The translations under genes and the position numbers were made by a program. From a virus (Duplodnaviria; Caudoviricetes): a stretch of DNA of 64,000 bases. The DNA is taken from IMG/VR virus record IMGVR_UViG_3300044846_003573. The stretch is one strand, 5' to 3'. A model generated the notes under the pieces. The model saw only the letters and a list, made by a program, of their open reading frames with translations. It ran no database searches and was not told the origin of the DNA. Within the stretch, counting starts at the first letter, position 1. Each line of letters begins with the position of its first letter. Below are positions 1-64,000 of this stretch, one piece after another.

Positions 1-6
1 ATTGTT

Positions 7-258
7 ATGTCGGAAAACAAAATACAAATATCAGAAAAATATAGAGATGATGTTAAAGGATTAACACATGATAAACTTATATTAGTTCCTTTGGAGGTAT
101 TAGAAAGTTTACATGATTTTTACACATGGAAAGAGTTTATTTCAAACCCAAACTTTATTGAAGAAAAATCATCTATTATTATTGAAAAATATGATAAAGT
201 AAAATTTTCGTTTGATGACGAATGGGATAATTATAGTGGAACACATTTTGGTTATTAA
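7..258 (+). CDS. hypothetical protein (83 aa)
   Basis: ATG-TAA ORF with phage-like codon usage; no recognisable motif. Confidence 0.6.
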   Translation: MSENKIQISEKYRDDVKGLTHDKLILVPLEVLESLHDFYTWKEFISNPNFIEEKSSIIIEKYDKVKFSFDDEWDNYSGTHFGY

Positions 259-260
259 TT

Positions 261-434
261 ATGTATTGTATTGTTAAGTATATTAAGGTAGATAAGAAAG
301 AATTACCTGTTATTATTTTAAATTCTCAGGATGAAATTTTAGAATTTGATGATGAGAATAAAGCTGAAGAATTTAAATCAATTCTTCAATTGAATTCTGA
401 CTCAGGTTACAGATACGTTGTCAAGAAAATTTGA
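261..434 (+). CDS. small hypothetical protein (57 aa, MYCIVKYIKVDKKELPVII...YRYVVKKI), below the ORF-track cutoff
   Basis: Translated by hand; ATG 261, TGA 432-434; fills the gap between the ORF ending at 258 and the tRNA promoter. Confidence 0.55.
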   Translation: MYCIVKYIKVDKKELPVIILNSQDEILEFDDENKAEEFKSILQLNSDSGYRYVVKKI

Positions 435-461
435 TGTTGTCCCAAATTTTGTCTATATTTG
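430..461 (+). promoter_or_regulatory. Bacteroidetes-type primary-sigma promoter (TTTG -33 / TATATTTG -7) upstream of tRNA-Arg
   Basis: TTTG 430-433, 20-nt spacer, TATATTTG 454-461; matches the established TTTG-N19-21-TAnnTTTG consensus. Confidence 0.75.
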
Positions 462-473
462 TGACAAATAATT

Positions 474-550
474 GCCTTCGTAGCTCAGTAGGATAGAGCA
501 ACAGATTTCTAATCTGTGGGTCAGGGGTTCGAATCCCTTCGGGGGTACCA
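474..550 (+). tRNA. trnR: tRNA-Arg, anticodon TCT (reads AGA), CCA encoded
   Basis: Acceptor GCCTTCG/CGGGGGT+ACCA, D arm TAGCTCAGTAGGATAGAGC, anticodon arm ACAGA-TTTCTAA-TCTGT, T loop GGTTCGAATCC. Confidence 0.97.
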
Positions 551-554
551 CATT

Positions 555-582
555 AAAAAAAGGGTTATTTAAACCCTTTTTT
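555..582. terminator. bidirectional intrinsic terminator after tRNA
   Basis: A7-GGGTT ... AACCC-T6 hairpin. Confidence 0.75.
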
Positions 583-593
583 ATTTTTTAAAC

Positions 594-600
594 TATTTAT
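594..600 (+). promoter_or_regulatory. putative late promoter motif TATTTAT
   Basis: 34 nt upstream of the ORF at 635; recurrent motif (see findings). Confidence 0.5.
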
Positions 601-634
601 AAATCAGTTAAATAAATTTTTAAAGAAAGAACAG

Positions 635-1252
635 GTGAAGGAACTATTACCAACAATTATTACCTCAGTCACATCAATTGTTATAGCATTAATAACTGCG
701 GGTTTCTTCAATATGATGAAGGAAAAAAGAGCGAAACAAAACTCAAGAAACAAACTTTCTCAACAAATTGAAACAGATGAAATTGTTCACTCTACTTTAA
801 GAGAAATCAGAAGAAAATATAACGCAGATAGAATATATGTCATTCAGTTTCATAATGGTGGAAATTTTTACACATCATCAGCGATGCAGAAAGCGTCTGT
901 AACATATGAAAGATGTTCTGATGGACTTGAAAGAATAACTGAAAAAATACAAAATGTGTTTGTAAGTCACTATAATTGGTTGATTAAACAAACTATGGAG
1001 GACGGATTATTTATTCACGATTGTGAACTTATCCCTGATATTGCAACAAGAGCTTTAATTAAAAAGTTTGGAACACAATCTATGGTTTCATTACCAATTA
1101 TGGACAGAGAAAACCATTTAATTGCTCTTCTTTGTATGGATTGGGTATTCAGTGAACATGTTGAGGTATACTGTGAAAATGAGGAGTTTACAAAGAATTT
1201 CAGAGAGGACTTCAAAAAAGACACTCAGTCGGTTAGAAACTTTTTAATTTAA
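635..1252 (+). CDS. N-terminal TM helix + GAF-like domain protein; possible T4 T-type holin
   Basis: Hydrophobic TIITSVTSIVIALITAGFF, then GAF-like LREIRRKYNADRIYVIQFHNG...SMVSLPIMDRENHLIALLCMDW; close to a peptidoglycan hydrolase. Confidence 0.55.
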   Translation: MKELLPTIITSVTSIVIALITAGFFNMMKEKRAKQNSRNKLSQQIETDEIVHSTLREIRRKYNADRIYVIQFHNGGNFYTSSAMQKASVTYERCSDGLERITEKIQNVFVSHYNWLIKQTMEDGLFIHDCELIPDIATRALIKKFGTQSMVSLPIMDRENHLIALLCMDWVFSEHVEVYCENEEFTKNFREDFKKDTQSVRNFLI

Positions 1253-2016
1253 TAATCTAAATCAAAGTTTGGGCTACTAGCCGTATTACCAACCCATCCA
1301 GCAGTATCTATTTCATAAAAATATTCGGTATTATATTCTAATTCTTCATTTGTCTCAACTTCTATTGCCATCGGTGATGCGTATACTAATATAGTTTCAT
1401 TTGTATCTTCATAATCTGTGATTGTGTCAGAGTCAATTTTGTCATATCTGTTAAGTTTACTAATTTCTGATTTTAATTCTTCATTAATACTAAAATAAAA
1501 GTCTAATTTTAATTCGTAAGCGTCGCTTTTTTGTTGTTCACCTGTACCACCACAGTCATAACAATCTTCAGTACCTCTACCCCCACAGGAATCACATTCA
1601 CTTTTACCACCACCATCACAATTTGAACATGTTTCACCTTCGTCGTCTTCACCTTCACCACCACAATCAGAACATTCTACTTCACCTGAACCATCACATT
1701 CACTGCAACTAATTTCACCATCACCACCACAGTAATCACAGCTTTCCTGAACTTCAGTATCAAATACATTAGCAATTGCATAGGTAAATCTTTCATTATC
1801 TACTTTCCATAATATTGATTCAAATTCTTTTTCACCATTATTAATGGCATTGATTAAAAATACCAATTTAACAAAATCCCATCCTTCTAACACGGACATC
1901 ATTTGTTTATACGGGCCTTTACGGTCATTTAATTTTCTTGATATTTGTGTAACATTTGTATCTTTAATGGATAAAGATAGCTTTTTCGCGATTTGAATTA
2001 ATTTATTGTTTTCCAT
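1249..2016 (-). CDS. protein with six DnaJ-type CxxCxGxG zinc-finger repeats, no J domain (likely start ATG 2016, MENNKL)
   Basis: CDYCGGDG, CSECDGSG, CSDCGGEG, CSNCDGGG, CDSCGGRG, CYDCGGTG. Confidence 0.75.
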   Translation of the reverse strand: MENNKLIQIAKKLSLSIKDTNVTQISRKLNDRKGPYKQMMSVLEGWDFVKLVFLINAINNGEKEFESILWKVDNERFTYAIANVFDTEVQESCDYCGGDGEISCSECDGSGEVECSDCGGEGEDDEGETCSNCDGGGKSECDSCGGRGTEDCYDCGGTGEQQKSDAYELKLDFYFSINEELKSEISKLNRYDKIDSDTITDYEDTNETILVYASPMAIEVETNEELEYNTEYFYEIDTAGWVGNTASSPNFDLDY

Positions 2017-2017
2017 A

Positions 2018-2031
2018 ATATTTATAAATAT
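2018..2031. promoter_or_regulatory. 14-bp palindrome ATATTTATAAATAT giving a TATTTAT motif to each of two divergent genes
   Basis: Perfect palindrome between starts at 2016 (-) and 2044 (+). Confidence 0.6.
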
Positions 2032-2043
2032 ACCATTTTTATA

Positions 2044-3732
2044 ATGAATAAAAAACAATTACACGAACAATCATTAAAAGAACTACGTAAGTTAGAATAT
2101 ATATTTGAGGATGCGATTGATAAATCAACTTTTTTTAACGCTAAAAACGCTAGAGCTCATTTACAAAGTTTAGGGTATAAAGTTAAACCAACATTAGATG
2201 AAGTTGGTGATATTACACCTGAGTTTTCTAGTATATTACAAAAAATAGGTTCAGCGTTTAAAAAAGAAATGCCTGATTTAAACATACAATTTGGTTCGGG
2301 TAGGGATAGTTTTCATCGAAGAATATCAGGTACCAGTAGACATAATAAAGGCAACGCTAATGACGTAGTTTTTTGGAAAAATGAACAAGGTGACATCAAA
2401 GAAACCGATAATGAAATATTGGATAAAATTTCAACGTTACTATGTGCCGCAAGAAAAAGTATTCCAGGATTTACATTTATTGATGAATACAGACACGGAA
2501 CAAGAAATTCAACAGGTAATCATTTTCACCTATCTTGGTCAGAGAATGGGAGAGATGAAAGTAGATTTACACCAAAGTTTTGTAATTCAATAAATGTGTC
2601 AAGTTTAGATAGTTTTGAATTTCCTGAAGTTCCAAATAATGAAATTATCGATAAAAAAGAACCGTCTAAACTTGATAAGTTTTTAGATTATGTTGGGTTA
2701 GGTGAATTGAGTGACGCGACGGCAGGTAATAAAGAAAGTCAAAAAGGACTGGTGGATAAGGCAAAAGAACTTTTTTCAGATGATGATGTGAAAGATAATG
2801 ATGAAGGTTTTGAAATATTTGGATATAAATTAGACGATATATTAGATAACGTAAAAAGTATTATACCTCAATTTGAATCTGAACAAAAGAAAAAAAATAT
2901 TTTAGAAACTCTTCAGATTAGCGATATTTCAGGGATGTCAACTTATGGAAGGAAAAATGAAAAACTTAAATCAAGAAATTTTTTTGTTATCCATCATACT
3001 GCTGGTAGGGGTGATGCTGAAAAAGTTGTTGGCATTCTTAATAGTAGAAAAGGTGGATTAGGTGTTCAATGGGTTATAGAAAGAGATGGGTCTATTGTTC
3101 GAACATTACCTGATGGAAGTAGAGGGGCTCATATTTTAAATTCAAGTGATTTCCCATCGGCTCCAAAAGGAATTAATAATTCTAACACTGAAGGTGTTGA
3201 AGTTGTTGGTATGAATGATGATGACATTTTACCTGTACAGGCGGTTTCTGCACTTAAATTGGTTAAATCTTTGGGGTATAGTCCTGATAGGATTTACGGC
3301 CATGGTGAAATAAATCCGGGACATAAAGCAAAAACTGAAGGTCAAACAATAAAACAATTTATTTTAAAAAATTGGGGTAATAGTGAATCTGATTATGACT
3401 ATTCTATGTTTGATAATAGGGGTGGTGATATTGAAACTGAAAAAAATAATACTAAAGAACCAAATAAACTAGAAAAATTTTTAGACTATGTTGGGTTAGG
3501 AACTTTTGTAGACGCTAAACCCGGAGATAAAGAAAGTCAAAAAGAGTTAGTGTCAAAAATCCAAGATAAAAAAGATGTTAAAGATACTGGTGACGGATTT
3601 GAAATTTTTGGATATAGTGTTGATGATATCTTAGATAAAATTGGTGATTTATTACCTCAATTTGAATCTGAACAAAAGAAAAAAAATATTTTAGAAGATA
3701 TTCAAAAAATTAAATCAAAAATGATTAAATAA
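2044..3732 (+). CDS. dual peptidoglycan hydrolase: M15/LAS-type zinc peptidase domain + Amidase_2 domain, each followed by a duplicated ~82-aa module
   Basis: SRHNKGNAND...HFHLSW (SxHxxGxAxD/HxH); FFVIHHTAG...EGVEVVG...IYGHGEINP (amidase_2 zinc ligands). Confidence 0.75.
   Translation: MNKKQLHEQSLKELRKLEYIFEDAIDKSTFFNAKNARAHLQSLGYKVKPTLDEVGDITPEFSSILQKIGSAFKKEMPDLNIQFGSGRDSFHRRISGTSRHNKGNANDVVFWKNEQGDIKETDNEILDKISTLLCAARKSIPGFTFIDEYRHGTRNSTGNHFHLSWSENGRDESRFTPKFCNSINVSSLDSFEFPEVPNNEIIDKKEPSKLDKFLDYVGLGELSDATAGNKESQKGLVDKAKELFSDDDVKDNDEGFEIFGYKLDDILDNVKSIIPQFESEQKKKNILETLQISDISGMSTYGRKNEKLKSRNFFVIHHTAGRGDAEKVVGILNSRKGGLGVQWVIERDGSIVRTLPDGSRGAHILNSSDFPSAPKGINNSNTEGVEVVGMNDDDILPVQAVSALKLVKSLGYSPDRIYGHGEINPGHKAKTEGQTIKQFILKNWGNSESDYDYSMFDNRGGDIETEKNNTKEPNKLEKFLDYVGLGTFVDAKPGDKESQKELVSKIQDKKDVKDTGDGFEIFGYSVDDILDKIGDLLPQFESEQKKKNILEDIQKIKSKMIK
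2656..3696 (+). repeat. internal duplication 2656-2907 / 3454-3696, including an exact 44-nt repeat at 2864-2907 and 3653-3696
   Basis: KEPxKLxKFLDYVGLG...GFEIFGY...DDILD...PQFESEQKKKNILE occurs twice. Confidence 0.9.
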
Positions 3733-3758
3733 AAAAAGGGACTAAAAAGTCCCTTTTT
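3731..3758. terminator. bidirectional intrinsic terminator between hydrolase and tmRNA
   Basis: AAAAAGGGACT-AAAA-AGTCCCTTTTT. Confidence 0.85.
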
Positions 3759-3761
3759 AAT

Positions 3762-4156
3762 TGGTGGAGATGCGGGGATTCGAACCCCGGTCCAAATATG
3801 TCGACCATAAAACACTACACGTTTAGGTCATTGTTTTTCTAAACAATCCGAAACTTCACAATTCCCTTATTTTATAGTGGTTCGGTTTACTGAGAACTAA
3901 TCCTCCACTTTGTTCCTTTTCGGATAGAAACCACACCACGGTACAAGCTTCTGTTGCAAGGTTATATGCTCACCGACCCCGTTGTATACTAATCTTAGAT
4001 TAGGCTACAGTTACTTCTTCAGTACGGATTAAACCGAGTGTAGAAAGTTTTGCAATTGTGTTGCCGTTTGTGTTTTAAACCAGTTTTACAGGGTTAGTTT
4101 AGCCCCGACGTGCGTTTTATGACAGATTCATACCTGTCAAATCCAAAAACATCCCC
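3762..4156 (-). ncRNA. ssrA: tmRNA (SsrA), 395 nt; predicted tag (A)GNTIAKLSTLGLIRTEEVTVA* at 4065-4000
   Basis: 5' GGGGATG...GGATTTGAC pairs with 3' CATCTCC-ACCA with a G3:U wobble; T loop GGTTCGAATCC; internal frame opening with GGC and ending TAA. Confidence 0.93.
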
Positions 4157-4178
4157 ATATACTCAAAGAACTATGTTA

Positions 4179-4210
4179 CAAAGATATAAATATATTCTTC
4201 TTTTACCAAG
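4179..4210 (-). promoter_or_regulatory. Bacteroidetes-type promoter for tmRNA
   Basis: Minus strand CTTG (4210-4207), 20 nt, TATCTTTG (4186-4179). Confidence 0.6.
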
Positions 4211-4217
4211 TATTTAT
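4211..4217 (+). promoter_or_regulatory. putative late promoter motif TATTTAT
   Basis: 14 nt upstream of ATG 4232. Confidence 0.55.
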
Positions 4218-4231
4218 TAAAAAAAAGTTTA

Positions 4232-5311
4232 ATGAGTCAACTTTATCAGGCATTAAAAGATTTTACGGAAGATTTAGTTACTGCAAATTTTGTTAGGTAC
4301 GAAGACGATGAGGATATTTTACGTATTACAAGAATAAATGAAAAAAATCTTGGTAAGTCTTTGGTTTATTTAACGTTTGATAGTGATGATTATGTTGACC
4401 TTTTCACTAGAAATAATGATGAAACTAATAACGGTTATTTAATTAGAGTTGCTTTCCAAGGGGGGTATTATGGAGGTAATGTTTTTGTTGATGATTATTC
4501 CATGGATTATGATTGGGATGAGGGTTATTTACTACACTATTTCAATGATGAGAATTTAGATAGGGTTAAACAAATAGTAAAAATATTAAGACCTAGTCTT
4601 TCCGTTGAGGATTTAAGAAATCATAACGATAAAGTTATTGAAATTTGTAAGTGGTTAAAAAATGAATTTTCAAATGAGATAGATAGTATTATTTACGATT
4701 ATTCAAGTGAATATGATGAAGCCTTGGTTAAAGGATTAAGACAATATGTTATATCTAAATTATGTAACGCTTTACTTCCTTTAAATATCTTTGAGAAAAA
4801 ATGTACTAATCTCTACATGACAACTGTATCAATTCTTTTAAATACTTGGGATAAGTCTGGTGAAGACAAAGACGCTAAACTTTCAGATATGTTAAAAACA
4901 AGTATTGACCAATTGGGAATACAGTTTGATGAAGATTTATATGAAGATTATTATGCTTATTTTGATAGTCAAAATTATGATGATGAAGGTTTTAACAGAA
5001 GTGTAACTTGGAATCTTGATAAAATCATGGAAAAAATTGAAAATAGTGATAATATTGATTCTTATCGTAAAAACTCTGAAACACTTGAAAAACTATCAAA
5101 GTTAAAGTATGGTGAATTTAATAGATGGTATGAATTTCCTTCACAAAAAACATTTGGTGAAAAGACACCAAACAAATTCATAATTCAAGATGTTGATGAC
5201 GGAAAAATACTCATTACATATAGTAATCATAGTAAAAATGAATTTAACCAAACCGTTAAAATTGATTATGATACTTTCTTAAATTTTTTATATCATCCTG
5301 AATTGTTTTAA
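4232..5311 (+). CDS. acidic hypothetical protein (359 aa)
   Basis: Long clean ORF rich in Asp/Tyr; no motif recognised. Confidence 0.8.
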   Translation: MSQLYQALKDFTEDLVTANFVRYEDDEDILRITRINEKNLGKSLVYLTFDSDDYVDLFTRNNDETNNGYLIRVAFQGGYYGGNVFVDDYSMDYDWDEGYLLHYFNDENLDRVKQIVKILRPSLSVEDLRNHNDKVIEICKWLKNEFSNEIDSIIYDYSSEYDEALVKGLRQYVISKLCNALLPLNIFEKKCTNLYMTTVSILLNTWDKSGEDKDAKLSDMLKTSIDQLGIQFDEDLYEDYYAYFDSQNYDDEGFNRSVTWNLDKIMEKIENSDNIDSYRKNSETLEKLSKLKYGEFNRWYEFPSQKTFGEKTPNKFIIQDVDDGKILITYSNHSKNEFNQTVKIDYDTFLNFLYHPELF

Positions 5312-5338
5312 TAAAAAAATAGCTTATCTTTATGAGCT

Positions 5339-6157
5339 ATGATAGAAAATGTTGATTTTTTAAAAAAGGTATTGTCAATACCTACAAAATCATTTAAAGA
5401 AGATTTAATGATTGAATTTTTGGTTAAATATTTAACCGAAAAAAAACATAATTTTAAAGTTGATGACTTTGGAAATGTTTATGTCACAAAGGGTGAAATA
5501 AACGAGGGTGAATTTTACCCTTGTATTGTTGCACATACTGATACGGTTCATAACATTGACACAATCAATATCCATGAAGAACAACTTAAAGACTCAAAAG
5601 GTAATCCAAGTTTATCACTTAAAGCATATAACGATTTGGGTAACCCGACAGGTATTGGTGGTGATGATAAGTGTGGAGTGTTTGCCTGTCTTCAGTTATT
5701 GGAAGTCTTTGATGTAATTAAAGTTGCTTTATTTGTATCTGAAGAAGTTGGTTGTTTGGGTTCAAAAGAAGCTGACAGGGGTTTTTTTAGTAATGTAGGT
5801 TACGCAATTCAATTTGACGCTCCTGACGACTACATGGTAACAGAATATTGTTATGGTGTTAAAGTATTTGAAACGGATTCTGAATTTGAAACAAAGGCTA
5901 AAAAAGTTCTTTCTGAAGGTATGTTATCTGAACCAAAATATATGCAACACCCTTACACAGATGTTTGGCAACTTCGTAAAAAGTTTGACTTCTCTTGTAT
6001 CAACTTTTCAATCGGATATCACAACTATCACACACCAAACGAATATGTTGTTGTCCATGAAGTTTTTGCCGGTATGAATACAGGTAAAAAACTAATCGAA
6101 GAACTCGGTAAACAGAAATACCAATTCATACACAGTTCACAAGTTTTTAATTTTTAA
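5339..6157 (+). CDS. M28/M20-clan zinc aminopeptidase
   Basis: AHTDTVH, GIGGDDKCG, SEEVGCLGS, QFD, GYHNYHT metal-ligand motifs. Confidence 0.85.
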   Translation: MIENVDFLKKVLSIPTKSFKEDLMIEFLVKYLTEKKHNFKVDDFGNVYVTKGEINEGEFYPCIVAHTDTVHNIDTINIHEEQLKDSKGNPSLSLKAYNDLGNPTGIGGDDKCGVFACLQLLEVFDVIKVALFVSEEVGCLGSKEADRGFFSNVGYAIQFDAPDDYMVTEYCYGVKVFETDSEFETKAKKVLSEGMLSEPKYMQHPYTDVWQLRKKFDFSCINFSIGYHNYHTPNEYVVVHEVFAGMNTGKKLIEELGKQKYQFIHSSQVFNF

Positions 6158-6161
6158 TTAT

Positions 6162-6190
6162 AAAAAAAAGGGGGTTTATTCCCCCTTTTT
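6162..6190. terminator. bidirectional terminator between convergent peptidase and ClpC genes
   Basis: A8-GGGGG-TTTATT-CCCCC-T5. Confidence 0.8.
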
Positions 6191-8239
6191 CTTTCTTGGT
6201 CTTTTCACTTTTGGTGTTTCATCAGGTTGGGCTTCAACTTCTGATATTGACACTTCCTCCTCATTGATTTCAATATTGTAGGACTTATACATTACAATTT
6301 TTTCACGTAATACTTCATCTGAAATGTAGTCTTCAATCTTTTCTTGAATCGCTCTTTTCAAAGGACGTGCTCCGTAAACATCATCAAATCCAACTTTTGA
6401 AACAAAGTCAATTACTGACTGACCGAAGTTAATGTTATATCCCAATTTTGACAAACGAGATTTCAATTTGTTAACTTCAACCAAAACAATCTTTTGAATA
6501 TCGTCATTTTGAAGTGTATTGAATACAATTACCTCATCCAAACGATTGATAAATTCAGGTGCGAAGTGGTTCTTCAATTCTTTGTTTAACATTGTTTTTT
6601 TAAGTTCTTCATTAGCATAAACATTATTAGTTTTACTAAACCCAACACCTGCTCCAAATTCTTGCATCTTTTTCACCCCAAGATTTGAAGTCATAATAAT
6701 TAAACAGTTCTTGAAATTGATTTTTCTTCCAAAACTATCTGTCATGTAACCTTCATCCAACAATTGAAGTAATGCCGAGAATATATCTTTGTGAGCCTTC
6801 TCAACCTCGTCAAATAATACCACAGAGTATGGTTTGGTTTTAACTTGTTCTGTAAGTTGACCACCTTCATCATATCCTACATAACCTGGAGGTGAACCAA
6901 TCAAACGAGATACGGTATGTTTATCTTGATATTCAGACATATCAACTCGGATAAGATTTTCATCACTACCAAAGATTTGTCTTGCCAATTCTTTTGCCAA
7001 TAATGTCTTACCAACACCTGTTGAACCTAAGAATATAAATGAACCAATTGGTTTATTTGGGTCTTTGATACCTAATCTATTTCTACGAATAGATTTCGCA
7101 ATCTTTGTAACCGCTTCTTTTTGTCCAATGACTGATTTATTTAACTCTTCCTCTAAATTAATAAGAGCAATTTTATCATCTAAATTAAGTTTTGTTAAAG
7201 GTATTTTTGTCATTGTTGACACTACCTCGTAAACCAATTCTTCAGAAATTGTTTTTCTATTATCCAAAAGAGTTTGTTCAAACTTTTTCTTTTCAATATC
7301 AAGTTGTGATAAAACTTTCTTTTCTTTATCTCTTAAGTTAGCGGCTTCTTCGTAATTCTGTTTTTTAACAACAAGTAATTTTTGTTGTTTAATCTCTAAC
7401 GCCTGACGTTTTAATTCATCAATTATTTCAGGATTTTTTACATCCACCTGAGCTCTTGCTCCGACTTCATCTAAGATGTCAAACGCTTTGTCAGGGAACT
7501 CTCTGTCCGTGATATATCGCTCCGCTAAGTCAACACAGATTTGTAGAATATTATCGGTATAATTTACTTTGTGATAATTTTCGTATCTGTCTTTAACATT
7601 TTTAAGGATTTGTAATGTTTCTTCTTTTGTTGATGAACTAACAATTACTTTTTGAAAACGTCTATCCAACGCTCCGTCCTTTTCAATTTGTTTTTTATAC
7701 TCATCTAATGTTGTAGCTCCAATACATTGTATTTCACCTCTTGATAATGCTGGTTTTAAGATATTGGATGCGTCCATGGAACCTGAGGCGTTACCTGCTC
7801 CGACAATGGTATGGATTTCATCAATGAATAGAATAACATTTGGGGTTGCTTGAATTTCTTCCAAGATAACCTTTAATCGTTCCTCAAATTGACCACGATA
7901 CTTTGTTCCGGCAACAACTGAATTCATCTCTAATGAAAGAATACGTTTGTCAACCAAGTTTCTTGGACAATCACCTTCAAAAATCTTCATTGCCAATCCC
8001 TCAACAATTGCCGTCTTACCACAACCAGGTTCACCGATGATAATTGGGTTGTTTTTCTTTCTTCTTGAAAGGATTTGAGCAATACGTAATATTTCGTCTT
8101 CTCTACCGACAACGGGGTCTAACTTACCTTCTTCGGCAAGTTTAATAAGGTCACGACTAAAATTGTCTAAAACAGGTGTACTTGAGTTAACCTCTGCTTT
8201 TTTTGGTAGTTTCCCACCTTCTTCAACTGAATCTGTCAT
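6176..8239 (-). CDS. clpC: ClpC-like AAA+ ATPase lacking the N-terminal Clp-repeat domain (likely start ATG 8239, MTDSVEE)
   Basis: [25 protein letters not shown]-like [28 protein letters not shown], ClpP-docking VGF loop, GARPL. Confidence 0.93.
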
Positions 8240-8287
8240 AAAATAGTTTTTATTAAAATTAAATGAATTTGTTCTTAAATTCAACTA

Positions 8288-8295
8288 CAAATGTA
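8288..8295 (-). promoter_or_regulatory. Bacteroidetes -7 element TACATTTG upstream of clpC
   Basis: TAnnTTTG match 49 nt upstream of ATG 8239; no clear -33 box. Confidence 0.5.
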
Positions 8296-8304
8296 ATTCA
8301 AAAT

Positions 8305-8311
8305 TATTTAT
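8305..8311 (+). promoter_or_regulatory. putative late promoter motif TATTTAT
   Basis: 16 nt upstream of ATG 8328. Confidence 0.55.
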
Positions 8312-8327
8312 CATTAAAAAAAAAGTT

Positions 8328-8570
8328 ATGGCAATCACAAAAGAAACAATCAGTGGAACAAATATTATTTGTGAAATTGAATCATCAAACATTACTAAAA
8401 CAGATTTCAACACAGAGAGTAAAAAACTAATTGTTGATTTTAAAACCGGCGCTCAGTATGAATATGAGGAGGTACCTCATGAAGTTTATACAAGATTTAG
8501 AATGGCAGAATCACAAGGAAGTTTTTTCAATAAAAACATTGCAAAGGCTTACAAATATAAAAGATTGTAA
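8328..8570 (+). CDS. KTSC domain protein
   Basis: IESSNI...LIVDFKTGAQYEYEEVP...AESQGSFFNKNI matches the KTSC pattern. Confidence 0.85.
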   Translation: MAITKETISGTNIICEIESSNITKTDFNTESKKLIVDFKTGAQYEYEEVPHEVYTRFRMAESQGSFFNKNIAKAYKYKRL

Positions 8571-8578
8571 TTAGTTGA

Positions 8579-8585
8579 TATTTAT
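8579..8585 (+). promoter_or_regulatory. putative late promoter motif TATTTAT
   Basis: 5 nt upstream of GTG 8591. Confidence 0.45.
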
Positions 8586-8590
8586 TATTT

Positions 8591-9352
8591 GTGAAAGATA
8601 ATAATATAATTCAAAGTTTTTTTTCTAAAGATGAACTTAACTCAAAAATTTGGGATGAGAACATGAAGTTGCGTAAAGAAGTAAGAGAAAAATTACTTTA
8701 CACTGCAAATGAATTTATTGATTTTATTGGTGTTCCTTTATTAATTGAGGATGTTATTTTCACAGGTTCTTTAGCAAACTACAATTGGTCGGAGTATTCT
8801 GATATTGATTTACACGTCGTTTGTGATTTCATTCAATTTTCTGACACTGAGTTATCACTTTACGAAGAATTATTTAAAGTTAAAAAAACTATTTTCAATA
8901 CCAATCACGATATTAAAATTTTTGGGTATGAAGTTGAACTATATGTTCAAAACGCATCTGAAGCACATTTTAGTTCAGGTGTTTATTCAGTTCTATATGA
9001 TGAATGGGATATGAAACCTGAAAAAGAAGAAGTTAAGATAGACACTAAATTATTAAAGTCAAAAATTAATCATTGGAAAACACAGATTGACACTGTGGTT
9101 GATAACGCATCAGAGAAAGATATTGATGAAGCAAGAGAATATATTAAAAAATTTAAAGAAAAACTTAAAAAATATAGGAGTTCAGGTCTTAAAAAAGATG
9201 GTGAATATTCATATGAAAATTTGGTCTTTAAGTACTTAAGAAGAAGTGATTATTTGGAAAAACTATTTAATTTAGAGAATAAATTGGTCGATAAAGAATT
9301 ATCACTAATGGAACAAAAGATAGATTTTTTACTTAATCTAAAAAAATCTTAA
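8591..9352 (+). CDS. Pol-beta superfamily nucleotidyltransferase with helical C-terminal domain
   Basis: FTGSLANYNWSEYSDIDLHVV (GS...DxD) and third acidic residue in VELYVQ. Confidence 0.8.
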   Translation: MKDNNIIQSFFSKDELNSKIWDENMKLRKEVREKLLYTANEFIDFIGVPLLIEDVIFTGSLANYNWSEYSDIDLHVVCDFIQFSDTELSLYEELFKVKKTIFNTNHDIKIFGYEVELYVQNASEAHFSSGVYSVLYDEWDMKPEKEEVKIDTKLLKSKINHWKTQIDTVVDNASEKDIDEAREYIKKFKEKLKKYRSSGLKKDGEYSYENLVFKYLRRSDYLEKLFNLENKLVDKELSLMEQKIDFLLNLKKS

Positions 9353-9361
9353 ATTTCTGTA

Positions 9362-9368
9362 TATTTAT
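9362..9368 (+). promoter_or_regulatory. putative late promoter motif TATTTAT
   Basis: 16 nt upstream of ATG 9385. Confidence 0.55.
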
Positions 9369-9384
9369 TAAGAAAACTTAAATT

Positions 9385-9573
9385 ATGGCGCAGTATTCTT
9401 CTGGAACATATACTTATGTGGTTATTAACAACACTACAGGTGGAACTAATTGTAATACTTGTACATCAACATTACAACCACACCCAACTTATGGTGGTGG
9501 AACAATTTCAGGAGATACTGTAATACAACTAAACGCCGTAACAATAGGCGGTTTTAACGGATTAAATAGTTAA
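9385..9573 (+). CDS. small Thr/Gly-rich protein (62 aa), possibly virion-associated
   Basis: First gene after a late motif; CxxC and two [ST]GxT motifs. Confidence 0.65.
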   Translation: MAQYSSGTYTYVVINNTTGGTNCNTCTSTLQPHPTYGGGTISGDTVIQLNAVTIGGFNGLNS

Positions 9574-9579
9574 AAAATT

Positions 9580-10857
9580 ATGAGCAAACTAAAACCAATT
9601 GGTAGTGAGAAACTACAAGGTATGGATAAAATCCAAAGAATTATGGAAATAGCTCGTTATAACGAGAATATACCAAATTCAATTAATGAAACATCTTCAG
9701 TTGATTACAGAGTAACATTAGCTGATGGTAACACCTATGAAATTGTAAAAGAAAGATTGGGTTATATCATTAAAAAACAAATCAATGAATCTACTTCAGA
9801 TTATATTGACCATATGAAGAATAGAAAACATTTTTCTTCATACTCTGCAGCTATGAGAAAATTAAATTTAATGGCTGGTGAAATTAATAGAGTTAATGGT
9901 ATTAGTGAAGGAATTTCTTTATTTACTGAAGATAAGAAATACATGTTAAAAACACCAAAACCTGAAATGGAAGCCCCAACTGAAGCACCTTCAGATTTAC
10001 CTCCACCGGCACCTGCTCCTGAGGAAACTCCTGCACCTGCTGACCCATCTATGGGTTCAGACATGGGTGGTGATTTACCAGTTGCACCTGAAGGTGATGA
10101 AATGGGTATGGAAGAACCAACAGGTATGGAAGAACCAACAGGTATGGAAGATATGGGTGAATTACCATCAGAAGGTGGGGAAGGTGAACCTGTAACATTT
10201 AAATCTATCCAAAAGTTAACTGGAAAGTTGGCTCAAAAAATTAGAGATTATTCAGGTGAAGATGAGTTATCAAGTAAAGATGTAAAATATGTTATTAATT
10301 CAATATTATCTTCTTTAGATTTAAATTCATTGGATGAAGAAGATAAAGAAGAAATTTTATCTAGATTTGAAGGTGAGGAAGAATCCGATTACGGAATGGA
10401 AGATATGGGTTCATCTGAAGATGAAATGTCAAGTGAAGAACCTGATATGTCTTCGGAAGAAGAACCAATGCCTGAACCTGAGGGTGAAATGGCTGAAGGA
10501 TGGATGGACGAAATGGAATTTAAAGAGGAGGATTTTGTTACTGCTAGCTTAGATAAAATTTTTGGGGAGTCAACAATTGAAAAAGTTCTTAAAAGTTATG
10601 TTGTAATTAATGAAAATGAAAAGAAATTTGTTAAAGAAAAGAAAAAAGAACAAAAAGTTATTTCAGAATCAAGAAAAATTAAATACAACAAAGAAATTGA
10701 AAGATTATCTTTAACTGAAGCTCAAGCTGAAATATCAAAAAAGATTGTTAACAATTTCCCATTTGTAACTTTTGTAGGTAAAACTAATAAAGGTAATTTA
10801 GTATTTGAAAATAAAGACAAGCAACTTAAGGTGTCCCCACAAGGTAATATCCTATGA
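9580..10857 (+). CDS. acidic Pro/Glu/Met-rich putative head core/internal protein
   Basis: Low-complexity acidic linkers and multiple INE/ISE/LTE motifs typical of prohead-protease substrates. Confidence 0.6.
   Translation: MSKLKPIGSEKLQGMDKIQRIMEIARYNENIPNSINETSSVDYRVTLADGNTYEIVKERLGYIIKKQINESTSDYIDHMKNRKHFSSYSAAMRKLNLMAGEINRVNGISEGISLFTEDKKYMLKTPKPEMEAPTEAPSDLPPPAPAPEETPAPADPSMGSDMGGDLPVAPEGDEMGMEEPTGMEEPTGMEDMGELPSEGGEGEPVTFKSIQKLTGKLAQKIRDYSGEDELSSKDVKYVINSILSSLDLNSLDEEDKEEILSRFEGEEESDYGMEDMGSSEDEMSSEEPDMSSEEEPMPEPEGEMAEGWMDEMEFKEEDFVTASLDKIFGESTIEKVLKSYVVINENEKKFVKEKKKEQKVISESRKIKYNKEIERLSLTEAQAEISKKIVNNFPFVTFVGKTNKGNLVFENKDKQLKVSPQGNIL
10105..10150 (+). repeat. 18-nt tandem repeat GGTATGGAAGAACCAACA x2.5 (GMEEPT)
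   Basis: Read directly. Confidence 0.85.
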
Positions 10858-11273
10858 GTTATTTAGTTTTTGTTAACGGATTAGGAGCTAATTATAGGGG
10901 AAACAAAACTTACGAGTTTATTTTCTCACAAACAACTGAAGTATTTGGTGATGATTGGGACACAGTTCCAGCTAATGGAAACCCAACACCACCTGATACT
11001 GAAGAAATTAAAAAAGTAGGAGTATTGAATAGAGACGGAATAGATATGGAGCTCATTCAAAACTCCGATTTTTTTTGTATGAAAGATGCAATAGACAATG
11101 TGGTAGCTTTAGCTTGGGAAAACGATAGTGACAAAGATGAAAGATTAGTTTTTCACTTTGGAATGACTGAACAACAAGTAAAAGATAAATTATATGAAAA
11201 GGATATAATCCTTGAATTTTATAAAGAGTTTGAAGAAGATGGAAATAAAAAGACAAATTCAAAAATTAGTTGA
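10854..11273 (+). CDS. hypothetical protein (139 aa)
   Basis: ATGA overlap with the upstream stop (translational coupling). Confidence 0.75.
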   Translation: MSYLVFVNGLGANYRGNKTYEFIFSQTTEVFGDDWDTVPANGNPTPPDTEEIKKVGVLNRDGIDMELIQNSDFFCMKDAIDNVVALAWENDSDKDERLVFHFGMTEQQVKDKLYEKDIILEFYKEFEEDGNKKTNSKIS

Positions 11274-12132
11274 GATAGGTTTTACTAAAGAAAATTTAAG
11301 TAAACAATCTCCAAAACAAATTAATACCTTATATGAATCTATGGTTAATGCCCATGGATTTGTTGGTTATGGTAAAATGGATAAACCTATTGGAAGAATG
11401 TTTTCAGGTGGTAAAAAAACTGAAGCTAAAGAAGCAATTACTCAAACTAAAGATGTAACAACAACCACAAATATACCTTTATCGGACATTCAAAATAAAG
11501 GAACTGTAATTCCAAAATCAAATGACCCTAATAAACCGTCAACAGCTAAAGTGGAAAACGGAGTTTTAAAAATTTCTACCGCTGAAGGTGAAATGACTGA
11601 AGGTAAGAAAAAAAGAAAAAAGAAAGTTGAAAAAAATCCTTGGGCTATCTGTACATCATCATTAGGTTTGGAAGGTAAGAAGAAAGATGATTACACTAAA
11701 GGTGAAGATAAGAAATTTGAAAGATGTGTTCTTGATGTCAAAAAGTCATTAAAAGAAGGTAAAAATCCATATGAAGTAATTTTGGAACGAAAAATGAGAG
11801 AAATCATTGAAGAAAATTTAAGACCAACTATGACTAAAAAAGATTTGATTAAAAGTATTTTGGAATCAAAAACAAAAGAAAAAACTAAAGAAAAGGAAAA
11901 AACAACTACTCCTACAAGAAAGAATCCTTTTCAACCGGCACCTAACACTGACCCAAAACCAAAAGGTTCGGGAACTAAGGAAAAAGAAAAAACTAAGGAA
12001 AAGGAAAGAACAACAACAAACCCTAGAAAAAACCCTTTTCAACCAGCTCCTAACACAGACCCAAGACCAAAAGGTAAATTACCTGATTATTTAAGTTTTG
12101 GTAAAATGAATATTAAATTAAAAGGTGAGTAA
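11239..12132 (+). CDS. Lys/Thr-rich hypothetical protein with tandem repeat (likely start ATG 11239, MEIKRQ)
   Basis: Many xxE motifs (LYE, MTE, LKE, ILE); C-terminal repeat. Confidence 0.7.
   Translation: MEIKRQIQKLVEIGFTKENLSKQSPKQINTLYESMVNAHGFVGYGKMDKPIGRMFSGGKKTEAKEAITQTKDVTTTTNIPLSDIQNKGTVIPKSNDPNKPSTAKVENGVLKISTAEGEMTEGKKKRKKKVEKNPWAICTSSLGLEGKKKDDYTKGEDKKFERCVLDVKKSLKEGKNPYEVILERKMREIIEENLRPTMTKKDLIKSILESKTKEKTKEKEKTTTPTRKNPFQPAPNTDPKPKGSGTKEKEKTKEKERTTTNPRKNPFQPAPNTDPRPKGKLPDYLSFGKMNIKLKGE
11872..12076 (+). repeat. tandem ~33-aa repeat TKEKxKxKEKxxTTTxxRKNPFQPAPNTDPxPKG x2
   Basis: Read directly in protein and DNA. Confidence 0.85.
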
Positions 12133-12133
12133 G

Positions 12134-13447
12134 ATGAAAAAAGAACAATTAGTAAAAAGATTGGTTAGTCGAATTAATGAGGCACCTATCGGATACGAAG
12201 GACCTGAAAGAATGGCTCCTGATATTCAATCTAAATTTGAAAAAGGTGAAACTCCTCATTCAGGTAGTAAAGCATTTCCTGAAATTACACCTGAAGGACC
12301 GGATAAACCATCTAACTTTGAGCAACTTATTGCATCACAGAGATTTAAAGAGGTTATCAACAGATTAAAAAGATATACTGGCCTTCAAGATGTTACATCA
12401 CAAAATGCTATGATGCAACTTCAAATGATGGTAATGAATGCTATGCAAGAGATTGCTCAGATAGAATCTGAAAACAGAGAATACTTGGAAGAACTTGCGA
12501 TTGAGGTTGTTCAAAAAGAATTTGCAATTCCTGAAGGAGCGTTACAATATGATGTAAAGTTGGTTCAACCAAATGATATTGACTCAAGTAAGTTATCTCC
12601 TAAAGGTGAAGAACCAAGTGAAGAAGAAATTGAAAATATGTTTGGTTCTGAAGAAGAACAAGAACAACTTGAAGATTTCATGGACTCATTTGAAAAATTT
12701 GACTTAGAAAAGGCTAAAAGACGATTTATTAACTCACTTATCCAAGGAGCTGCTAAACAATCTTCTTATATGTTTGAATTGTTAAACAGAGAATTAAATG
12801 CCATTAACCCAAGGTTATTAAATTTGTATGGTGTGTTTATGTCATTTGCCGATTCACTTTATTGGTTAATGCCCGACTCAATGGTTCAAGGTATGGCGGG
12901 TGGTGGAGAATCAACATATGGTATGTCTGAGTTAGATGCTAAGACTGACCCACCGACAGTAAAGGCTCGTGGTGTTAACTTACCAATTCTTATTCATGAA
13001 CTTGCTAAAGGTGTTATGGAAATTGCTGGTACATACGGATTACCAAAAGATAAGACAAGACAAGAGGCAGTAATTAACTCACAAGATACTGTTGTTGGTG
13101 AAATTTGGGATATGAGATTAGGTCCAGTTATTTGGCAAAAGTTCCGTGAGTCTTATCCTGATGAGTTATTTGATGACGATAAGAGAAACTTACAACAGTA
13201 TTTCCTTGTTAAGTTTGCCGAACTTACTCCAAACGAATTTTTTGCAATGGCTCGTGAAATTTTATCAGGTTCACCAAAAGGAAAGAAAATGGTGAAAGAT
13301 ATGGTTGATGAAATTGTTGAAGAACTAAAAGGATATGAGTATGAAGATACTATAAAAAAATATGAGGATGATGACGACGACGACGATGATGATGATGATG
13401 ATGATGAGGATTTTGATGACTTCTTAAAAGGATTAGGTATCAACTAA
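12134..13447 (+). CDS. hypothetical protein directly upstream of TerL, with C-terminal poly-Asp (likely start ATG 12134)
   Basis: Long ORF; 13 consecutive Asp codons at 13367-13405. Confidence 0.8.
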   Translation: MKKEQLVKRLVSRINEAPIGYEGPERMAPDIQSKFEKGETPHSGSKAFPEITPEGPDKPSNFEQLIASQRFKEVINRLKRYTGLQDVTSQNAMMQLQMMVMNAMQEIAQIESENREYLEELAIEVVQKEFAIPEGALQYDVKLVQPNDIDSSKLSPKGEEPSEEEIENMFGSEEEQEQLEDFMDSFEKFDLEKAKRRFINSLIQGAAKQSSYMFELLNRELNAINPRLLNLYGVFMSFADSLYWLMPDSMVQGMAGGGESTYGMSELDAKTDPPTVKARGVNLPILIHELAKGVMEIAGTYGLPKDKTRQEAVINSQDTVVGEIWDMRLGPVIWQKFRESYPDELFDDDKRNLQQYFLVKFAELTPNEFFAMAREILSGSPKGKKMVKDMVDEIVEELKGYEYEDTIKKYEDDDDDDDDDDDDDEDFDDFLKGLGIN

Positions 13448-13454
13448 AAACTTT

Positions 13455-13480
13455 AAAACCCTTCAGAGATGAAGGGTTTT
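13455..13480. terminator. intrinsic terminator with GAGA loop
   Basis: AAAACCCTTCA-GAGA-TGAAGGGTTTT. Confidence 0.8.
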
Positions 13481-13500
13481 CTATTTTAATATAAATTTTA

Positions 13501-13507
13501 TATTTAT
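13501..13507 (+). promoter_or_regulatory. putative late promoter motif TATTTAT
   Basis: 5 nt upstream of the terL ATG. Confidence 0.55.
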
Positions 13508-13512
13508 AGTAT

Positions 13513-15258
13513 ATGAGTTTATCTAAAGAAGCCGTTTTAATGGAGTATGCCAAGTGTATGAAATCAACACCATACGCCCTTAAAACTTATTTACAGACAT
13601 ATGACAACACTGTTTCAAAGTATGTCCCGTTAGAGTTATTCCCTGACCAAGTTAGTTTAGTTGAGGATTACGAAAATTACAATGAAAATATCGCATTAAA
13701 GTACAGACAAGCTGGTGTATCTACAGTAACTGCCGCATGGTCATCAAAAAAACTTGTTTTTGCTAAAAAGAATAGTCCTGAAAAAGTTTTGATTATTGCG
13801 AATAAGTTGGATACTGCGGTTGAGGTAGCAAATAAGATTAGAGGATTTACTGACCAGTGGCCTAGCTGGGTTGGTGTTGGATTTTCATCTGAAAAAAACT
13901 CACAAAGACATTTTAAATTAACAAACGGATGTGAAGTTAAAGCGGTTGCAACATCTAAGGATGCTCTTCGTGGTTACACACCAACAATATTAATATTTGA
14001 CGAAGCCGCATACATTGAAGCAGATGGTGATTTTTGGGCGGCTTGTATGGCGTCCTTATCCACAGGTGGTAAGGTAATAGTTGTATCAACACCAAATGGA
14101 TATGATGCAATTTACTATGAAATTTACGACCAAGCACTAAAGGGAATGAATGAATTTAAAGTTTCCGAAATGGTTTGGTGGAAAGACCCAAGATACGCTA
14201 AAGATTTATCATTAATCAATGTAAAAGATATTATTCATTATTATTTAAATCGTAATGACTATCCAAATGTTGAAATTATTGACTATAACAATAAAGAAAA
14301 AAACTTTGATGATATAAGACAACTAATTGCTCAGGGATATAAACCAAGTTCTTCTTGGTATGAGTCAATGGTTAAGAAACTTAAATACGATAAACGTAAG
14401 GTTAATCAGGAATTGGAATGTGCGTTTCTTGGTTCGGGTGATAACGTATTTGATTCTGATTTATTGGAAAATTTAAGAGTTAATATGGTTAAGGAACCTC
14501 CTACAAAAATGATGGGTGGTGGACTTTGGATTTGGAAAGAACCTGAGATGGGTAAAAAATATATCATGGGTGTTGACGTATCTCGTGGAGATAGTGAGGA
14601 TTTCTCAACATTCCAAATTGTGGATTTTGATACGAGAGAGCAAGTGGCAGAATATGTTGGTAAACTTCCTCCTGACACTTTGGCTGAAATATGTTATAAG
14701 TGGGGTAATATGTATAACGCATTTATTGTTATTGATATTACAGGCGGTATGGGTGTTACAACATCTTTAAGATTAAGAGAGTTGGGTTATAGAAATATGT
14801 ATGTTGATGGTGTTGACGTTTCAAATAAATGGAAATATGACCCAAAGGCCACAGAAAAAATACCAGGAATTAATTTTAACGCTAAAAGAGTTCAAATTAT
14901 TGCGACGTTTGAAGAATATTTAAGGCATGGATTTAGAATAAATTCAAGTAGGTTATTAAACGAAATGAATACATTCATTTATATGAATGGGAGACCTGAC
15001 CACCAAAAGGGACAACATGATGACTTGATTATGTCTGTGGCAATGGCTCTTTATGTCGGTGAATCATCATTTACATCACTTAATAAGGTTACAAATCAGA
15101 CAAAAGCGATGATTGATTCGTGGACTGTTAATACAAATGAGTATAACAGAAAACAATTTATGGAACCGGTTATCCCACAACATCAGGAAAACTTTAAACG
15201 AGAAGCTACAAAAAGCGACTACGAAAACTATTTATGGTTATTCGGAGGAAGAAGATAA
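13513..15258 (+). CDS. terL: terminase large subunit (T4 gp17-like)
   Basis: KYRQAGVST Walker A, LIFDEAAYIE Walker B, VSTPNG, nuclease GVDVSRG...HDDLIMS. Confidence 0.95.
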   Translation: MSLSKEAVLMEYAKCMKSTPYALKTYLQTYDNTVSKYVPLELFPDQVSLVEDYENYNENIALKYRQAGVSTVTAAWSSKKLVFAKKNSPEKVLIIANKLDTAVEVANKIRGFTDQWPSWVGVGFSSEKNSQRHFKLTNGCEVKAVATSKDALRGYTPTILIFDEAAYIEADGDFWAACMASLSTGGKVIVVSTPNGYDAIYYEIYDQALKGMNEFKVSEMVWWKDPRYAKDLSLINVKDIIHYYLNRNDYPNVEIIDYNNKEKNFDDIRQLIAQGYKPSSSWYESMVKKLKYDKRKVNQELECAFLGSGDNVFDSDLLENLRVNMVKEPPTKMMGGGLWIWKEPEMGKKYIMGVDVSRGDSEDFSTFQIVDFDTREQVAEYVGKLPPDTLAEICYKWGNMYNAFIVIDITGGMGVTTSLRLRELGYRNMYVDGVDVSNKWKYDPKATEKIPGINFNAKRVQIIATFEEYLRHGFRINSSRLLNEMNTFIYMNGRPDHQKGQHDDLIMSVAMALYVGESSFTSLNKVTNQTKAMIDSWTVNTNEYNRKQFMEPVIPQHQENFKREATKSDYENYLWLFGGRR

Positions 15259-15262
15259 AATT

Positions 15263-15436
15263 ATGGGTTTTTTAAAAAGGCAAAAATCTAATACATATAA
15301 TGCTGGTACAAGAATGATTGTTCCAGGTCTTGGTATTTTAACTGCAATCATACAAAATGGTGATAAAATACAAATTAAACCAAATGAAACTACTGGTACT
15401 ATTTCTTCATCGGAAAATCCTCCGACAACTCCATAA
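15263..15436 (+). CDS. small hypothetical protein (57 aa, MGFLKRQK...) between terL and portal
   Basis: ATG 4 nt after the terL stop; same frame as ORF-track 15113..15436. Confidence 0.5.
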   Translation: MGFLKRQKSNTYNAGTRMIVPGLGILTAIIQNGDKIQIKPNETTGTISSSENPPTTP

Positions 15437-15479
15437 CCTATGTATCATATTTTGATTAAACTTTAATTTAATTTAAAAG

Positions 15480-15486
15480 TATTTAT
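15480..15486 (+). promoter_or_regulatory. putative late promoter motif TATTTAT
   Basis: 8 nt upstream of the portal ATG. Confidence 0.55.
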
Positions 15487-15494
15487 ATTTTAGT

Positions 15495-17342
15495 ATGAGT
15501 GAAAATAAACTAACGGTATGGCAACGGTTATCCCAAACATTTGGACCCAATTCTCTTTTGGGTCAGGATTATCCTACGTACAAATATGATAAGAGTGAAT
15601 TATTAAAAACAACCTCTAAGTCTGAGTATGAAAGAGAAAAACTTCAGGCACAACAAACATATTATTTAGCAAACCAATGGGGTAGAATTGAAAATAATCT
15701 ATACACACAAGCGGTTTTTTATGAACCAACCAGATTATCATCATTCTATGACTATGAGTCAATGGAATTTACTCCTGAAATTGGTGCTGCTTTAGACATT
15801 TATGCTGAAGAATCAACAACCATCAATCAGGATGGTTATATGTTACAAATCTATTCTGAATCATCAAGAATTAAATCAATTTTAGGTGATTTGTTTAATA
15901 ATGCTTTAGATATTAATACTAACTTACCAATGTGGACAAGAAACACATGTAAGTATGGTGATAATTTTGTTTACATAAAATTAGACCCTGAAAAAGGTGT
16001 TGTTGGATGTATGCAACTACCAATTATTGAAATTGAAAGATTGGAAGCCAGTATGGGTTCACATTCAACAGATTCAACTACTAATCCCGAAAAAAAACAT
16101 TTAAAGTTTAAATGGAAACAAAAAGATTTAGAATTTAATACTTGGGAAATCGCTCACTTTAGATTATTAGGTGATGATAGAAGATTACCTTATGGTACCG
16201 CTATGTTGGAGAAGGCTCGTCGTATTTGGAAACAATTATTGTTATCTGAAGACGCTATGTTAATTTATAGAACATCAAGAGCACCTGAAAGACGTGTATT
16301 CAAAGTATTTGTTGGTAACATGGATGACGCCGATGTTGAACCGTATATCCAAAGATTTGCTAATAAGTTTAAGAGAAGTCAAACAGTTGACCAAAAAACG
16401 GGTAATGTTGATATGAGATTTAATCAGATGGCAGTTGACCAAGATTATTTTGTTCCTGTTAGAGATACTACACAAACAATGCCTATTGAGACATTACCAG
16501 GAGCTGCGAACTTATCAGAGATTGCCGATATTGAGTATATCCAAAAGAAATTGTTAACGGCTCTTCGTGTTCCTAAAGCATTTTTAGGTTTTGAAGAAAC
16601 TGTTGGTGATGGTAAAAACTTATCATTACAAGATATTCGTTTTGCAAGAACTATTAACAGAATTCAGAAAAATATGATTTCTGAATTAAATAAAATTGCA
16701 ATCATACATTTATTCATTTTAGGTTTTGAAGATGAAATATCAAACTTTACATTAAGTTTGACAAACCCATCAACTCAAGCTGATTTAATGAAGATTGATG
16801 TATGGAAAGAAAAAGTTTTATTATATAAGGATTTAGTTGCCGACCCTGGTAGTGGTATTGCACCAGTGTCTATGTCATGGGCTAAGAAACATATTCTTGG
16901 ATTTTCAGATGAAGAAATTAAACTTGATTTACAACAACAACGTATTGAAAGAGCTGTTGGTGAAGAACTTAAGAAAACTGCCGAAGTTATTACTCACACA
17001 GGTTTATTTGATAATTTAGATAAATTATATGGTAAAAAAGAAGGTGAACCAGCGGGTACTCCATCAGAAGGTGGAGGTGCTCCACCTGAATCAGGATTAG
17101 GAGGAATGGAAGGATTTGGAGGTGGTTCCGAAAGTCCTGCACCACCATCTGAAAGTCCTGCCCCACCATCGGCAGAAGGAGCAGGTACAGTTCCTGAAAA
17201 TGTAGAAAAACGTAATTCAGGTCTTAATATTTTATTAGAAAATAGTGGAATGTTAAATGAAGATGAACTGATTGATTTAGGTAGAGTTCAAGAATCATTG
17301 GGTGAAATTGGAAATCAGTTGGATAAACTATTAAAGGATTGA
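15495..17342 (+). CDS. gp20: portal protein (T4 gp20-like)
   Basis: EDAMLIYRTSRAPERRVF, DYFVPVR, IETLPG, IEYIQKKL...LRVPKAFL motifs. Confidence 0.95.
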   Translation: MSENKLTVWQRLSQTFGPNSLLGQDYPTYKYDKSELLKTTSKSEYEREKLQAQQTYYLANQWGRIENNLYTQAVFYEPTRLSSFYDYESMEFTPEIGAALDIYAEESTTINQDGYMLQIYSESSRIKSILGDLFNNALDINTNLPMWTRNTCKYGDNFVYIKLDPEKGVVGCMQLPIIEIERLEASMGSHSTDSTTNPEKKHLKFKWKQKDLEFNTWEIAHFRLLGDDRRLPYGTAMLEKARRIWKQLLLSEDAMLIYRTSRAPERRVFKVFVGNMDDADVEPYIQRFANKFKRSQTVDQKTGNVDMRFNQMAVDQDYFVPVRDTTQTMPIETLPGAANLSEIADIEYIQKKLLTALRVPKAFLGFEETVGDGKNLSLQDIRFARTINRIQKNMISELNKIAIIHLFILGFEDEISNFTLSLTNPSTQADLMKIDVWKEKVLLYKDLVADPGSGIAPVSMSWAKKHILGFSDEEIKLDLQQQRIERAVGEELKKTAEVITHTGLFDNLDKLYGKKEGEPAGTPSEGGGAPPESGLGGMEGFGGGSESPAPPSESPAPPSAEGAGTVPENVEKRNSGLNILLENSGMLNEDELIDLGRVQESLGEIGNQLDKLLKD

Positions 17343-17349
17343 TATTTAT
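17343..17349 (+). promoter_or_regulatory. putative late promoter motif TATTTAT
   Basis: 17 nt upstream of ATG 17367. Confidence 0.55.
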
Positions 17350-17366
17350 AATTAAATTATTATAAA

Positions 17367-18077
17367 ATGAGATTCGGAATAATTAAAACACTAGTAGAAA
17401 ATAAGTTGGTAGAGTCATTCAAAAATGATGCTCTTAAAACTGATATGTATCTTTTTAACAAAAAATTATTGAAAAATAAAGATTTTGTTAAAATGATGTC
17501 AATTTATGACAACCTAAATGAAAACAAAGGTTTAGATAAAGAAACTTCCAATTACTTGGTTGAGGATATGGTTTCAGAATTTAAAAATCTAAATCTTTCA
17601 GAATCAACAAATAAATTTATTAAAAGTTGGACAAAAGATATTGTTTTAGAAAACAAATACGAAACTATTGATGATTTATTGTATGGTGATTTGATAAAAC
17701 CTGAAAAAAAATCAATTGCCAAAAAGAAAATTGTTGAAAGTTTAACTAAAACTAAACCAATTGTTGAAAATAAAACACCCAAAGTTCCAATTAGTTCAAT
17801 GTTAAAAGTTGCTAATAAAACTGCTGAAAAATATTTAGAAAATTTAACTGAATCGGAAAGAAATTCAATTAAAGAAATTTTAACTTCAAAAGAAGAAAAT
17901 TTAAAAAGTAAATTTGACGAATTAAAAGAAAATGCGGTTCAAAAAATTGACATATTAATTTCAGAATCTGATGAAGAACTTAAAAATGTTTTAGTTGAAA
18001 CAAAAGAAAGAGTTACAAACTCTAAACCATCTAAAAAAGAATATATTAAGTTATTGAGCTTAACTCAAAATTTATAA
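17367..18077 (+). CDS. helical hypothetical head-assembly (prohead core-like) protein
   Basis: Follows portal; about ten (L/I/V)xE motifs. Confidence 0.6.
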   Translation: MRFGIIKTLVENKLVESFKNDALKTDMYLFNKKLLKNKDFVKMMSIYDNLNENKGLDKETSNYLVEDMVSEFKNLNLSESTNKFIKSWTKDIVLENKYETIDDLLYGDLIKPEKKSIAKKKIVESLTKTKPIVENKTPKVPISSMLKVANKTAEKYLENLTESERNSIKEILTSKEENLKSKFDELKENAVQKIDILISESDEELKNVLVETKERVTNSKPSKKEYIKLLSLTQNL

Positions 18078-18257
18078 TTCAGTATTTTTTAAATTTTTAT
18101 AAATTGCATTTTTTAAAATCTGACGTTTTGTGTCAGATTTTTTTTTGTAGTATTTTCCCTCCTGTAATTTTTTTACAAGTTGAGTTTTAACTACTTTTTG
18201 TTTAAAAATTTTTAAAGCTTTTTCCACCTCGTTATTTCTGACAGGGATAATTAACAT
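18072..18257 (-). CDS. rpsU: ribosomal protein bS21 homolog (61 aa, start ATG 18257, MLIIPVRNNEVEKALKIFKQKV...)
   Basis: MLIIPV N-terminus, E-KALK-FK-K, basic KxSxxKR stretch; the position between portal and prohead protease matches described bS21-encoding phages. Confidence 0.85.
   Translation of the reverse strand: MLIIPVRNNEVEKALKIFKQKVVKTQLVKKLQEGKYYKKKSDTKRQILKNAIYKNLKNTEL
18115..18146 (+). terminator. terminator hairpin for the plus-strand transcript, embedded antisense in the bS21 coding sequence
   Basis: AAAATCTGAC-GTTTTGT-GTCAGATTTT followed by further T residues. Confidence 0.65.
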
Positions 18258-18261
18258 TTTT

Positions 18262-18290
18262 TTGACAACTATATTTTTGTGTGTTATTAT
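18262..18290 (+). promoter_or_regulatory. sigma70-like promoter TTGACA-N17-TATTAT upstream of ORF 18328
   Basis: Perfect -35, 17-nt spacer, 5/6 match at -10. Confidence 0.4.
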
Positions 18291-18296
18291 TAATGT

Positions 18297-18303
18297 ATAA
18301 ATA
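18297..18303 (-). promoter_or_regulatory. putative late promoter motif TATTTAT upstream of bS21
   Basis: 39 nt upstream of ATG 18257. Confidence 0.45.
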
Positions 18304-18327
18304 AACGAAGATATGAAAAAATTGTAA

Positions 18328-18792
18328 ATGAAAAAAGGAAAAAGTTGCGTAATCAAAGGTTACAAACAAATAAAGTGTTCGTATGGAACTGTGGATTCGA
18401 AAAACTTAAAATCTATTTACTTAAACATCCAATCTTGGGTTGAACCAAAAGGTTTAGAGATGGATTGGGTACGACCTGTATCAATACTCAACAAAAATAT
18501 AAAAACAACTCTCGGTGATATAATTAACAAAGATTTATTTAATGATAAATTTATTGTTGATTTAGATTTAAGAACAAGTGGGATATCAATTAAAAAACGG
18601 TCTTTCATGAATTTAGAAATGACTCTTTTTGTTAAAACAGAGATGGGATTTAAATCAACAGAGTTAAAAAATGAATTAAAAAACGTAATATCACAAATAG
18701 AAAAATATTGTTTTAAACCTTCAAAATATTTTAAATTTTATTTAACCAAAAAGGATAAATTAAATACTACCGATAAATTAGAAAGTATTTAA
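18328..18792 (+). CDS. hypothetical protein (154 aa), divergent from bS21
   Basis: Clean ORF. Confidence 0.75.
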   Translation: MKKGKSCVIKGYKQIKCSYGTVDSKNLKSIYLNIQSWVEPKGLEMDWVRPVSILNKNIKTTLGDIINKDLFNDKFIVDLDLRTSGISIKKRSFMNLEMTLFVKTEMGFKSTELKNELKNVISQIEKYCFKPSKYFKFYLTKKDKLNTTDKLESI

Positions 18793-18799
18793 TATTTAT
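18793..18799 (+). promoter_or_regulatory. putative late promoter motif TATTTAT
   Basis: 16 nt upstream of the protease ATG. Confidence 0.55.
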
Positions 18800-18815
18800 C
18801 TAATAAAAAGGTAAA

Positions 18816-19535
18816 ATGCAAAATTATAAAATATTAGGTCCAAGAGAGACAGGAAAGGGTATTTTAATTGAGATGGATGCGGGATATGTTTCCCCAACAG
18901 AAAAACATAATCAAACATTCTTACAAGAAAGTAGGGATTTTAAAGATTATTCAAAACCATTTGAATTTTATGCCGTTCTACAAAAATATAATACACCAAA
19001 TAGAAATGGTAGAATATATCCCGAAAGAATTCTAAAGAGAGAATCGGATAACTATATTAAAAATTATATAGGTAAGAAAACATCCTTATCTGAACTTAAC
19101 CACCCTGAGTCTTCATTGATAGATTTAGATAGAGTATCACACATGATTACAGAGATGTGGTGGGATGGTAATGTTCTATTAGGTAAACTATTACTTCTGA
19201 CTTCACCAGGGTTTCATGAAAGAGGTATTGTATCAACAAAGGGTGACCAAGCTGCAAACCTATTAAGATTAGGTGTAACGTTAGGTATATCATCAAGAGG
19301 GGTAGGTTCATTAAAAAAGGTAGGTGACCAAAATGAAGTTCAAGATGATTTTGAATTAATTTGTTTTGACTTGGTATCTTCACCATCAACACCTGGAGCT
19401 TATTTATTTACTGAACCTGATGGAAGATTTGCGTTTGAAGAGAACCTACAAGAAGAAAATGAAATGAAAGCCGCAAGAACAGTTAACAAATCGCTTGATT
19501 TAATGGGAAGACTTTCCGATTATTTAAAAAAATAA
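18816..19535 (+). CDS. gp21: prohead protease (T4 gp21-like)
   Basis: NRNGRIYP, SELNHPE (catalytic His), GISSRGVGS (catalytic Ser), FDLVSSPS. Confidence 0.93.
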   Translation: MQNYKILGPRETGKGILIEMDAGYVSPTEKHNQTFLQESRDFKDYSKPFEFYAVLQKYNTPNRNGRIYPERILKRESDNYIKNYIGKKTSLSELNHPESSLIDLDRVSHMITEMWWDGNVLLGKLLLLTSPGFHERGIVSTKGDQAANLLRLGVTLGISSRGVGSLKKVGDQNEVQDDFELICFDLVSSPSTPGAYLFTEPDGRFAFEENLQEENEMKAARTVNKSLDLMGRLSDYLKK

Positions 19536-19541
19536 ATAATT

Positions 19542-19757
19542 ATGGAAATGGACGAAAAATACTTTGTGGCAAAAATTCAATATGATTTGCCAGATGAGAA
19601 CACAGGAAAAATTAAAAAAGTAAGAGAAGAAAAACTTGTAAAAGGTTATTCTGTTACTGATGTAGAAGCTAAAGTTACTGAAGCTTACAAATCATTTAGT
19701 TATGATTGGAGAATCACTTCAGTAAGTGAAAGTAAAATTGACGAAGTGTTTGAGTAA
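19542..19757 (+). CDS. DUF4494-like small protein
   Basis: YFVAKIQY...KKVREEKLVKGYSVTDVEAKV resembles the Bacteroidetes-associated DUF4494 pattern (from memory). Confidence 0.55.
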   Translation: MEMDEKYFVAKIQYDLPDENTGKIKKVREEKLVKGYSVTDVEAKVTEAYKSFSYDWRITSVSESKIDEVFE

Positions 19758-19779
19758 TTACAAAGTTTAAAAAAAATTT

Positions 19780-19806
19780 AAAAGGGGACGAAAGTCCCCT
19801 TTTTTT
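19780..19806 (+). terminator. intrinsic terminator with GAAA loop
   Basis: AAAAGGGGAC-GAAA-GTCCCCTTTTTTT. Confidence 0.88.
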
Positions 19807-19847
19807 ATTTAAAAACCAAAAAAAAATAATTTTTCTAAACATCTACA

Positions 19848-19854
19848 TATTTAT
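19848..19854 (+). promoter_or_regulatory. putative late promoter motif TATTTAT for the scaffold-capsid transcript
   Basis: 19 nt upstream of ATG 19874, just after a terminator. Confidence 0.6.
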
Positions 19855-19873
19855 TTAATAAAATAACTACGCA

Positions 19874-21226
19874 ATGGCAGAAAAAAACTTAGTTGAAGAA
19901 GCATTAATCCAAATACAAAATTTGGAAGAAGCAATCAATGAAAACGCAAAAGAAATACTTCATTCTACAATGAAAGAAGAAATTAGCGAATTAGTAAAAG
20001 AGTCTATGAAAAATGAGGCTGAAGAAGAAGATGAATTTGAAGTTGAAGACGAATTAGAATTTGAAGATGGTTCTGAGGAAGAAGAAGACGAATTAGAATT
20101 TGATGATGAGTCTGATGAAGATGAGTCTGATGAGGAAGATTTCGAATTTGGAACTGAGGATGACGAAGATTCTGAAGAAGAATTTGACATGCCAGATTTA
20201 TCTGATATGGGTGGTAACGATGAATTTAATTCTACTGAAGTAACTGATTTAACTGACAGTTCAATGGAAGATGTTCTTAAAGCGTTCAAACAAATGAGCT
20301 CTGATGACAGTTTTGAAATTAAAAAAGAAGGTGATTTTATTCATTTAAGAGATGAGGAAGATGAATACCTTATTCAAACTGAATCTGAAGAAGAAGAGTA
20401 TGAAGGTTTTGAATATGAAGAAATGGAAGAAGAATTAGATGAAATTGTTTATGAAATTGAAATGAGTGAAGAAGCTGAAGAGGAAGAAGAATATGAACTT
20501 GAAGAAGACATATTTACTGAATCTACTAAAGCAGTGGTTGGTAAAGGTGTTAAGTTAGGAAACGCTAAAACAGCATCTACTTACAAAAAAACACAAGGTG
20601 GTTTCAACGAAAAGAAAGCTCACGCAAATCCTACAAAAGGAACAGGTAAACCTAAATTTGAGTTCAAAGAAGAAGCTTCAATGGACACAGACAAGAGACC
20701 TATAAGATTCGGAACAAAAGAGGAAGCTAAAGAAGCTGCTCGTACTTACGGATTTGGTTCTAAAAAAGGACGTGGTTTAAGAAAGGGTATTACACCTAAC
20801 AGAAACTTAACGTTTGAAAGTCGTGAAATTATGGAAGAAGTTGAAATGTTAAGGTCTAAAAATGAAGAATACAGAAAAGCTCTAAATATGTTTAGAGACA
20901 AACTTAACGAAGTTGCTGTGTTTAATTCAAATTTGGCATACGCTACAAGATTGTTCACAGAACACTCTACGTCAAAGCAAGAAAAAATTAACATTTTAAG
21001 AAGATTTGACACCGCAGACACTCTTAAAGAATCTAAAGCTCTTTATAAGACAATAAAAGACGAGTTAGGTGGTGCAACCACTAAAGCTCCGATGACAGAA
21101 TCAATCGAAAGAGTGATGGAGAAAGTTCCACAATCAGGTTCAGCTGTGAATTTGATTGAATCAAAAACTTACGAAAATCCTCAATTCTTGAGAATGAAAG
21201 ACATTATGTCAAAAATAATAAAATAA
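19874..21226 (+). CDS. prohead scaffold/core protein (gp22-like position)
   Basis: Very acidic coiled coil between protease and MCP; C-terminal AVFNSNLAYATRLF...EKINILRRFD. Confidence 0.8.
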   Translation: MAEKNLVEEALIQIQNLEEAINENAKEILHSTMKEEISELVKESMKNEAEEEDEFEVEDELEFEDGSEEEEDELEFDDESDEDESDEEDFEFGTEDDEDSEEEFDMPDLSDMGGNDEFNSTEVTDLTDSSMEDVLKAFKQMSSDDSFEIKKEGDFIHLRDEEDEYLIQTESEEEEYEGFEYEEMEEELDEIVYEIEMSEEAEEEEEYELEEDIFTESTKAVVGKGVKLGNAKTASTYKKTQGGFNEKKAHANPTKGTGKPKFEFKEEASMDTDKRPIRFGTKEEAKEAARTYGFGSKKGRGLRKGITPNRNLTFESREIMEEVEMLRSKNEEYRKALNMFRDKLNEVAVFNSNLAYATRLFTEHSTSKQEKINILRRFDTADTLKESKALYKTIKDELGGATTKAPMTESIERVMEKVPQSGSAVNLIESKTYENPQFLRMKDIMSKIIK

Positions 21227-21257
21227 ACTTAAAAAAATAAAAAACCTATAAAATAAA

Positions 21258-23108
21258 ATGGGAGCATTATTAGAAAGTGGATTAGTAGGTAACATCGGTC
21301 TTAAGCACTTGAAAGTTATCAAAGAAGACACTATAAACAAATGGGACAAATTAGGGTTCCTTGAAGGTCTTAGAGGCCACCTAAAAGAAAACGTTGCTCA
21401 GTTGTATGAAAACCAAGCATCATTCTTAATTAACGAAGCGGCTTCAACTGCTGATTCAGGTTCATTCGAAACTGTGGTATTCCCTATCATCAGACGTGTG
21501 TTCTCTAAATTATTAGCTAACGAAATCGTATCTGTACAAGCTATGAACTTACCAATCGGTAAATTGTTCTACTTTGTACCTCAAATTCAAGGTTATTCTG
21601 CAGCAACTCCAACACAAGGAGCTTCAGGAGAAGCTGGACACAGAGCACCTGTAGGTTCTCCTGGAAACTATCCTGGTGACCCAAATGCTGGTTACACTGA
21701 TTCAACTGCGTATCCAAAGAACCTTTATGATTTATTCTATGAAGGAAATGAACCAGGTTTAAACCCATCAGGTCTTTTTGATTATTCAAAAGGTGGTTGG
21801 TATTGGGTTACTGGTGCAACTAACCAAGTAGTTTGGTCAAACGGTTCATTAGTAGTATCTGGATATGGTTCAGGTGAATACAGAAAATTACTTTTAGTAA
21901 TGTCTGGTTTCACATCAGTAGGTGACGGTAAGTTAATTGGCCCTGATGGACAAGAAATGGATACTGAAACATTCCTTTCTGATTTAACTTTATTACCAAC
22001 TTCCGCATTAGCAGCAAGAATTAACGCATCTGGTGGTAATGTTACTACTTCTACACCACTTTTATTCCGTGTTGTTACACAAAAATACGGTAAAGGTATT
22101 GTTGAATATGGTACTAACAAAACTACAACATGGCCAGGTGGAGCGACTCCTGGAAATGGAGGTTCGTTCTATGATGTATGTAGTGCTGATGGTGTTATCT
22201 ACTTAGAAGTTGATTTACAAACACCAGCATGTATCTCTTGTGGAGCATCTACTCCTGATGGTTACACTGGAACTACTTTCACAACTACTTTAACGGGTGT
22301 TACAACTAACACTGCAGTTACTGCATATTGGAAGCGTTACCAAGAGTTAGAATTTGAAGACAAAATTGGTGAAGTTTCTTTCGACCTTCAATCAGTAACA
22401 GTTTCTGTAACTGAAAGAAAGTTAAGAGCACAATGGTCTCCAGAACTTGCTCAAGACGTTGCAGCGTTCCACAACATCGATGCTGAAGCTGAATTAACAG
22501 CTTTATTATCTGAGCAAGTGGCAGCTGAAATTGACCGTGAAATTTTACGTGACTTACGTAAAGGTGCAGCTTGGACATTACGTTGGGATTACAACGGATG
22601 GAAGCGTCTGAACAACCAATCAACTCCTTACACTCAAAAGGACTGGAATCAAACGTTGATTACTGCAATCAACCAAATTTCAGCTCAAATCCATAAGTCT
22701 ACTTTAAGAGGTGGAGCTAACTGGATTGTTGTATCTTCTGAAATCAGTGCTATCTTTGATGACTTGGAATACTTCCACGTATCAAACGCGGCTCCTGAGC
22801 AGGACCAATTCAACATGGGTATCGAGAGAGTTGGTACATTAAGTGGTCGTTACCAAGTATACCGTGACCCATACTTCCCACCAAACACTGTGTTGATTGG
22901 TCACAAAGGTACTTCGTTATTGGATACTGGATATATCTACGCTCCATACGTACCATTACAATTAACTCCAACAATGTATAACCCATTCAACTTTACTCCT
23001 ATCAAGGGTATTATGACACGTTACGCTAAGAAGATGGTTAATAACCGTTTCTATGGACGTATCATCGTTGATGGTGTTCGTACATTCGATTTGAATGAAT
23101 TAAGATAA
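21258..23108 (+). CDS. gp23: major capsid protein (T4 gp23-like) with a large Gly/Thr-rich insertion
   Basis: VFPIIRRVF, IVSVQAMNLPIGKLFY, RKLRAQWSPELAQD, AEIDREI, YAPYVPLQ, GIMTRYA. Confidence 0.96.
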   Translation: MGALLESGLVGNIGLKHLKVIKEDTINKWDKLGFLEGLRGHLKENVAQLYENQASFLINEAASTADSGSFETVVFPIIRRVFSKLLANEIVSVQAMNLPIGKLFYFVPQIQGYSAATPTQGASGEAGHRAPVGSPGNYPGDPNAGYTDSTAYPKNLYDLFYEGNEPGLNPSGLFDYSKGGWYWVTGATNQVVWSNGSLVVSGYGSGEYRKLLLVMSGFTSVGDGKLIGPDGQEMDTETFLSDLTLLPTSALAARINASGGNVTTSTPLLFRVVTQKYGKGIVEYGTNKTTTWPGGATPGNGGSFYDVCSADGVIYLEVDLQTPACISCGASTPDGYTGTTFTTTLTGVTTNTAVTAYWKRYQELEFEDKIGEVSFDLQSVTVSVTERKLRAQWSPELAQDVAAFHNIDAEAELTALLSEQVAAEIDREILRDLRKGAAWTLRWDYNGWKRLNNQSTPYTQKDWNQTLITAINQISAQIHKSTLRGGANWIVVSSEISAIFDDLEYFHVSNAAPEQDQFNMGIERVGTLSGRYQVYRDPYFPPNTVLIGHKGTSLLDTGYIYAPYVPLQLTPTMYNPFNFTPIKGIMTRYAKKMVNNRFYGRIIVDGVRTFDLNELR

Positions 23109-23125
23109 TCTATCTTAATGTAGAT

Positions 23126-23156
23126 AAAAAAAGGTCAGAGAAATCTGACCTTTTTT
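23126..23156. terminator. bidirectional terminator after MCP with GAAA loop
   Basis: A7-GGTCAGA-GAAA-TCTGACC-T6. Confidence 0.88.
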
Positions 23157-23409
23157 ATTTTTTAATAATTCTCAAGGATTTTGATATTACTTCAGATTCC
23201 AATAAAGTAAATGCACCACGTTTATATGCCGCAACAATTGCTTGTATAAGACATTGATTGGATTCAATTTCATTTAAATTATTTATAAAGTTATTTAAAT
23301 CTTTTTCAGAATTAAATTGTATTGTGTCAAAAATACTTTCTGGTGAAGATAAAGAATTAAACTTATCTATTATTTCTTGATTTAAATTATCTTCTTCTAA
23401 ATGTTCCAT
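23155..23409 (-). CDS. hypothetical protein (84 aa)
   Basis: Clean ORF; TATCTTTA (-7-like element) upstream at 23434-23427. Confidence 0.65.
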   Translation of the reverse strand: MEHLEEDNLNQEIIDKFNSLSSPESIFDTIQFNSEKDLNNFINNLNEIESNQCLIQAIVAAYKRGAFTLLESEVISKSLRIIKK

Positions 23410-23418
23410 AGTATGTTA

Positions 23419-23425
23419 TATTTAT
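23419..23425 (+). promoter_or_regulatory. putative late promoter motif TATTTAT
   Basis: 25 nt upstream of ATG 23451. Confidence 0.5.
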
Positions 23426-23450
23426 ATAAAGATAGTAAAAAAAAATCCAT

Positions 23451-24401
23451 ATGAAAAGTAACGTTATATTAGAAATATTAAAAAAATTCAAAGAGTATAA
23501 CGAATATATTGTTGAATCTACTTCGACAGGTGATGCGGGTAGTTATAGAGCCCCATTAAGACCTGGATTAAAGTTGTGGGATAAGAATATTTTAGAGCCC
23601 TTTACTGAACAATTAAATGGTTATGATAATGCTGAAGTATATGTTGATTCACTTGATGGTAATATTGATACTAAGGGTATTAAAAGAAAAGAAGAAATGT
23701 CGGTCGCAATTTCAAAGTCAGACAAAAAACATCCTATTCAGAATGATGAAGATGGTAGTAATTTGAATGATAACCCTGTTAACACAAAACTACTTAAAAA
23801 AGTTTTTGATAATAAAAAAATAAAAGAGGGTACTAATAGTTCTGTAAGTGCTGGTGAGTATTCAGGTCCTATTGAAATAGGTTTAAAAAAATGGAGAAAA
23901 CAAGAATTAGGACCATTTACTGATGACAGTAACCATCAAACAACAAATAAAGCTAAGAAAAAAAATCTTAAAAATAATATTAAAAAAACTGTCGGTATTT
24001 GGGAAAAACATAAAGATAGTGGTTATGAGATTCCAACACACGATGTTCATACTATAAAAGAAGATTTAGGAGTTTGGTTTGGTACAAAGAAAAAACCAAA
24101 AGGTAGTAAACAACCTAAGGGGCCTTGGGTTAATATCTGTAGTAAAAAAGATGGAAAACATCCACCATGTGGTAGACCTGAGGGTGATACAAAGGGTTAT
24201 CCTAAATGTAGAGCGGTAGGAGTTGCTGCTAAAATGTCTGATTCACAAAAACAATCGGCTTGTCAACAAAAAAGAAAGGCTGAAAAAAAAGATACTCAAA
24301 CAGGTAAGGGTCAAAAACCTGTTATGACATCATACAAACCTAAAAAGAAAAAGACCAACGAATCGGTCTTAATATCTTTAATCAGGAAAGCTTTAGATTA
24401 A
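23451..24401 (+). CDS. basic modular putative internal head protein with Cys-containing C-terminal module
   Basis: Modules delimited by IVE/IKE/TNE; EDLGVWF...PWVNIC...PPCGR...YPKCRA...ACQQKR. Confidence 0.7.
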   Translation: MKSNVILEILKKFKEYNEYIVESTSTGDAGSYRAPLRPGLKLWDKNILEPFTEQLNGYDNAEVYVDSLDGNIDTKGIKRKEEMSVAISKSDKKHPIQNDEDGSNLNDNPVNTKLLKKVFDNKKIKEGTNSSVSAGEYSGPIEIGLKKWRKQELGPFTDDSNHQTTNKAKKKNLKNNIKKTVGIWEKHKDSGYEIPTHDVHTIKEDLGVWFGTKKKPKGSKQPKGPWVNICSKKDGKHPPCGRPEGDTKGYPKCRAVGVAAKMSDSQKQSACQQKRKAEKKDTQTGKGQKPVMTSYKPKKKKTNESVLISLIRKALD

Positions 24402-24643
24402 TAAATACTTTTGCTAACTCTAATACCTGGTTTAGGTGGCTCATAAGTTCTTTCAGGTCTTGAGTATTGTCCTGTATTATATTCAGAATTTAATTCTCTT
24501 AATGCATTTTTATATTCACCTGTTTCATCAGATAATATTCTATCAATAACATCTTGAACTAAACCTCTATCAAGTCTTCCGTATTCTGGTTCTTCTGACA
24601 TTTCTTTTAATACTTTTTTAATTTGGATATCTAACTTTGACAT
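24398..24643 (-). CDS. small protein with IKKVLKE leader
   Basis: MSKLDIQIKKVLKE; TATTTAT upstream at 24678-24672. Confidence 0.7.
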   Translation of the reverse strand: MSKLDIQIKKVLKEMSEEPEYGRLDRGLVQDVIDRILSDETGEYKNALRELNSEYNTGQYSRPERTYEPPKPGIRVSKSIY

Positions 24644-24653
24644 GATTCTAATA

Positions 24654-25058
24654 TTAACAATTTATTTTATTATAAATATTATCAAGTGAATGATTAATTT
24701 GACTTTCCAATTCTTTTTCAATCTCCATTGCTCTATATTCCATTTCTCTACGGAATGAGATAACCAATTTTTCCCATTGAATCTTACTTAATTTAATAAA
24801 ATAACTGTATGTATGATTGGTTATTGTAACTTGTCCACCATCCATTGTAACAAAAATACCTAATTTATCATTACGGATATATTTTTTATCGGATATTGGA
24901 GCGATTATAAGTTCAGAATCTTCCGAATGAATGAGTTTACGGCATATGGTGGAACATTTCCTCACGTTAGACATATAGATGTCAAATTCGGTATCCTTTC
25001 GGTCTAATTTACGTAAATACAGACGATACTTAATCCACAGTTTTTTTATTATAGTCAT
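24654..25058 (-). CDS. hypothetical protein (134 aa)
   Basis: Clean ORF with host-type promoter upstream. Confidence 0.7.
   Translation of the reverse strand: MTIIKKLWIKYRLYLRKLDRKDTEFDIYMSNVRKCSTICRKLIHSEDSELIIAPISDKKYIRNDKLGIFVTMDGGQVTITNHTYSYFIKLSKIQWEKLVISFRREMEYRAMEIEKELESQINHSLDNIYNKINC
24672..24678 (-). promoter_or_regulatory. putative late promoter motif TATTTAT
   Basis: 28 nt upstream of ATG 24643. Confidence 0.45.
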
Positions 25059-25077
25059 TTCATTTATGATTTGACTA

Positions 25078-25108
25078 CAAATATACTATGATTTTTTAAT
25101 AATTCAAA
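25078..25108 (-). promoter_or_regulatory. Bacteroidetes-type promoter
   Basis: Minus strand TTTG (25108-25105), 19 nt, TATATTTG (25085-25078). Confidence 0.7.
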
Positions 25109-25116
25109 ATTTTTAA

Positions 25117-25560
25117 TTAACAATACGCACCTGAACAATGTTTTTTTCCGTCAAGACCTTTGATTTTGCCCTTACATACTTGAACAGCATGGCCATTCGC
25201 ATAAGCACTTGGGTACACGTCATATTTTGATTTTGCAGACGCAACACCACGAGCACATAATTTAGTACCAGCTTTTTTACGACCTTCATACATTACATCA
25301 ACTGCGTCCTCACTACTAAAATCATCACCTTCAATTTCATTCATGATAAAATCAAATACTTGGTCCATATTATTTTTAGCTTCAGCGATATGGTCTTGAG
25401 CCCAATCGTGTCCATTATCTAAAATAGATTCAATCATTTGTTTATCTTTACCAAGTAGTATTTCACATTGGCGTTTCATTTGTTCTAAGTTAGAGAAAAA
25501 CATATATCTTTGATTTTCCTCTTTAAGAACTTTTTTAATTATGTTATTTAAATTTTTCAT
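25117..25560 (-). CDS. small protein with IIKKVLKE leader and basic Cys-containing C-terminal module (likely start ATG 25560)
   Basis: MKNLNNIIKKVLKEE...YMFFSNLEQM...HDWAQDHI...LCARGVASAKSKYDVYPSAYANGHAVQVCKG. Confidence 0.75.
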   Translation of the reverse strand: MKNLNNIIKKVLKEENQRYMFFSNLEQMKRQCEILLGKDKQMIESILDNGHDWAQDHIAEAKNNMDQVFDFIMNEIEGDDFSSEDAVDVMYEGRKKAGTKLCARGVASAKSKYDVYPSAYANGHAVQVCKGKIKGLDGKKHCSGAYC

Positions 25561-25561
25561 A

Positions 25562-26080
25562 TTACGCAATCATATCATCTTCTTTTAGGTCATTACAGAC
25601 TACATCTAAAAACACTTCAATATCGTGTTCTAAACCTTCATAATCTTCAAATACGTTAGTTCCTTCAGTTGTATTTTCAAACATACAAGTTTGAAAATTA
25701 CCCTCAGTATCACAATAAATTTCACCATAGTAATCACTATCATCAACTGTTAGATATCCTGTATGTATTTTTTCATCTTCAGTATCTTCAGTTGACTCAT
25801 ATCTAAATTTAAATGACGGCATACCTGGGAATTCAAAAGACCAAAAACCACCAGCTTTAGTCATAAAATCTTCTTTAGATGACGGTTCATCTTCTATTGA
25901 AATACCTTTAGTAAATTTTTCAAGAGTTTCTCTTTCTTCAGGTGTGATTGATTCCATTCCTGATTGACTAATTTTATCTAAAATCATGTCAATTTTATCT
26001 TCACCTGGTGACAAAGCTTCAGATAATACAAATTTTAATAATTTAATATATTCGTTTTCTTTTAATACTACTTTTTTCAT
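25562..26080 (-). CDS. acidic hypothetical protein with KKVVLKE...VLSE leader
   Basis: MKKVVLKENEYIKLLKFVLSEA; DMILDKISQSGMESITPEERETL. Confidence 0.7.
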   Translation of the reverse strand: MKKVVLKENEYIKLLKFVLSEALSPGEDKIDMILDKISQSGMESITPEERETLEKFTKGISIEDEPSSKEDFMTKAGGFWSFEFPGMPSFKFRYESTEDTEDEKIHTGYLTVDDSDYYGEIYCDTEGNFQTCMFENTTEGTNVFEDYEGLEHDIEVFLDVVCNDLKEDDMIA

Positions 26081-27573
26081 TTCTTATTAACTATTTGGAA
26101 TGTTAGTGTTTTTTTATAAGTATCTACTTCTCCTGATGTTAGTACTTTAATATCAACATTATATTCATTTGGTATTTTATCTTTTGTATCAAATATAAAA
26201 TAGTATTCATTAGAAGCTCTATTAATTTGAGTCCAATCTTGAACTTGTACCTCAGTAGTTCCCTCGTTAACATATATTCTATAATATGCTGTGACAGGGG
26301 TTAATACTTGATTTGATGTGTATGCCTTTTTAATAATCACACCAACTTTTCTAACATCAGTATTAAGTATTTTTTCATCTTGTTTAATACCGTAAAAATC
26401 AAAACCAAATAATTCAGGGTCTCTACTTTGTGTTCCTAATGTAAAATACCCTTGATAAGGTAATACAGTTAAATCATTAACCACATTAGGTAATGAAATA
26501 CCGTCATAAACTAAATTAGACCAAGTATCCGTAAACATACATGGTGTTGTTACAGTTATTCCACTTGTTGTTATTTGATAAATACCTTGTGTTATTTGAC
26601 AACCTGTGTATGTCCCAACAACATTACCCTGATTATTCTCAAGAGTTACAATAGGTAGATTATCTAAACTTGTTGGAACCCCGCCAATATAAGAATATAA
26701 ATAAAGACGATTATTGTTATGTGAATAAAAAGAATTTCTATTATCTAATATTAAATCATTATACGAAGTTTCTAAAAACGGTTCGTAAAATGTTTGAGTA
26801 TGTCTTGTAAAAAATCCAACAGAATAGTTTTCAGTTAATCCTGTTAAATTTTCTAATTGAGGTAAATAAGCAATTCCCCATCCTGTAAATCCTGATGTTG
26901 AACCTGTTAGATATTGATTAATTTCATTTGTCATGTCAAATTCAATATCCTCATTACCAAATTCAAAGTGTTGGGTATCAACGATGATTAAATCTGAATA
27001 ATCAACATTACCTCCCGTTGTATTATTATATATTCCATTTGTACTCCATCCACTTAATGTTGTTGTTTGAAACCAATTAGATGGTCTTTGTGAATATGAT
27101 TTATCTTGAGGTAATGCAATTGGTGATAATAAACCATTCCCAGAATTTAATGTTCTTTGGACATCGTAATAATCGTAACCAACACCTTCATCCCATAATT
27201 GAGCAGTTCCTGTATTACCTGATGTCAGTGGAATTCTAAATAAAATTAAATCAAATGAAGTTGCTCTTAATCTTCCTTGACTGGTATATTCATTAGATAA
27301 CCCTTCTTTATCAAATGACGATGTATTTGTCATTCTTAATGTATGAGTTATTCCTGAAAATCCAGTACATCCTGTAGATATGACTCCGTCTTGAATTTTT
27401 TGGGTAAGACCTGATAAATTTAAATCAAATATAAATCTACTAAATCCTGGTGACGCAATTACCGTGTCTGATGAACCAAAATAAAGTTGTGTGTACGGAG
27501 ATTTACCAGTATTAACATAACTGTTTGAAAGTATGGTATTGTTTTTACTAAAATATGAACGATGGATTGACAT
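26077..27573 (-). CDS. putative virion structural (tail/baseplate) beta-rich protein
   Basis: Thr/Gly/Tyr-rich, eight [ST]GxT motifs, late motif upstream, adjacent to the spike gene. Confidence 0.6.
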   Translation of the reverse strand: MSIHRSYFSKNNTILSNSYVNTGKSPYTQLYFGSSDTVIASPGFSRFIFDLNLSGLTQKIQDGVISTGCTGFSGITHTLRMTNTSSFDKEGLSNEYTSQGRLRATSFDLILFRIPLTSGNTGTAQLWDEGVGYDYYDVQRTLNSGNGLLSPIALPQDKSYSQRPSNWFQTTTLSGWSTNGIYNNTTGGNVDYSDLIIVDTQHFEFGNEDIEFDMTNEINQYLTGSTSGFTGWGIAYLPQLENLTGLTENYSVGFFTRHTQTFYEPFLETSYNDLILDNRNSFYSHNNNRLYLYSYIGGVPTSLDNLPIVTLENNQGNVVGTYTGCQITQGIYQITTSGITVTTPCMFTDTWSNLVYDGISLPNVVNDLTVLPYQGYFTLGTQSRDPELFGFDFYGIKQDEKILNTDVRKVGVIIKKAYTSNQVLTPVTAYYRIYVNEGTTEVQVQDWTQINRASNEYYFIFDTKDKIPNEYNVDIKVLTSGEVDTYKKTLTFQIVNKK

Positions 27574-27586
27574 TTACTCTTTTTAG

Positions 27587-27593
27587 ATAAATA
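27587..27593 (-). promoter_or_regulatory. putative late promoter motif TATTTAT
   Basis: 13 nt upstream of ATG 27573. Confidence 0.55.
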
Positions 27594-29177
27594 TCAATTT
27601 ATACGAATATTTTGATTTAGAACTTTAGTATCAAATAATTTCCATTCGGCCCTCAATCTTGTTTTAGATACAGGAGAGGTTTCTCTTGTTAATTCAAATG
27701 GTTGTTCCCTATGATAGAGGTGTTGATGATTTAATAAAAACCTTACAATTAATGATAATAAATCCTTTAATGACTCTCCTCTAACCATAGAATTTGTTGA
27801 ATTATAATAATTTCCTGACAAAGTCGGTTCATCAATTCCATAAACATCTGAATTTTTTAATTGAATTCTTTCAAATCCTGGAATATTTGAATTGTTAGAT
27901 ATTAAAAATATTTTTTCAGACCCCATTACTGCATAACCAAAATCACCATTTTGAATTACGTTTGGGGTGTATTTCACTTTTTTTGAAACTTTTTTTAATC
28001 CATATACATTTTTACTTGATATTAATCCCGAACTAGAATTTTTTTGTGATTTAGGAAATGCCACTAATGATTGTAATGTGCTAATATTTTTTTGTTCAAG
28101 GTCAGTACCTGTTAATAATTTACGCTGAAAAGATAATGACGGTCTAAAGAAAAATGGAAATCTAACATCAGTAACATTAACAGTAACTCTCGGAATTAAA
28201 TAAGTAATGTTAATTAGTCCATCATTTAATCCTGATATCACTTTATTAATTATATCGGCGATTTCTTGTAACGTATCAATATTATTAAATGAGTGTGAAA
28301 AATACTCATATACCACATCTTCAATAATTGTTTGTTGTGTAAATTTATCAGTTAAAGTTTTAGTAGATTTTCCTGGTAAATTATATATGTTAATATTACC
28401 TGAAAATGGGCCTTCAGTATCTAATCCTAAATATATTTCATACTCAACAAGTTTAACAATCTGTTCAGATACTGTTAAATTTTGAGTAATTGTTTTTTGA
28501 GTTCCTACAACAGTTCTACTATCAAAATTAGATAATTGTAAAAAAGACCTTTTAGGGTTTGTTACGGGATACTCATTTGTTTTTAATATTGGTGTTTTTT
28601 TTGACCTTAATAAAACTTCATTATCTTTTAAAATAATATCAGACCTTCCTTTAGAATAAATTCCATAGTCTTTTGGTTCGGCAAATACCCCTTTAGTGTT
28701 TTCAAAAAAGTATCCATTTGAATTTTTTAATGGTAAACCTGGTTTAACATTAGGTCCTGCAGCCATAATACTTTTTGTCTGATTTGAATTTTCACGAGCC
28801 ACAGACATTGCAGATGATATCGGACCTTTAATATAAAATTGGTTTTTCCTTCCTGTATTTTCAGACCAATTATAATAAATTAAATGAACATAATCATTAT
28901 TTTCAGGGACAATATTTAATTGAACGGGAATTAAAGGAATATAAACAAAAGGGTCGATATCTTCGTAAAAAAACTCCTCTAAAATGTCATTACCTTGAGC
29001 ATTTAAAACTGATTTACCATTTTTTGTAATATCTTTAAGTGAATCAATTACTTGTTGGTAAATTTCAAAATCAGGTTTAACTCTAATACGTTCTAATGAA
29101 TATTTGTCTTCATTATGAGTAACGGTACCTCCAAATAATATTCTATGTTTTTGTTGGTCATCCCTTCCTTGACTCAT
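27594..29177 (-). CDS. putative baseplate central spike (gp5/gpV/gp138-like)
   Basis: N-terminal OB-fold-like GTVTHNEDKYSLERIRVK...IVPENNDYV; C-terminal VRGESLKDLL...NHQH (HxH iron-binding type motif). Confidence 0.6.
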   Translation of the reverse strand: MSQGRDDQQKHRILFGGTVTHNEDKYSLERIRVKPDFEIYQQVIDSLKDITKNGKSVLNAQGNDILEEFFYEDIDPFVYIPLIPVQLNIVPENNDYVHLIYYNWSENTGRKNQFYIKGPISSAMSVARENSNQTKSIMAAGPNVKPGLPLKNSNGYFFENTKGVFAEPKDYGIYSKGRSDIILKDNEVLLRSKKTPILKTNEYPVTNPKRSFLQLSNFDSRTVVGTQKTITQNLTVSEQIVKLVEYEIYLGLDTEGPFSGNINIYNLPGKSTKTLTDKFTQQTIIEDVVYEYFSHSFNNIDTLQEIADIINKVISGLNDGLINITYLIPRVTVNVTDVRFPFFFRPSLSFQRKLLTGTDLEQKNISTLQSLVAFPKSQKNSSSGLISSKNVYGLKKVSKKVKYTPNVIQNGDFGYAVMGSEKIFLISNNSNIPGFERIQLKNSDVYGIDEPTLSGNYYNSTNSMVRGESLKDLLSLIVRFLLNHQHLYHREQPFELTRETSPVSKTRLRAEWKLFDTKVLNQNIRIN

Positions 29178-29352
29178 ATTCTTTTAAAATTTTGTTATAC
29201 GTTGATTCTATTTTATCAATTTTTTTTGTTAATTCAATAACTAAATGTTTTGTATTATCAAATTCTTTTGATAAAAAATCCATTACTAATACTAAATCTT
29301 TATTTGATTTAGTTTTATACTCGACTAATATTTCTTTTATTTTTTCTGACAT
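29158..29352 (-). CDS. small coiled-coil hypothetical protein (64 aa)
   Basis: Tightly packed in the operon. Confidence 0.6.
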   Translation of the reverse strand: MSEKIKEILVEYKTKSNKDLVLVMDFLSKEFDNTKHLVIELTKKIDKIESTYNKILKEYESRKG

Positions 29353-29353
29353 A

Positions 29354-31276
29354 TTAAAAATATTTACCTGTTACTCTTACATTTCCTGTTGGCTGACCTG
29401 TTGGTGAAATTGTTTCAGTAACTATAACACCTTCAATTTTACCATTTTTAGTCCTTTCATTAAAAGATGCGGTAAAGACCGCAATTTTCTCAAGAGTACC
29501 TAAATCAGGTTCTCCATTAATACCTGGCCCTGTTTGTATACCAAGTCTCTGCATTTGTAAAATATATTCTACAACTTCTTTTTGAGGTAAAACTCCCGGT
29601 AGATATTCAGTTAAATATAAAAATGGTGTTGGTAAAATATATTTTCTAGGAATAGGGGTTAATTTTAATAAATTAAATATTGAATTAATTAATGATTTAC
29701 AACTTCGATAATCATTAACCAAATTAACCACTCCTCTAATTATTGCTTCAGTGTTGTCTAAAATCGCCTTAATAGCGTTTATTTTCATTTCATTTTTTGT
29801 ATTAGATAAATCTAATATTATTGCTCTAACCAATCTAATAATATCTTGTTTTAACTGAAGATATAGTGCTTCAACAAATAATGCACCTATCTTTGAAGTT
29901 GCACATATTATCATTTTTTTATTTTGTTTAGCGAATTGCATCATTCCTGGGGAATTTGCTTCTATATCATTTACAATATTGTCATCTAAATTTGAAACTG
30001 TTGTTGAAAGAGCTTTAGACATAACCACAAAAGGTAAAAGAACTTTTGGTGATAAAATAGACATCATTGCACCTTTAACAAAGTTTTTAATTATTCCTTG
30101 GTTCCAAGCGTAATCAAGAGAAATTCCTTGTAATTGCCATCTATCATCATTAGATAAGTTAAAATATATATCTTGAAATATGGAATTAATATTACTTCCG
30201 TCCTCATTAACTTCACTTATAGTGTCAAAAACATAATCAACCTCACTGATAGGTAGTTGAACATTATTACAATCAATAAATTCAACATAACCTTGTCTTA
30301 TGATAGAAATTTCGTTTTCAATTTGTGAAATTTCATTTGGTGTAAATTCAAAAAAGGTATCAGTAACATCATCGTTTTCAGGATATTTTGATATCCCCCC
30401 AACGTCTATTTCTTCATTAGAATCAAAACACATTCCTAAAATTCTCTCAAGAATCCTTGTAAATTTTAACCAATCATTATATTTTGAAGGCCCTGTATTT
30501 GAGTTAAATTTTGTAATGTTTAAAATTAAATCAACTATTTTATTTACAGCATTATTAAAATCTAACATTTTAATAGTTTTATAATAATCAATAATAAAAT
30601 CTGTTACTCTATTTGGAGCATTTATTCTTTGATATAAAACAACTTTGAAATAGTTTCCTTGGGTGACTCCGTTAAAAGTTTCAAAAGATATTTTGAATAA
30701 TTCTTGTCCTGATGAACCGTAATAAACTTGTTGAACTGAAGGTGTTTGAATTAATTCGTATAAAAACCTATTAGTACTTCTTCTTGAAGATAATTGTTCG
30801 TATGGTGTTTTTTCATATATTGAAGCCCCAATAGAACTATTAGGGTTTAATTTAAGTTGGTTAAATAAATCAATTTCACTTACTTGAATATATAATTCTT
30901 GATTTGTTAAAAAAGTTTGTTCATTAGAACAATTTAATGAACTAAAAACGCATTCTTGTATAATATTCTCAATTAAAGTTGGTAAATTTTGTAATTGGTC
31001 TTGTAATAGACCAATAAAAAAATCACTCGTTGGATTAGTATTTGTCTGACTTACTAAATCAATTAATTCCTCAAATGAATTACTTGTTTTTTCTTTAATT
31101 TTTCTTGAAATTGTTGCGGAATCTAAATTTATTTGAATTTTGTCCGCTTTTTTTTGTAATCTATCAGTATTGTTTTGTATAAAACCGTCATAATCTTTTT
31201 GTACTTGCGTAAAAGTTTTGAGGGCTTTGGCTCTCTCCTTACTTTCTTTAAAACCTTGTCTAATATCTTCGGCCAT
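29354..31276 (-). CDS. hypothetical protein (640 aa), probably baseplate/tail-associated
   Basis: Late operon with the spike gene; no motif recognised. Confidence 0.65.
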   Translation of the reverse strand: MAEDIRQGFKESKERAKALKTFTQVQKDYDGFIQNNTDRLQKKADKIQINLDSATISRKIKEKTSNSFEELIDLVSQTNTNPTSDFFIGLLQDQLQNLPTLIENIIQECVFSSLNCSNEQTFLTNQELYIQVSEIDLFNQLKLNPNSSIGASIYEKTPYEQLSSRRSTNRFLYELIQTPSVQQVYYGSSGQELFKISFETFNGVTQGNYFKVVLYQRINAPNRVTDFIIDYYKTIKMLDFNNAVNKIVDLILNITKFNSNTGPSKYNDWLKFTRILERILGMCFDSNEEIDVGGISKYPENDDVTDTFFEFTPNEISQIENEISIIRQGYVEFIDCNNVQLPISEVDYVFDTISEVNEDGSNINSIFQDIYFNLSNDDRWQLQGISLDYAWNQGIIKNFVKGAMMSILSPKVLLPFVVMSKALSTTVSNLDDNIVNDIEANSPGMMQFAKQNKKMIICATSKIGALFVEALYLQLKQDIIRLVRAIILDLSNTKNEMKINAIKAILDNTEAIIRGVVNLVNDYRSCKSLINSIFNLLKLTPIPRKYILPTPFLYLTEYLPGVLPQKEVVEYILQMQRLGIQTGPGINGEPDLGTLEKIAVFTASFNERTKNGKIEGVIVTETISPTGQPTGNVRVTGKYF

Positions 31277-31638
31277 TACAGATTAAATTTTTCAATATCT
31301 GAATTTATATCCTTTGAAATTAAACCTTGTAGGACATCATCATCCATAGATGAAATATCAAAAGTTTCTTCTGAATTACTTCTTTTTTCCCATATACCTG
31401 ATTGTAGTTTAGATAACGTAAGTTTTTTCTCAACACAATCGTTTATGATTTTTTGTTGTTTTTCAATAACGGGGCCTATTACAGTCATGTCTTCAGGCTC
31501 TTTCATCATAGAAATCATTTTATTTTGAATTCTAATTGCAGTAGAGCGTTGCTCGACTAATTCATTATAAATTTCCTGCATCAGAGCTAAAATAGAGTCC
31601 TGTGTAAAATTTATTTGTTTTTTTTTTGGTTTTGTCAT
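31276..31638 (-). CDS. hypothetical coiled-coil protein (120 aa)
   Basis: First gene after the late motif at 31649-31643. Confidence 0.7.
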   Translation of the reverse strand: MTKPKKKQINFTQDSILALMQEIYNELVEQRSTAIRIQNKMISMMKEPEDMTVIGPVIEKQQKIINDCVEKKLTLSKLQSGIWEKRSNSEETFDISSMDDDVLQGLISKDINSDIEKFNL

Positions 31639-31642
31639 ACTT

Positions 31643-31649
31643 ATAAATA
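31643..31649 (-). promoter_or_regulatory. putative late promoter motif TATTTAT
   Basis: 4 nt upstream of ATG 31638. Confidence 0.5.
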
Positions 31650-31663
31650 TTTTATGACATTTT

Positions 31664-32401
31664 TTATTCAGGATTAACTTGAAGTAGAGCAGTATATATT
31701 TTTTTGAACTTTTTCATTGACGCTCTAATTTCTTTTGTTGACATATTTGTCATCTCTCTGAGCGATAATAAAATGATATTTTTGTTAAATTTATTGTTAT
31801 CAGTTGCTGGAAAAATAGTCTCATAATTTTCCATAATTTCAACTAATGAAATACCCAATTTCATTTCACTTTCATTTAAATCATCAATTTCAATAGTTTC
31901 TTTAATATAGTCAATTAGTATCGGGATTAAATTAACTTCTTCAAGTGGCTCAACATCTAAATAATAAACCATTTCAGGAGAATTTTCTAAATCACCTGAA
32001 ATATCTTCATAGGAAATTTTTCGGTTTTGTTCTTTTTGGTCTTTTAAAATTTGACCCATTAGATAATTTTTACAAATTGTGCCAAAATATGAATACGCCT
32101 TTTTTTCTTTAGAAGGACTAAACTTTTCTATTTTAGTCATTAAAAAAGAGTGAGTATCGGTATGGATTTCAATAAAATCCATATCTTTTCTGTATAATTT
32201 ATATCTACGAATAATTGAAGAAATCATTTTATCCAAAGGATGTCTCAAGTATTCATTATAAATCTTATTTTTTTCTTCAAAAGTAGAAGCGGTCAGAAAC
32301 ATTCTGACTGCGTTCTCTTCTCTTATATCAAAGTAATTTTCACCGCTAGACTTTTTTTTCGTCGTAACGTTAATTTCTATTGAGCTCGCGCTTAATATCA
32401 T
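31664..32401 (-). CDS. gp55: phage sigma factor, T4 gp55-like (late transcription)
   Basis: Sigma region-2-like KIEKFSPSKEKKAYSYFGTICKNYL; N-terminal YFDIREENAV. Confidence 0.7.
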   Translation of the reverse strand: MILSASSIEINVTTKKKSSGENYFDIREENAVRMFLTASTFEEKNKIYNEYLRHPLDKMISSIIRRYKLYRKDMDFIEIHTDTHSFLMTKIEKFSPSKEKKAYSYFGTICKNYLMGQILKDQKEQNRKISYEDISGDLENSPEMVYYLDVEPLEEVNLIPILIDYIKETIEIDDLNESEMKLGISLVEIMENYETIFPATDNNKFNKNIILLSLREMTNMSTKEIRASMKKFKKIYTALLQVNPE

Positions 32402-33207
32402 TAAACGTTTTCAGTAACAAATTTTATGTTTCTGTCTTCACTAAAAAAATATTCTTTTTTAGCTGAAGATACCCAAAACTTAACCTCATCCTCCTCAAGT
32501 TTGGTTTCACCATTTTTGTATTCCCAAAAAATAGAACCCTCTCTTAAATTAGTATGTTTGTAACCAATTTTAGGTATAGTCATAATTTTCGCTGAATTGT
32601 ACGTTAAACGAAGTAACAATTCATAAACAAATGTTAATTTGATGTTTGGTTTAAATCCACCAAAGTCCTCAATTAAAGATTTTTTAAATACCATTCCTGA
32701 CGTTTGAAAATTTTGATATTGTAATAAAGTTTCATTTGTTAGATATCCCATTTCTTGTGAGAAATTAGCCGCAAATGTTGCTTCGTTTGTAAAACCTTGA
32801 AAAGTTAATTTATTATCTACCTCAACTACGATAGGTAGGAATGCGTCAACATCAGAATATGAATCTAAATATTTTTTTACATTTTTAAACCAAATTTTTG
32901 AGTATTCGTCATCAACTTCTAAAATACTAACCCATTTAGTTTCAGCCTTTGTAATTCCAAAATTAACTTGGTTTGAAAAATTTGGTTCACCATCGAATTC
33001 AAAAGTCGTGACTGTAAGATTTTGAAAATCGTAATTTTCCAAATAATTTGATAAATTTTTATCTTTACCGTGAACTATAATTAAGTTTTTTGGTAAGAAA
33101 TCTTGAGATAGTACAGACTCGATTGATTTTTTAAAAAAGTCTTCAAAATCTCTCATTACCATATTCTTAATAGGTAATATAACACTTAAATCTAAAATAT
33201 TTTCCAT
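32401..33207 (-). CDS. glycosyltransferase family 2 (likely start ATG 33207)
   Basis: LSVILPI, NFGITKAETKWVSILEVDD (GT-A DxD-like). Confidence 0.8.
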   Translation of the reverse strand: MENILDLSVILPIKNMVMRDFEDFFKKSIESVLSQDFLPKNLIIVHGKDKNLSNYLENYDFQNLTVTTFEFDGEPNFSNQVNFGITKAETKWVSILEVDDEYSKIWFKNVKKYLDSYSDVDAFLPIVVEVDNKLTFQGFTNEATFAANFSQEMGYLTNETLLQYQNFQTSGMVFKKSLIEDFGGFKPNIKLTFVYELLLRLTYNSAKIMTIPKIGYKHTNLREGSIFWEYKNGETKLEEDEVKFWVSSAKKEYFFSEDRNIKFVTENV

Positions 33208-33211
33208 AATA

Positions 33212-34270
33212 TTAATTTTCAATTAATTGTAGTTTATTTAATTCAGTTTCAAAATTTTCTTTTATAACCTGAAGGTAACCTTCAAACGTTGATAAAATTG
33301 TCTTTTCAAATTTTTCTACGTCACTGTATTTTTCCGCAGTTTCAACACCATTTTTGTAAAGGTTTTCAGAAACATTATCCTCTAACCAATTTTGAACAAA
33401 ATCTGCAACATAGTCTACAAGTTTTATTTCATCTTGTATCCAAATTCCATTTTCTTCACTCAACCAACTTGGGACTAGTTTTGGAACTATACCCATAACC
33501 GCGACACCACTTTTCATAGATTCTAATGGGAAGGTACCAAAAGAACTAATTCTATCATTCCATACTGACAACATAGATTCTCTTAACGAACTTGCAAATT
33601 CTTCTTGGGATAGACCTCTTAAATCACGGAAAGTAATCCATCTAAACTGTGGATACTTTTGATAGAATGATTTAATAAAATTAATTGAATCTCTTTGTTC
33701 TCTAAACACAACCGAAATAATTGGTTTAACAGGTTTTTCAGAAACAACAAAATTCTCATCAATCACTGGCTCAATAACGTCAATAGCACTCATTCTCATT
33801 AATTTTGAGACATAATTTTTTTGTTCTTCTGAAGTTGTGATACACTTTGTAAAGTTAAATTGTTGCCAAGTTTGTCCAGGTTGGAGGGTCTCAAAAACAT
33901 AATCATACGACTGTGACAATACAATTTTAGTACAAGGTAAGTTTGTTAATTGACTCATAACATAACCAAAAATTTCAGGAATAATCATAAAATCTTCAGG
34001 AGCTATTTGTAAATTTTGTCCTTCTACTGATTGGTGAGGGATGGAATCGTATTTATTACCTAACCAACTTTGTACTCCAAAGTAATTAGGTTTTTCATGT
34101 AAAATAATAACATTATAATCGGCATTTTTAAGAGTTAATGCCATATCATAAATGTATTTGATTGACGCTTTAGCATTCCCTAAAGTATCTTGAGCGAAAA
34201 AATAAATTCTTGATTTTTTTTCACTTAAATTTTTAATTGAGTCCTCAATTTTTTTAATTGTTTCTTCCAT
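33212..34270 (-). CDS. GT-B (GT4-like) glycosyltransferase
   Basis: IYFFAQD...YDMALTL; SFGTFPLESMKSG nucleotide-binding motif. Confidence 0.65.
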   Translation of the reverse strand: MEETIKKIEDSIKNLSEKKSRIYFFAQDTLGNAKASIKYIYDMALTLKNADYNVIILHEKPNYFGVQSWLGNKYDSIPHQSVEGQNLQIAPEDFMIIPEIFGYVMSQLTNLPCTKIVLSQSYDYVFETLQPGQTWQQFNFTKCITTSEEQKNYVSKLMRMSAIDVIEPVIDENFVVSEKPVKPIISVVFREQRDSINFIKSFYQKYPQFRWITFRDLRGLSQEEFASSLRESMLSVWNDRISSFGTFPLESMKSGVAVMGIVPKLVPSWLSEENGIWIQDEIKLVDYVADFVQNWLEDNVSENLYKNGVETAEKYSDVEKFEKTILSTFEGYLQVIKENFETELNKLQLIEN

Positions 34271-34273
34271 AAT

Positions 34274-34537
34274 TTAGTATTTTTGAATTATTTTATTATT
34301 TAATAAGGTATTAAAGGCTAGTTTAAATGGTATTGATGCAGATGCTTTTTCACCTAAAGTTTCATCAACTTCTTCTGTCTCGCTTAAAATAACTTCTAAC
34401 ATCATTTTAATAATTTCATATTGAACTACCCCTATTTGTTGTTCTGTTGAACCAGATGAGTTTGGTGTGTCTATATTAATAATTGATTGGGCTGACTCTA
34501 AATCAATGTAATAATGTTCCCCCAGTATTTTTAACAT
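34274..34537 (-). CDS. hypothetical protein (87 aa)
   Basis: Clean ORF in operon. Confidence 0.65.
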   Translation of the reverse strand: MLKILGEHYYIDLESAQSIINIDTPNSSGSTEQQIGVVQYEIIKMMLEVILSETEEVDETLGEKASASIPFKLAFNTLLNNKIIQKY

Positions 34538-35129
34538 TCTTTAAATTTGTAATTATTTCGTCTAATTCTTTAATTTTTTCAATTGTTTTAGACGAGTTTA
34601 TTTTTTCGTTATAAAGGGTTTTATATTTTATAACTTTGTTATTGTAATTAATAAGAATATCAGGGTTAGAAGTAACTATTAAATCAAAATCATTCAGAAT
34701 TTGATTTTTTGTTATTTCATTATAGAAAATTATTCTTTCAAATTGACAACTAAACTTTGATAAAAAAAATAATGTAGCTGGTTTTGATTTTGAAATCTCA
34801 TCGGAAATAATTGTAAATTCAATATCATTTCTATGTTTAACATAAATTTCATTTAAATCCGCAAATGTCATCATTTCACTTGATGGTGAGTGTCCAAAAA
34901 TTTCCATAGGACAATCCTCAAACATAAAGGAAAACATTTCTTCTTTTGAAGGAAATAAAAAATGATTAAATAAATCTAAAGTATCGATTGGCTCAACTAT
35001 TGAATATTCAAATTTGTTTTCATCTTCTTCAATACCATCTGTTGATTGAATTAAGAATTTATCGTAAACACTTTTAAATTTACTTATGGTATCTCTTAAT
35101 ACACCATTAACCTCAATTCCTATCTTCAT
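34503..35129 (-). CDS. HAD-fold 5'(3')-nucleotidase-like protein with degenerate motif I
   Basis: MKIGIEVNGVLRD (canonical DxDGV replaced by ExNGV); KPATLFFLSK. Confidence 0.55.
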   Translation of the reverse strand: MKIGIEVNGVLRDTISKFKSVYDKFLIQSTDGIEEDENKFEYSIVEPIDTLDLFNHFLFPSKEEMFSFMFEDCPMEIFGHSPSSEMMTFADLNEIYVKHRNDIEFTIISDEISKSKPATLFFLSKFSCQFERIIFYNEITKNQILNDFDLIVTSNPDILINYNNKVIKYKTLYNEKINSSKTIEKIKELDEIITNLKNVKNTGGTLLH

Positions 35130-35853
35130 ATCTTTTTAATATTTCAGTAATCAATGGATTTCTAACAACATCTTCATCTCCAAACTCATGAACTCCAATC
35201 TCGGAAATATTTTTAAATTTTTCAATTGCATCCCACAAACCTGAATGTTTTTTATCTTTATATCTGTCAGTTTGTTCTAAATCACCTGAGATAAAAAATT
35301 TACTGTCAGTACCAATACGAGTTAATAATAATTTCATTTGTTTTGGAGTGGCATTTTGAGCTTCTTCAAATATTAAAATAGAGTTATCAATATTCATCCC
35401 TCTCATGTAGGCTAAAGCAAAAACTTCAATAACCTCCATTTGTTTTAATTTTTCTCTCGCTTCTTTACCTATAATTTTATTTAAAAGATAATATGATGGG
35501 AAAATATATGGGTCTAGTTTTTCTTCAACGTTACCAGGCAAAGAACCAAGTTTTTCTTCTGCTTCAACTGCGGGTCTAACTATGATAATCTTTTCGTAAG
35601 GTGAAGTATGGTCAGCAATTAAATCAACCGCCGCTTTCATTGCTATAAAACTTTTACCAACACCTGCAGGACCTGAACAAATTGTAATTTGATTTCTAAC
35701 TAATTTATCGTAATACTCTCGTTGACTTTGAGTTAAGAATTTATCCTTACTCTTTTTAATCATACCACTAATTTGGTCTTTCTTAGACATTTTTGGTTTA
35801 GAGTCAGTAGGAATATATTGACTGTCTTTACTAATTGTTTTTTTTCTTGTCAT
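35113..35853 (-). CDS. phoH: PhoH-like ATPase
   Basis: SGPAGVGKS, RPAVEAEEKLGSLPG, YMRGMN, EEAQN, GDLEQTD, VVRNPL. Confidence 0.95.
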   Translation of the reverse strand: MTRKKTISKDSQYIPTDSKPKMSKKDQISGMIKKSKDKFLTQSQREYYDKLVRNQITICSGPAGVGKSFIAMKAAVDLIADHTSPYEKIIIVRPAVEAEEKLGSLPGNVEEKLDPYIFPSYYLLNKIIGKEAREKLKQMEVIEVFALAYMRGMNIDNSILIFEEAQNATPKQMKLLLTRIGTDSKFFISGDLEQTDRYKDKKHSGLWDAIEKFKNISEIGVHEFGDEDVVRNPLITEILKRYEDRN

Positions 35854-35856
35854 TAT

Positions 35857-36681
35857 TTAATTTGTGTATAACTTTTTTGAGAATAATTGCATTTCACTTA
35901 TTTGAAATTCCAATTCAGGTATATCGTATTTTATATCAAAGATTGTTGATAACGTTCTATCAACAATAGATTCTGAATCAACTGGATTAATTTCAATATT
36001 TAAATTGTATGAATTTGATAACATTTTAACTAAATCATATTTTGACACTTGAGTTGGTGAAATAAAATGTTTAGTTCCTTTCCAAAAATCTTTGTTATCT
36101 ATAATTTTTTCTACTAATTTAGCCCATTCTAAACAAGTTATACCATTCCAAAAATGATTTAGAAACCCATTAACTTTATTATTTTTTTGACTTTTAACCC
36201 ACTCAACTAAAGACCTGTGTTGATTAACCTCTTCACCAATAATTGAAGTTCTTATTATTGTACAATTATTTGGTTCACCAATAGCTTTTGACATACCATA
36301 CACATCATCAACATCATATTTATCGTTTTCGTTATATCTACCTTTTTTACCTGAGTACACACAATCAGTTGTTGGGTGAATCATGTTCCATTCATTTTTT
36401 TCACAAATATTTGATAACATTCTTGGAAATACTGAATTAACTAAAATCGCATTTAAATCTCCTAATTGGTCAACTCTAGGTTTAATTGTACCAATACAAT
36501 TAATTATAACGTCACCTTTATTAACACCACTCTTTATCAATATATCTTCTATTGATTTTTCTGTTTGATGTGAAGCGTCAAGAATATCTCTATTAATTTC
36601 ACTAACATTAAATTTTTCAGATAAATAACTGTATACATATTTACCTAACATCCCTTTTGAACCTAAAATATAAATTTTCAT
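35857..36681 (-). CDS. rmlD: RmlD-like dTDP-4-dehydrorhamnose reductase
   Basis: ILGSKGMLG, INCIG, TTDCVYSG, YGMSK (YxxxK), IRTS. Confidence 0.8.
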   Translation of the reverse strand: MKIYILGSKGMLGKYVYSYLSEKFNVSEINRDILDASHQTEKSIEDILIKSGVNKGDVIINCIGTIKPRVDQLGDLNAILVNSVFPRMLSNICEKNEWNMIHPTTDCVYSGKKGRYNENDKYDVDDVYGMSKAIGEPNNCTIIRTSIIGEEVNQHRSLVEWVKSQKNNKVNGFLNHFWNGITCLEWAKLVEKIIDNKDFWKGTKHFISPTQVSKYDLVKMLSNSYNLNIEINPVDSESIVDRTLSTIFDIKYDIPELEFQISEMQLFSKKLYTN

Positions 36682-36705
36682 AATTTTTTTATTTTTTTTA
36701 TTTTT

Positions 36706-37125
36706 TTATCTAAAATCTTCTTCCCATATATTCCAATTATCATGTGGTAATCTTATATCGTCACCTAAACTTTCTTCTAATGATGTGGTAGAAAAGAAAA
36801 TAACTGAAGTATTATCTTCTAAATTTTTAAAACCATTATAGTGATTTGGTGGGATAAATAATACTTTTGGTTGTTTTGAACTTAAAATATATTTTGTAAC
36901 TTCTTCAGTTTCCATATTAACAATTCCAATAAGCGCAGTACCACTAGATACATAAACATATTTTCCTTCTTTTTTATGACCATGCCATGCTCTTATAAAT
37001 CCTTGTCTATGATTCTCAACTTGGTAAAATCTTTTTACATTTTCAAAATTGAAATCATTAACAAATCTAACCGAACCTCTATCATCAACAGAGATACCAC
37101 CATTCATTAATTTTTTTGTGTCCAT
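36706..37125 (-). CDS. RmlC-like cupin NDP-4-keto-6-deoxysugar epimerase/isomerase
   Basis: DDRGSV, IRAWHGHK, LFIPPNHYNGF. Confidence 0.8.
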   Translation of the reverse strand: MDTKKLMNGGISVDDRGSVRFVNDFNFENVKRFYQVENHRQGFIRAWHGHKKEGKYVYVSSGTALIGIVNMETEEVTKYILSSKQPKVLFIPPNHYNGFKNLEDNTSVIFFSTTSLEESLGDDIRLPHDNWNIWEEDFR

Positions 37126-38081
37126 AATAATTCTTTTTGATTTTTTTTATTTGTTAAAAACGCTCCATTGTGGTAAACTTTATCTTCAGGGTTCTCAATT
37201 CTATTTTCTTCAAATAAAGTTACCATTCTTAATACCTCATCCTCAACGGTTGTAATTGGTTTATATTTAAAAACTTTTAAAGATTTTGAATTATCAACAC
37301 GATAATTTCTAGCATCTTGAAAAGATATTTCAGTGTACGTTACTTTAGTATTAGGTACTATTTTAGCGACACGTTCACCTAGTTCTTTAATTATAACATT
37401 TTCTTTTGATAAAACAAAAATTCCTGGGTACTTTTCTTTACACGCCTCTGTAATATATCCTGCTATATCTTTAACGGCAATTATTGGTCTCCATTGTTCA
37501 CCACCATTAATAGTTATAGTACCTTCTTTTACCGCCTTCATAGTTAATACATTAACAACTAAATCCATTCTAATTCTAGAATATGTGTCACCAAGACCAA
37601 ATACAGTTCCTAATCTAAAAATTGTCCCATTTTTGTCTAAAATGTGTTTTTCGGCTTTAAGTTTTGTTGATGCATATGATGATAATGGATTTGTTTCACT
37701 TAATTCATCTAATATACCATCTTGAGCTCCGTAAACTGAACACGTAGACATAAAAATTAAATGTTTATCGGGTGAAACAATATCACAAAAATTTTTAATA
37801 GAATTATAATTAATTTCTTCAGTTAAAAATGGGTCAACACTACAAGCCGGGTCACCAACTAAAGCAGCCATTAAAACTATAATATCAAAATCTTTAGATA
37901 CTTCATAAAGTTTATCAGTATCTCTAATGTCTCCATAAATAAAAGAAACATCTTTTAAATACCTATTTTCATATAATAAATTATCGTAAATAGTTATATC
38001 AAACCCTTCTCTAATAAGATAATCTGATGTTAATCCTCCGATGTAACCGGCACCACCTACTAATAAAACTTTTTCTTTCAT
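37107..38081 (-). CDS. NAD-dependent sugar epimerase/dehydratase (extended SDR)
   Basis: VGGAGYIGG, MAALVGDPAC, STCSVYG, YASTK, FRLGTVFG. Confidence 0.9.
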   Translation of the reverse strand: MKEKVLLVGGAGYIGGLTSDYLIREGFDITIYDNLLYENRYLKDVSFIYGDIRDTDKLYEVSKDFDIIVLMAALVGDPACSVDPFLTEEINYNSIKNFCDIVSPDKHLIFMSTCSVYGAQDGILDELSETNPLSSYASTKLKAEKHILDKNGTIFRLGTVFGLGDTYSRIRMDLVVNVLTMKAVKEGTITINGGEQWRPIIAVKDIAGYITEACKEKYPGIFVLSKENVIIKELGERVAKIVPNTKVTYTEISFQDARNYRVDNSKSLKVFKYKPITTVEDEVLRMVTLFEENRIENPEDKVYHNGAFLTNKKNQKELLWTQKN

Positions 38082-38608
38082 TATTTTATAAATTTATTTA
38101 CTCTTCTTTCATTAGAGCGTCTAATTATTGTTAGCCCCGCTTCTGATACAGGTAATGTTAAAACATCCATATCAGGATAATTTTCTTTTAACCAGTCAAT
38201 CATTTTATATGAATCACCACAACGTAATTCGCTTAGATATTCTTCTGATATTGGGTCAGTATCGTGTAAAATTATCATACCAAATTCATTAAGTAATCTT
38301 AATGACAATTCAAAATCTTTTTTAACCGATTCAAAAGAATGGTCAGCGTCAATAAAAATAACATCGACCTTTTCATTAAAATTATTTAAAAATTCTTGAG
38401 TTGTTGATTGATGAAACTCACCAATATTTTTATGTATTCTGATATCTTTAATATCTACACCTATAACTCTAGGAACTATTTGGGCAACACTTGCCATAGT
38501 CATACCGTCGTAAATACCTAATTCTAAATAAGTCTGACAGTTAATTGATTTAACTAATTGAATGATTAAATCTGAATGATGGGATTTTCCATATGCGAAC
38601 ATAGACAT
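38081..38608 (-). CDS. class I SAM-dependent methyltransferase (Methyltransf_24-like)
   Basis: YLELGIYDG, VIGVDI, DVIFIDADHSFE, GMIILHDT. Confidence 0.85.
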   Translation of the reverse strand: MSMFAYGKSHHSDLIIQLVKSINCQTYLELGIYDGMTMASVAQIVPRVIGVDIKDIRIHKNIGEFHQSTTQEFLNNFNEKVDVIFIDADHSFESVKKDFELSLRLLNEFGMIILHDTDPISEEYLSELRCGDSYKMIDWLKENYPDMDVLTLPVSEAGLTIIRRSNERRVNKFIK

Positions 38609-38653
38609 ACTTTTTGTTTTAATTTATTATTGTTTATTTATATTTTTTTATGT

Positions 38654-39478
38654 TTAAAAAACAGGTATTGTTTCGGCTTTACATCCACCAAACCACCAAA
38701 TACATTCTGAAAATGTACTAAGACGATTACACACCAACATATCACATTTTGAAGCTATTAACATACTTGCGGCAGAATATTGCATCTGTGTAATGTTATC
38801 TGGTTTAGTATAAGTTATTACATTATAATCTTTTAAGTATTCCAAATACTCAGGTAAAACACTATCATTATCTGAAGTGAGAAAAATTGTTTTTACTTTT
38901 GGTAAGAATTTATCAATTGCGTTTTTATATGTTTCAAAATTATAATCTCGAATAACTCCATCACGAATACTTGTACAGTATGGTGGGTCAAATTTATGTG
39001 TCCACGTTCTTATTTGAATTGTTAGTAACGGATATTCAAAATTTTGCGAAATTCTATCAACCTCAGACAAAACTTCATTTTTCCATTTAATTTTACTAAT
39101 TCCATTTTGTATCCTGTCATACACTGTATCAGATATAAGTTTTCTATCAAAAAACCAATCAATTGAGTGTGTTGAAAACAAATAAGAAAGTTTTTTATTT
39201 GCAATATTTGGGTGGTCACCTAATGATTTTGCGTCATTAATTAAATCTGGTTGTTCACTTTCCTCTGATTTTAAAATAAGGAATCTTGCTGAAACAAATG
39301 ACTCCCCAAATTCATGTGTACCATGACAAATTAAACTATCATCTAAAATTTCATAATAATTAGCGTCAAAGTGAGCATCAAATCTTGGTAAGATATTAGT
39401 TTCCGCAATACTTAAAGCCGTGACAAAAGATTTAATAACATTACATAAACCTGATTTTATTTCTACTGTGAATTTCAT
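38654..39478 (-). CDS. fucosyltransferase-like GT-B protein (NodZ/GT23/O-FucT-like; likely start ATG 39478)
   Basis: SGLCN N-terminus, TIQIRTW, IFLTSDN, STFS motifs. Confidence 0.6.
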   Translation of the reverse strand: MKFTVEIKSGLCNVIKSFVTALSIAETNILPRFDAHFDANYYEILDDSLICHGTHEFGESFVSARFLILKSEESEQPDLINDAKSLGDHPNIANKKLSYLFSTHSIDWFFDRKLISDTVYDRIQNGISKIKWKNEVLSEVDRISQNFEYPLLTIQIRTWTHKFDPPYCTSIRDGVIRDYNFETYKNAIDKFLPKVKTIFLTSDNDSVLPEYLEYLKDYNVITYTKPDNITQMQYSAASMLIASKCDMLVCNRLSTFSECIWWFGGCKAETIPVF

Positions 39479-39485
39479 ATTTATT

Positions 39486-40409
39486 TTATTTAACAAATTC
39501 AGTAATTAAGTCTGTCCATTTTTCACGACAACGTTCTAAAGTATATTCTTTTGAATAATACTCTCGTGGTGAAAAAAGTTGTCGATTGCTGGTAACATAT
39601 CTTATTGTTTCAGGAAAATCTTCATCATTAGAAACTAATCCCCATGTTTTGTCATCTTGTCTATCTAAATAACACCCCATAGGTCTTGCAACCATCGGTA
39701 TATCACACGCACCTATCTCAATTCCCGCAAAATGACCTTCTTCATTTCCTGAGGTACAAATACCACACACTGATGAATTTATTAAAAGTCTAACTGTATT
39801 TGTGTCAACTCTGTTAAATATTCTTACTCTATTTCTATTATGTTCAGGAATTGCGTCAATAGTTGTATTATCTTTCATTACTAAACAAAAGTTAAAATCT
39901 GTCATTGTCTCAATAAGGTTTAAAACTCTATGAAATCCTTTTTTTTCGTAAGATGAATCACCTATGAATATAATTGAATTAGGTAAAACATCAGGATGTC
40001 TTTCAGGGATAGGTTTAAAAAAATTAAAGTCAGATGATTGTTCAATTACTCTTACATTTTTTGGATTAATTCTTTCTTTATAAAGATTATACGTTTGTTT
40101 AGAAGCAAAAACTACACAAGTACATGAATTTATAACTTCAGTTTGCATTGGATTATCCATAGTATCTTGTATCAGACAAAATGTTGGGACATCGATATTA
40201 AGTTTACGAAAATAACTTCCGTTTCTAATTATATAATCGGGACGCTCTCTAATAGATTCTATTTTATTTGCTAATATTGCGTAACTTGTATGTCCGTCGC
40301 ATTTATCTTGAAGACCTGGAAACCATTCTAATAGGTCATGCCAAAATGTTCTTGTATTTGGGATACACGTAAGTGTATCGTTAACTAACCACCCAATTTT
40401 ATTATCCAT
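39486..40409 (-). CDS. GT4-like glycosyltransferase
   Basis: FIGDSSYEKKG, EEGHFAGIEIGACDIPMV (Ex7E). Confidence 0.7.
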   Translation of the reverse strand: MDNKIGWLVNDTLTCIPNTRTFWHDLLEWFPGLQDKCDGHTSYAILANKIESIRERPDYIIRNGSYFRKLNIDVPTFCLIQDTMDNPMQTEVINSCTCVVFASKQTYNLYKERINPKNVRVIEQSSDFNFFKPIPERHPDVLPNSIIFIGDSSYEKKGFHRVLNLIETMTDFNFCLVMKDNTTIDAIPEHNRNRVRIFNRVDTNTVRLLINSSVCGICTSGNEEGHFAGIEIGACDIPMVARPMGCYLDRQDDKTWGLVSNDEDFPETIRYVTSNRQLFSPREYYSKEYTLERCREKWTDLITEFVK

Positions 40410-40417
40410 AATTTATT

Positions 40418-41389
40418 TTATTTTTTATAAATGTTTAACCAATAATCAATCATTTCATCCATCATTGTCTCAAAACTATATTCAGGACTCCATCCTAAAG
40501 ACCTAATTTTACTTGAATCACCTTTAAGGTATGGTAATTCTTCAGGACGTAAAAACTTATCATTTTGAATGACATAGTCTTTATAATTTAAATTTAATTT
40601 ACTAAAAACATATTCACACATATCTCTAACTGACCTTGATTCCCCAGTTGCAACAACTAAATCAACTGGTTTATCCTGTTGTAATATTAAATGCATTGCT
40701 TTTACATAATCTTTGGAGTGACCCCAATCCCTGTATGAGTCCATATTACCAAGTTCTAATTTATCTGATAACCCTAAACTTATCATCACCGCAGCTTTAA
40801 CTACTTTATTAGTAACAAAATTAGAACCTCTACGAGGAGATTCATGATTGAATAAAATACCATTGTTGGCATGTAAATTATATGCGTTTCTATAATTTCG
40901 AACAATGTTATACCCAAATACTTTACTACACCCATATGGTGAAACTGGATTCATGTGAGTTGTTTCTCTTTGGTATCCATCAGGGTCTACCGAACTTCCA
41001 AACATTTCCGAACTACTTGCTTGGTAAAATTTCGCATTAGGACAAATTCTACGATAAGCATCTAAAATATTTAAAACACCTAAAGAATTAACTTGTGATG
41101 TAAATTGTGGAATATCGTAACTAATACGTACATGACTTTGAGCCGCTAAATTGTATATCTCATCAGGTTGTATTTCATTTAATAATCGTTCAATGTTGGA
41201 TTGGTCTAACAAGTCACCATAATATATATTTATTTTGTCTCGTATTTCGTCAAGTCTACTTTGTTGGTGTTCAGGTGTAGAATTTCTTCTTATAATACCA
41301 TGAACTTCATATCCTAATGATAAAAGATATTCCGCTAGATATGACCCATCTTGGCCACCTACACCGGTTATAAATGCACGTTTAATCAT
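40418..41389 (-). CDS. gmd: GDP-mannose 4,6-dehydratase
   Basis: AFITGVGGQDGSYLAE, YNLAAQSHV, QASSSEMFG, SPYGCSK, GILFNHESPRRG, RDWGHSKDYV. Confidence 0.96.
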   Translation of the reverse strand: MIKRAFITGVGGQDGSYLAEYLLSLGYEVHGIIRRNSTPEHQQSRLDEIRDKINIYYGDLLDQSNIERLLNEIQPDEIYNLAAQSHVRISYDIPQFTSQVNSLGVLNILDAYRRICPNAKFYQASSSEMFGSSVDPDGYQRETTHMNPVSPYGCSKVFGYNIVRNYRNAYNLHANNGILFNHESPRRGSNFVTNKVVKAAVMISLGLSDKLELGNMDSYRDWGHSKDYVKAMHLILQQDKPVDLVVATGESRSVRDMCEYVFSKLNLNYKDYVIQNDKFLRPEELPYLKGDSSKIRSLGWSPEYSFETMMDEMIDYWLNIYKK

Positions 41390-41398
41390 ATTTTATTT

Positions 41399-42007
41399 TT
41401 AACTTTTAAAAAAATTCATTTTAGTCAAATCTGGCCAATCCTCATATCTCCATTTTCTAGGATTTGTATTAATAGCATTAGACAATTTATCTAATCCTAA
41501 TTTGGCGGTCTCAGGAGTCATGTAATAATGGTAACCCATTGTGTCAATATTTTGTTCTCTCCATGGGATGTTGGGTAATCTACCATCATAACTCATTTTT
41601 TTTAACTGAATAGCATCTTGTTCGTTGTCCAAAAGAATCATCCCTCCTCTACCTAAACTTAAATGTTTTTGAAATTGAAAACTTAAACACATATATGTGT
41701 TTGGTATATAACTGTCTTTTTTCCACAATACCGCTGCGTCAATTATTCTTTTTTCTTCGTAATTTAAAGTGTAATAATCTTCCCATTTTTCATCTCTCCA
41801 ATCTAATCCAATTCCCAATTTTTTAGACAACATGGGTACGGACAAATAAGTTCTTAATGGGACATTAATTTTAGTAGCATTTGTTAATCTTAAACATAAT
41901 TCAATACCATGTGTACAACTATCTACAGCAACTGCGTAAGGTGCATTGTAAAATTGTGATATCCTTTTTTCAAATTCTGTCACAATATCCATATTTACTT
42001 GTTCCAT
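41399..42007 (-). CDS. short DegT/DnrJ-family PLP sugar aminotransferase
   Basis: AVAVDSCTHG, IIDAA, SFQFQKHL (PLP Lys), GGMIL, GYHYYM. Confidence 0.8.
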   Translation of the reverse strand: MEQVNMDIVTEFEKRISQFYNAPYAVAVDSCTHGIELCLRLTNATKINVPLRTYLSVPMLSKKLGIGLDWRDEKWEDYYTLNYEEKRIIDAAVLWKKDSYIPNTYMCLSFQFQKHLSLGRGGMILLDNEQDAIQLKKMSYDGRLPNIPWREQNIDTMGYHYYMTPETAKLGLDKLSNAINTNPRKWRYEDWPDLTKMNFFKS

Positions 42008-42011
42008 AAGA

Positions 42012-42536
42012 TTAGTAATTATATCCTAATTTTTTTGCGTTGTAAAGTATTTTTGTACTATCTATTTTTTTAACTAAAACTGCGGGATTTCCTTTATATA
42101 CCCCCCATTCTTCAGTATCTCCCATTAATAAACTACCTGCGGATAATAGAACACCACGTCTTAATCTTGAGCCGGGTAATACAATAGAATTTGTTCCGAT
42201 ATTAGAAAATTCTTCAATAAGAACAGGTTTAATTATTTGAGTACCTTTTAATTCTTCAGGTATCATCGCACCAAATAATCCACTATCATCAAATCTATCT
42301 GAACCACATACAATTCTAGCTCCGGCCATTATGTTATTAAACCCTTTGGCCGTAAAATCTGAGTTTTTACCACCTATAATTGTTACATAAGGACTAATAT
42401 GTGTATAATCACCAATATGTAATTTTGTTGTACAATAAAATCCTTTATCTATTGCAACATGACTACCTATAACACAATTATTTTTTTCTTTTATTATTAT
42501 ATCTAAATCTAAAACAACATCATCACCTATTTTCAT
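42012..42536 (-). CDS. hexapeptide-repeat sugar acyltransferase
   Basis: IGDDVV/IGSHVAI/IGDYTHI repeats; IGTNSIVLPG; GNPAV. Confidence 0.85.
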   Translation of the reverse strand: MKIGDDVVLDLDIIIKEKNNCVIGSHVAIDKGFYCTTKLHIGDYTHISPYVTIIGGKNSDFTAKGFNNIMAGARIVCGSDRFDDSGLFGAMIPEELKGTQIIKPVLIEEFSNIGTNSIVLPGSRLRRGVLLSAGSLLMGDTEEWGVYKGNPAVLVKKIDSTKILYNAKKLGYNY

Positions 42537-42946
42537 TAGATAAAAGTTTTATCAATGGTTTGACCAAAATACGGCCCTGTTTTATATTCGTATACTATAG
42601 TATCATCTTCTAAAATCAAATAATTGTGTCCACCATTGAATGTAAAACTAATGTCTCCTGCGGACAATATTGGTTCCGCAATTATATTATCATCAATGTC
42701 ATAAAAAATACATTGTACCTTTCCTTTTATAACACACCAGCTTTCTTGAGGTATATAATTTTCATCATGTCTTGGGATTATATTATGTTTGTGAGGTTTA
42801 AATGTATGTCCTTTAGATAATTTTAAACTCGCACATTGTAAATAATTTTTATCTACACTTAAATCGGTGCGTTCAGAAATAACATCAGATAATCTTACAA
42901 CTTGATGAAGAAGTTCACCATTAATTTTAGAATATATTTTTTCCAT
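42536..42946 (-). CDS. cupin-fold sugar isomerase-like protein
   Basis: PHKH...QESWCVIKG...GGHNY...YEYKTGPY. Confidence 0.7.
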   Translation of the reverse strand: MEKIYSKINGELLHQVVRLSDVISERTDLSVDKNYLQCASLKLSKGHTFKPHKHNIIPRHDENYIPQESWCVIKGKVQCIFYDIDDNIIAEPILSAGDISFTFNGGHNYLILEDDTIVYEYKTGPYFGQTIDKTFI

Positions 42947-42947
42947 A

Positions 42948-43826
42948 TTACATTTGTTGTAGTTTATTATATATAATATTTTTTAATTTTTGTTTAAATT
43001 CAAAATACCATTCATTTATTTTTGTTATTTCATAATCAGGATTTAATAAAATATTATTATAAACATTAATAATTTCATCCCAATCATTAACAATTGGGAT
43101 TGGGTTTTCCCCAAAAATGTTTTCAAAATAGTTATTTCCACTATATTTTTTTATAATAGGAATTGACCCTGATTCTAATACTTCACAAATTCTAAACGTA
43201 TCAAAATTAATGTTACCCATTGGACATGGAACTAATAAAGTTGAGGAATAAATTTCACCCATTTCGGTTGAATTAATTGATGTTGGACAATTCCATCCTT
43301 TAGTAATATGAATGAAAACTTTATTAAATTTTGAAATTTGTGTGACTACATTGAATCTATCTTGTTTTAATTGTCCAATAAAACAAAAATTATATTTTTT
43401 TTGATTAAATTTAAGATAATTTTGATTTTTATTTTTAATTCCTGATTTATATCCTAAAGGTACTGTTATAACATTTTGTTTATTAATTTTTGGGTCATAA
43501 TAATTTCTTATTACTACATTAGCATAATCATAATAGTCACAATTATGATTTAATTGTTCATTTGAAATGTGGAATAAATTAAACTTTATACCTTTATTTT
43601 TATAATTTTCAAAATAATCTCTAATATCTTTATTTAATTCACGGTCATCTGATGAGTATATTATTAAAGAGTTCTCAATAAAAACGTCTAAATTACCTGA
43701 AATTAATTTAACATCAATTTCAAATTCGGATAATAAATCATTTAAAATATAATTATATTCCCACCCTTTTAACGCTTCTTCTAAAGTTGCGGATATTATT
43801 CCGATTACGGTTAGTTTTTTTTTCAC
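42948..43826 (-). CDS. exostosin/GT47-like glycosyltransferase
   Basis: VPLGY, FCFIGQ, LVPCPMGN...DTFRICEVLESGSIPII. Confidence 0.65.
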   Translation of the reverse strand: MKKKLTVIGIISATLEEALKGWEYNYILNDLLSEFEIDVKLISGNLDVFIENSLIIYSSDDRELNKDIRDYFENYKNKGIKFNLFHISNEQLNHNCDYYDYANVVIRNYYDPKINKQNVITVPLGYKSGIKNKNQNYLKFNQKKYNFCFIGQLKQDRFNVVTQISKFNKVFIHITKGWNCPTSINSTEMGEIYSSTLLVPCPMGNINFDTFRICEVLESGSIPIIKKYSGNNYFENIFGENPIPIVNDWDEIINVYNNILLNPDYEITKINEWYFEFKQKLKNIIYNKLQQM

Positions 43827-43850
43827 TATTTTTTATTTTTTATTCATTAT

Positions 43851-44576
43851 TTATTCATCTTTTTCACCTTCTTGTATGTGATAAACTAATGAGTCAAATA
43901 CTGTAACATGTCTCATCCCATAAGTCGCTTCTAATTTTCTAAAATACCAATCATCCCCACTTTGAACAAACCCATTTAAAGTACCAACTCCATCAGTATA
44001 AATGTTACCTTCAGGATACATACCACTCTCAATAAATCGGTTCTTTTCAAATATACATGGCATGTATAAACCACCTGAGTATGCATTATCTTCTCTCATT
44101 GACGTGTTAACTTTTTCCCATAGTTCGTAGTCAATTTTTTTAGGACTTTTTCCACAGTCTATACTAATACCATAAGTCCCACTTCTCATTTTACCACTTT
44201 CAACTAATCTTGATGTCGGTATATTAATACCATCATGATGTTTTAATAAATTTTCAAGCCATCCATCACTAAACACCATATCTGAATTAACAAAACAAAT
44301 ATTATCATATTCACTAGTTTTACCTGCAAAATTCCAACACCTATAAACTCGATTTAAATAATAATCATTTGGTTTTGGGTCGTTATATATTGTATACGGA
44401 ATATCTAAAGTTTTTAATTTATCTAAAATTTTTTCTGTTGCATCATTTGCAACAATTCTTACATTAATATCCCACCCATCAACTTTACATTTACTACTTT
44501 TTAGTTCATTGTAAATTAATTCGAGATAGTCAATTGACTTAAAAATCAATGAGATTATTTCAATATTTTTTTTCAT
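43851..44576 (-). CDS. GT2-like glycosyltransferase
   Basis: CWNFAG, ICFVNSDMVFSDGWLENL, GDDWYF. Confidence 0.7.
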   Translation of the reverse strand: MKKNIEIISLIFKSIDYLELIYNELKSSKCKVDGWDINVRIVANDATEKILDKLKTLDIPYTIYNDPKPNDYYLNRVYRCWNFAGKTSEYDNICFVNSDMVFSDGWLENLLKHHDGINIPTSRLVESGKMRSGTYGISIDCGKSPKKIDYELWEKVNTSMREDNAYSGGLYMPCIFEKNRFIESGMYPEGNIYTDGVGTLNGFVQSGDDWYFRKLEATYGMRHVTVFDSLVYHIQEGEKDE

Positions 44577-44580
44577 ATGT

Positions 44581-45369
44581 TTAATTTTTATAAAAAAAGT
44601 TAGGATATAATTCTAAAAATTTATCCATAGATTTTGGTTTATCATTTGTTATATCAACAATTTCTTTTTTGGCGTAATCATCAGTACGATTCCATAAATC
44701 AATTTGATTTTTCATTTTATACTCAATGTCAGATGGATTACCAACACTATTAATAATTAATGAAGATTCTGCGATATTCTCAACTTTATACCTAACTCTA
44801 TCAGGCCCTCCCATAAAACTATAATGCCATCCACCATGAAATTTACTATTATAACCACTTCTCCCAGTATTTCTTAATTGTTGGGGTGATTGGAAACTGC
44901 CATAATTTGCCATAATAGGGCCATCCCATAAACAGTTTTGTTTACAATTAACGTAATAATAATATAAATTTTGTTTAAATGTTACCCATTGATTATTTTC
45001 AATATTACTAACAATTAAGTCGGTATTTGGGATTTCATCTAAATCTGAAACAATTATTTTATCTCCTTCAGATGCATGGTCAACTAAACCTCTCATTATA
45101 CAATTTCTTTGGTAATTTTCGGGTATCCAAATATTATCAGGAGAATAAGTTGGTAAATCCTCAACTTTAACATGTATTATTTTATGAAGATATTCTTTAA
45201 AAATTTCTTTATTTTTCTCAAAAAGAAATTCTTTTGGATTTCCTGTATGTGTTTTGTTGGATTCAACTAATACAAAATAATCTACAACAGGATTTAATTC
45301 CATTAATCGTAGATGTAATAATTCTATTTCATTAAAAAATTTAAAACAGTCAAATATTTTTTTAGCCAT
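44581..45369 (-). CDS. GT17-like beta-1,4-N-acetylglucosaminyltransferase
   Basis: IFDCFKFFNEIELL, VLVESNKTHTG, ENYQRN, IVSDLDEIP, GGWHYSF. Confidence 0.85.
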   Translation of the reverse strand: MAKKIFDCFKFFNEIELLHLRLMELNPVVDYFVLVESNKTHTGNPKEFLFEKNKEIFKEYLHKIIHVKVEDLPTYSPDNIWIPENYQRNCIMRGLVDHASEGDKIIVSDLDEIPNTDLIVSNIENNQWVTFKQNLYYYYVNCKQNCLWDGPIMANYGSFQSPQQLRNTGRSGYNSKFHGGWHYSFMGGPDRVRYKVENIAESSLIINSVGNPSDIEYKMKNQIDLWNRTDDYAKKEIVDITNDKPKSMDKFLELYPNFFYKN

Positions 45370-46165
45370 TATTTATCGAGTATTTATTTTCAAGTTTAGT
45401 CACATAATTGAATAAGTAATTATTTTTATTCCACATTTCCCAAAATTTATTATCCATGTTTACTCTATTTGTTACTGTTGCATTTTTATCATTTCCGTAA
45501 TGCCATAAATGAAGAGCAACAAAATCATCAATAAACCTGACATTTAATTTAAGACGAATTCTATGTATAAATTCATCATCATCAAACGCTACTCCAGTTG
45601 CGAATCTTTCGTCAAATCCTCCTAATTCTTTTAAATCTTTTTTAGTTATTGCGGTACAAAAATGATAAGATTTTGGTCGATATAATGAATGATTATACCA
45701 TCCTTCATCACCATCATTAACTACTGATATTTTTTTATATGTTGAGGGGTTAATAAATGATTTAAAATCATTAAGTTGTAACACTGCCGATGTTTGAATT
45801 TCACTTAAAGAATAACAAGCAAATGATAAATAATCATTATCAATTAAATTTTCGTTTACAAAATTTAAAATATCATCTGAATGTAAACATTCAGGATTTT
45901 GTATAATAATTTTATCACCTGATACATGGTTAAATCCAACGTTAAAAGGAACACATGGATTTACATACCATTTATCTTTTTTTTCTAATCTAACAATTTT
46001 TAAAAAAGGAAATTTGTCTACCAAATCTTCTAATCTCTCATCTTCGTGACTACAGTCATCGACAGCGATAACTTCAAAATCAGTAAAACTACTTTTTTTA
46101 AAACTTTCTAATGTTTTAATAAATATTTTTTTTCGATTGTGATATGCGGTAACAATAGAAATCAT
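45362..46165 (-). CDS. GT2 glycosyltransferase
   Basis: ISIVTAYHNR, IAVDDCS, FNVGF, GGFDERF...FDDDEF, HLWH. Confidence 0.85.
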   Translation of the reverse strand: MISIVTAYHNRKKIFIKTLESFKKSSFTDFEVIAVDDCSHEDERLEDLVDKFPFLKIVRLEKKDKWYVNPCVPFNVGFNHVSGDKIIIQNPECLHSDDILNFVNENLIDNDYLSFACYSLSEIQTSAVLQLNDFKSFINPSTYKKISVVNDGDEGWYNHSLYRPKSYHFCTAITKKDLKELGGFDERFATGVAFDDDEFIHRIRLKLNVRFIDDFVALHLWHYGNDKNATVTNRVNMDNKFWEMWNKNNYLFNYVTKLENKYSINNG

Positions 46166-47220
46166 AATTTTTCTTTTAATATTTCAATAATTTTGTCTGA
46201 TGTTTTACCATCTCCTAACCAATCTGTGTTTGAGTTATAATTTGACAGATAATTAAATGACTCAATCCACGAAACATCTAATTCATTTACATTAATCATA
46301 TATGAACATCCGGATTCAACCGATTCAGGTCTTTCAGTGAAATCTCTTGGGACAATAACTGGAGTATTAAATAAACAAGGTTCTTCTTGAGCTGTACCTG
46401 AATCTGAAATTATAAACTTAGAATGGTACATTTCATTTATATAATTTTTAAAAGATAATAAATCAATTACTTTAATATTTTCTAAATCTAAATTAAATTC
46501 GGATATTTTATCAATAGTTCTTTTAAATGATAACATTTCAACAGGTATCCCAAATCTTTGGGAACAAATATTAGCATAGTTTAATATGTTTTTTAAACGT
46601 TCCTTACTATTAAAATTTTCAGGTCTATGAATATCTAAAATTATTTTATTATTTTTTTTAGATTTATTTAATTCTATTTTATTTGCAACCTCTTTAATTG
46701 TATTTCCTACAACATAAATTGATTTTGGATTAATTGATTCTCTAATCAATTTTTCTTTGTAATTATCATGATAAACAAACAAAAGGTCGCTACAATGGTC
46801 ACAAACAATTCTATTAATTTCTTCAAGCATTCTTTTATCACCAGACCTCATACCTGCCTCAATGTGGGCGATTTTATACCCCTCTTTTTTAAGAGGTACC
46901 GATGCTAAAGCCGAATTTGAATCACCTAAAAAAATTATTAAATCAGGATTTATATTTTCATTACGAATTAAGTCAATAATTTTAACAGATAAATCAGCTT
47001 GTTGATGAAAATGTTCTTTTCCTTTTGAGCCGATTTCTAAATTAAAATCAGGTTTACGTATTGATAACTCATCAAAAAATACATCGGATAACATTTTATC
47101 ATAATGTTGTCCTGTATGTATTAATATATGATTAAAATTGTTATCTAATTTTTTAAAAATTTCAGACATTCTTATAAAATCGGGTCTAATACCGGTGATA
47201 GTTATAATTGTTTTTTTCAT
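46162..47220 (-). CDS. wecB: UDP-N-acetylglucosamine 2-epimerase (non-hydrolysing)
   Basis: GIRPDFIRM, HTGQHYD, LGDSNS, HIEAGMRS, EEINR, HRPEN, SDSGTAQEE, ERPE. Confidence 0.93.
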   Translation of the reverse strand: MKKTIITITGIRPDFIRMSEIFKKLDNNFNHILIHTGQHYDKMLSDVFFDELSIRKPDFNLEIGSKGKEHFHQQADLSVKIIDLIRNENINPDLIIFLGDSNSALASVPLKKEGYKIAHIEAGMRSGDKRMLEEINRIVCDHCSDLLFVYHDNYKEKLIRESINPKSIYVVGNTIKEVANKIELNKSKKNNKIILDIHRPENFNSKERLKNILNYANICSQRFGIPVEMLSFKRTIDKISEFNLDLENIKVIDLLSFKNYINEMYHSKFIISDSGTAQEEPCLFNTPVIVPRDFTERPESVESGCSYMINVNELDVSWIESFNYLSNYNSNTDWLGDGKTSDKIIEILKEKL

Positions 47221-48854
47221 TTGTTTAATAATTCTATATATTTCTTTTTAATAAATTTTGAAACTTCAGAAGATTTAAATTTTTCTAAATCATCGGGTAC
47301 ATTATATAATTTTTTATTAATAATATTACCATAATTGTCTACATTATAAATCCAACCTGATTTACCACACATCCAACCTTCAATGGTAGTTCTACCTAAT
47401 AAAATACCTGCAGTTTCTGTACATTTGTGAATATATTTATCAACTTCTAACGTTGGTGGGAAATGTTTAACATGTGAATTTTTTAATAAATTGGTTAAAT
47501 ATGTGTCTTTATTTTCACCGACTAACCAAAGTTCTTTATTTTCTTCTTTTGATAACGTTACTAAATCATATATTGTATTTTTCCTCAGGTAATCGATAGA
47601 ACCAACAAACAAAATATAATTTTCAGACTTTAAATTTTTATTATAAAATTTAGTTTCATCAATTGGATTGTAAGTTATGTCTACAATATCTTCCGAAATA
47701 TTAAAATTAGTAATAATATGTTTTTTAATTTCAGGACGTATTGCAATGTATTTTTTAATACTATTGTGAATTACAGGATTTTCAAGTTCAATTACTTCAG
47801 AATGAATTGTACAAATTTTATCAATCGTTGGATATAACATATTCATAATATCAACAATTGGTTTATGTTGACAATGAATGATATCAAAATGAGGGGTATC
47901 TACTTGATAAAATTTGTTTGGAACTGAAGGTTCAGGGCCTCTTTCAGTCATTGTTACCCATTTACCATCTCCCATTTTAAAACCTGGTGTATCTTTAATG
48001 TTTTTAACTTTAATACCTAATTTAGTTGCCATTAAAACCAAAGGCCCATTTGTTTCAGACGCAACCACAGTCACATCACAATTCTGTTTTACTAAATTTT
48101 TTGCCAATTCAAAAACATACATTTCAGAACCTGTAAATTTTTGGAAAAACAAACAACTAATTAAAACTTTTAATTTATTATTTTCGGTAAATTTTATTTT
48201 TTTAGGTAAGTATTCTGAGTATTTTTCAACAAAAAGTTTTCTATTATCTTCCCATTTTTGATTGGTCATACCTATTGATTTGTGAGTAATACGAATATTA
48301 GTTAACACACCAATTTTTACCCCTTCAATATTGTTTTTAAAACAAAAATTCACATCATACATGTGAAAACCATCAACGGTTTCATCAAACTTAGATTTAA
48401 TTTTTTGTTTATTTAATGCTATAAAAACACCATCAACAACCACAACTTCTCTTATATCATTACCTAATGAATCAGAATATTTTGATTCCCATTTTTTACC
48501 TTCAGATTCATGATTGACTATCCCAAACATTTTTGTACGGTCTTCCCACCACATTCCACTTTTAGGCATTTCAGTTGTGCCTGCCATACCTAAAATTCCA
48601 AAATCATCATTTCTTTCAAATTGTTTAACTAATTTTGAAGCCCAATTTGACGTGTCAAAATAAATATCGTCATGACATAATACAACAATATCAAAAATTG
48701 ATTCTGAAATTATTTCATTATAAACTTCTGAAAGATTTTTTTCACCGTTATTAACTTTCTCAATAATTTGTACCTTTGGATGACCTGAAGATTTTTTTAG
48801 ATACTCTTGAAATTGAGGATTAGAATTTCTTGTACTATATCCAATTGTTATCAT
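47217..48854 (-). CDS. two-domain glycosyltransferase (GT2-like N-terminal + GT4-like C-terminal)
   Basis: YNEII...VLCHDDIYF...FHMYDVNFC; then TGSEMYVFELAK...GRTTIEGWMCG. Confidence 0.75.
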   Translation of the reverse strand: MITIGYSTRNSNPQFQEYLKKSSGHPKVQIIEKVNNGEKNLSEVYNEIISESIFDIVVLCHDDIYFDTSNWASKLVKQFERNDDFGILGMAGTTEMPKSGMWWEDRTKMFGIVNHESEGKKWESKYSDSLGNDIREVVVVDGVFIALNKQKIKSKFDETVDGFHMYDVNFCFKNNIEGVKIGVLTNIRITHKSIGMTNQKWEDNRKLFVEKYSEYLPKKIKFTENNKLKVLISCLFFQKFTGSEMYVFELAKNLVKQNCDVTVVASETNGPLVLMATKLGIKVKNIKDTPGFKMGDGKWVTMTERGPEPSVPNKFYQVDTPHFDIIHCQHKPIVDIMNMLYPTIDKICTIHSEVIELENPVIHNSIKKYIAIRPEIKKHIITNFNISEDIVDITYNPIDETKFYNKNLKSENYILFVGSIDYLRKNTIYDLVTLSKEENKELWLVGENKDTYLTNLLKNSHVKHFPPTLEVDKYIHKCTETAGILLGRTTIEGWMCGKSGWIYNVDNYGNIINKKLYNVPDDLEKFKSSEVSKFIKKKYIELLNK

Positions 48855-57037: not shown

Positions 57038-59818
57038 ATGATATCAAACGAAGAAATTGAACAGTTCCTTCAAGGGAACGATGACGAAAAATATATCGTC
57101 AGTGTAGAATACGATTACGTCAAAGATTGTGTTTGGAAAATTTTAGAACACCCAATTCACGGAAAACAAATTAAAAAAGATACTTTCATCCCATTTGCTT
57201 GGGTAGGTGACTTACGTGGATTAAACTTCTATAAATCCTCAAAGGCATTACAAAAAGAGGCGATGACAAAACATAAAATTGTCATTGAAAAATTAAGAAC
57301 TGATGGTAACGAAAGATTAGAGAAAGGTTTAACTTTTATGGTTAAATCATTGAACGGTTATCGTTCACTTATTCAGTTTTTTAGAGATGGTGGTGTTGAC
57401 CCGTGGGGTGAGACTACAAAAGGTTTAGTTTTAATATTACCTCCAGTTGAACAATTTTTGGTTACAAAAGAAAAACGTTTATTCAAAGGATTTGATGATT
57501 ACAATAGTATCACAAGATTTGTATTTGACTTAGAGACAACCGCATTAGAACCAAAGGATGGTCGTATCTTTATGATAGGAATGAAAACCAATAAAGGTTT
57601 TAGTCAAGTAATTGAATGTTCAACTGAAGAACAAGAAAGAGAAGGTATTATCAAATTCTTTGATACTATAGATGAACTTAAACCAAGTATTATTGCGTCT
57701 TACAACGGGTTTAACTTTGACTGGTTTTGGATATTTGAAAGAGCCAAAGCTTTAAAATTAGATATTAAGAAAATTGCTAAGACATTAAATCCAATCAACC
57801 CAATCAAACAATCTGAAAGTATGTTGAAGTTGGCAAATGAGGTTGAGAGATTCAATCAGACATCTATGTGGGGTTATAATGTGGTGGATACGTTACACGC
57901 AGTTAGAAGAGCTCAAGCAATCAATTCATCCATCAAATCTGCAGGTTTGAAGTATATTACTCAATACATTAAGGCGGAAGCACCTGACCGTGTTTATATT
58001 GACCACACAGATATCGGGCCGTTCTACGCAAAGAAAGAAGAGTTTTGGTTAAACATTCAAAACGGAAAATATAAGAAAGTAGGTGTTGACCCAAAGATTG
58101 ATGACGCTTGTTCTAAACATTCAAATGTTTATATTAAAACAACAGGTGATGATTTGGTTGAACGATATCTTGACGATGACTTGGAGGAAACTCTAACAGT
58201 TGATGAAGAATTCAATCAGGGGTCATTCCTACTTGCTTCGTTGGTTCCAACAACATATGAAAGAGTTTCAACGATGGGAACCGCAACATTATGGGAAATC
58301 CAAATGAGAGCATGGTCATATAAGAACATGTTGGCAATTCCTAAAAAGAATGAAAAGACAGAATTTGTTGGTGGATTATCACGATTACTTAAAGTAGGAT
58401 ATTCAACAGATGTATTGAAACTTGACTTTTCGTCACTTTATCCTTCAATACAACTTGTCCACGATGTATTCCCAACTTGTGATATTACAGGGGCAATGAA
58501 AGGAATGTTAAATTACTTCCGCAATACTCGTATCAAGTATAAAAACTTAGCAAAAGAATATCAGGATATAGATAAAAAACAAGCAACATCTTACGACAGA
58601 AAACAATTACCAATTAAGATTTTCATCAACTCAATGTTCGGGGCGTTATCCGCCCCACAAGTGTATCATTGGGGTGACATGTATATGGGTGAACAGATTA
58701 CCTGTACAGGAAGACAATATCTTCGTCAGATGTTACGTTTCTTTATGAAGAGAGGTTACACCCCACTTGTATGTGATACGGATGGTATGAACTTCTCATT
58801 ACCTGAAGGTGGTGTGGATGATAGAAGATACATCGGTAAGGGTAAGAATTGGTTAGTTAAAGAAGGTAAGGAATACAAAGGTTACGATGCGGATGTTGCA
58901 GAGTTTAATGACACCTTTATGAAAGGTGCAATGGGTCTTGATTGTGATGGAACTTGGAAATCTTGTATGAATATTGCTCGTAAGAACTACGCAACAATGG
59001 AACATAATGGTAAGATTAAACTTACAGGTAACTCAATCAAGAGTAAGAAACTACCACTTTACATTGAGGACTTTTTGGATAACGGTATTAAGATGTTGTT
59101 AGAAGGTAATGGACAGGCATTTGTTGAGTGGTATTATGAATATTTGGAAGTAATCTTTAACCAACAAATTCCTTTAATGAAGATTGCTCAAAGAGCAAAA
59201 GTGAAACTATCTATTGACGATTATAAGAAACGTTCAAGCCAAAAAACAAAAGCGGGTAATATGATGTCAATGATGGCACATATGGAATTGGCAATTAGAG
59301 ATGGTATCGCGGTTAGTTTAGGTGATGTAATATTCTATGTAAATAATGGAATTAAAGCTTCACACGGGGATGTTCAGAAGGTAAATGAAAAAATGAGTAA
59401 GAAAGAAAAAGAACAGTATAGTTTATTTCATGGTAAAGAACCTGTGTTAGGTTCACACGTCCAACTTAATTGTTATCGTATTGACCCCTCAGATTTAGAG
59501 AATAACCCTACTATGACAGGTGAATATAATGTTGCGAGAGCAATTGTTACCTTTAACAAAAGAATTGAACCTTTGTTAATTGTGTTTAATGAAGAAGTTA
59601 GAAATAATCTAATTGTTACCGACCCTAAAGACAGAGGTTTGTTTACCAAAGAACAATGTAGATTAACAAATGGTATTCCTTTTGAATCTGGTGACCAAGA
59701 TAGTATTGAAGATTTGTTAACTATTACAGACCAAGAAATGGTATATTGGGGCAAACGAGGAATTGACCCTGAATATATTTACAATTTAGCTGAAGAAGGG
59801 TGGGAGGAAATGGTATAA
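57038..59818 (+). CDS. polB: family B DNA polymerase
   Basis: Exo DLETT, YNGFNFD, YLDDD; Pol LDFSSLYPS, KIFINSMFG, CDTDG, RKNYA. Confidence 0.96.
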   Translation: MISNEEIEQFLQGNDDEKYIVSVEYDYVKDCVWKILEHPIHGKQIKKDTFIPFAWVGDLRGLNFYKSSKALQKEAMTKHKIVIEKLRTDGNERLEKGLTFMVKSLNGYRSLIQFFRDGGVDPWGETTKGLVLILPPVEQFLVTKEKRLFKGFDDYNSITRFVFDLETTALEPKDGRIFMIGMKTNKGFSQVIECSTEEQEREGIIKFFDTIDELKPSIIASYNGFNFDWFWIFERAKALKLDIKKIAKTLNPINPIKQSESMLKLANEVERFNQTSMWGYNVVDTLHAVRRAQAINSSIKSAGLKYITQYIKAEAPDRVYIDHTDIGPFYAKKEEFWLNIQNGKYKKVGVDPKIDDACSKHSNVYIKTTGDDLVERYLDDDLEETLTVDEEFNQGSFLLASLVPTTYERVSTMGTATLWEIQMRAWSYKNMLAIPKKNEKTEFVGGLSRLLKVGYSTDVLKLDFSSLYPSIQLVHDVFPTCDITGAMKGMLNYFRNTRIKYKNLAKEYQDIDKKQATSYDRKQLPIKIFINSMFGALSAPQVYHWGDMYMGEQITCTGRQYLRQMLRFFMKRGYTPLVCDTDGMNFSLPEGGVDDRRYIGKGKNWLVKEGKEYKGYDADVAEFNDTFMKGAMGLDCDGTWKSCMNIARKNYATMEHNGKIKLTGNSIKSKKLPLYIEDFLDNGIKMLLEGNGQAFVEWYYEYLEVIFNQQIPLMKIAQRAKVKLSIDDYKKRSSQKTKAGNMMSMMAHMELAIRDGIAVSLGDVIFYVNNGIKASHGDVQKVNEKMSKKEKEQYSLFHGKEPVLGSHVQLNCYRIDPSDLENNPTMTGEYNVARAIVTFNKRIEPLLIVFNEEVRNNLIVTDPKDRGLFTKEQCRLTNGIPFESGDQDSIEDLLTITDQEMVYWGKRGIDPEYIYNLAEEGWEEMV

Positions 59819-59820
59819 TG

Positions 59821-59859
59821 AAAAAAGGAATATGTTAAAAATACATATTCCTTTTTTTT
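59821..59859. terminator. bidirectional terminator between convergent genes
   Basis: A6-GGAATATGT ... ACATATTCC-T8. Confidence 0.85.
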
Positions 59860-60193
59860 ATGATTGTTTTAACCCGTCTGACGAAACTATAAACCACGAA
59901 CCAAATGCGTAATATAGTTCAACACAAGCACCTTTTTCAATATTAATTTCATTAAACTCCTCATCAATCAAACCCTCTATAGGTTTGATTTTTGTATTGG
60001 TAAGAGCTTTTACTATTACGTGGTCGGTATTACTATGATTTAAAATGATTTCAATTTCATCTAATTCTTTAGTAATTACAACACTTTCTCCTTCTGTCGT
60101 ATATTTTTCATCTGAAATCATACATACTTCAGAAGTTGTTAATACTTGGTTTCCGATAACTCTTCTCATCGGAATTGATTTTTGAATACTCAT
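59858..60193 (-). CDS. hypothetical protein (111 aa)
   Basis: Co-transcribed with the neck gene. Confidence 0.7.
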   Translation of the reverse strand: MSIQKSIPMRRVIGNQVLTTSEVCMISDEKYTTEGESVVITKELDEIEIILNHSNTDHVIVKALTNTKIKPIEGLIDEEFNEINIEKGACVELYYAFGSWFIVSSDGLKQS

Positions 60194-60197
60194 AAAA

Positions 60198-61328
60198 TTA
60201 TATTACATACAGATTTCTTGGGAACGCTCTAAACTTCATTTGTTTGTTTAGATTTTCAGCAATTAACGCTTCTCTCTCCATTATTTTTTCAGGACGTAAT
60301 CTTGTCAATCTTCCGTCTGCTCCGATTAATTCTTCAATTAATTTTAATTTTTCATCTTTACCCTCAGTTGCTAAAGTAGCATAATCCATAGTTAATTCTG
60401 AGTCAGGTGTTTTTAAATTACCTGAATACTTTCCTCTTACTTTTGATAATGTTTCTTTACATCCCGCAACAAAATATCTTCTAACCCATTGTTGAGCCGG
60501 TTCGTTTAAATCTGCCCATGAAATTGAGTTGAAAGGAACATCTGAGGGAAGTTTAATAATATCAGGGTTAGCAGCTAAACAAGCATCTCTATCCTCAGGG
60601 CCAACATCGTAATACCAATACCAAACTTGGTGATTTCTTAATGATGAATTACCAAAATCAAATTTACCACCAGGTGTTTGCATTAAATGAATTGCTTTTT
60701 TACCATTAGGTAATCCTGTAATTCTATAAGTTAAATCACCACCAATAATTCTTCTCTGAATATTAATTTCTTGCATTCTTAATAACATATCAAATGCTGG
60801 CATCATAAAATAACTTCCTGACATATAACCCATCTGAGCAAAACCAGTTCCACCACCAAGTCCTCCCCCCAAACCACCAAAACTGAATGGGTCAAATAAA
60901 ATATTATTTAGAGTTGCTGGTGTAAACCATAATAGTTCATTAATTTCACGACCTGCGGGTATTTCATAAATCTGTTGATTGGGTACTAATGTGATATAAT
61001 CTTTTTTAAGTTCCCAATCACCAAGTGGGTTAGATTGTAATCCCACTATTTTAGAGTATGCTTGAGCGTATCTATTTTCGTAATCTAAACTTTTTGTAAC
61101 AAATGCCCTTGATAAAGATTGAGTATCTAAATTTAAATTGTATAATGAAGTCCATTGTGATTCAATTAACCAATCTTGTACATATTGGGAATAATCCCCA
61201 ATTGCAAATTCTAAGATTGAGTCCATTTGTTCATCTTCTAATTCAATTGAACGAATTGGGGCTCCTAATACGTGTCTAACTTTTGTATATAGTTGACTTC
61301 TGTAAGGTTCTGCGATTATTGTATTCAT
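60198..61328 (-). CDS. gp13: neck/head-completion protein (T4 gp13-like)
   Basis: VRHVLGAPIRSIELEDEQMD...AIGDY; WVRRY...KETLSKVRGKYSG...L. Confidence 0.8.
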   Translation of the reverse strand: MNTIIAEPYRSQLYTKVRHVLGAPIRSIELEDEQMDSILEFAIGDYSQYVQDWLIESQWTSLYNLNLDTQSLSRAFVTKSLDYENRYAQAYSKIVGLQSNPLGDWELKKDYITLVPNQQIYEIPAGREINELLWFTPATLNNILFDPFSFGGLGGGLGGGTGFAQMGYMSGSYFMMPAFDMLLRMQEINIQRRIIGGDLTYRITGLPNGKKAIHLMQTPGGKFDFGNSSLRNHQVWYWYYDVGPEDRDACLAANPDIIKLPSDVPFNSISWADLNEPAQQWVRRYFVAGCKETLSKVRGKYSGNLKTPDSELTMDYATLATEGKDEKLKLIEELIGADGRLTRLRPEKIMEREALIAENLNKQMKFRAFPRNLYVI

Positions 61329-61344
61329 GAAGTGATATTTTTAT

Positions 61345-61351
61345 ATAAATA
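61345..61351 (-). promoter_or_regulatory. putative late promoter motif TATTTAT
   Basis: 16 nt upstream of ATG 61328. Confidence 0.55.
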
Positions 61352-62857
61352 TCAATTCAGAGTATAAATTAAATCTTGTGCCGGAATTTTAAACATGCTT
61401 GAACTAAAAGCTACCGTTTTGTTTTTAAAAATATAAACTTCTTTGTTAATATTTGAAAAAATTAATAAGTCGGTATTAAATTTTTTAACAAACCCTCTGA
61501 TTTTAATATGATAGAAACCCTCAATTACTTCCATACTTAAAATTGGTTTTACTTGAGCATTTTGTATTTTGTTATCAAAATTCACTGTTAAATCAGTACC
61601 CGCAAAATCTTCTTTTGAGCCAAGACTACCTACTACAATAGCAGTTCCTTCACCAAATTCTTGATTGATTTTTTTTGCAACATACTCCTCAAGTTGACCA
61701 CCTTTGTCATGTGTTCTATTTAAAAGTTTCATAATCTTATCAAGAGTTTTAGACCCTTTAAAAATTCTTTCACCAAAAAACTCCAAATAAGAACAAAATT
61801 TATTTATTTCTTCTACTTGTTGTGAAGGTGTTACCCCAATAAAATTTAATGTGGGTTTATTTAGTTTTGTAAGTACTGCGTTTAAATCATCAACTAAAAT
61901 TTTAAACCCAATATAATTTGTGTTTAATTTATTAATTACTGAACGACCTGGTTGTTCCAAGTCGTAGATACCTGAAGATGAACCTTCAGAGTATTGATTG
62001 TTTTCACTCCATTTATCAGATAAAACTCTTTTCAACGTATTGTCAATACATCTTCTATAAGTCCAAAGAACATTTTTGTTGTTACTAAAAATATCTGAAT
62101 AATCAGATACGTTTTCGTATAAAAGTTTTTTTTGTGAAGTTGACTCGTTCAATTTCTTTTCAGTTTTTGATTTGTATAACTCGTTAACAAATTCCCAATT
62201 AATTGCGTCCCAAAAATTTTCAATATATTCGTCTCTTTTGTTTTGGTATTTTAAATAATAAGCGTGTTCCCATAAATCTAAACCTAACAACGGAAAACCA
62301 CCCTTGTTTATTATATTCATAAGTGGATTATCCTGATTTGAAGTAGACATTACTTTTAATCTACCTGTATCGGTTAACACTAACCAACACCACCCCGAAC
62401 CAAATCTTTTTCTTGAAATTTCTTCAAATTTAGTTTTGAAGTTGCGATATGTTCCAAATTGTTTAACAATCTTTTCAAATACCTCACCACTTGGTTTTTG
62501 TGGTGTGGGTGATAACATCTTCCAAAATAATGCGTGGTTAAATGCTCCACCTGCATTATTTCTTATTGTTGTATTATACTTTGAAATTTGTTTAACAATA
62601 TTCTCCAATTCAACATCACCATAATCTTTTTTACGAAGAGCGGAATTTAATTTTTTAACATACCCTTTGTAATGTTTCTGATAATGAAACTTCATTGTTT
62701 CAGGGTCAATAAATCTTCTTAATGATGCGTAACCATATGGTAATTTATCAATACCTATGGTTTTCATTTCGTTAATAAAAAATTTGGTTTCAGGTTGAGT
62801 TTCTTCACCTAATATACGACTAACTAATGACTCTGATACTAAATTTAACGATTTCAT
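61352..62857 (-). CDS. sod: Fe/Mn superoxide dismutase fused to a C-terminal PD-(D/E)xK-like domain
   Basis: LPYGYASL, KHYKGYV, GGAFNHALFW, FGSGW, DLWEHAYY (four ligands); C-terminal G-x-x-x-E...GTD...QVK. Confidence 0.85.
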   Translation of the reverse strand: MKSLNLVSESLVSRILGEETQPETKFFINEMKTIGIDKLPYGYASLRRFIDPETMKFHYQKHYKGYVKKLNSALRKKDYGDVELENIVKQISKYNTTIRNNAGGAFNHALFWKMLSPTPQKPSGEVFEKIVKQFGTYRNFKTKFEEISRKRFGSGWCWLVLTDTGRLKVMSTSNQDNPLMNIINKGGFPLLGLDLWEHAYYLKYQNKRDEYIENFWDAINWEFVNELYKSKTEKKLNESTSQKKLLYENVSDYSDIFSNNKNVLWTYRRCIDNTLKRVLSDKWSENNQYSEGSSSGIYDLEQPGRSVINKLNTNYIGFKILVDDLNAVLTKLNKPTLNFIGVTPSQQVEEINKFCSYLEFFGERIFKGSKTLDKIMKLLNRTHDKGGQLEEYVAKKINQEFGEGTAIVVGSLGSKEDFAGTDLTVNFDNKIQNAQVKPILSMEVIEGFYHIKIRGFVKKFNTDLLIFSNINKEVYIFKNKTVAFSSSMFKIPAQDLIYTLN

Positions 62858-62862
62858 TAATT

Positions 62863-62869
62863 ATAAATA
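62863..62869 (-). promoter_or_regulatory. putative late promoter motif TATTTAT
   Basis: 5 nt upstream of ATG 62857. Confidence 0.5.
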
Positions 62870-62870
62870 C

Positions 62871-64000
62871 TTACTTACTATTGATTTCGTTAAGTATTTG
62901 TTCAACAATATCTACAGAATTTTCATCTATATCACCCATAACCGTACCAATAATCTGTTTCTTCTTTATAAGAATGTCGTAGATAACACCTTCAATCGTG
63001 TTTTCAAATAGTGGGTAGTATATTGAAACTGAATTTTTTTGTCCGTATCTGTACGCTCTGTCTTCAGCCTGACTATGTTCTGCGGGAACAAATGATAAGT
63101 CATTCATAATAACGGCTTCACCTGCCGTGAGTGTTAATCCAACCCCTGCGGCTTTCATGTTACCACAAAAAACTTGTATTTTATCACTCTCCTGAAACTT
63201 GTCAACGGCATCTTGTCTTGCAGGTTTTGATGTTGAGCCGTCTAAATAAACAGATTTTTTACCAAAATGTTCGTGTATCTTTTTAAGTGGTTCAGTAAAG
63301 TTACTGAAGATAATAACTTTCTTACCTTGCTCAATAATGTTCTCAGCAAGTTCAATAGTAATCGGTATTTTTTCTTCGGCGATAACTTGTCTTACTTTCA
63401 TCAATTTTGTAAACTGAACAGATAATGACTTTGATTCGTCTTGTCTGTTGTTATACCAATCATAATACTCACCCATCAACCCTTCGTATAATCTTGATTT
63501 TAAACGGAGGTAAACAGGTGTCATAATTTTTTCAGGTAAATCTAAAACTTCAGTTTTTAATCTTCTTAAAATTTGACGAGAAGTTCTTTCTCTTAACTCT
63601 TCTAAATTGGATGCCCCTGTTACATTCCAAATCTTTTTACCGCCAACTCTAAACTGATATCCACCACAATATCTAATTGCGTATGCTTGCCAATTTTGAC
63701 TTACAGGACTATCAATAAGTTTCAAAATATTATAATAATTCATAGGACGAGAAGTCATTGGTGTTCCCGTTAATAACCAAAGTTTTTTAATGTCCTTGGT
63801 TACATCCATAATAATCTTTGTTCTTTGAGCTTGAGCGTTTGAAACATAATGTGCTTCATCAATAACAACCAAATCAAATTTTGAATTAAGGATTATTGAG
63901 TTTAATTTATCTTTTGGGTCGTGGAAGTTTTTAAGTATGTCGTAATTAAGAATTACATAATCAGCTTGTTCATACTTCTTACCTTCACATATGTAAATTG
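62871..64000 (-). CDS. SNF2/HARP-like helicase, 5' end beyond the window
   Basis: Frame stays open to the window edge (IYICEGKK...NYDIL...VVIDEAH); LLTGTP, IIFS, LDGS, GVGLTL, QAEDRAYRYGQ. Confidence 0.92.
   Translation of the reverse strand, partial: IYICEGKKYEQADYVILNYDILKNFHDPKDKLNSIILNSKFDLVVIDEAHYVSNAQAQRTKIIMDVTKDIKKLWLLTGTPMTSRPMNYYNILKLIDSPVSQNWQAYAIRYCGGYQFRVGGKKIWNVTGASNLEELRERTSRQILRRLKTEVLDLPEKIMTPVYLRLKSRLYEGLMGEYYDWYNNRQDESKSLSVQFTKLMKVRQVIAEEKIPITIELAENIIEQGKKVIIFSNFTEPLKKIHEHFGKKSVYLDGSTSKPARQDAVDKFQESDKIQVFCGNMKAAGVGLTLTAGEAVIMNDLSFVPAEHSQAEDRAYRYGQKNSVSIYYPLFENTIEGVIYDILIKKKQIIGTVMGDIDENSVDIVEQILNEINSK

Follow-up and report, generated by a model that had tools for sequence, protein, structure and literature searches.

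Why should proteins with otherwise unrelated bodies begin with the same kind of short, basic leader? The question is raised by a 64,000-nucleotide stretch of DNA (the window) from IMG/VR virus record IMGVR_UViG_3300044846_003573, whose source is an uncultured T4-like lake jumbo phage. A first-pass annotation had picked out leaders ending in (L/I/V/F)xE and read them as T4-like capsid-targeting signals for enzyme cargo. All seven leaders that it named exist, with N-termini at 23451 (+), 24643 (-), 25560 (-), 26080 (-), 52393 (-), 62857 (-) and 12134 (+). The bare (L/I/V/F)xE rule did not hold up as a criterion: with the motif required to end within residues 8–30 and internal 25-residue stretches as the control, it was found in 51% of N-termini (79/154) versus 40% of internal stretches, a difference that was not significant.

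The head genes of the window provided a first line of evidence. In T4, the capsid-targeting sequences (CTS) of IPI, IPII and IPIII and the propeptides of Alt and gp24 are removed by gp21 (Mullaney and Black 1996; PMC9026906, PMC3012670), and the internal proteins have diverse bodies with only the CTS in common, by which they enter the scaffolding core (PMC3012670, PMC9026906). The window contains a T4-type prohead gene set in T4 order, namely a gp20-like portal, a gp21-like protease, a gp22-like scaffold candidate and a gp23-like shell protein, syntenic with T4 genes 20-67-68-21-22-23 (Table 1). The protease is 33% identical to T4 gp21 (E 2.5e-22), and its N-terminal G-I-L-I-E, kept in 46 relatives, parallels LIE-9 of T4 gp21 (PMC9026906). 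Since Pfam/PHROG-type searches with the scaffold candidate returned no family match, its probable role was assigned from position and composition. Alignment of the capsid proteins placed F-L-T-E/A-E-I-G of T4 gp23, which is cut at L-T-E-65, opposite F-L-I-N-E/A-A-S-T in the window. The predicted propeptide and its L-I-N-E are near invariant in 47 distinct relatives, the residues right after it being hypervariable (A/S/T/G), and the leaders end in the same protease-type I/L-x-E motif as this maturation site.

Table 1. Coordinates of the head genes, leaders and SOD-fusion segments in the window.
Feature	Position	Strand	Remarks
Possible further propeptide, residues 1-37, ends S-I-N-E then T-S-S	9580..9690	+	gene 9580-10857
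Leader, residues 1-16, ends R-I-N-E	12134..12181	+	acidic 437-residue protein 12134-13447, just upstream of terminase
Large terminase	13513-15258	+	PHROG 2, E 1e-39
gp20-like portal	15495-17342	+	PHROG 213, E 1e-62
gp21-like prohead protease	18816..19535	+	PHROG 207 head maturation protease, E 1.7e-43
Probable gp22-like scaffold	19874..21226	+	acidic, helical; between protease and capsid gene as in T4
gp23-like major capsid protein	21258-23108	+	Pfam Gp23, E 5.8e-73
Predicted capsid propeptide, residues 1-60, ends L-I-N-E	21258..21437	+	from T4 gp23 alignment
Leader, residues 1-22, ends Y-I-V-E	23451..23516	+	basic modular protein, gene 23451-24401
Leader, residues 1-14, ends V-L-K-E	24602..24643	-	81-residue protein 24398-24643
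Short leader, residues 1-14, IIKKVLKE	25519..25560	-	gene 25117-25560; half-tag model 10 bits
Full-length diverged tag, residues 1-21, ends V-L-S-E	26018..26080	-	gene 25562-26080
Leader, residues 1-13, MKLYNVIKQLIFE	52355..52393	-	WYL-like protein 52001-52393
C-terminal domain, residues 250-501, PD-(D/E)XK nuclease-like fold	61355..62110	-	SOD fusion; model pLDDT 89
Disordered linker, residues 234-249, two [LIM]-x-E motifs (E238, E248)	62111..62158	-	SOD fusion
N-terminal extension, residues 1-30, amphipathic helix then F-I-N-E before SOD fold	62768..62857	-	protein 61352-62857

Three of the window leaders are versions of a strongly conserved 22-residue peptide, MKK-v-v-R-LTESDL-x-x-IVKRVI-x-E, which we call the main tag; the first-pass annotation had seen just its tail and missed LTESDL..IVKRVI.E along with its internal and C-terminal copies. 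M1, K3, E9 and E22 of the core tag are invariant in 22 sequences, and both tag Glu positions are 100% Glu, never Asp, across 149 N-terminal and 62 internal aligned copies; in T4, Asp at the matching Glu position blocks processing (PMC9026906). Synonymous codons within the tag are near random (0.64 identical versus 0.54 expected), indicating that selection acts on the peptide. The signal also holds in a genome scan: a model built on the latter half of the tag gave 12 matches of at least 4 bits in the 156-kb record, including window genes 25117 and 24398, with 12/12 lying within the first 30 residues of a protein and 0 in ~50,000 other residues.

The tag is widespread on unrelated bodies. It heads at least nine further genes just outside the window and 11–18 genes in each of the complete relatives (257–321 kb). 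All five complete genomes reached via the tag DNA pattern alone, which hold 11–18 tags each, encode the protease at 73–78% identity, a co-occurrence that may reflect just one phage clade. When 1.84 billion cluster representatives were searched with a profile of the tag, 8,584 protein clusters matched at E<=1e-3, and in 148 of the best 150 matches a copy starts at residue 13 or earlier. Across 2 Mb of related DNA, the 43 tags located at N-termini fall on 18 unrelated body clusters, BLAST among the tagged bodies of the studied genome gave no mutual match, and proteins with two or three tags are present in public data. Searching 50,697 phage records by tblastn with the tag returned nothing relevant, no cultured relative with the tag was found, and the literature searched does not mention it.

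These results bear on whether the similarity might be chance, plain paralogy, or a 5' DNA/mRNA cassette of promoter plus start region spread by recombination. The bare motif is indeed common, promoter–tag spacing is often 11–14 nt, and the neighbouring genes at window coordinates -28384 and -27745 have near-identical leader codons. However, this explanation is largely refuted by the near-random synonymous sites across the family, the unrelated bodies, the database-wide and overwhelmingly N-terminal matches and the N-terminal-only half-tag matches, and the copies inside and at the ends of proteins lie far from any promoter, such that we consider it extremely improbable.

Comparison of orthologs showed that leaders are exchanged while their endings persist: the same body bears a long, short or different leader depending on the phage, and the end is always V/I/L-x-E. 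The tag versions on 24398 and 25117 are short. The former scores 4.2 bits with the half-tag model at its N-terminus, and 4/4 distinct orthologs end in V/I/L-x-E. The latter has 27 distinct orthologs in which either the short form or the full LTESDL..IVKRVL.E precedes the same R-Y-M-F-F-S-N-L-E-Q body. Orthologs of 25562, whose body contains a DUF6576-like stretch, carry M-K-K-I-x-L-T-E-S-Q-L..V-N-E on the same body, and in related phages orthologs of both 25117 and 25562 have the full 22-residue tag with the body unchanged.

The WYL-like, SOD, 23451 and 12134 leaders are family-specific. Essentially every distinct ortholog N-terminus retains the hydrophobic-x-Glu, while the remainder of the leader is variable both in its residues and in how long it is. 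Among WYL-like orthologs, 26/26 distinct N-termini have M-K/R-L, ~7–9 residues and then [ILV]-x-E ahead of the domain. In the 12134 family, 21/21 complete distinct N-termini end in R/Q-[ILV]-N/Y-E followed by A-P-I/V, on leaders of 10–22 residues, the shortest being M-K-T-Y-K-K-R-I-N-E. The 42 distinct ortholog N-termini of 23451 differ in length and sequence, and nearly all of those starting with the same first module end in [ILV]-x-E, then A/G/S-T. The 23451 protein has further putative sites after E126, E204 and E304, and its C-terminal helix resembles a leader; in its family [IL]-x-E invariably stands ahead of a Cys-rich module, DLxVWFGTKKKPKG, and its relatives carry the full tag internally or at the C-terminus.

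Because the tag helix also occurs internally and at C-termini, it is not strictly an N-terminal signal, and one might instead suppose a docking or oligomerisation helix for another phage or host structure (a membrane, or a replication/assembly factory), with the Glu residues serving binding and not cleavage. Conservation beyond what a cleavage-plus-helix signal needs would fit this idea, as would the residues after the final tag Glu, which are mostly Q/N/S/D/G while the capsid site has A/S. It does not account for unrelated, family-specific leaders that all keep hydrophobic-x-Glu right before a folded domain, for the identity of this motif with the capsid maturation site, or for the extra [LIVMF]-x-E found within the 12 residues before internal tag copies (38/61 versus a 24% background, p 2e-10). 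We therefore judge a docking role improbable.

The tag genes also share an upstream motif with the head genes. TATTTAT lies within 50 nt upstream of 9/12 tag genes of the record and is found upstream of the terminase, portal, protease, scaffold and neck genes; its distance to the ATG in the head genes and the 9/12 tag genes is 11–14 or 21–26 nt. It stands 35 nt upstream of gene 24398-24643 and 12 nt before the SOD ATG, while the sugar-nucleotide and glycosyltransferase genes at 32.4–48.9 kb have no leaders and mostly no TATTTAT. The shared motif suggests that TATTTAT may be a late promoter.

Taken together, we favour, with moderate confidence, an enlarged T4-style capsid-targeting and processing system, in which the capsid probably takes up many unrelated late proteins that are then trimmed inside it, on a much larger scale than in T4. 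This interpretation draws on the order and homology of the T4-type head module, the capsid L-I-N-E at the T4 cut position with the same motif as the leader ends, and the conservation, N-terminal position, unrelated bodies and peptide-level selection of the tag. It draws further on the extra motifs before internal copies, the swapping of leaders on the same body, TATTTAT common to tag and head genes, the protease in all five tag-found genomes and the precedent of the T4 internal proteins. Against it stand the post-Glu residues unlike the capsid site, a tag longer and far more conserved than the T4 CTS, the copies that are not N-terminal, the frequency of the bare motif by chance and a protease co-occurrence that is perhaps that of one clade. 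A further point against is a set of ~110-residue paralogs with related MKY..ITESQL N-termini, which have no final Glu and seem to continue into a folded domain.

Core binding, cleavage, expression late in infection and delivery of the cargo into the host are the inferred parts of this picture. The amphipathic, net basic N-terminal helix would dock the new late protein on the scaffolding core of the assembling prohead; once the shell has closed, the gp21-like protease would cut after the Glu of the terminal I/L/V-x-E, with a possible second cut behind the invariant Glu in the tag's own L-T-E, so that the mature protein is released within the head. The same motif would serve to cut multi-module proteins into their modules, among them the 23451 family, the SOD–nuclease fusion and the two- and three-tag proteins.

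The likeness to T4 includes a short amphipathic N-terminal peptide on unrelated proteins that ends in I/L-x-E, protease, portal and capsid homologs whose genes are ordered alike, and high body turnover between related phages. By eye, the WYL leader and the 12134 ortholog MKTYKKRINE resemble the T4 CTS (MKTYQEFIAE), but the core tag, at 22 residues versus 10 and with two invariant Glu, has no detectable sequence similarity to it. The greater length and far higher conservation of the tag relative to the tolerant T4 CTS suggest a specific partner or a further role. T4 also has 3–4 tagged genes, compared to 11–18 per genome here for one tag type, and the internal and C-terminal tags here make apparent polyproteins. 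Encapsulin cargo-loading peptides likewise address diverse enzyme cargo into an HK97-fold shell by a short terminal peptide; they are, however, mostly found at the C-terminus, attach to the shell itself and stay on the cargo, and the system has no protease, scaffold or DNA. In phiKZ-like giant phages (SPN3US, phiKZ, 201phi2-1), many head-internal proteins are processed after x-x-E by a T4-related prohead protease, with several sites per propeptide, and the paralogs gp53 and gp54 have an identical 15-residue N-terminus (PMC5694885, PMC7411985, PMC10052503). In contrast to the present phage, their propeptides are mostly >100 residues, the motif is A/S/G-x-E and not I/L/V-x-E, no single short tag spans dozens of unrelated proteins and no gp22-like scaffold is known (PMC5694885, PMC7411985, PMC10052503).

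A more specific version, which we offer tentatively and do not presume to be right, is that a freshwater jumbo clade uses a portable 22-residue tag (thousands of clusters) together with family-specific tags to fill the capsid with dozens of rapidly changing proteins and self-cutting polyproteins for injection with the DNA, including the SOD–nuclease fusion. If true, a simple sequence rule would flag the injected protein arsenal of a large uncultured lake-phage group, turning hundreds of now merely hypothetical proteins into candidates for host takeover and counter-defence. It would also mean an effector-delivery system far larger than the three internal proteins of T4, a T4 capsid-targeting trick that is general and expandable to polyprotein cargo, and a new, reusable packaging tag.

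As to what the cargo might be, the description "enzyme cargo" overstated the case, because most bodies are small unknown proteins: tagged bodies mostly span 85–250 residues without a known domain, only 7/98 tag-bearing proteins from public data have a Pfam match, and a Pfam scan of nine tagged proteins of the studied genome gave 0/9. Of the cargo domains originally proposed, SOD is real and fused to a nuclease-like domain. The WYL match (residues 17-93, E 3.9e-4) is below the Pfam gathering threshold (20.8 < 21.8 bits), leaving the protein WYL-like only, and no hydrolase was found in the window; the SOD fusion is the only clear enzyme among the window leader proteins.

The product of 61352-62857 has both Sod_Fe_N and Sod_Fe_C by Pfam, matches PDB 6gsc over residues 38-229 (E 1.7e-59) and contains D-L-W-E-H-A-Y-Y; H58, H108, D194 and H198 are invariant across orthologs. 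The two domains with their intact metal-ligand motifs identify it, at the sequence level, as an Fe/Mn superoxide dismutase. Relative to solved Mn/Fe SODs, the fold begins at about residue 36. The processing site had been placed at I-L-G-E, residue 18, but F-I-N-E at residue 30 is better conserved: E30 is invariant in 46 orthologs (49–96% identity), and conservation is lowest over residues 1–20. The N-terminal helix (2-15) has low model confidence, and pLDDT is <50 just in N-terminal parts and in the linker, in which E238 and E248 are at least 90% conserved and cleavage may occur. For the C-terminal domain, the best Foldseek matches were all PD-(D/E)XK nucleases, including I-Ssp6803I (E 2.3e-3, prob 1.0), a SPARDA filament structure, Hjc and NhoI; the ESM Atlas lead was PDDEXK_5, and D422, Q435 and K437 are invariant, suggesting a nuclease-like domain on matches of weak to moderate strength. 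SODs have been reported in the virions of some giant viruses of eukaryotes; to our knowledge, a virion-packaged SOD would be new for phages.

The fusion also bears on whether the tagged proteins, though targeted and cut, mostly serve as dispensable filling of the core or scaffold, or as internal proteins that condense DNA, rather than as effectors sent to act in the next host. Small bodies without known domains would suit such a role, as would the 23451 family, which is basic and predicted to be cut into small modules like T4 core proteins, and the 12134 protein, whose strong acidity and poly-Asp tail recall T4 gp67. Nevertheless, a SOD whose metal-site motif is intact and which is joined to a nuclease-like domain makes little sense as filler, a PPK2–lysozyme protein nearby (with no clear tag) is also an enzyme, and bodies turn over quickly among close phages, much as in the arms race seen for the T4 internal proteins (PMC3012670); we regard fillers as unlikely.

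Lastly, the candidate propeptide of gene 9580-10857 was absent from the first-pass list; I-N-E followed by T-S-S or N-T-K was present in 13/13 full-length N-termini (14 listed; 22 distinct orthologs).

The seven N-termini quoted in the first-pass annotation are all present (starting at 23451, 24643, 25560, 26080, 52393 in the WYL-like protein, 62857 in the superoxide dismutase (SOD) protein, and 12134), and the leaders are real. The rule drawn from them, under which a basic amphipathic N-terminus closes with (L/I/V/F)xE, is by itself too loose: an [LIVF]xE ending within residues 8-30 was found in 51% of the record's proteins compared to 40% of random internal 25-residue stretches, a non-significant difference, and the bare-motif count was dropped as evidence. 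What had been noticed was just the tail of a much stronger and larger signal. A 22-residue tag with the consensus M-K-K-v-v-R-L-T-E-S-D-L-x-x-I-V-K-R-V-I-x-E heads eight genes just outside the window, which score 33-56 bits with a small seed model and always have Met at position 1; the tag genes span window coordinates -30473 to -12406, and a ninth (-16410) carries a weaker form. Scanning the record with a model of the second half of the tag gave 12 matches of at least 4 bits, including the window genes 25117 and 24398. All 12 lay within the first 30 residues of their proteins, with no match at this threshold among the remaining ~50,000 residues of the record. About ten small paralogs outside the window have starts that resemble the first half of the tag and lack its final Glu, and several genes in the same region carry a second kind of leader (e.g. 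..E-I-N-R-F-R-E-I-S-G-L and ..K-I-K-N-N-M-G-L-T-E).

A profile built from 22 tags and run against 1.84 billion cluster representatives matched 8,584 proteins at E<=1e-3, of which 115 reached E<=1e-10; among the 150 best matches, 148 had a copy that begins no later than residue 13. Each complete genome found via the DNA pattern of the tag alone contained 11-18 tags; the open frames carrying them mostly have 85-250 residues and frequently form tandem arrays. A tblastn search of 50,697 deposited phage genomes returned one match, a chance one in an Enterococcus phage, and the tag is therefore without a cultured model having proteomics. A full-text search for its core letters found no paper in the library covered, and a homology search with residues 1-40 of one tagged protein returned orthologs only, because the word index requires more shared words.

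Three results agree that the tag is a peptide signal. First, same-residue codon pairs in the eight tags were 64% identical, compared to 54% predicted by codon usage alone; tag codons are thus near expectation, placing the conservation in the peptide, not in DNA or mRNA. A conserved DNA cassette is rejected on this basis for the family as a whole, a recent DNA duplicate being seen in one neighbouring tag pair only. Second, the protein bodies behind the tags showed no mutual BLAST match at E 1e-3. Third, the 43 N-terminal tags counted across 2.06 Mb of related DNA belong to 18 unrelated body clusters.

To relate the window's own leaders to this tag, orthologs were compared in 80 related loci fetched via the capsid protein. 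Orthologs of 25117 share the body start R-Y-M-F-F-S-N-L-E-Q, preceded, after a linker of 2-8 residues, by either the window-type short form I-I-K-K-V-L-K-E or a full tag such as M-K-K-V-V-K-L-T-E-S-D-L-S-R-I-V-K-R-V-L-N-E. Orthologs of 25562 show the same pattern, and the IKKVLKE-type leaders of the window are therefore shortened members of the core-tag family. The remaining four leaders are family-specific, each retaining the decisive feature. In the WYL-like protein, all 26 distinct ortholog N-termini consist of M-K/R-L, ~7-9 residues and [ILV]-x-E directly before the domain. For 12134, the 21 complete distinct N-termini all end in [ILV]-N/Y-E followed by A-P, with leaders of 10-22 residues. 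The 42 distinct N-termini of 23451 vary in length and sequence, and those that open with the first module nearly all end in [ILV]-x-E, after which come A/G/S-T and a stretch rich in Gly/Ser. Across 46 orthologs of the SOD protein (49-96% identity), conservation is lowest over residues 1-20, and E30, in the F-I-N-E that directly precedes the SOD fold, never changes. The neck-type protein 60198 (M-N-T-I-I-A-E-P) was rejected as a leader, its motif being unconserved in orthologs and followed by Pro. Two proteins upstream of the terminase have conserved [IL]-x-E sites near the N-terminus and may be further processed core proteins.

The head module follows the gene order of phage T4, as taken from the T4 record. 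The full virus record containing the window has 155,988 bases at ~30% GC; complete relatives measure 257-321 kb, and the record is therefore a fragment of a jumbo phage. Its nearest cultured capsid relatives, Flavobacterium phage immuto and Microcystis phage Mel-JY01, show just 42-43% identity, and hundreds of uncultured relatives in IMG/VR have 74-84% capsid identity. The diverged second protease copy of one complete relative is reminiscent of the protease paralog reported for SPN3US.

Features of the window and its relatives discussed in the text
Feature	Position	Strand	Remarks
Paralogs starting M-K-Y-[LIV]-I-T-E-S-Q-L	G000 window coordinates -37279 to -9234		~10 genes; ~105-205 residues, most ~110
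ClpB/ClpA-type double AAA+ chaperone	6176-8239	-	687 residues; AAA_2, E 2.5e-68, and ClpB D2-small domain
Unknown protein	9580-10857	+	S-I-N-E then T-S-S at residue 37
Unknown protein	11239-12132	+	L-Y/H-E then S-M-V-N
Large terminase	13513-15258
Portal	15495-17342
Two small genes of no assigned role	between portal and prohead protease
gp21-like prohead protease	18816-19535		PHROG 207, E 1.7e-43; 33% identity to T4 gp21
Acidic helical protein in gp22 scaffold place	19874-21226
gp23-like major capsid protein	21258-23108		Pfam Gp23, E 5.8e-73
Basic modular protein adjoining capsid gene	23451-24401	+	relatives L015, L042, L043, L072, L073
Leader protein with DUF6576 match	25562-26080	-	Pfam match at residues 29-58, E 2e-8, directly after leader
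Sugar-nucleotide and glycosyltransferase run	32401-48854	-	17 kb
SOD-nuclease-like fusion	61352-62857	-	disordered motif-bearing linker
Second, diverged prohead protease copy	G003:C1:31369-31788		in complete relative; 47% identity over residues 54-204

Several observations link the tag to the gp21-like prohead protease of the window. The window capsid N-terminus aligns with the T4 gp23 propeptide, the known cut F-L-T-E, then A-E-I-G, corresponding to F-L-I-N-E, then A-A-S-T. In 47 distinct relatives, capsid residues 1-60 and L-I-N-E are almost invariant and the next residues are small and hypervariable, as one would expect of a maturation site. At its own end the tag has V/I-x-E, the same kind of motif. 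Predicted cut positions include E22 of the tag, E60 of the capsid protein, E16 of 12134, and E30 and E238 of the SOD protein. Glu occupies tag positions 9 and 22 in 100% of 149 N-terminal and 62 internal aligned public copies, never Asp, with some selection bias as these are the profile's top matches; in T4, Asp at the cut position prevents processing while targeting is unaffected (PMC9026906). The protease's own N-terminus retains G-I-L-I-E, a parallel to LIE-9 of T4 gp21 (PMC9026906). A predicted complex of the scaffold (450 residues) with the tag scored 0.00, which speaks neither for nor against binding.

In T4, propeptides of 10-19 residues direct Alt and the internal proteins to the scaffolding core, and gp21 then cuts these propeptides off; co-purification with gp22 is seen for the internal proteins, the capsid targeting sequence (CTS) by itself packages foreign proteins, and in the diverse set of T-even internal proteins it is the sole common feature (PMC9026906, PMC3012670). 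Giant phages of the phiKZ type cut many head proteins after A/S/G-x-E, mostly with propeptides of >100 residues (PMC5694885). The best explanation for the tag system is that it probably works like that of T4. Judging from homology, motif identity, conservation patterns and co-occurrence, we favor capsid targeting and processing with moderate confidence; delivery at infection, which had also been proposed, would be a separate further step. There are differences from T4. First, the tag is 22 residues long, has an invariant Glu at two positions and shows no similarity to the CTS (MKTYQEFIAE). Second, tagged genes are far more numerous, a single tag type accounting for 11-18 per genome in addition to the family-specific leaders. 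Third, its tags include internal and C-terminal copies. Lastly, the tag is widespread in metagenomes.

Part of the tagged proteins have a polyprotein-like architecture. Two or three tags, ~100-130 residues apart, occur in 57 of the 150 best public proteins, some internal copies retaining Met; an extra [LIVMF]-x-E lies in the 12 residues preceding the internal copy in 38/61 cases, compared to a 24% background (p 2e-10). For two multi-tag public proteins, the encoding contigs were 2-3 kb, without useful context. The 23451 family combines G-x-Y..P-L-x-P-G modules, a Cys-rich module (D-L-x-V-W-F-G-T-K-K-K-P-K-G; W-V-N-I-C..P-P-C-G-R..Y-P-K-C-R) that [IL]-x-E always precedes, and a C-terminal helix resembling the tag; another [I]-x-E followed by a second G-x-Y..P module is present in the window and in some relatives. 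In some relatives these modules are separate genes, the Cys-rich one then having its own few-residue leader ending in [IL]-x-E. Relatives also carry the full tag, C-terminally or between modules. The SOD protein linker contains two conserved [LIM]-x-E motifs (E238, E248), and at residues 234-249 the AlphaFold model falls below pLDDT 50, as it does in few other stretches. With internal and C-terminal copies and module-flanking motifs, the functional unit is therefore the tag helix, not the N-terminal position as such.

The proposal of enzyme cargo would hold for a minority; most tagged bodies have no known domain (one was found in 0/9 in this genome and 7/98 in public data), and hardly any leader-bearing body gave a match in Pfam or PHROG. 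The SOD is a genuine Mn/Fe superoxide dismutase: over residues 38-229 it matches PDB 6gsc at E 1.7e-59, it contains the motif D-L-W-E-H-A-Y-Y, and its ligand positions are invariant. The C-terminal domain of the same protein (residues 250-501, pLDDT 89) matches exclusively PD-(D/E)XK nucleases, weakly: I-Ssp6803I at E 2.3e-3, followed by a SPARDA filament structure, Hjc and NhoI. As D422, Q435 and K437 are also invariant, the earlier label "SOD/nuclease" is reasonable. The fusion is conserved in >500 IMG/VR stretches, and we know of no phage example of it. A WYL match exists but falls just under the Pfam cut-off, and no hydrolase was found among the window leader proteins. The DUF6576 family has been described at the C-terminal end of rhomboid-type proteins from Bacteroidota.

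The motif TATTTAT occurs 11-14 or 21-26 nt upstream of the start codon in 54 of the 168 genes of the whole record, and may be a late promoter. It precedes the genes for terminase, portal, protease and scaffold, the neck-type gene 60198, nine of the record's 12 tag genes, 23451, 24398 and the SOD gene; 25117, 12134 and the WYL gene lie within same-strand gene runs. The short spacing implies that mRNA leaders are very short or absent, and no Shine-Dalgarno-like sequence is present. The Bacteroidota host-type TAnnTTTG is present on a few other genes. As an internal contrast, the sugar-nucleotide/glycosyltransferase cluster has ordinary enzyme N-termini without leaders. It encodes a GDP-mannose 4,6-dehydratase, an RmlD-like reductase, an NAD-dependent epimerase/dehydratase-family protein, a UDP-GlcNAc 2-epimerase, a DegT-type aminotransferase, a methyltransferase and GT2/GT4/GT17-like transferases, and its products could alter either the virion or the surface of the host.
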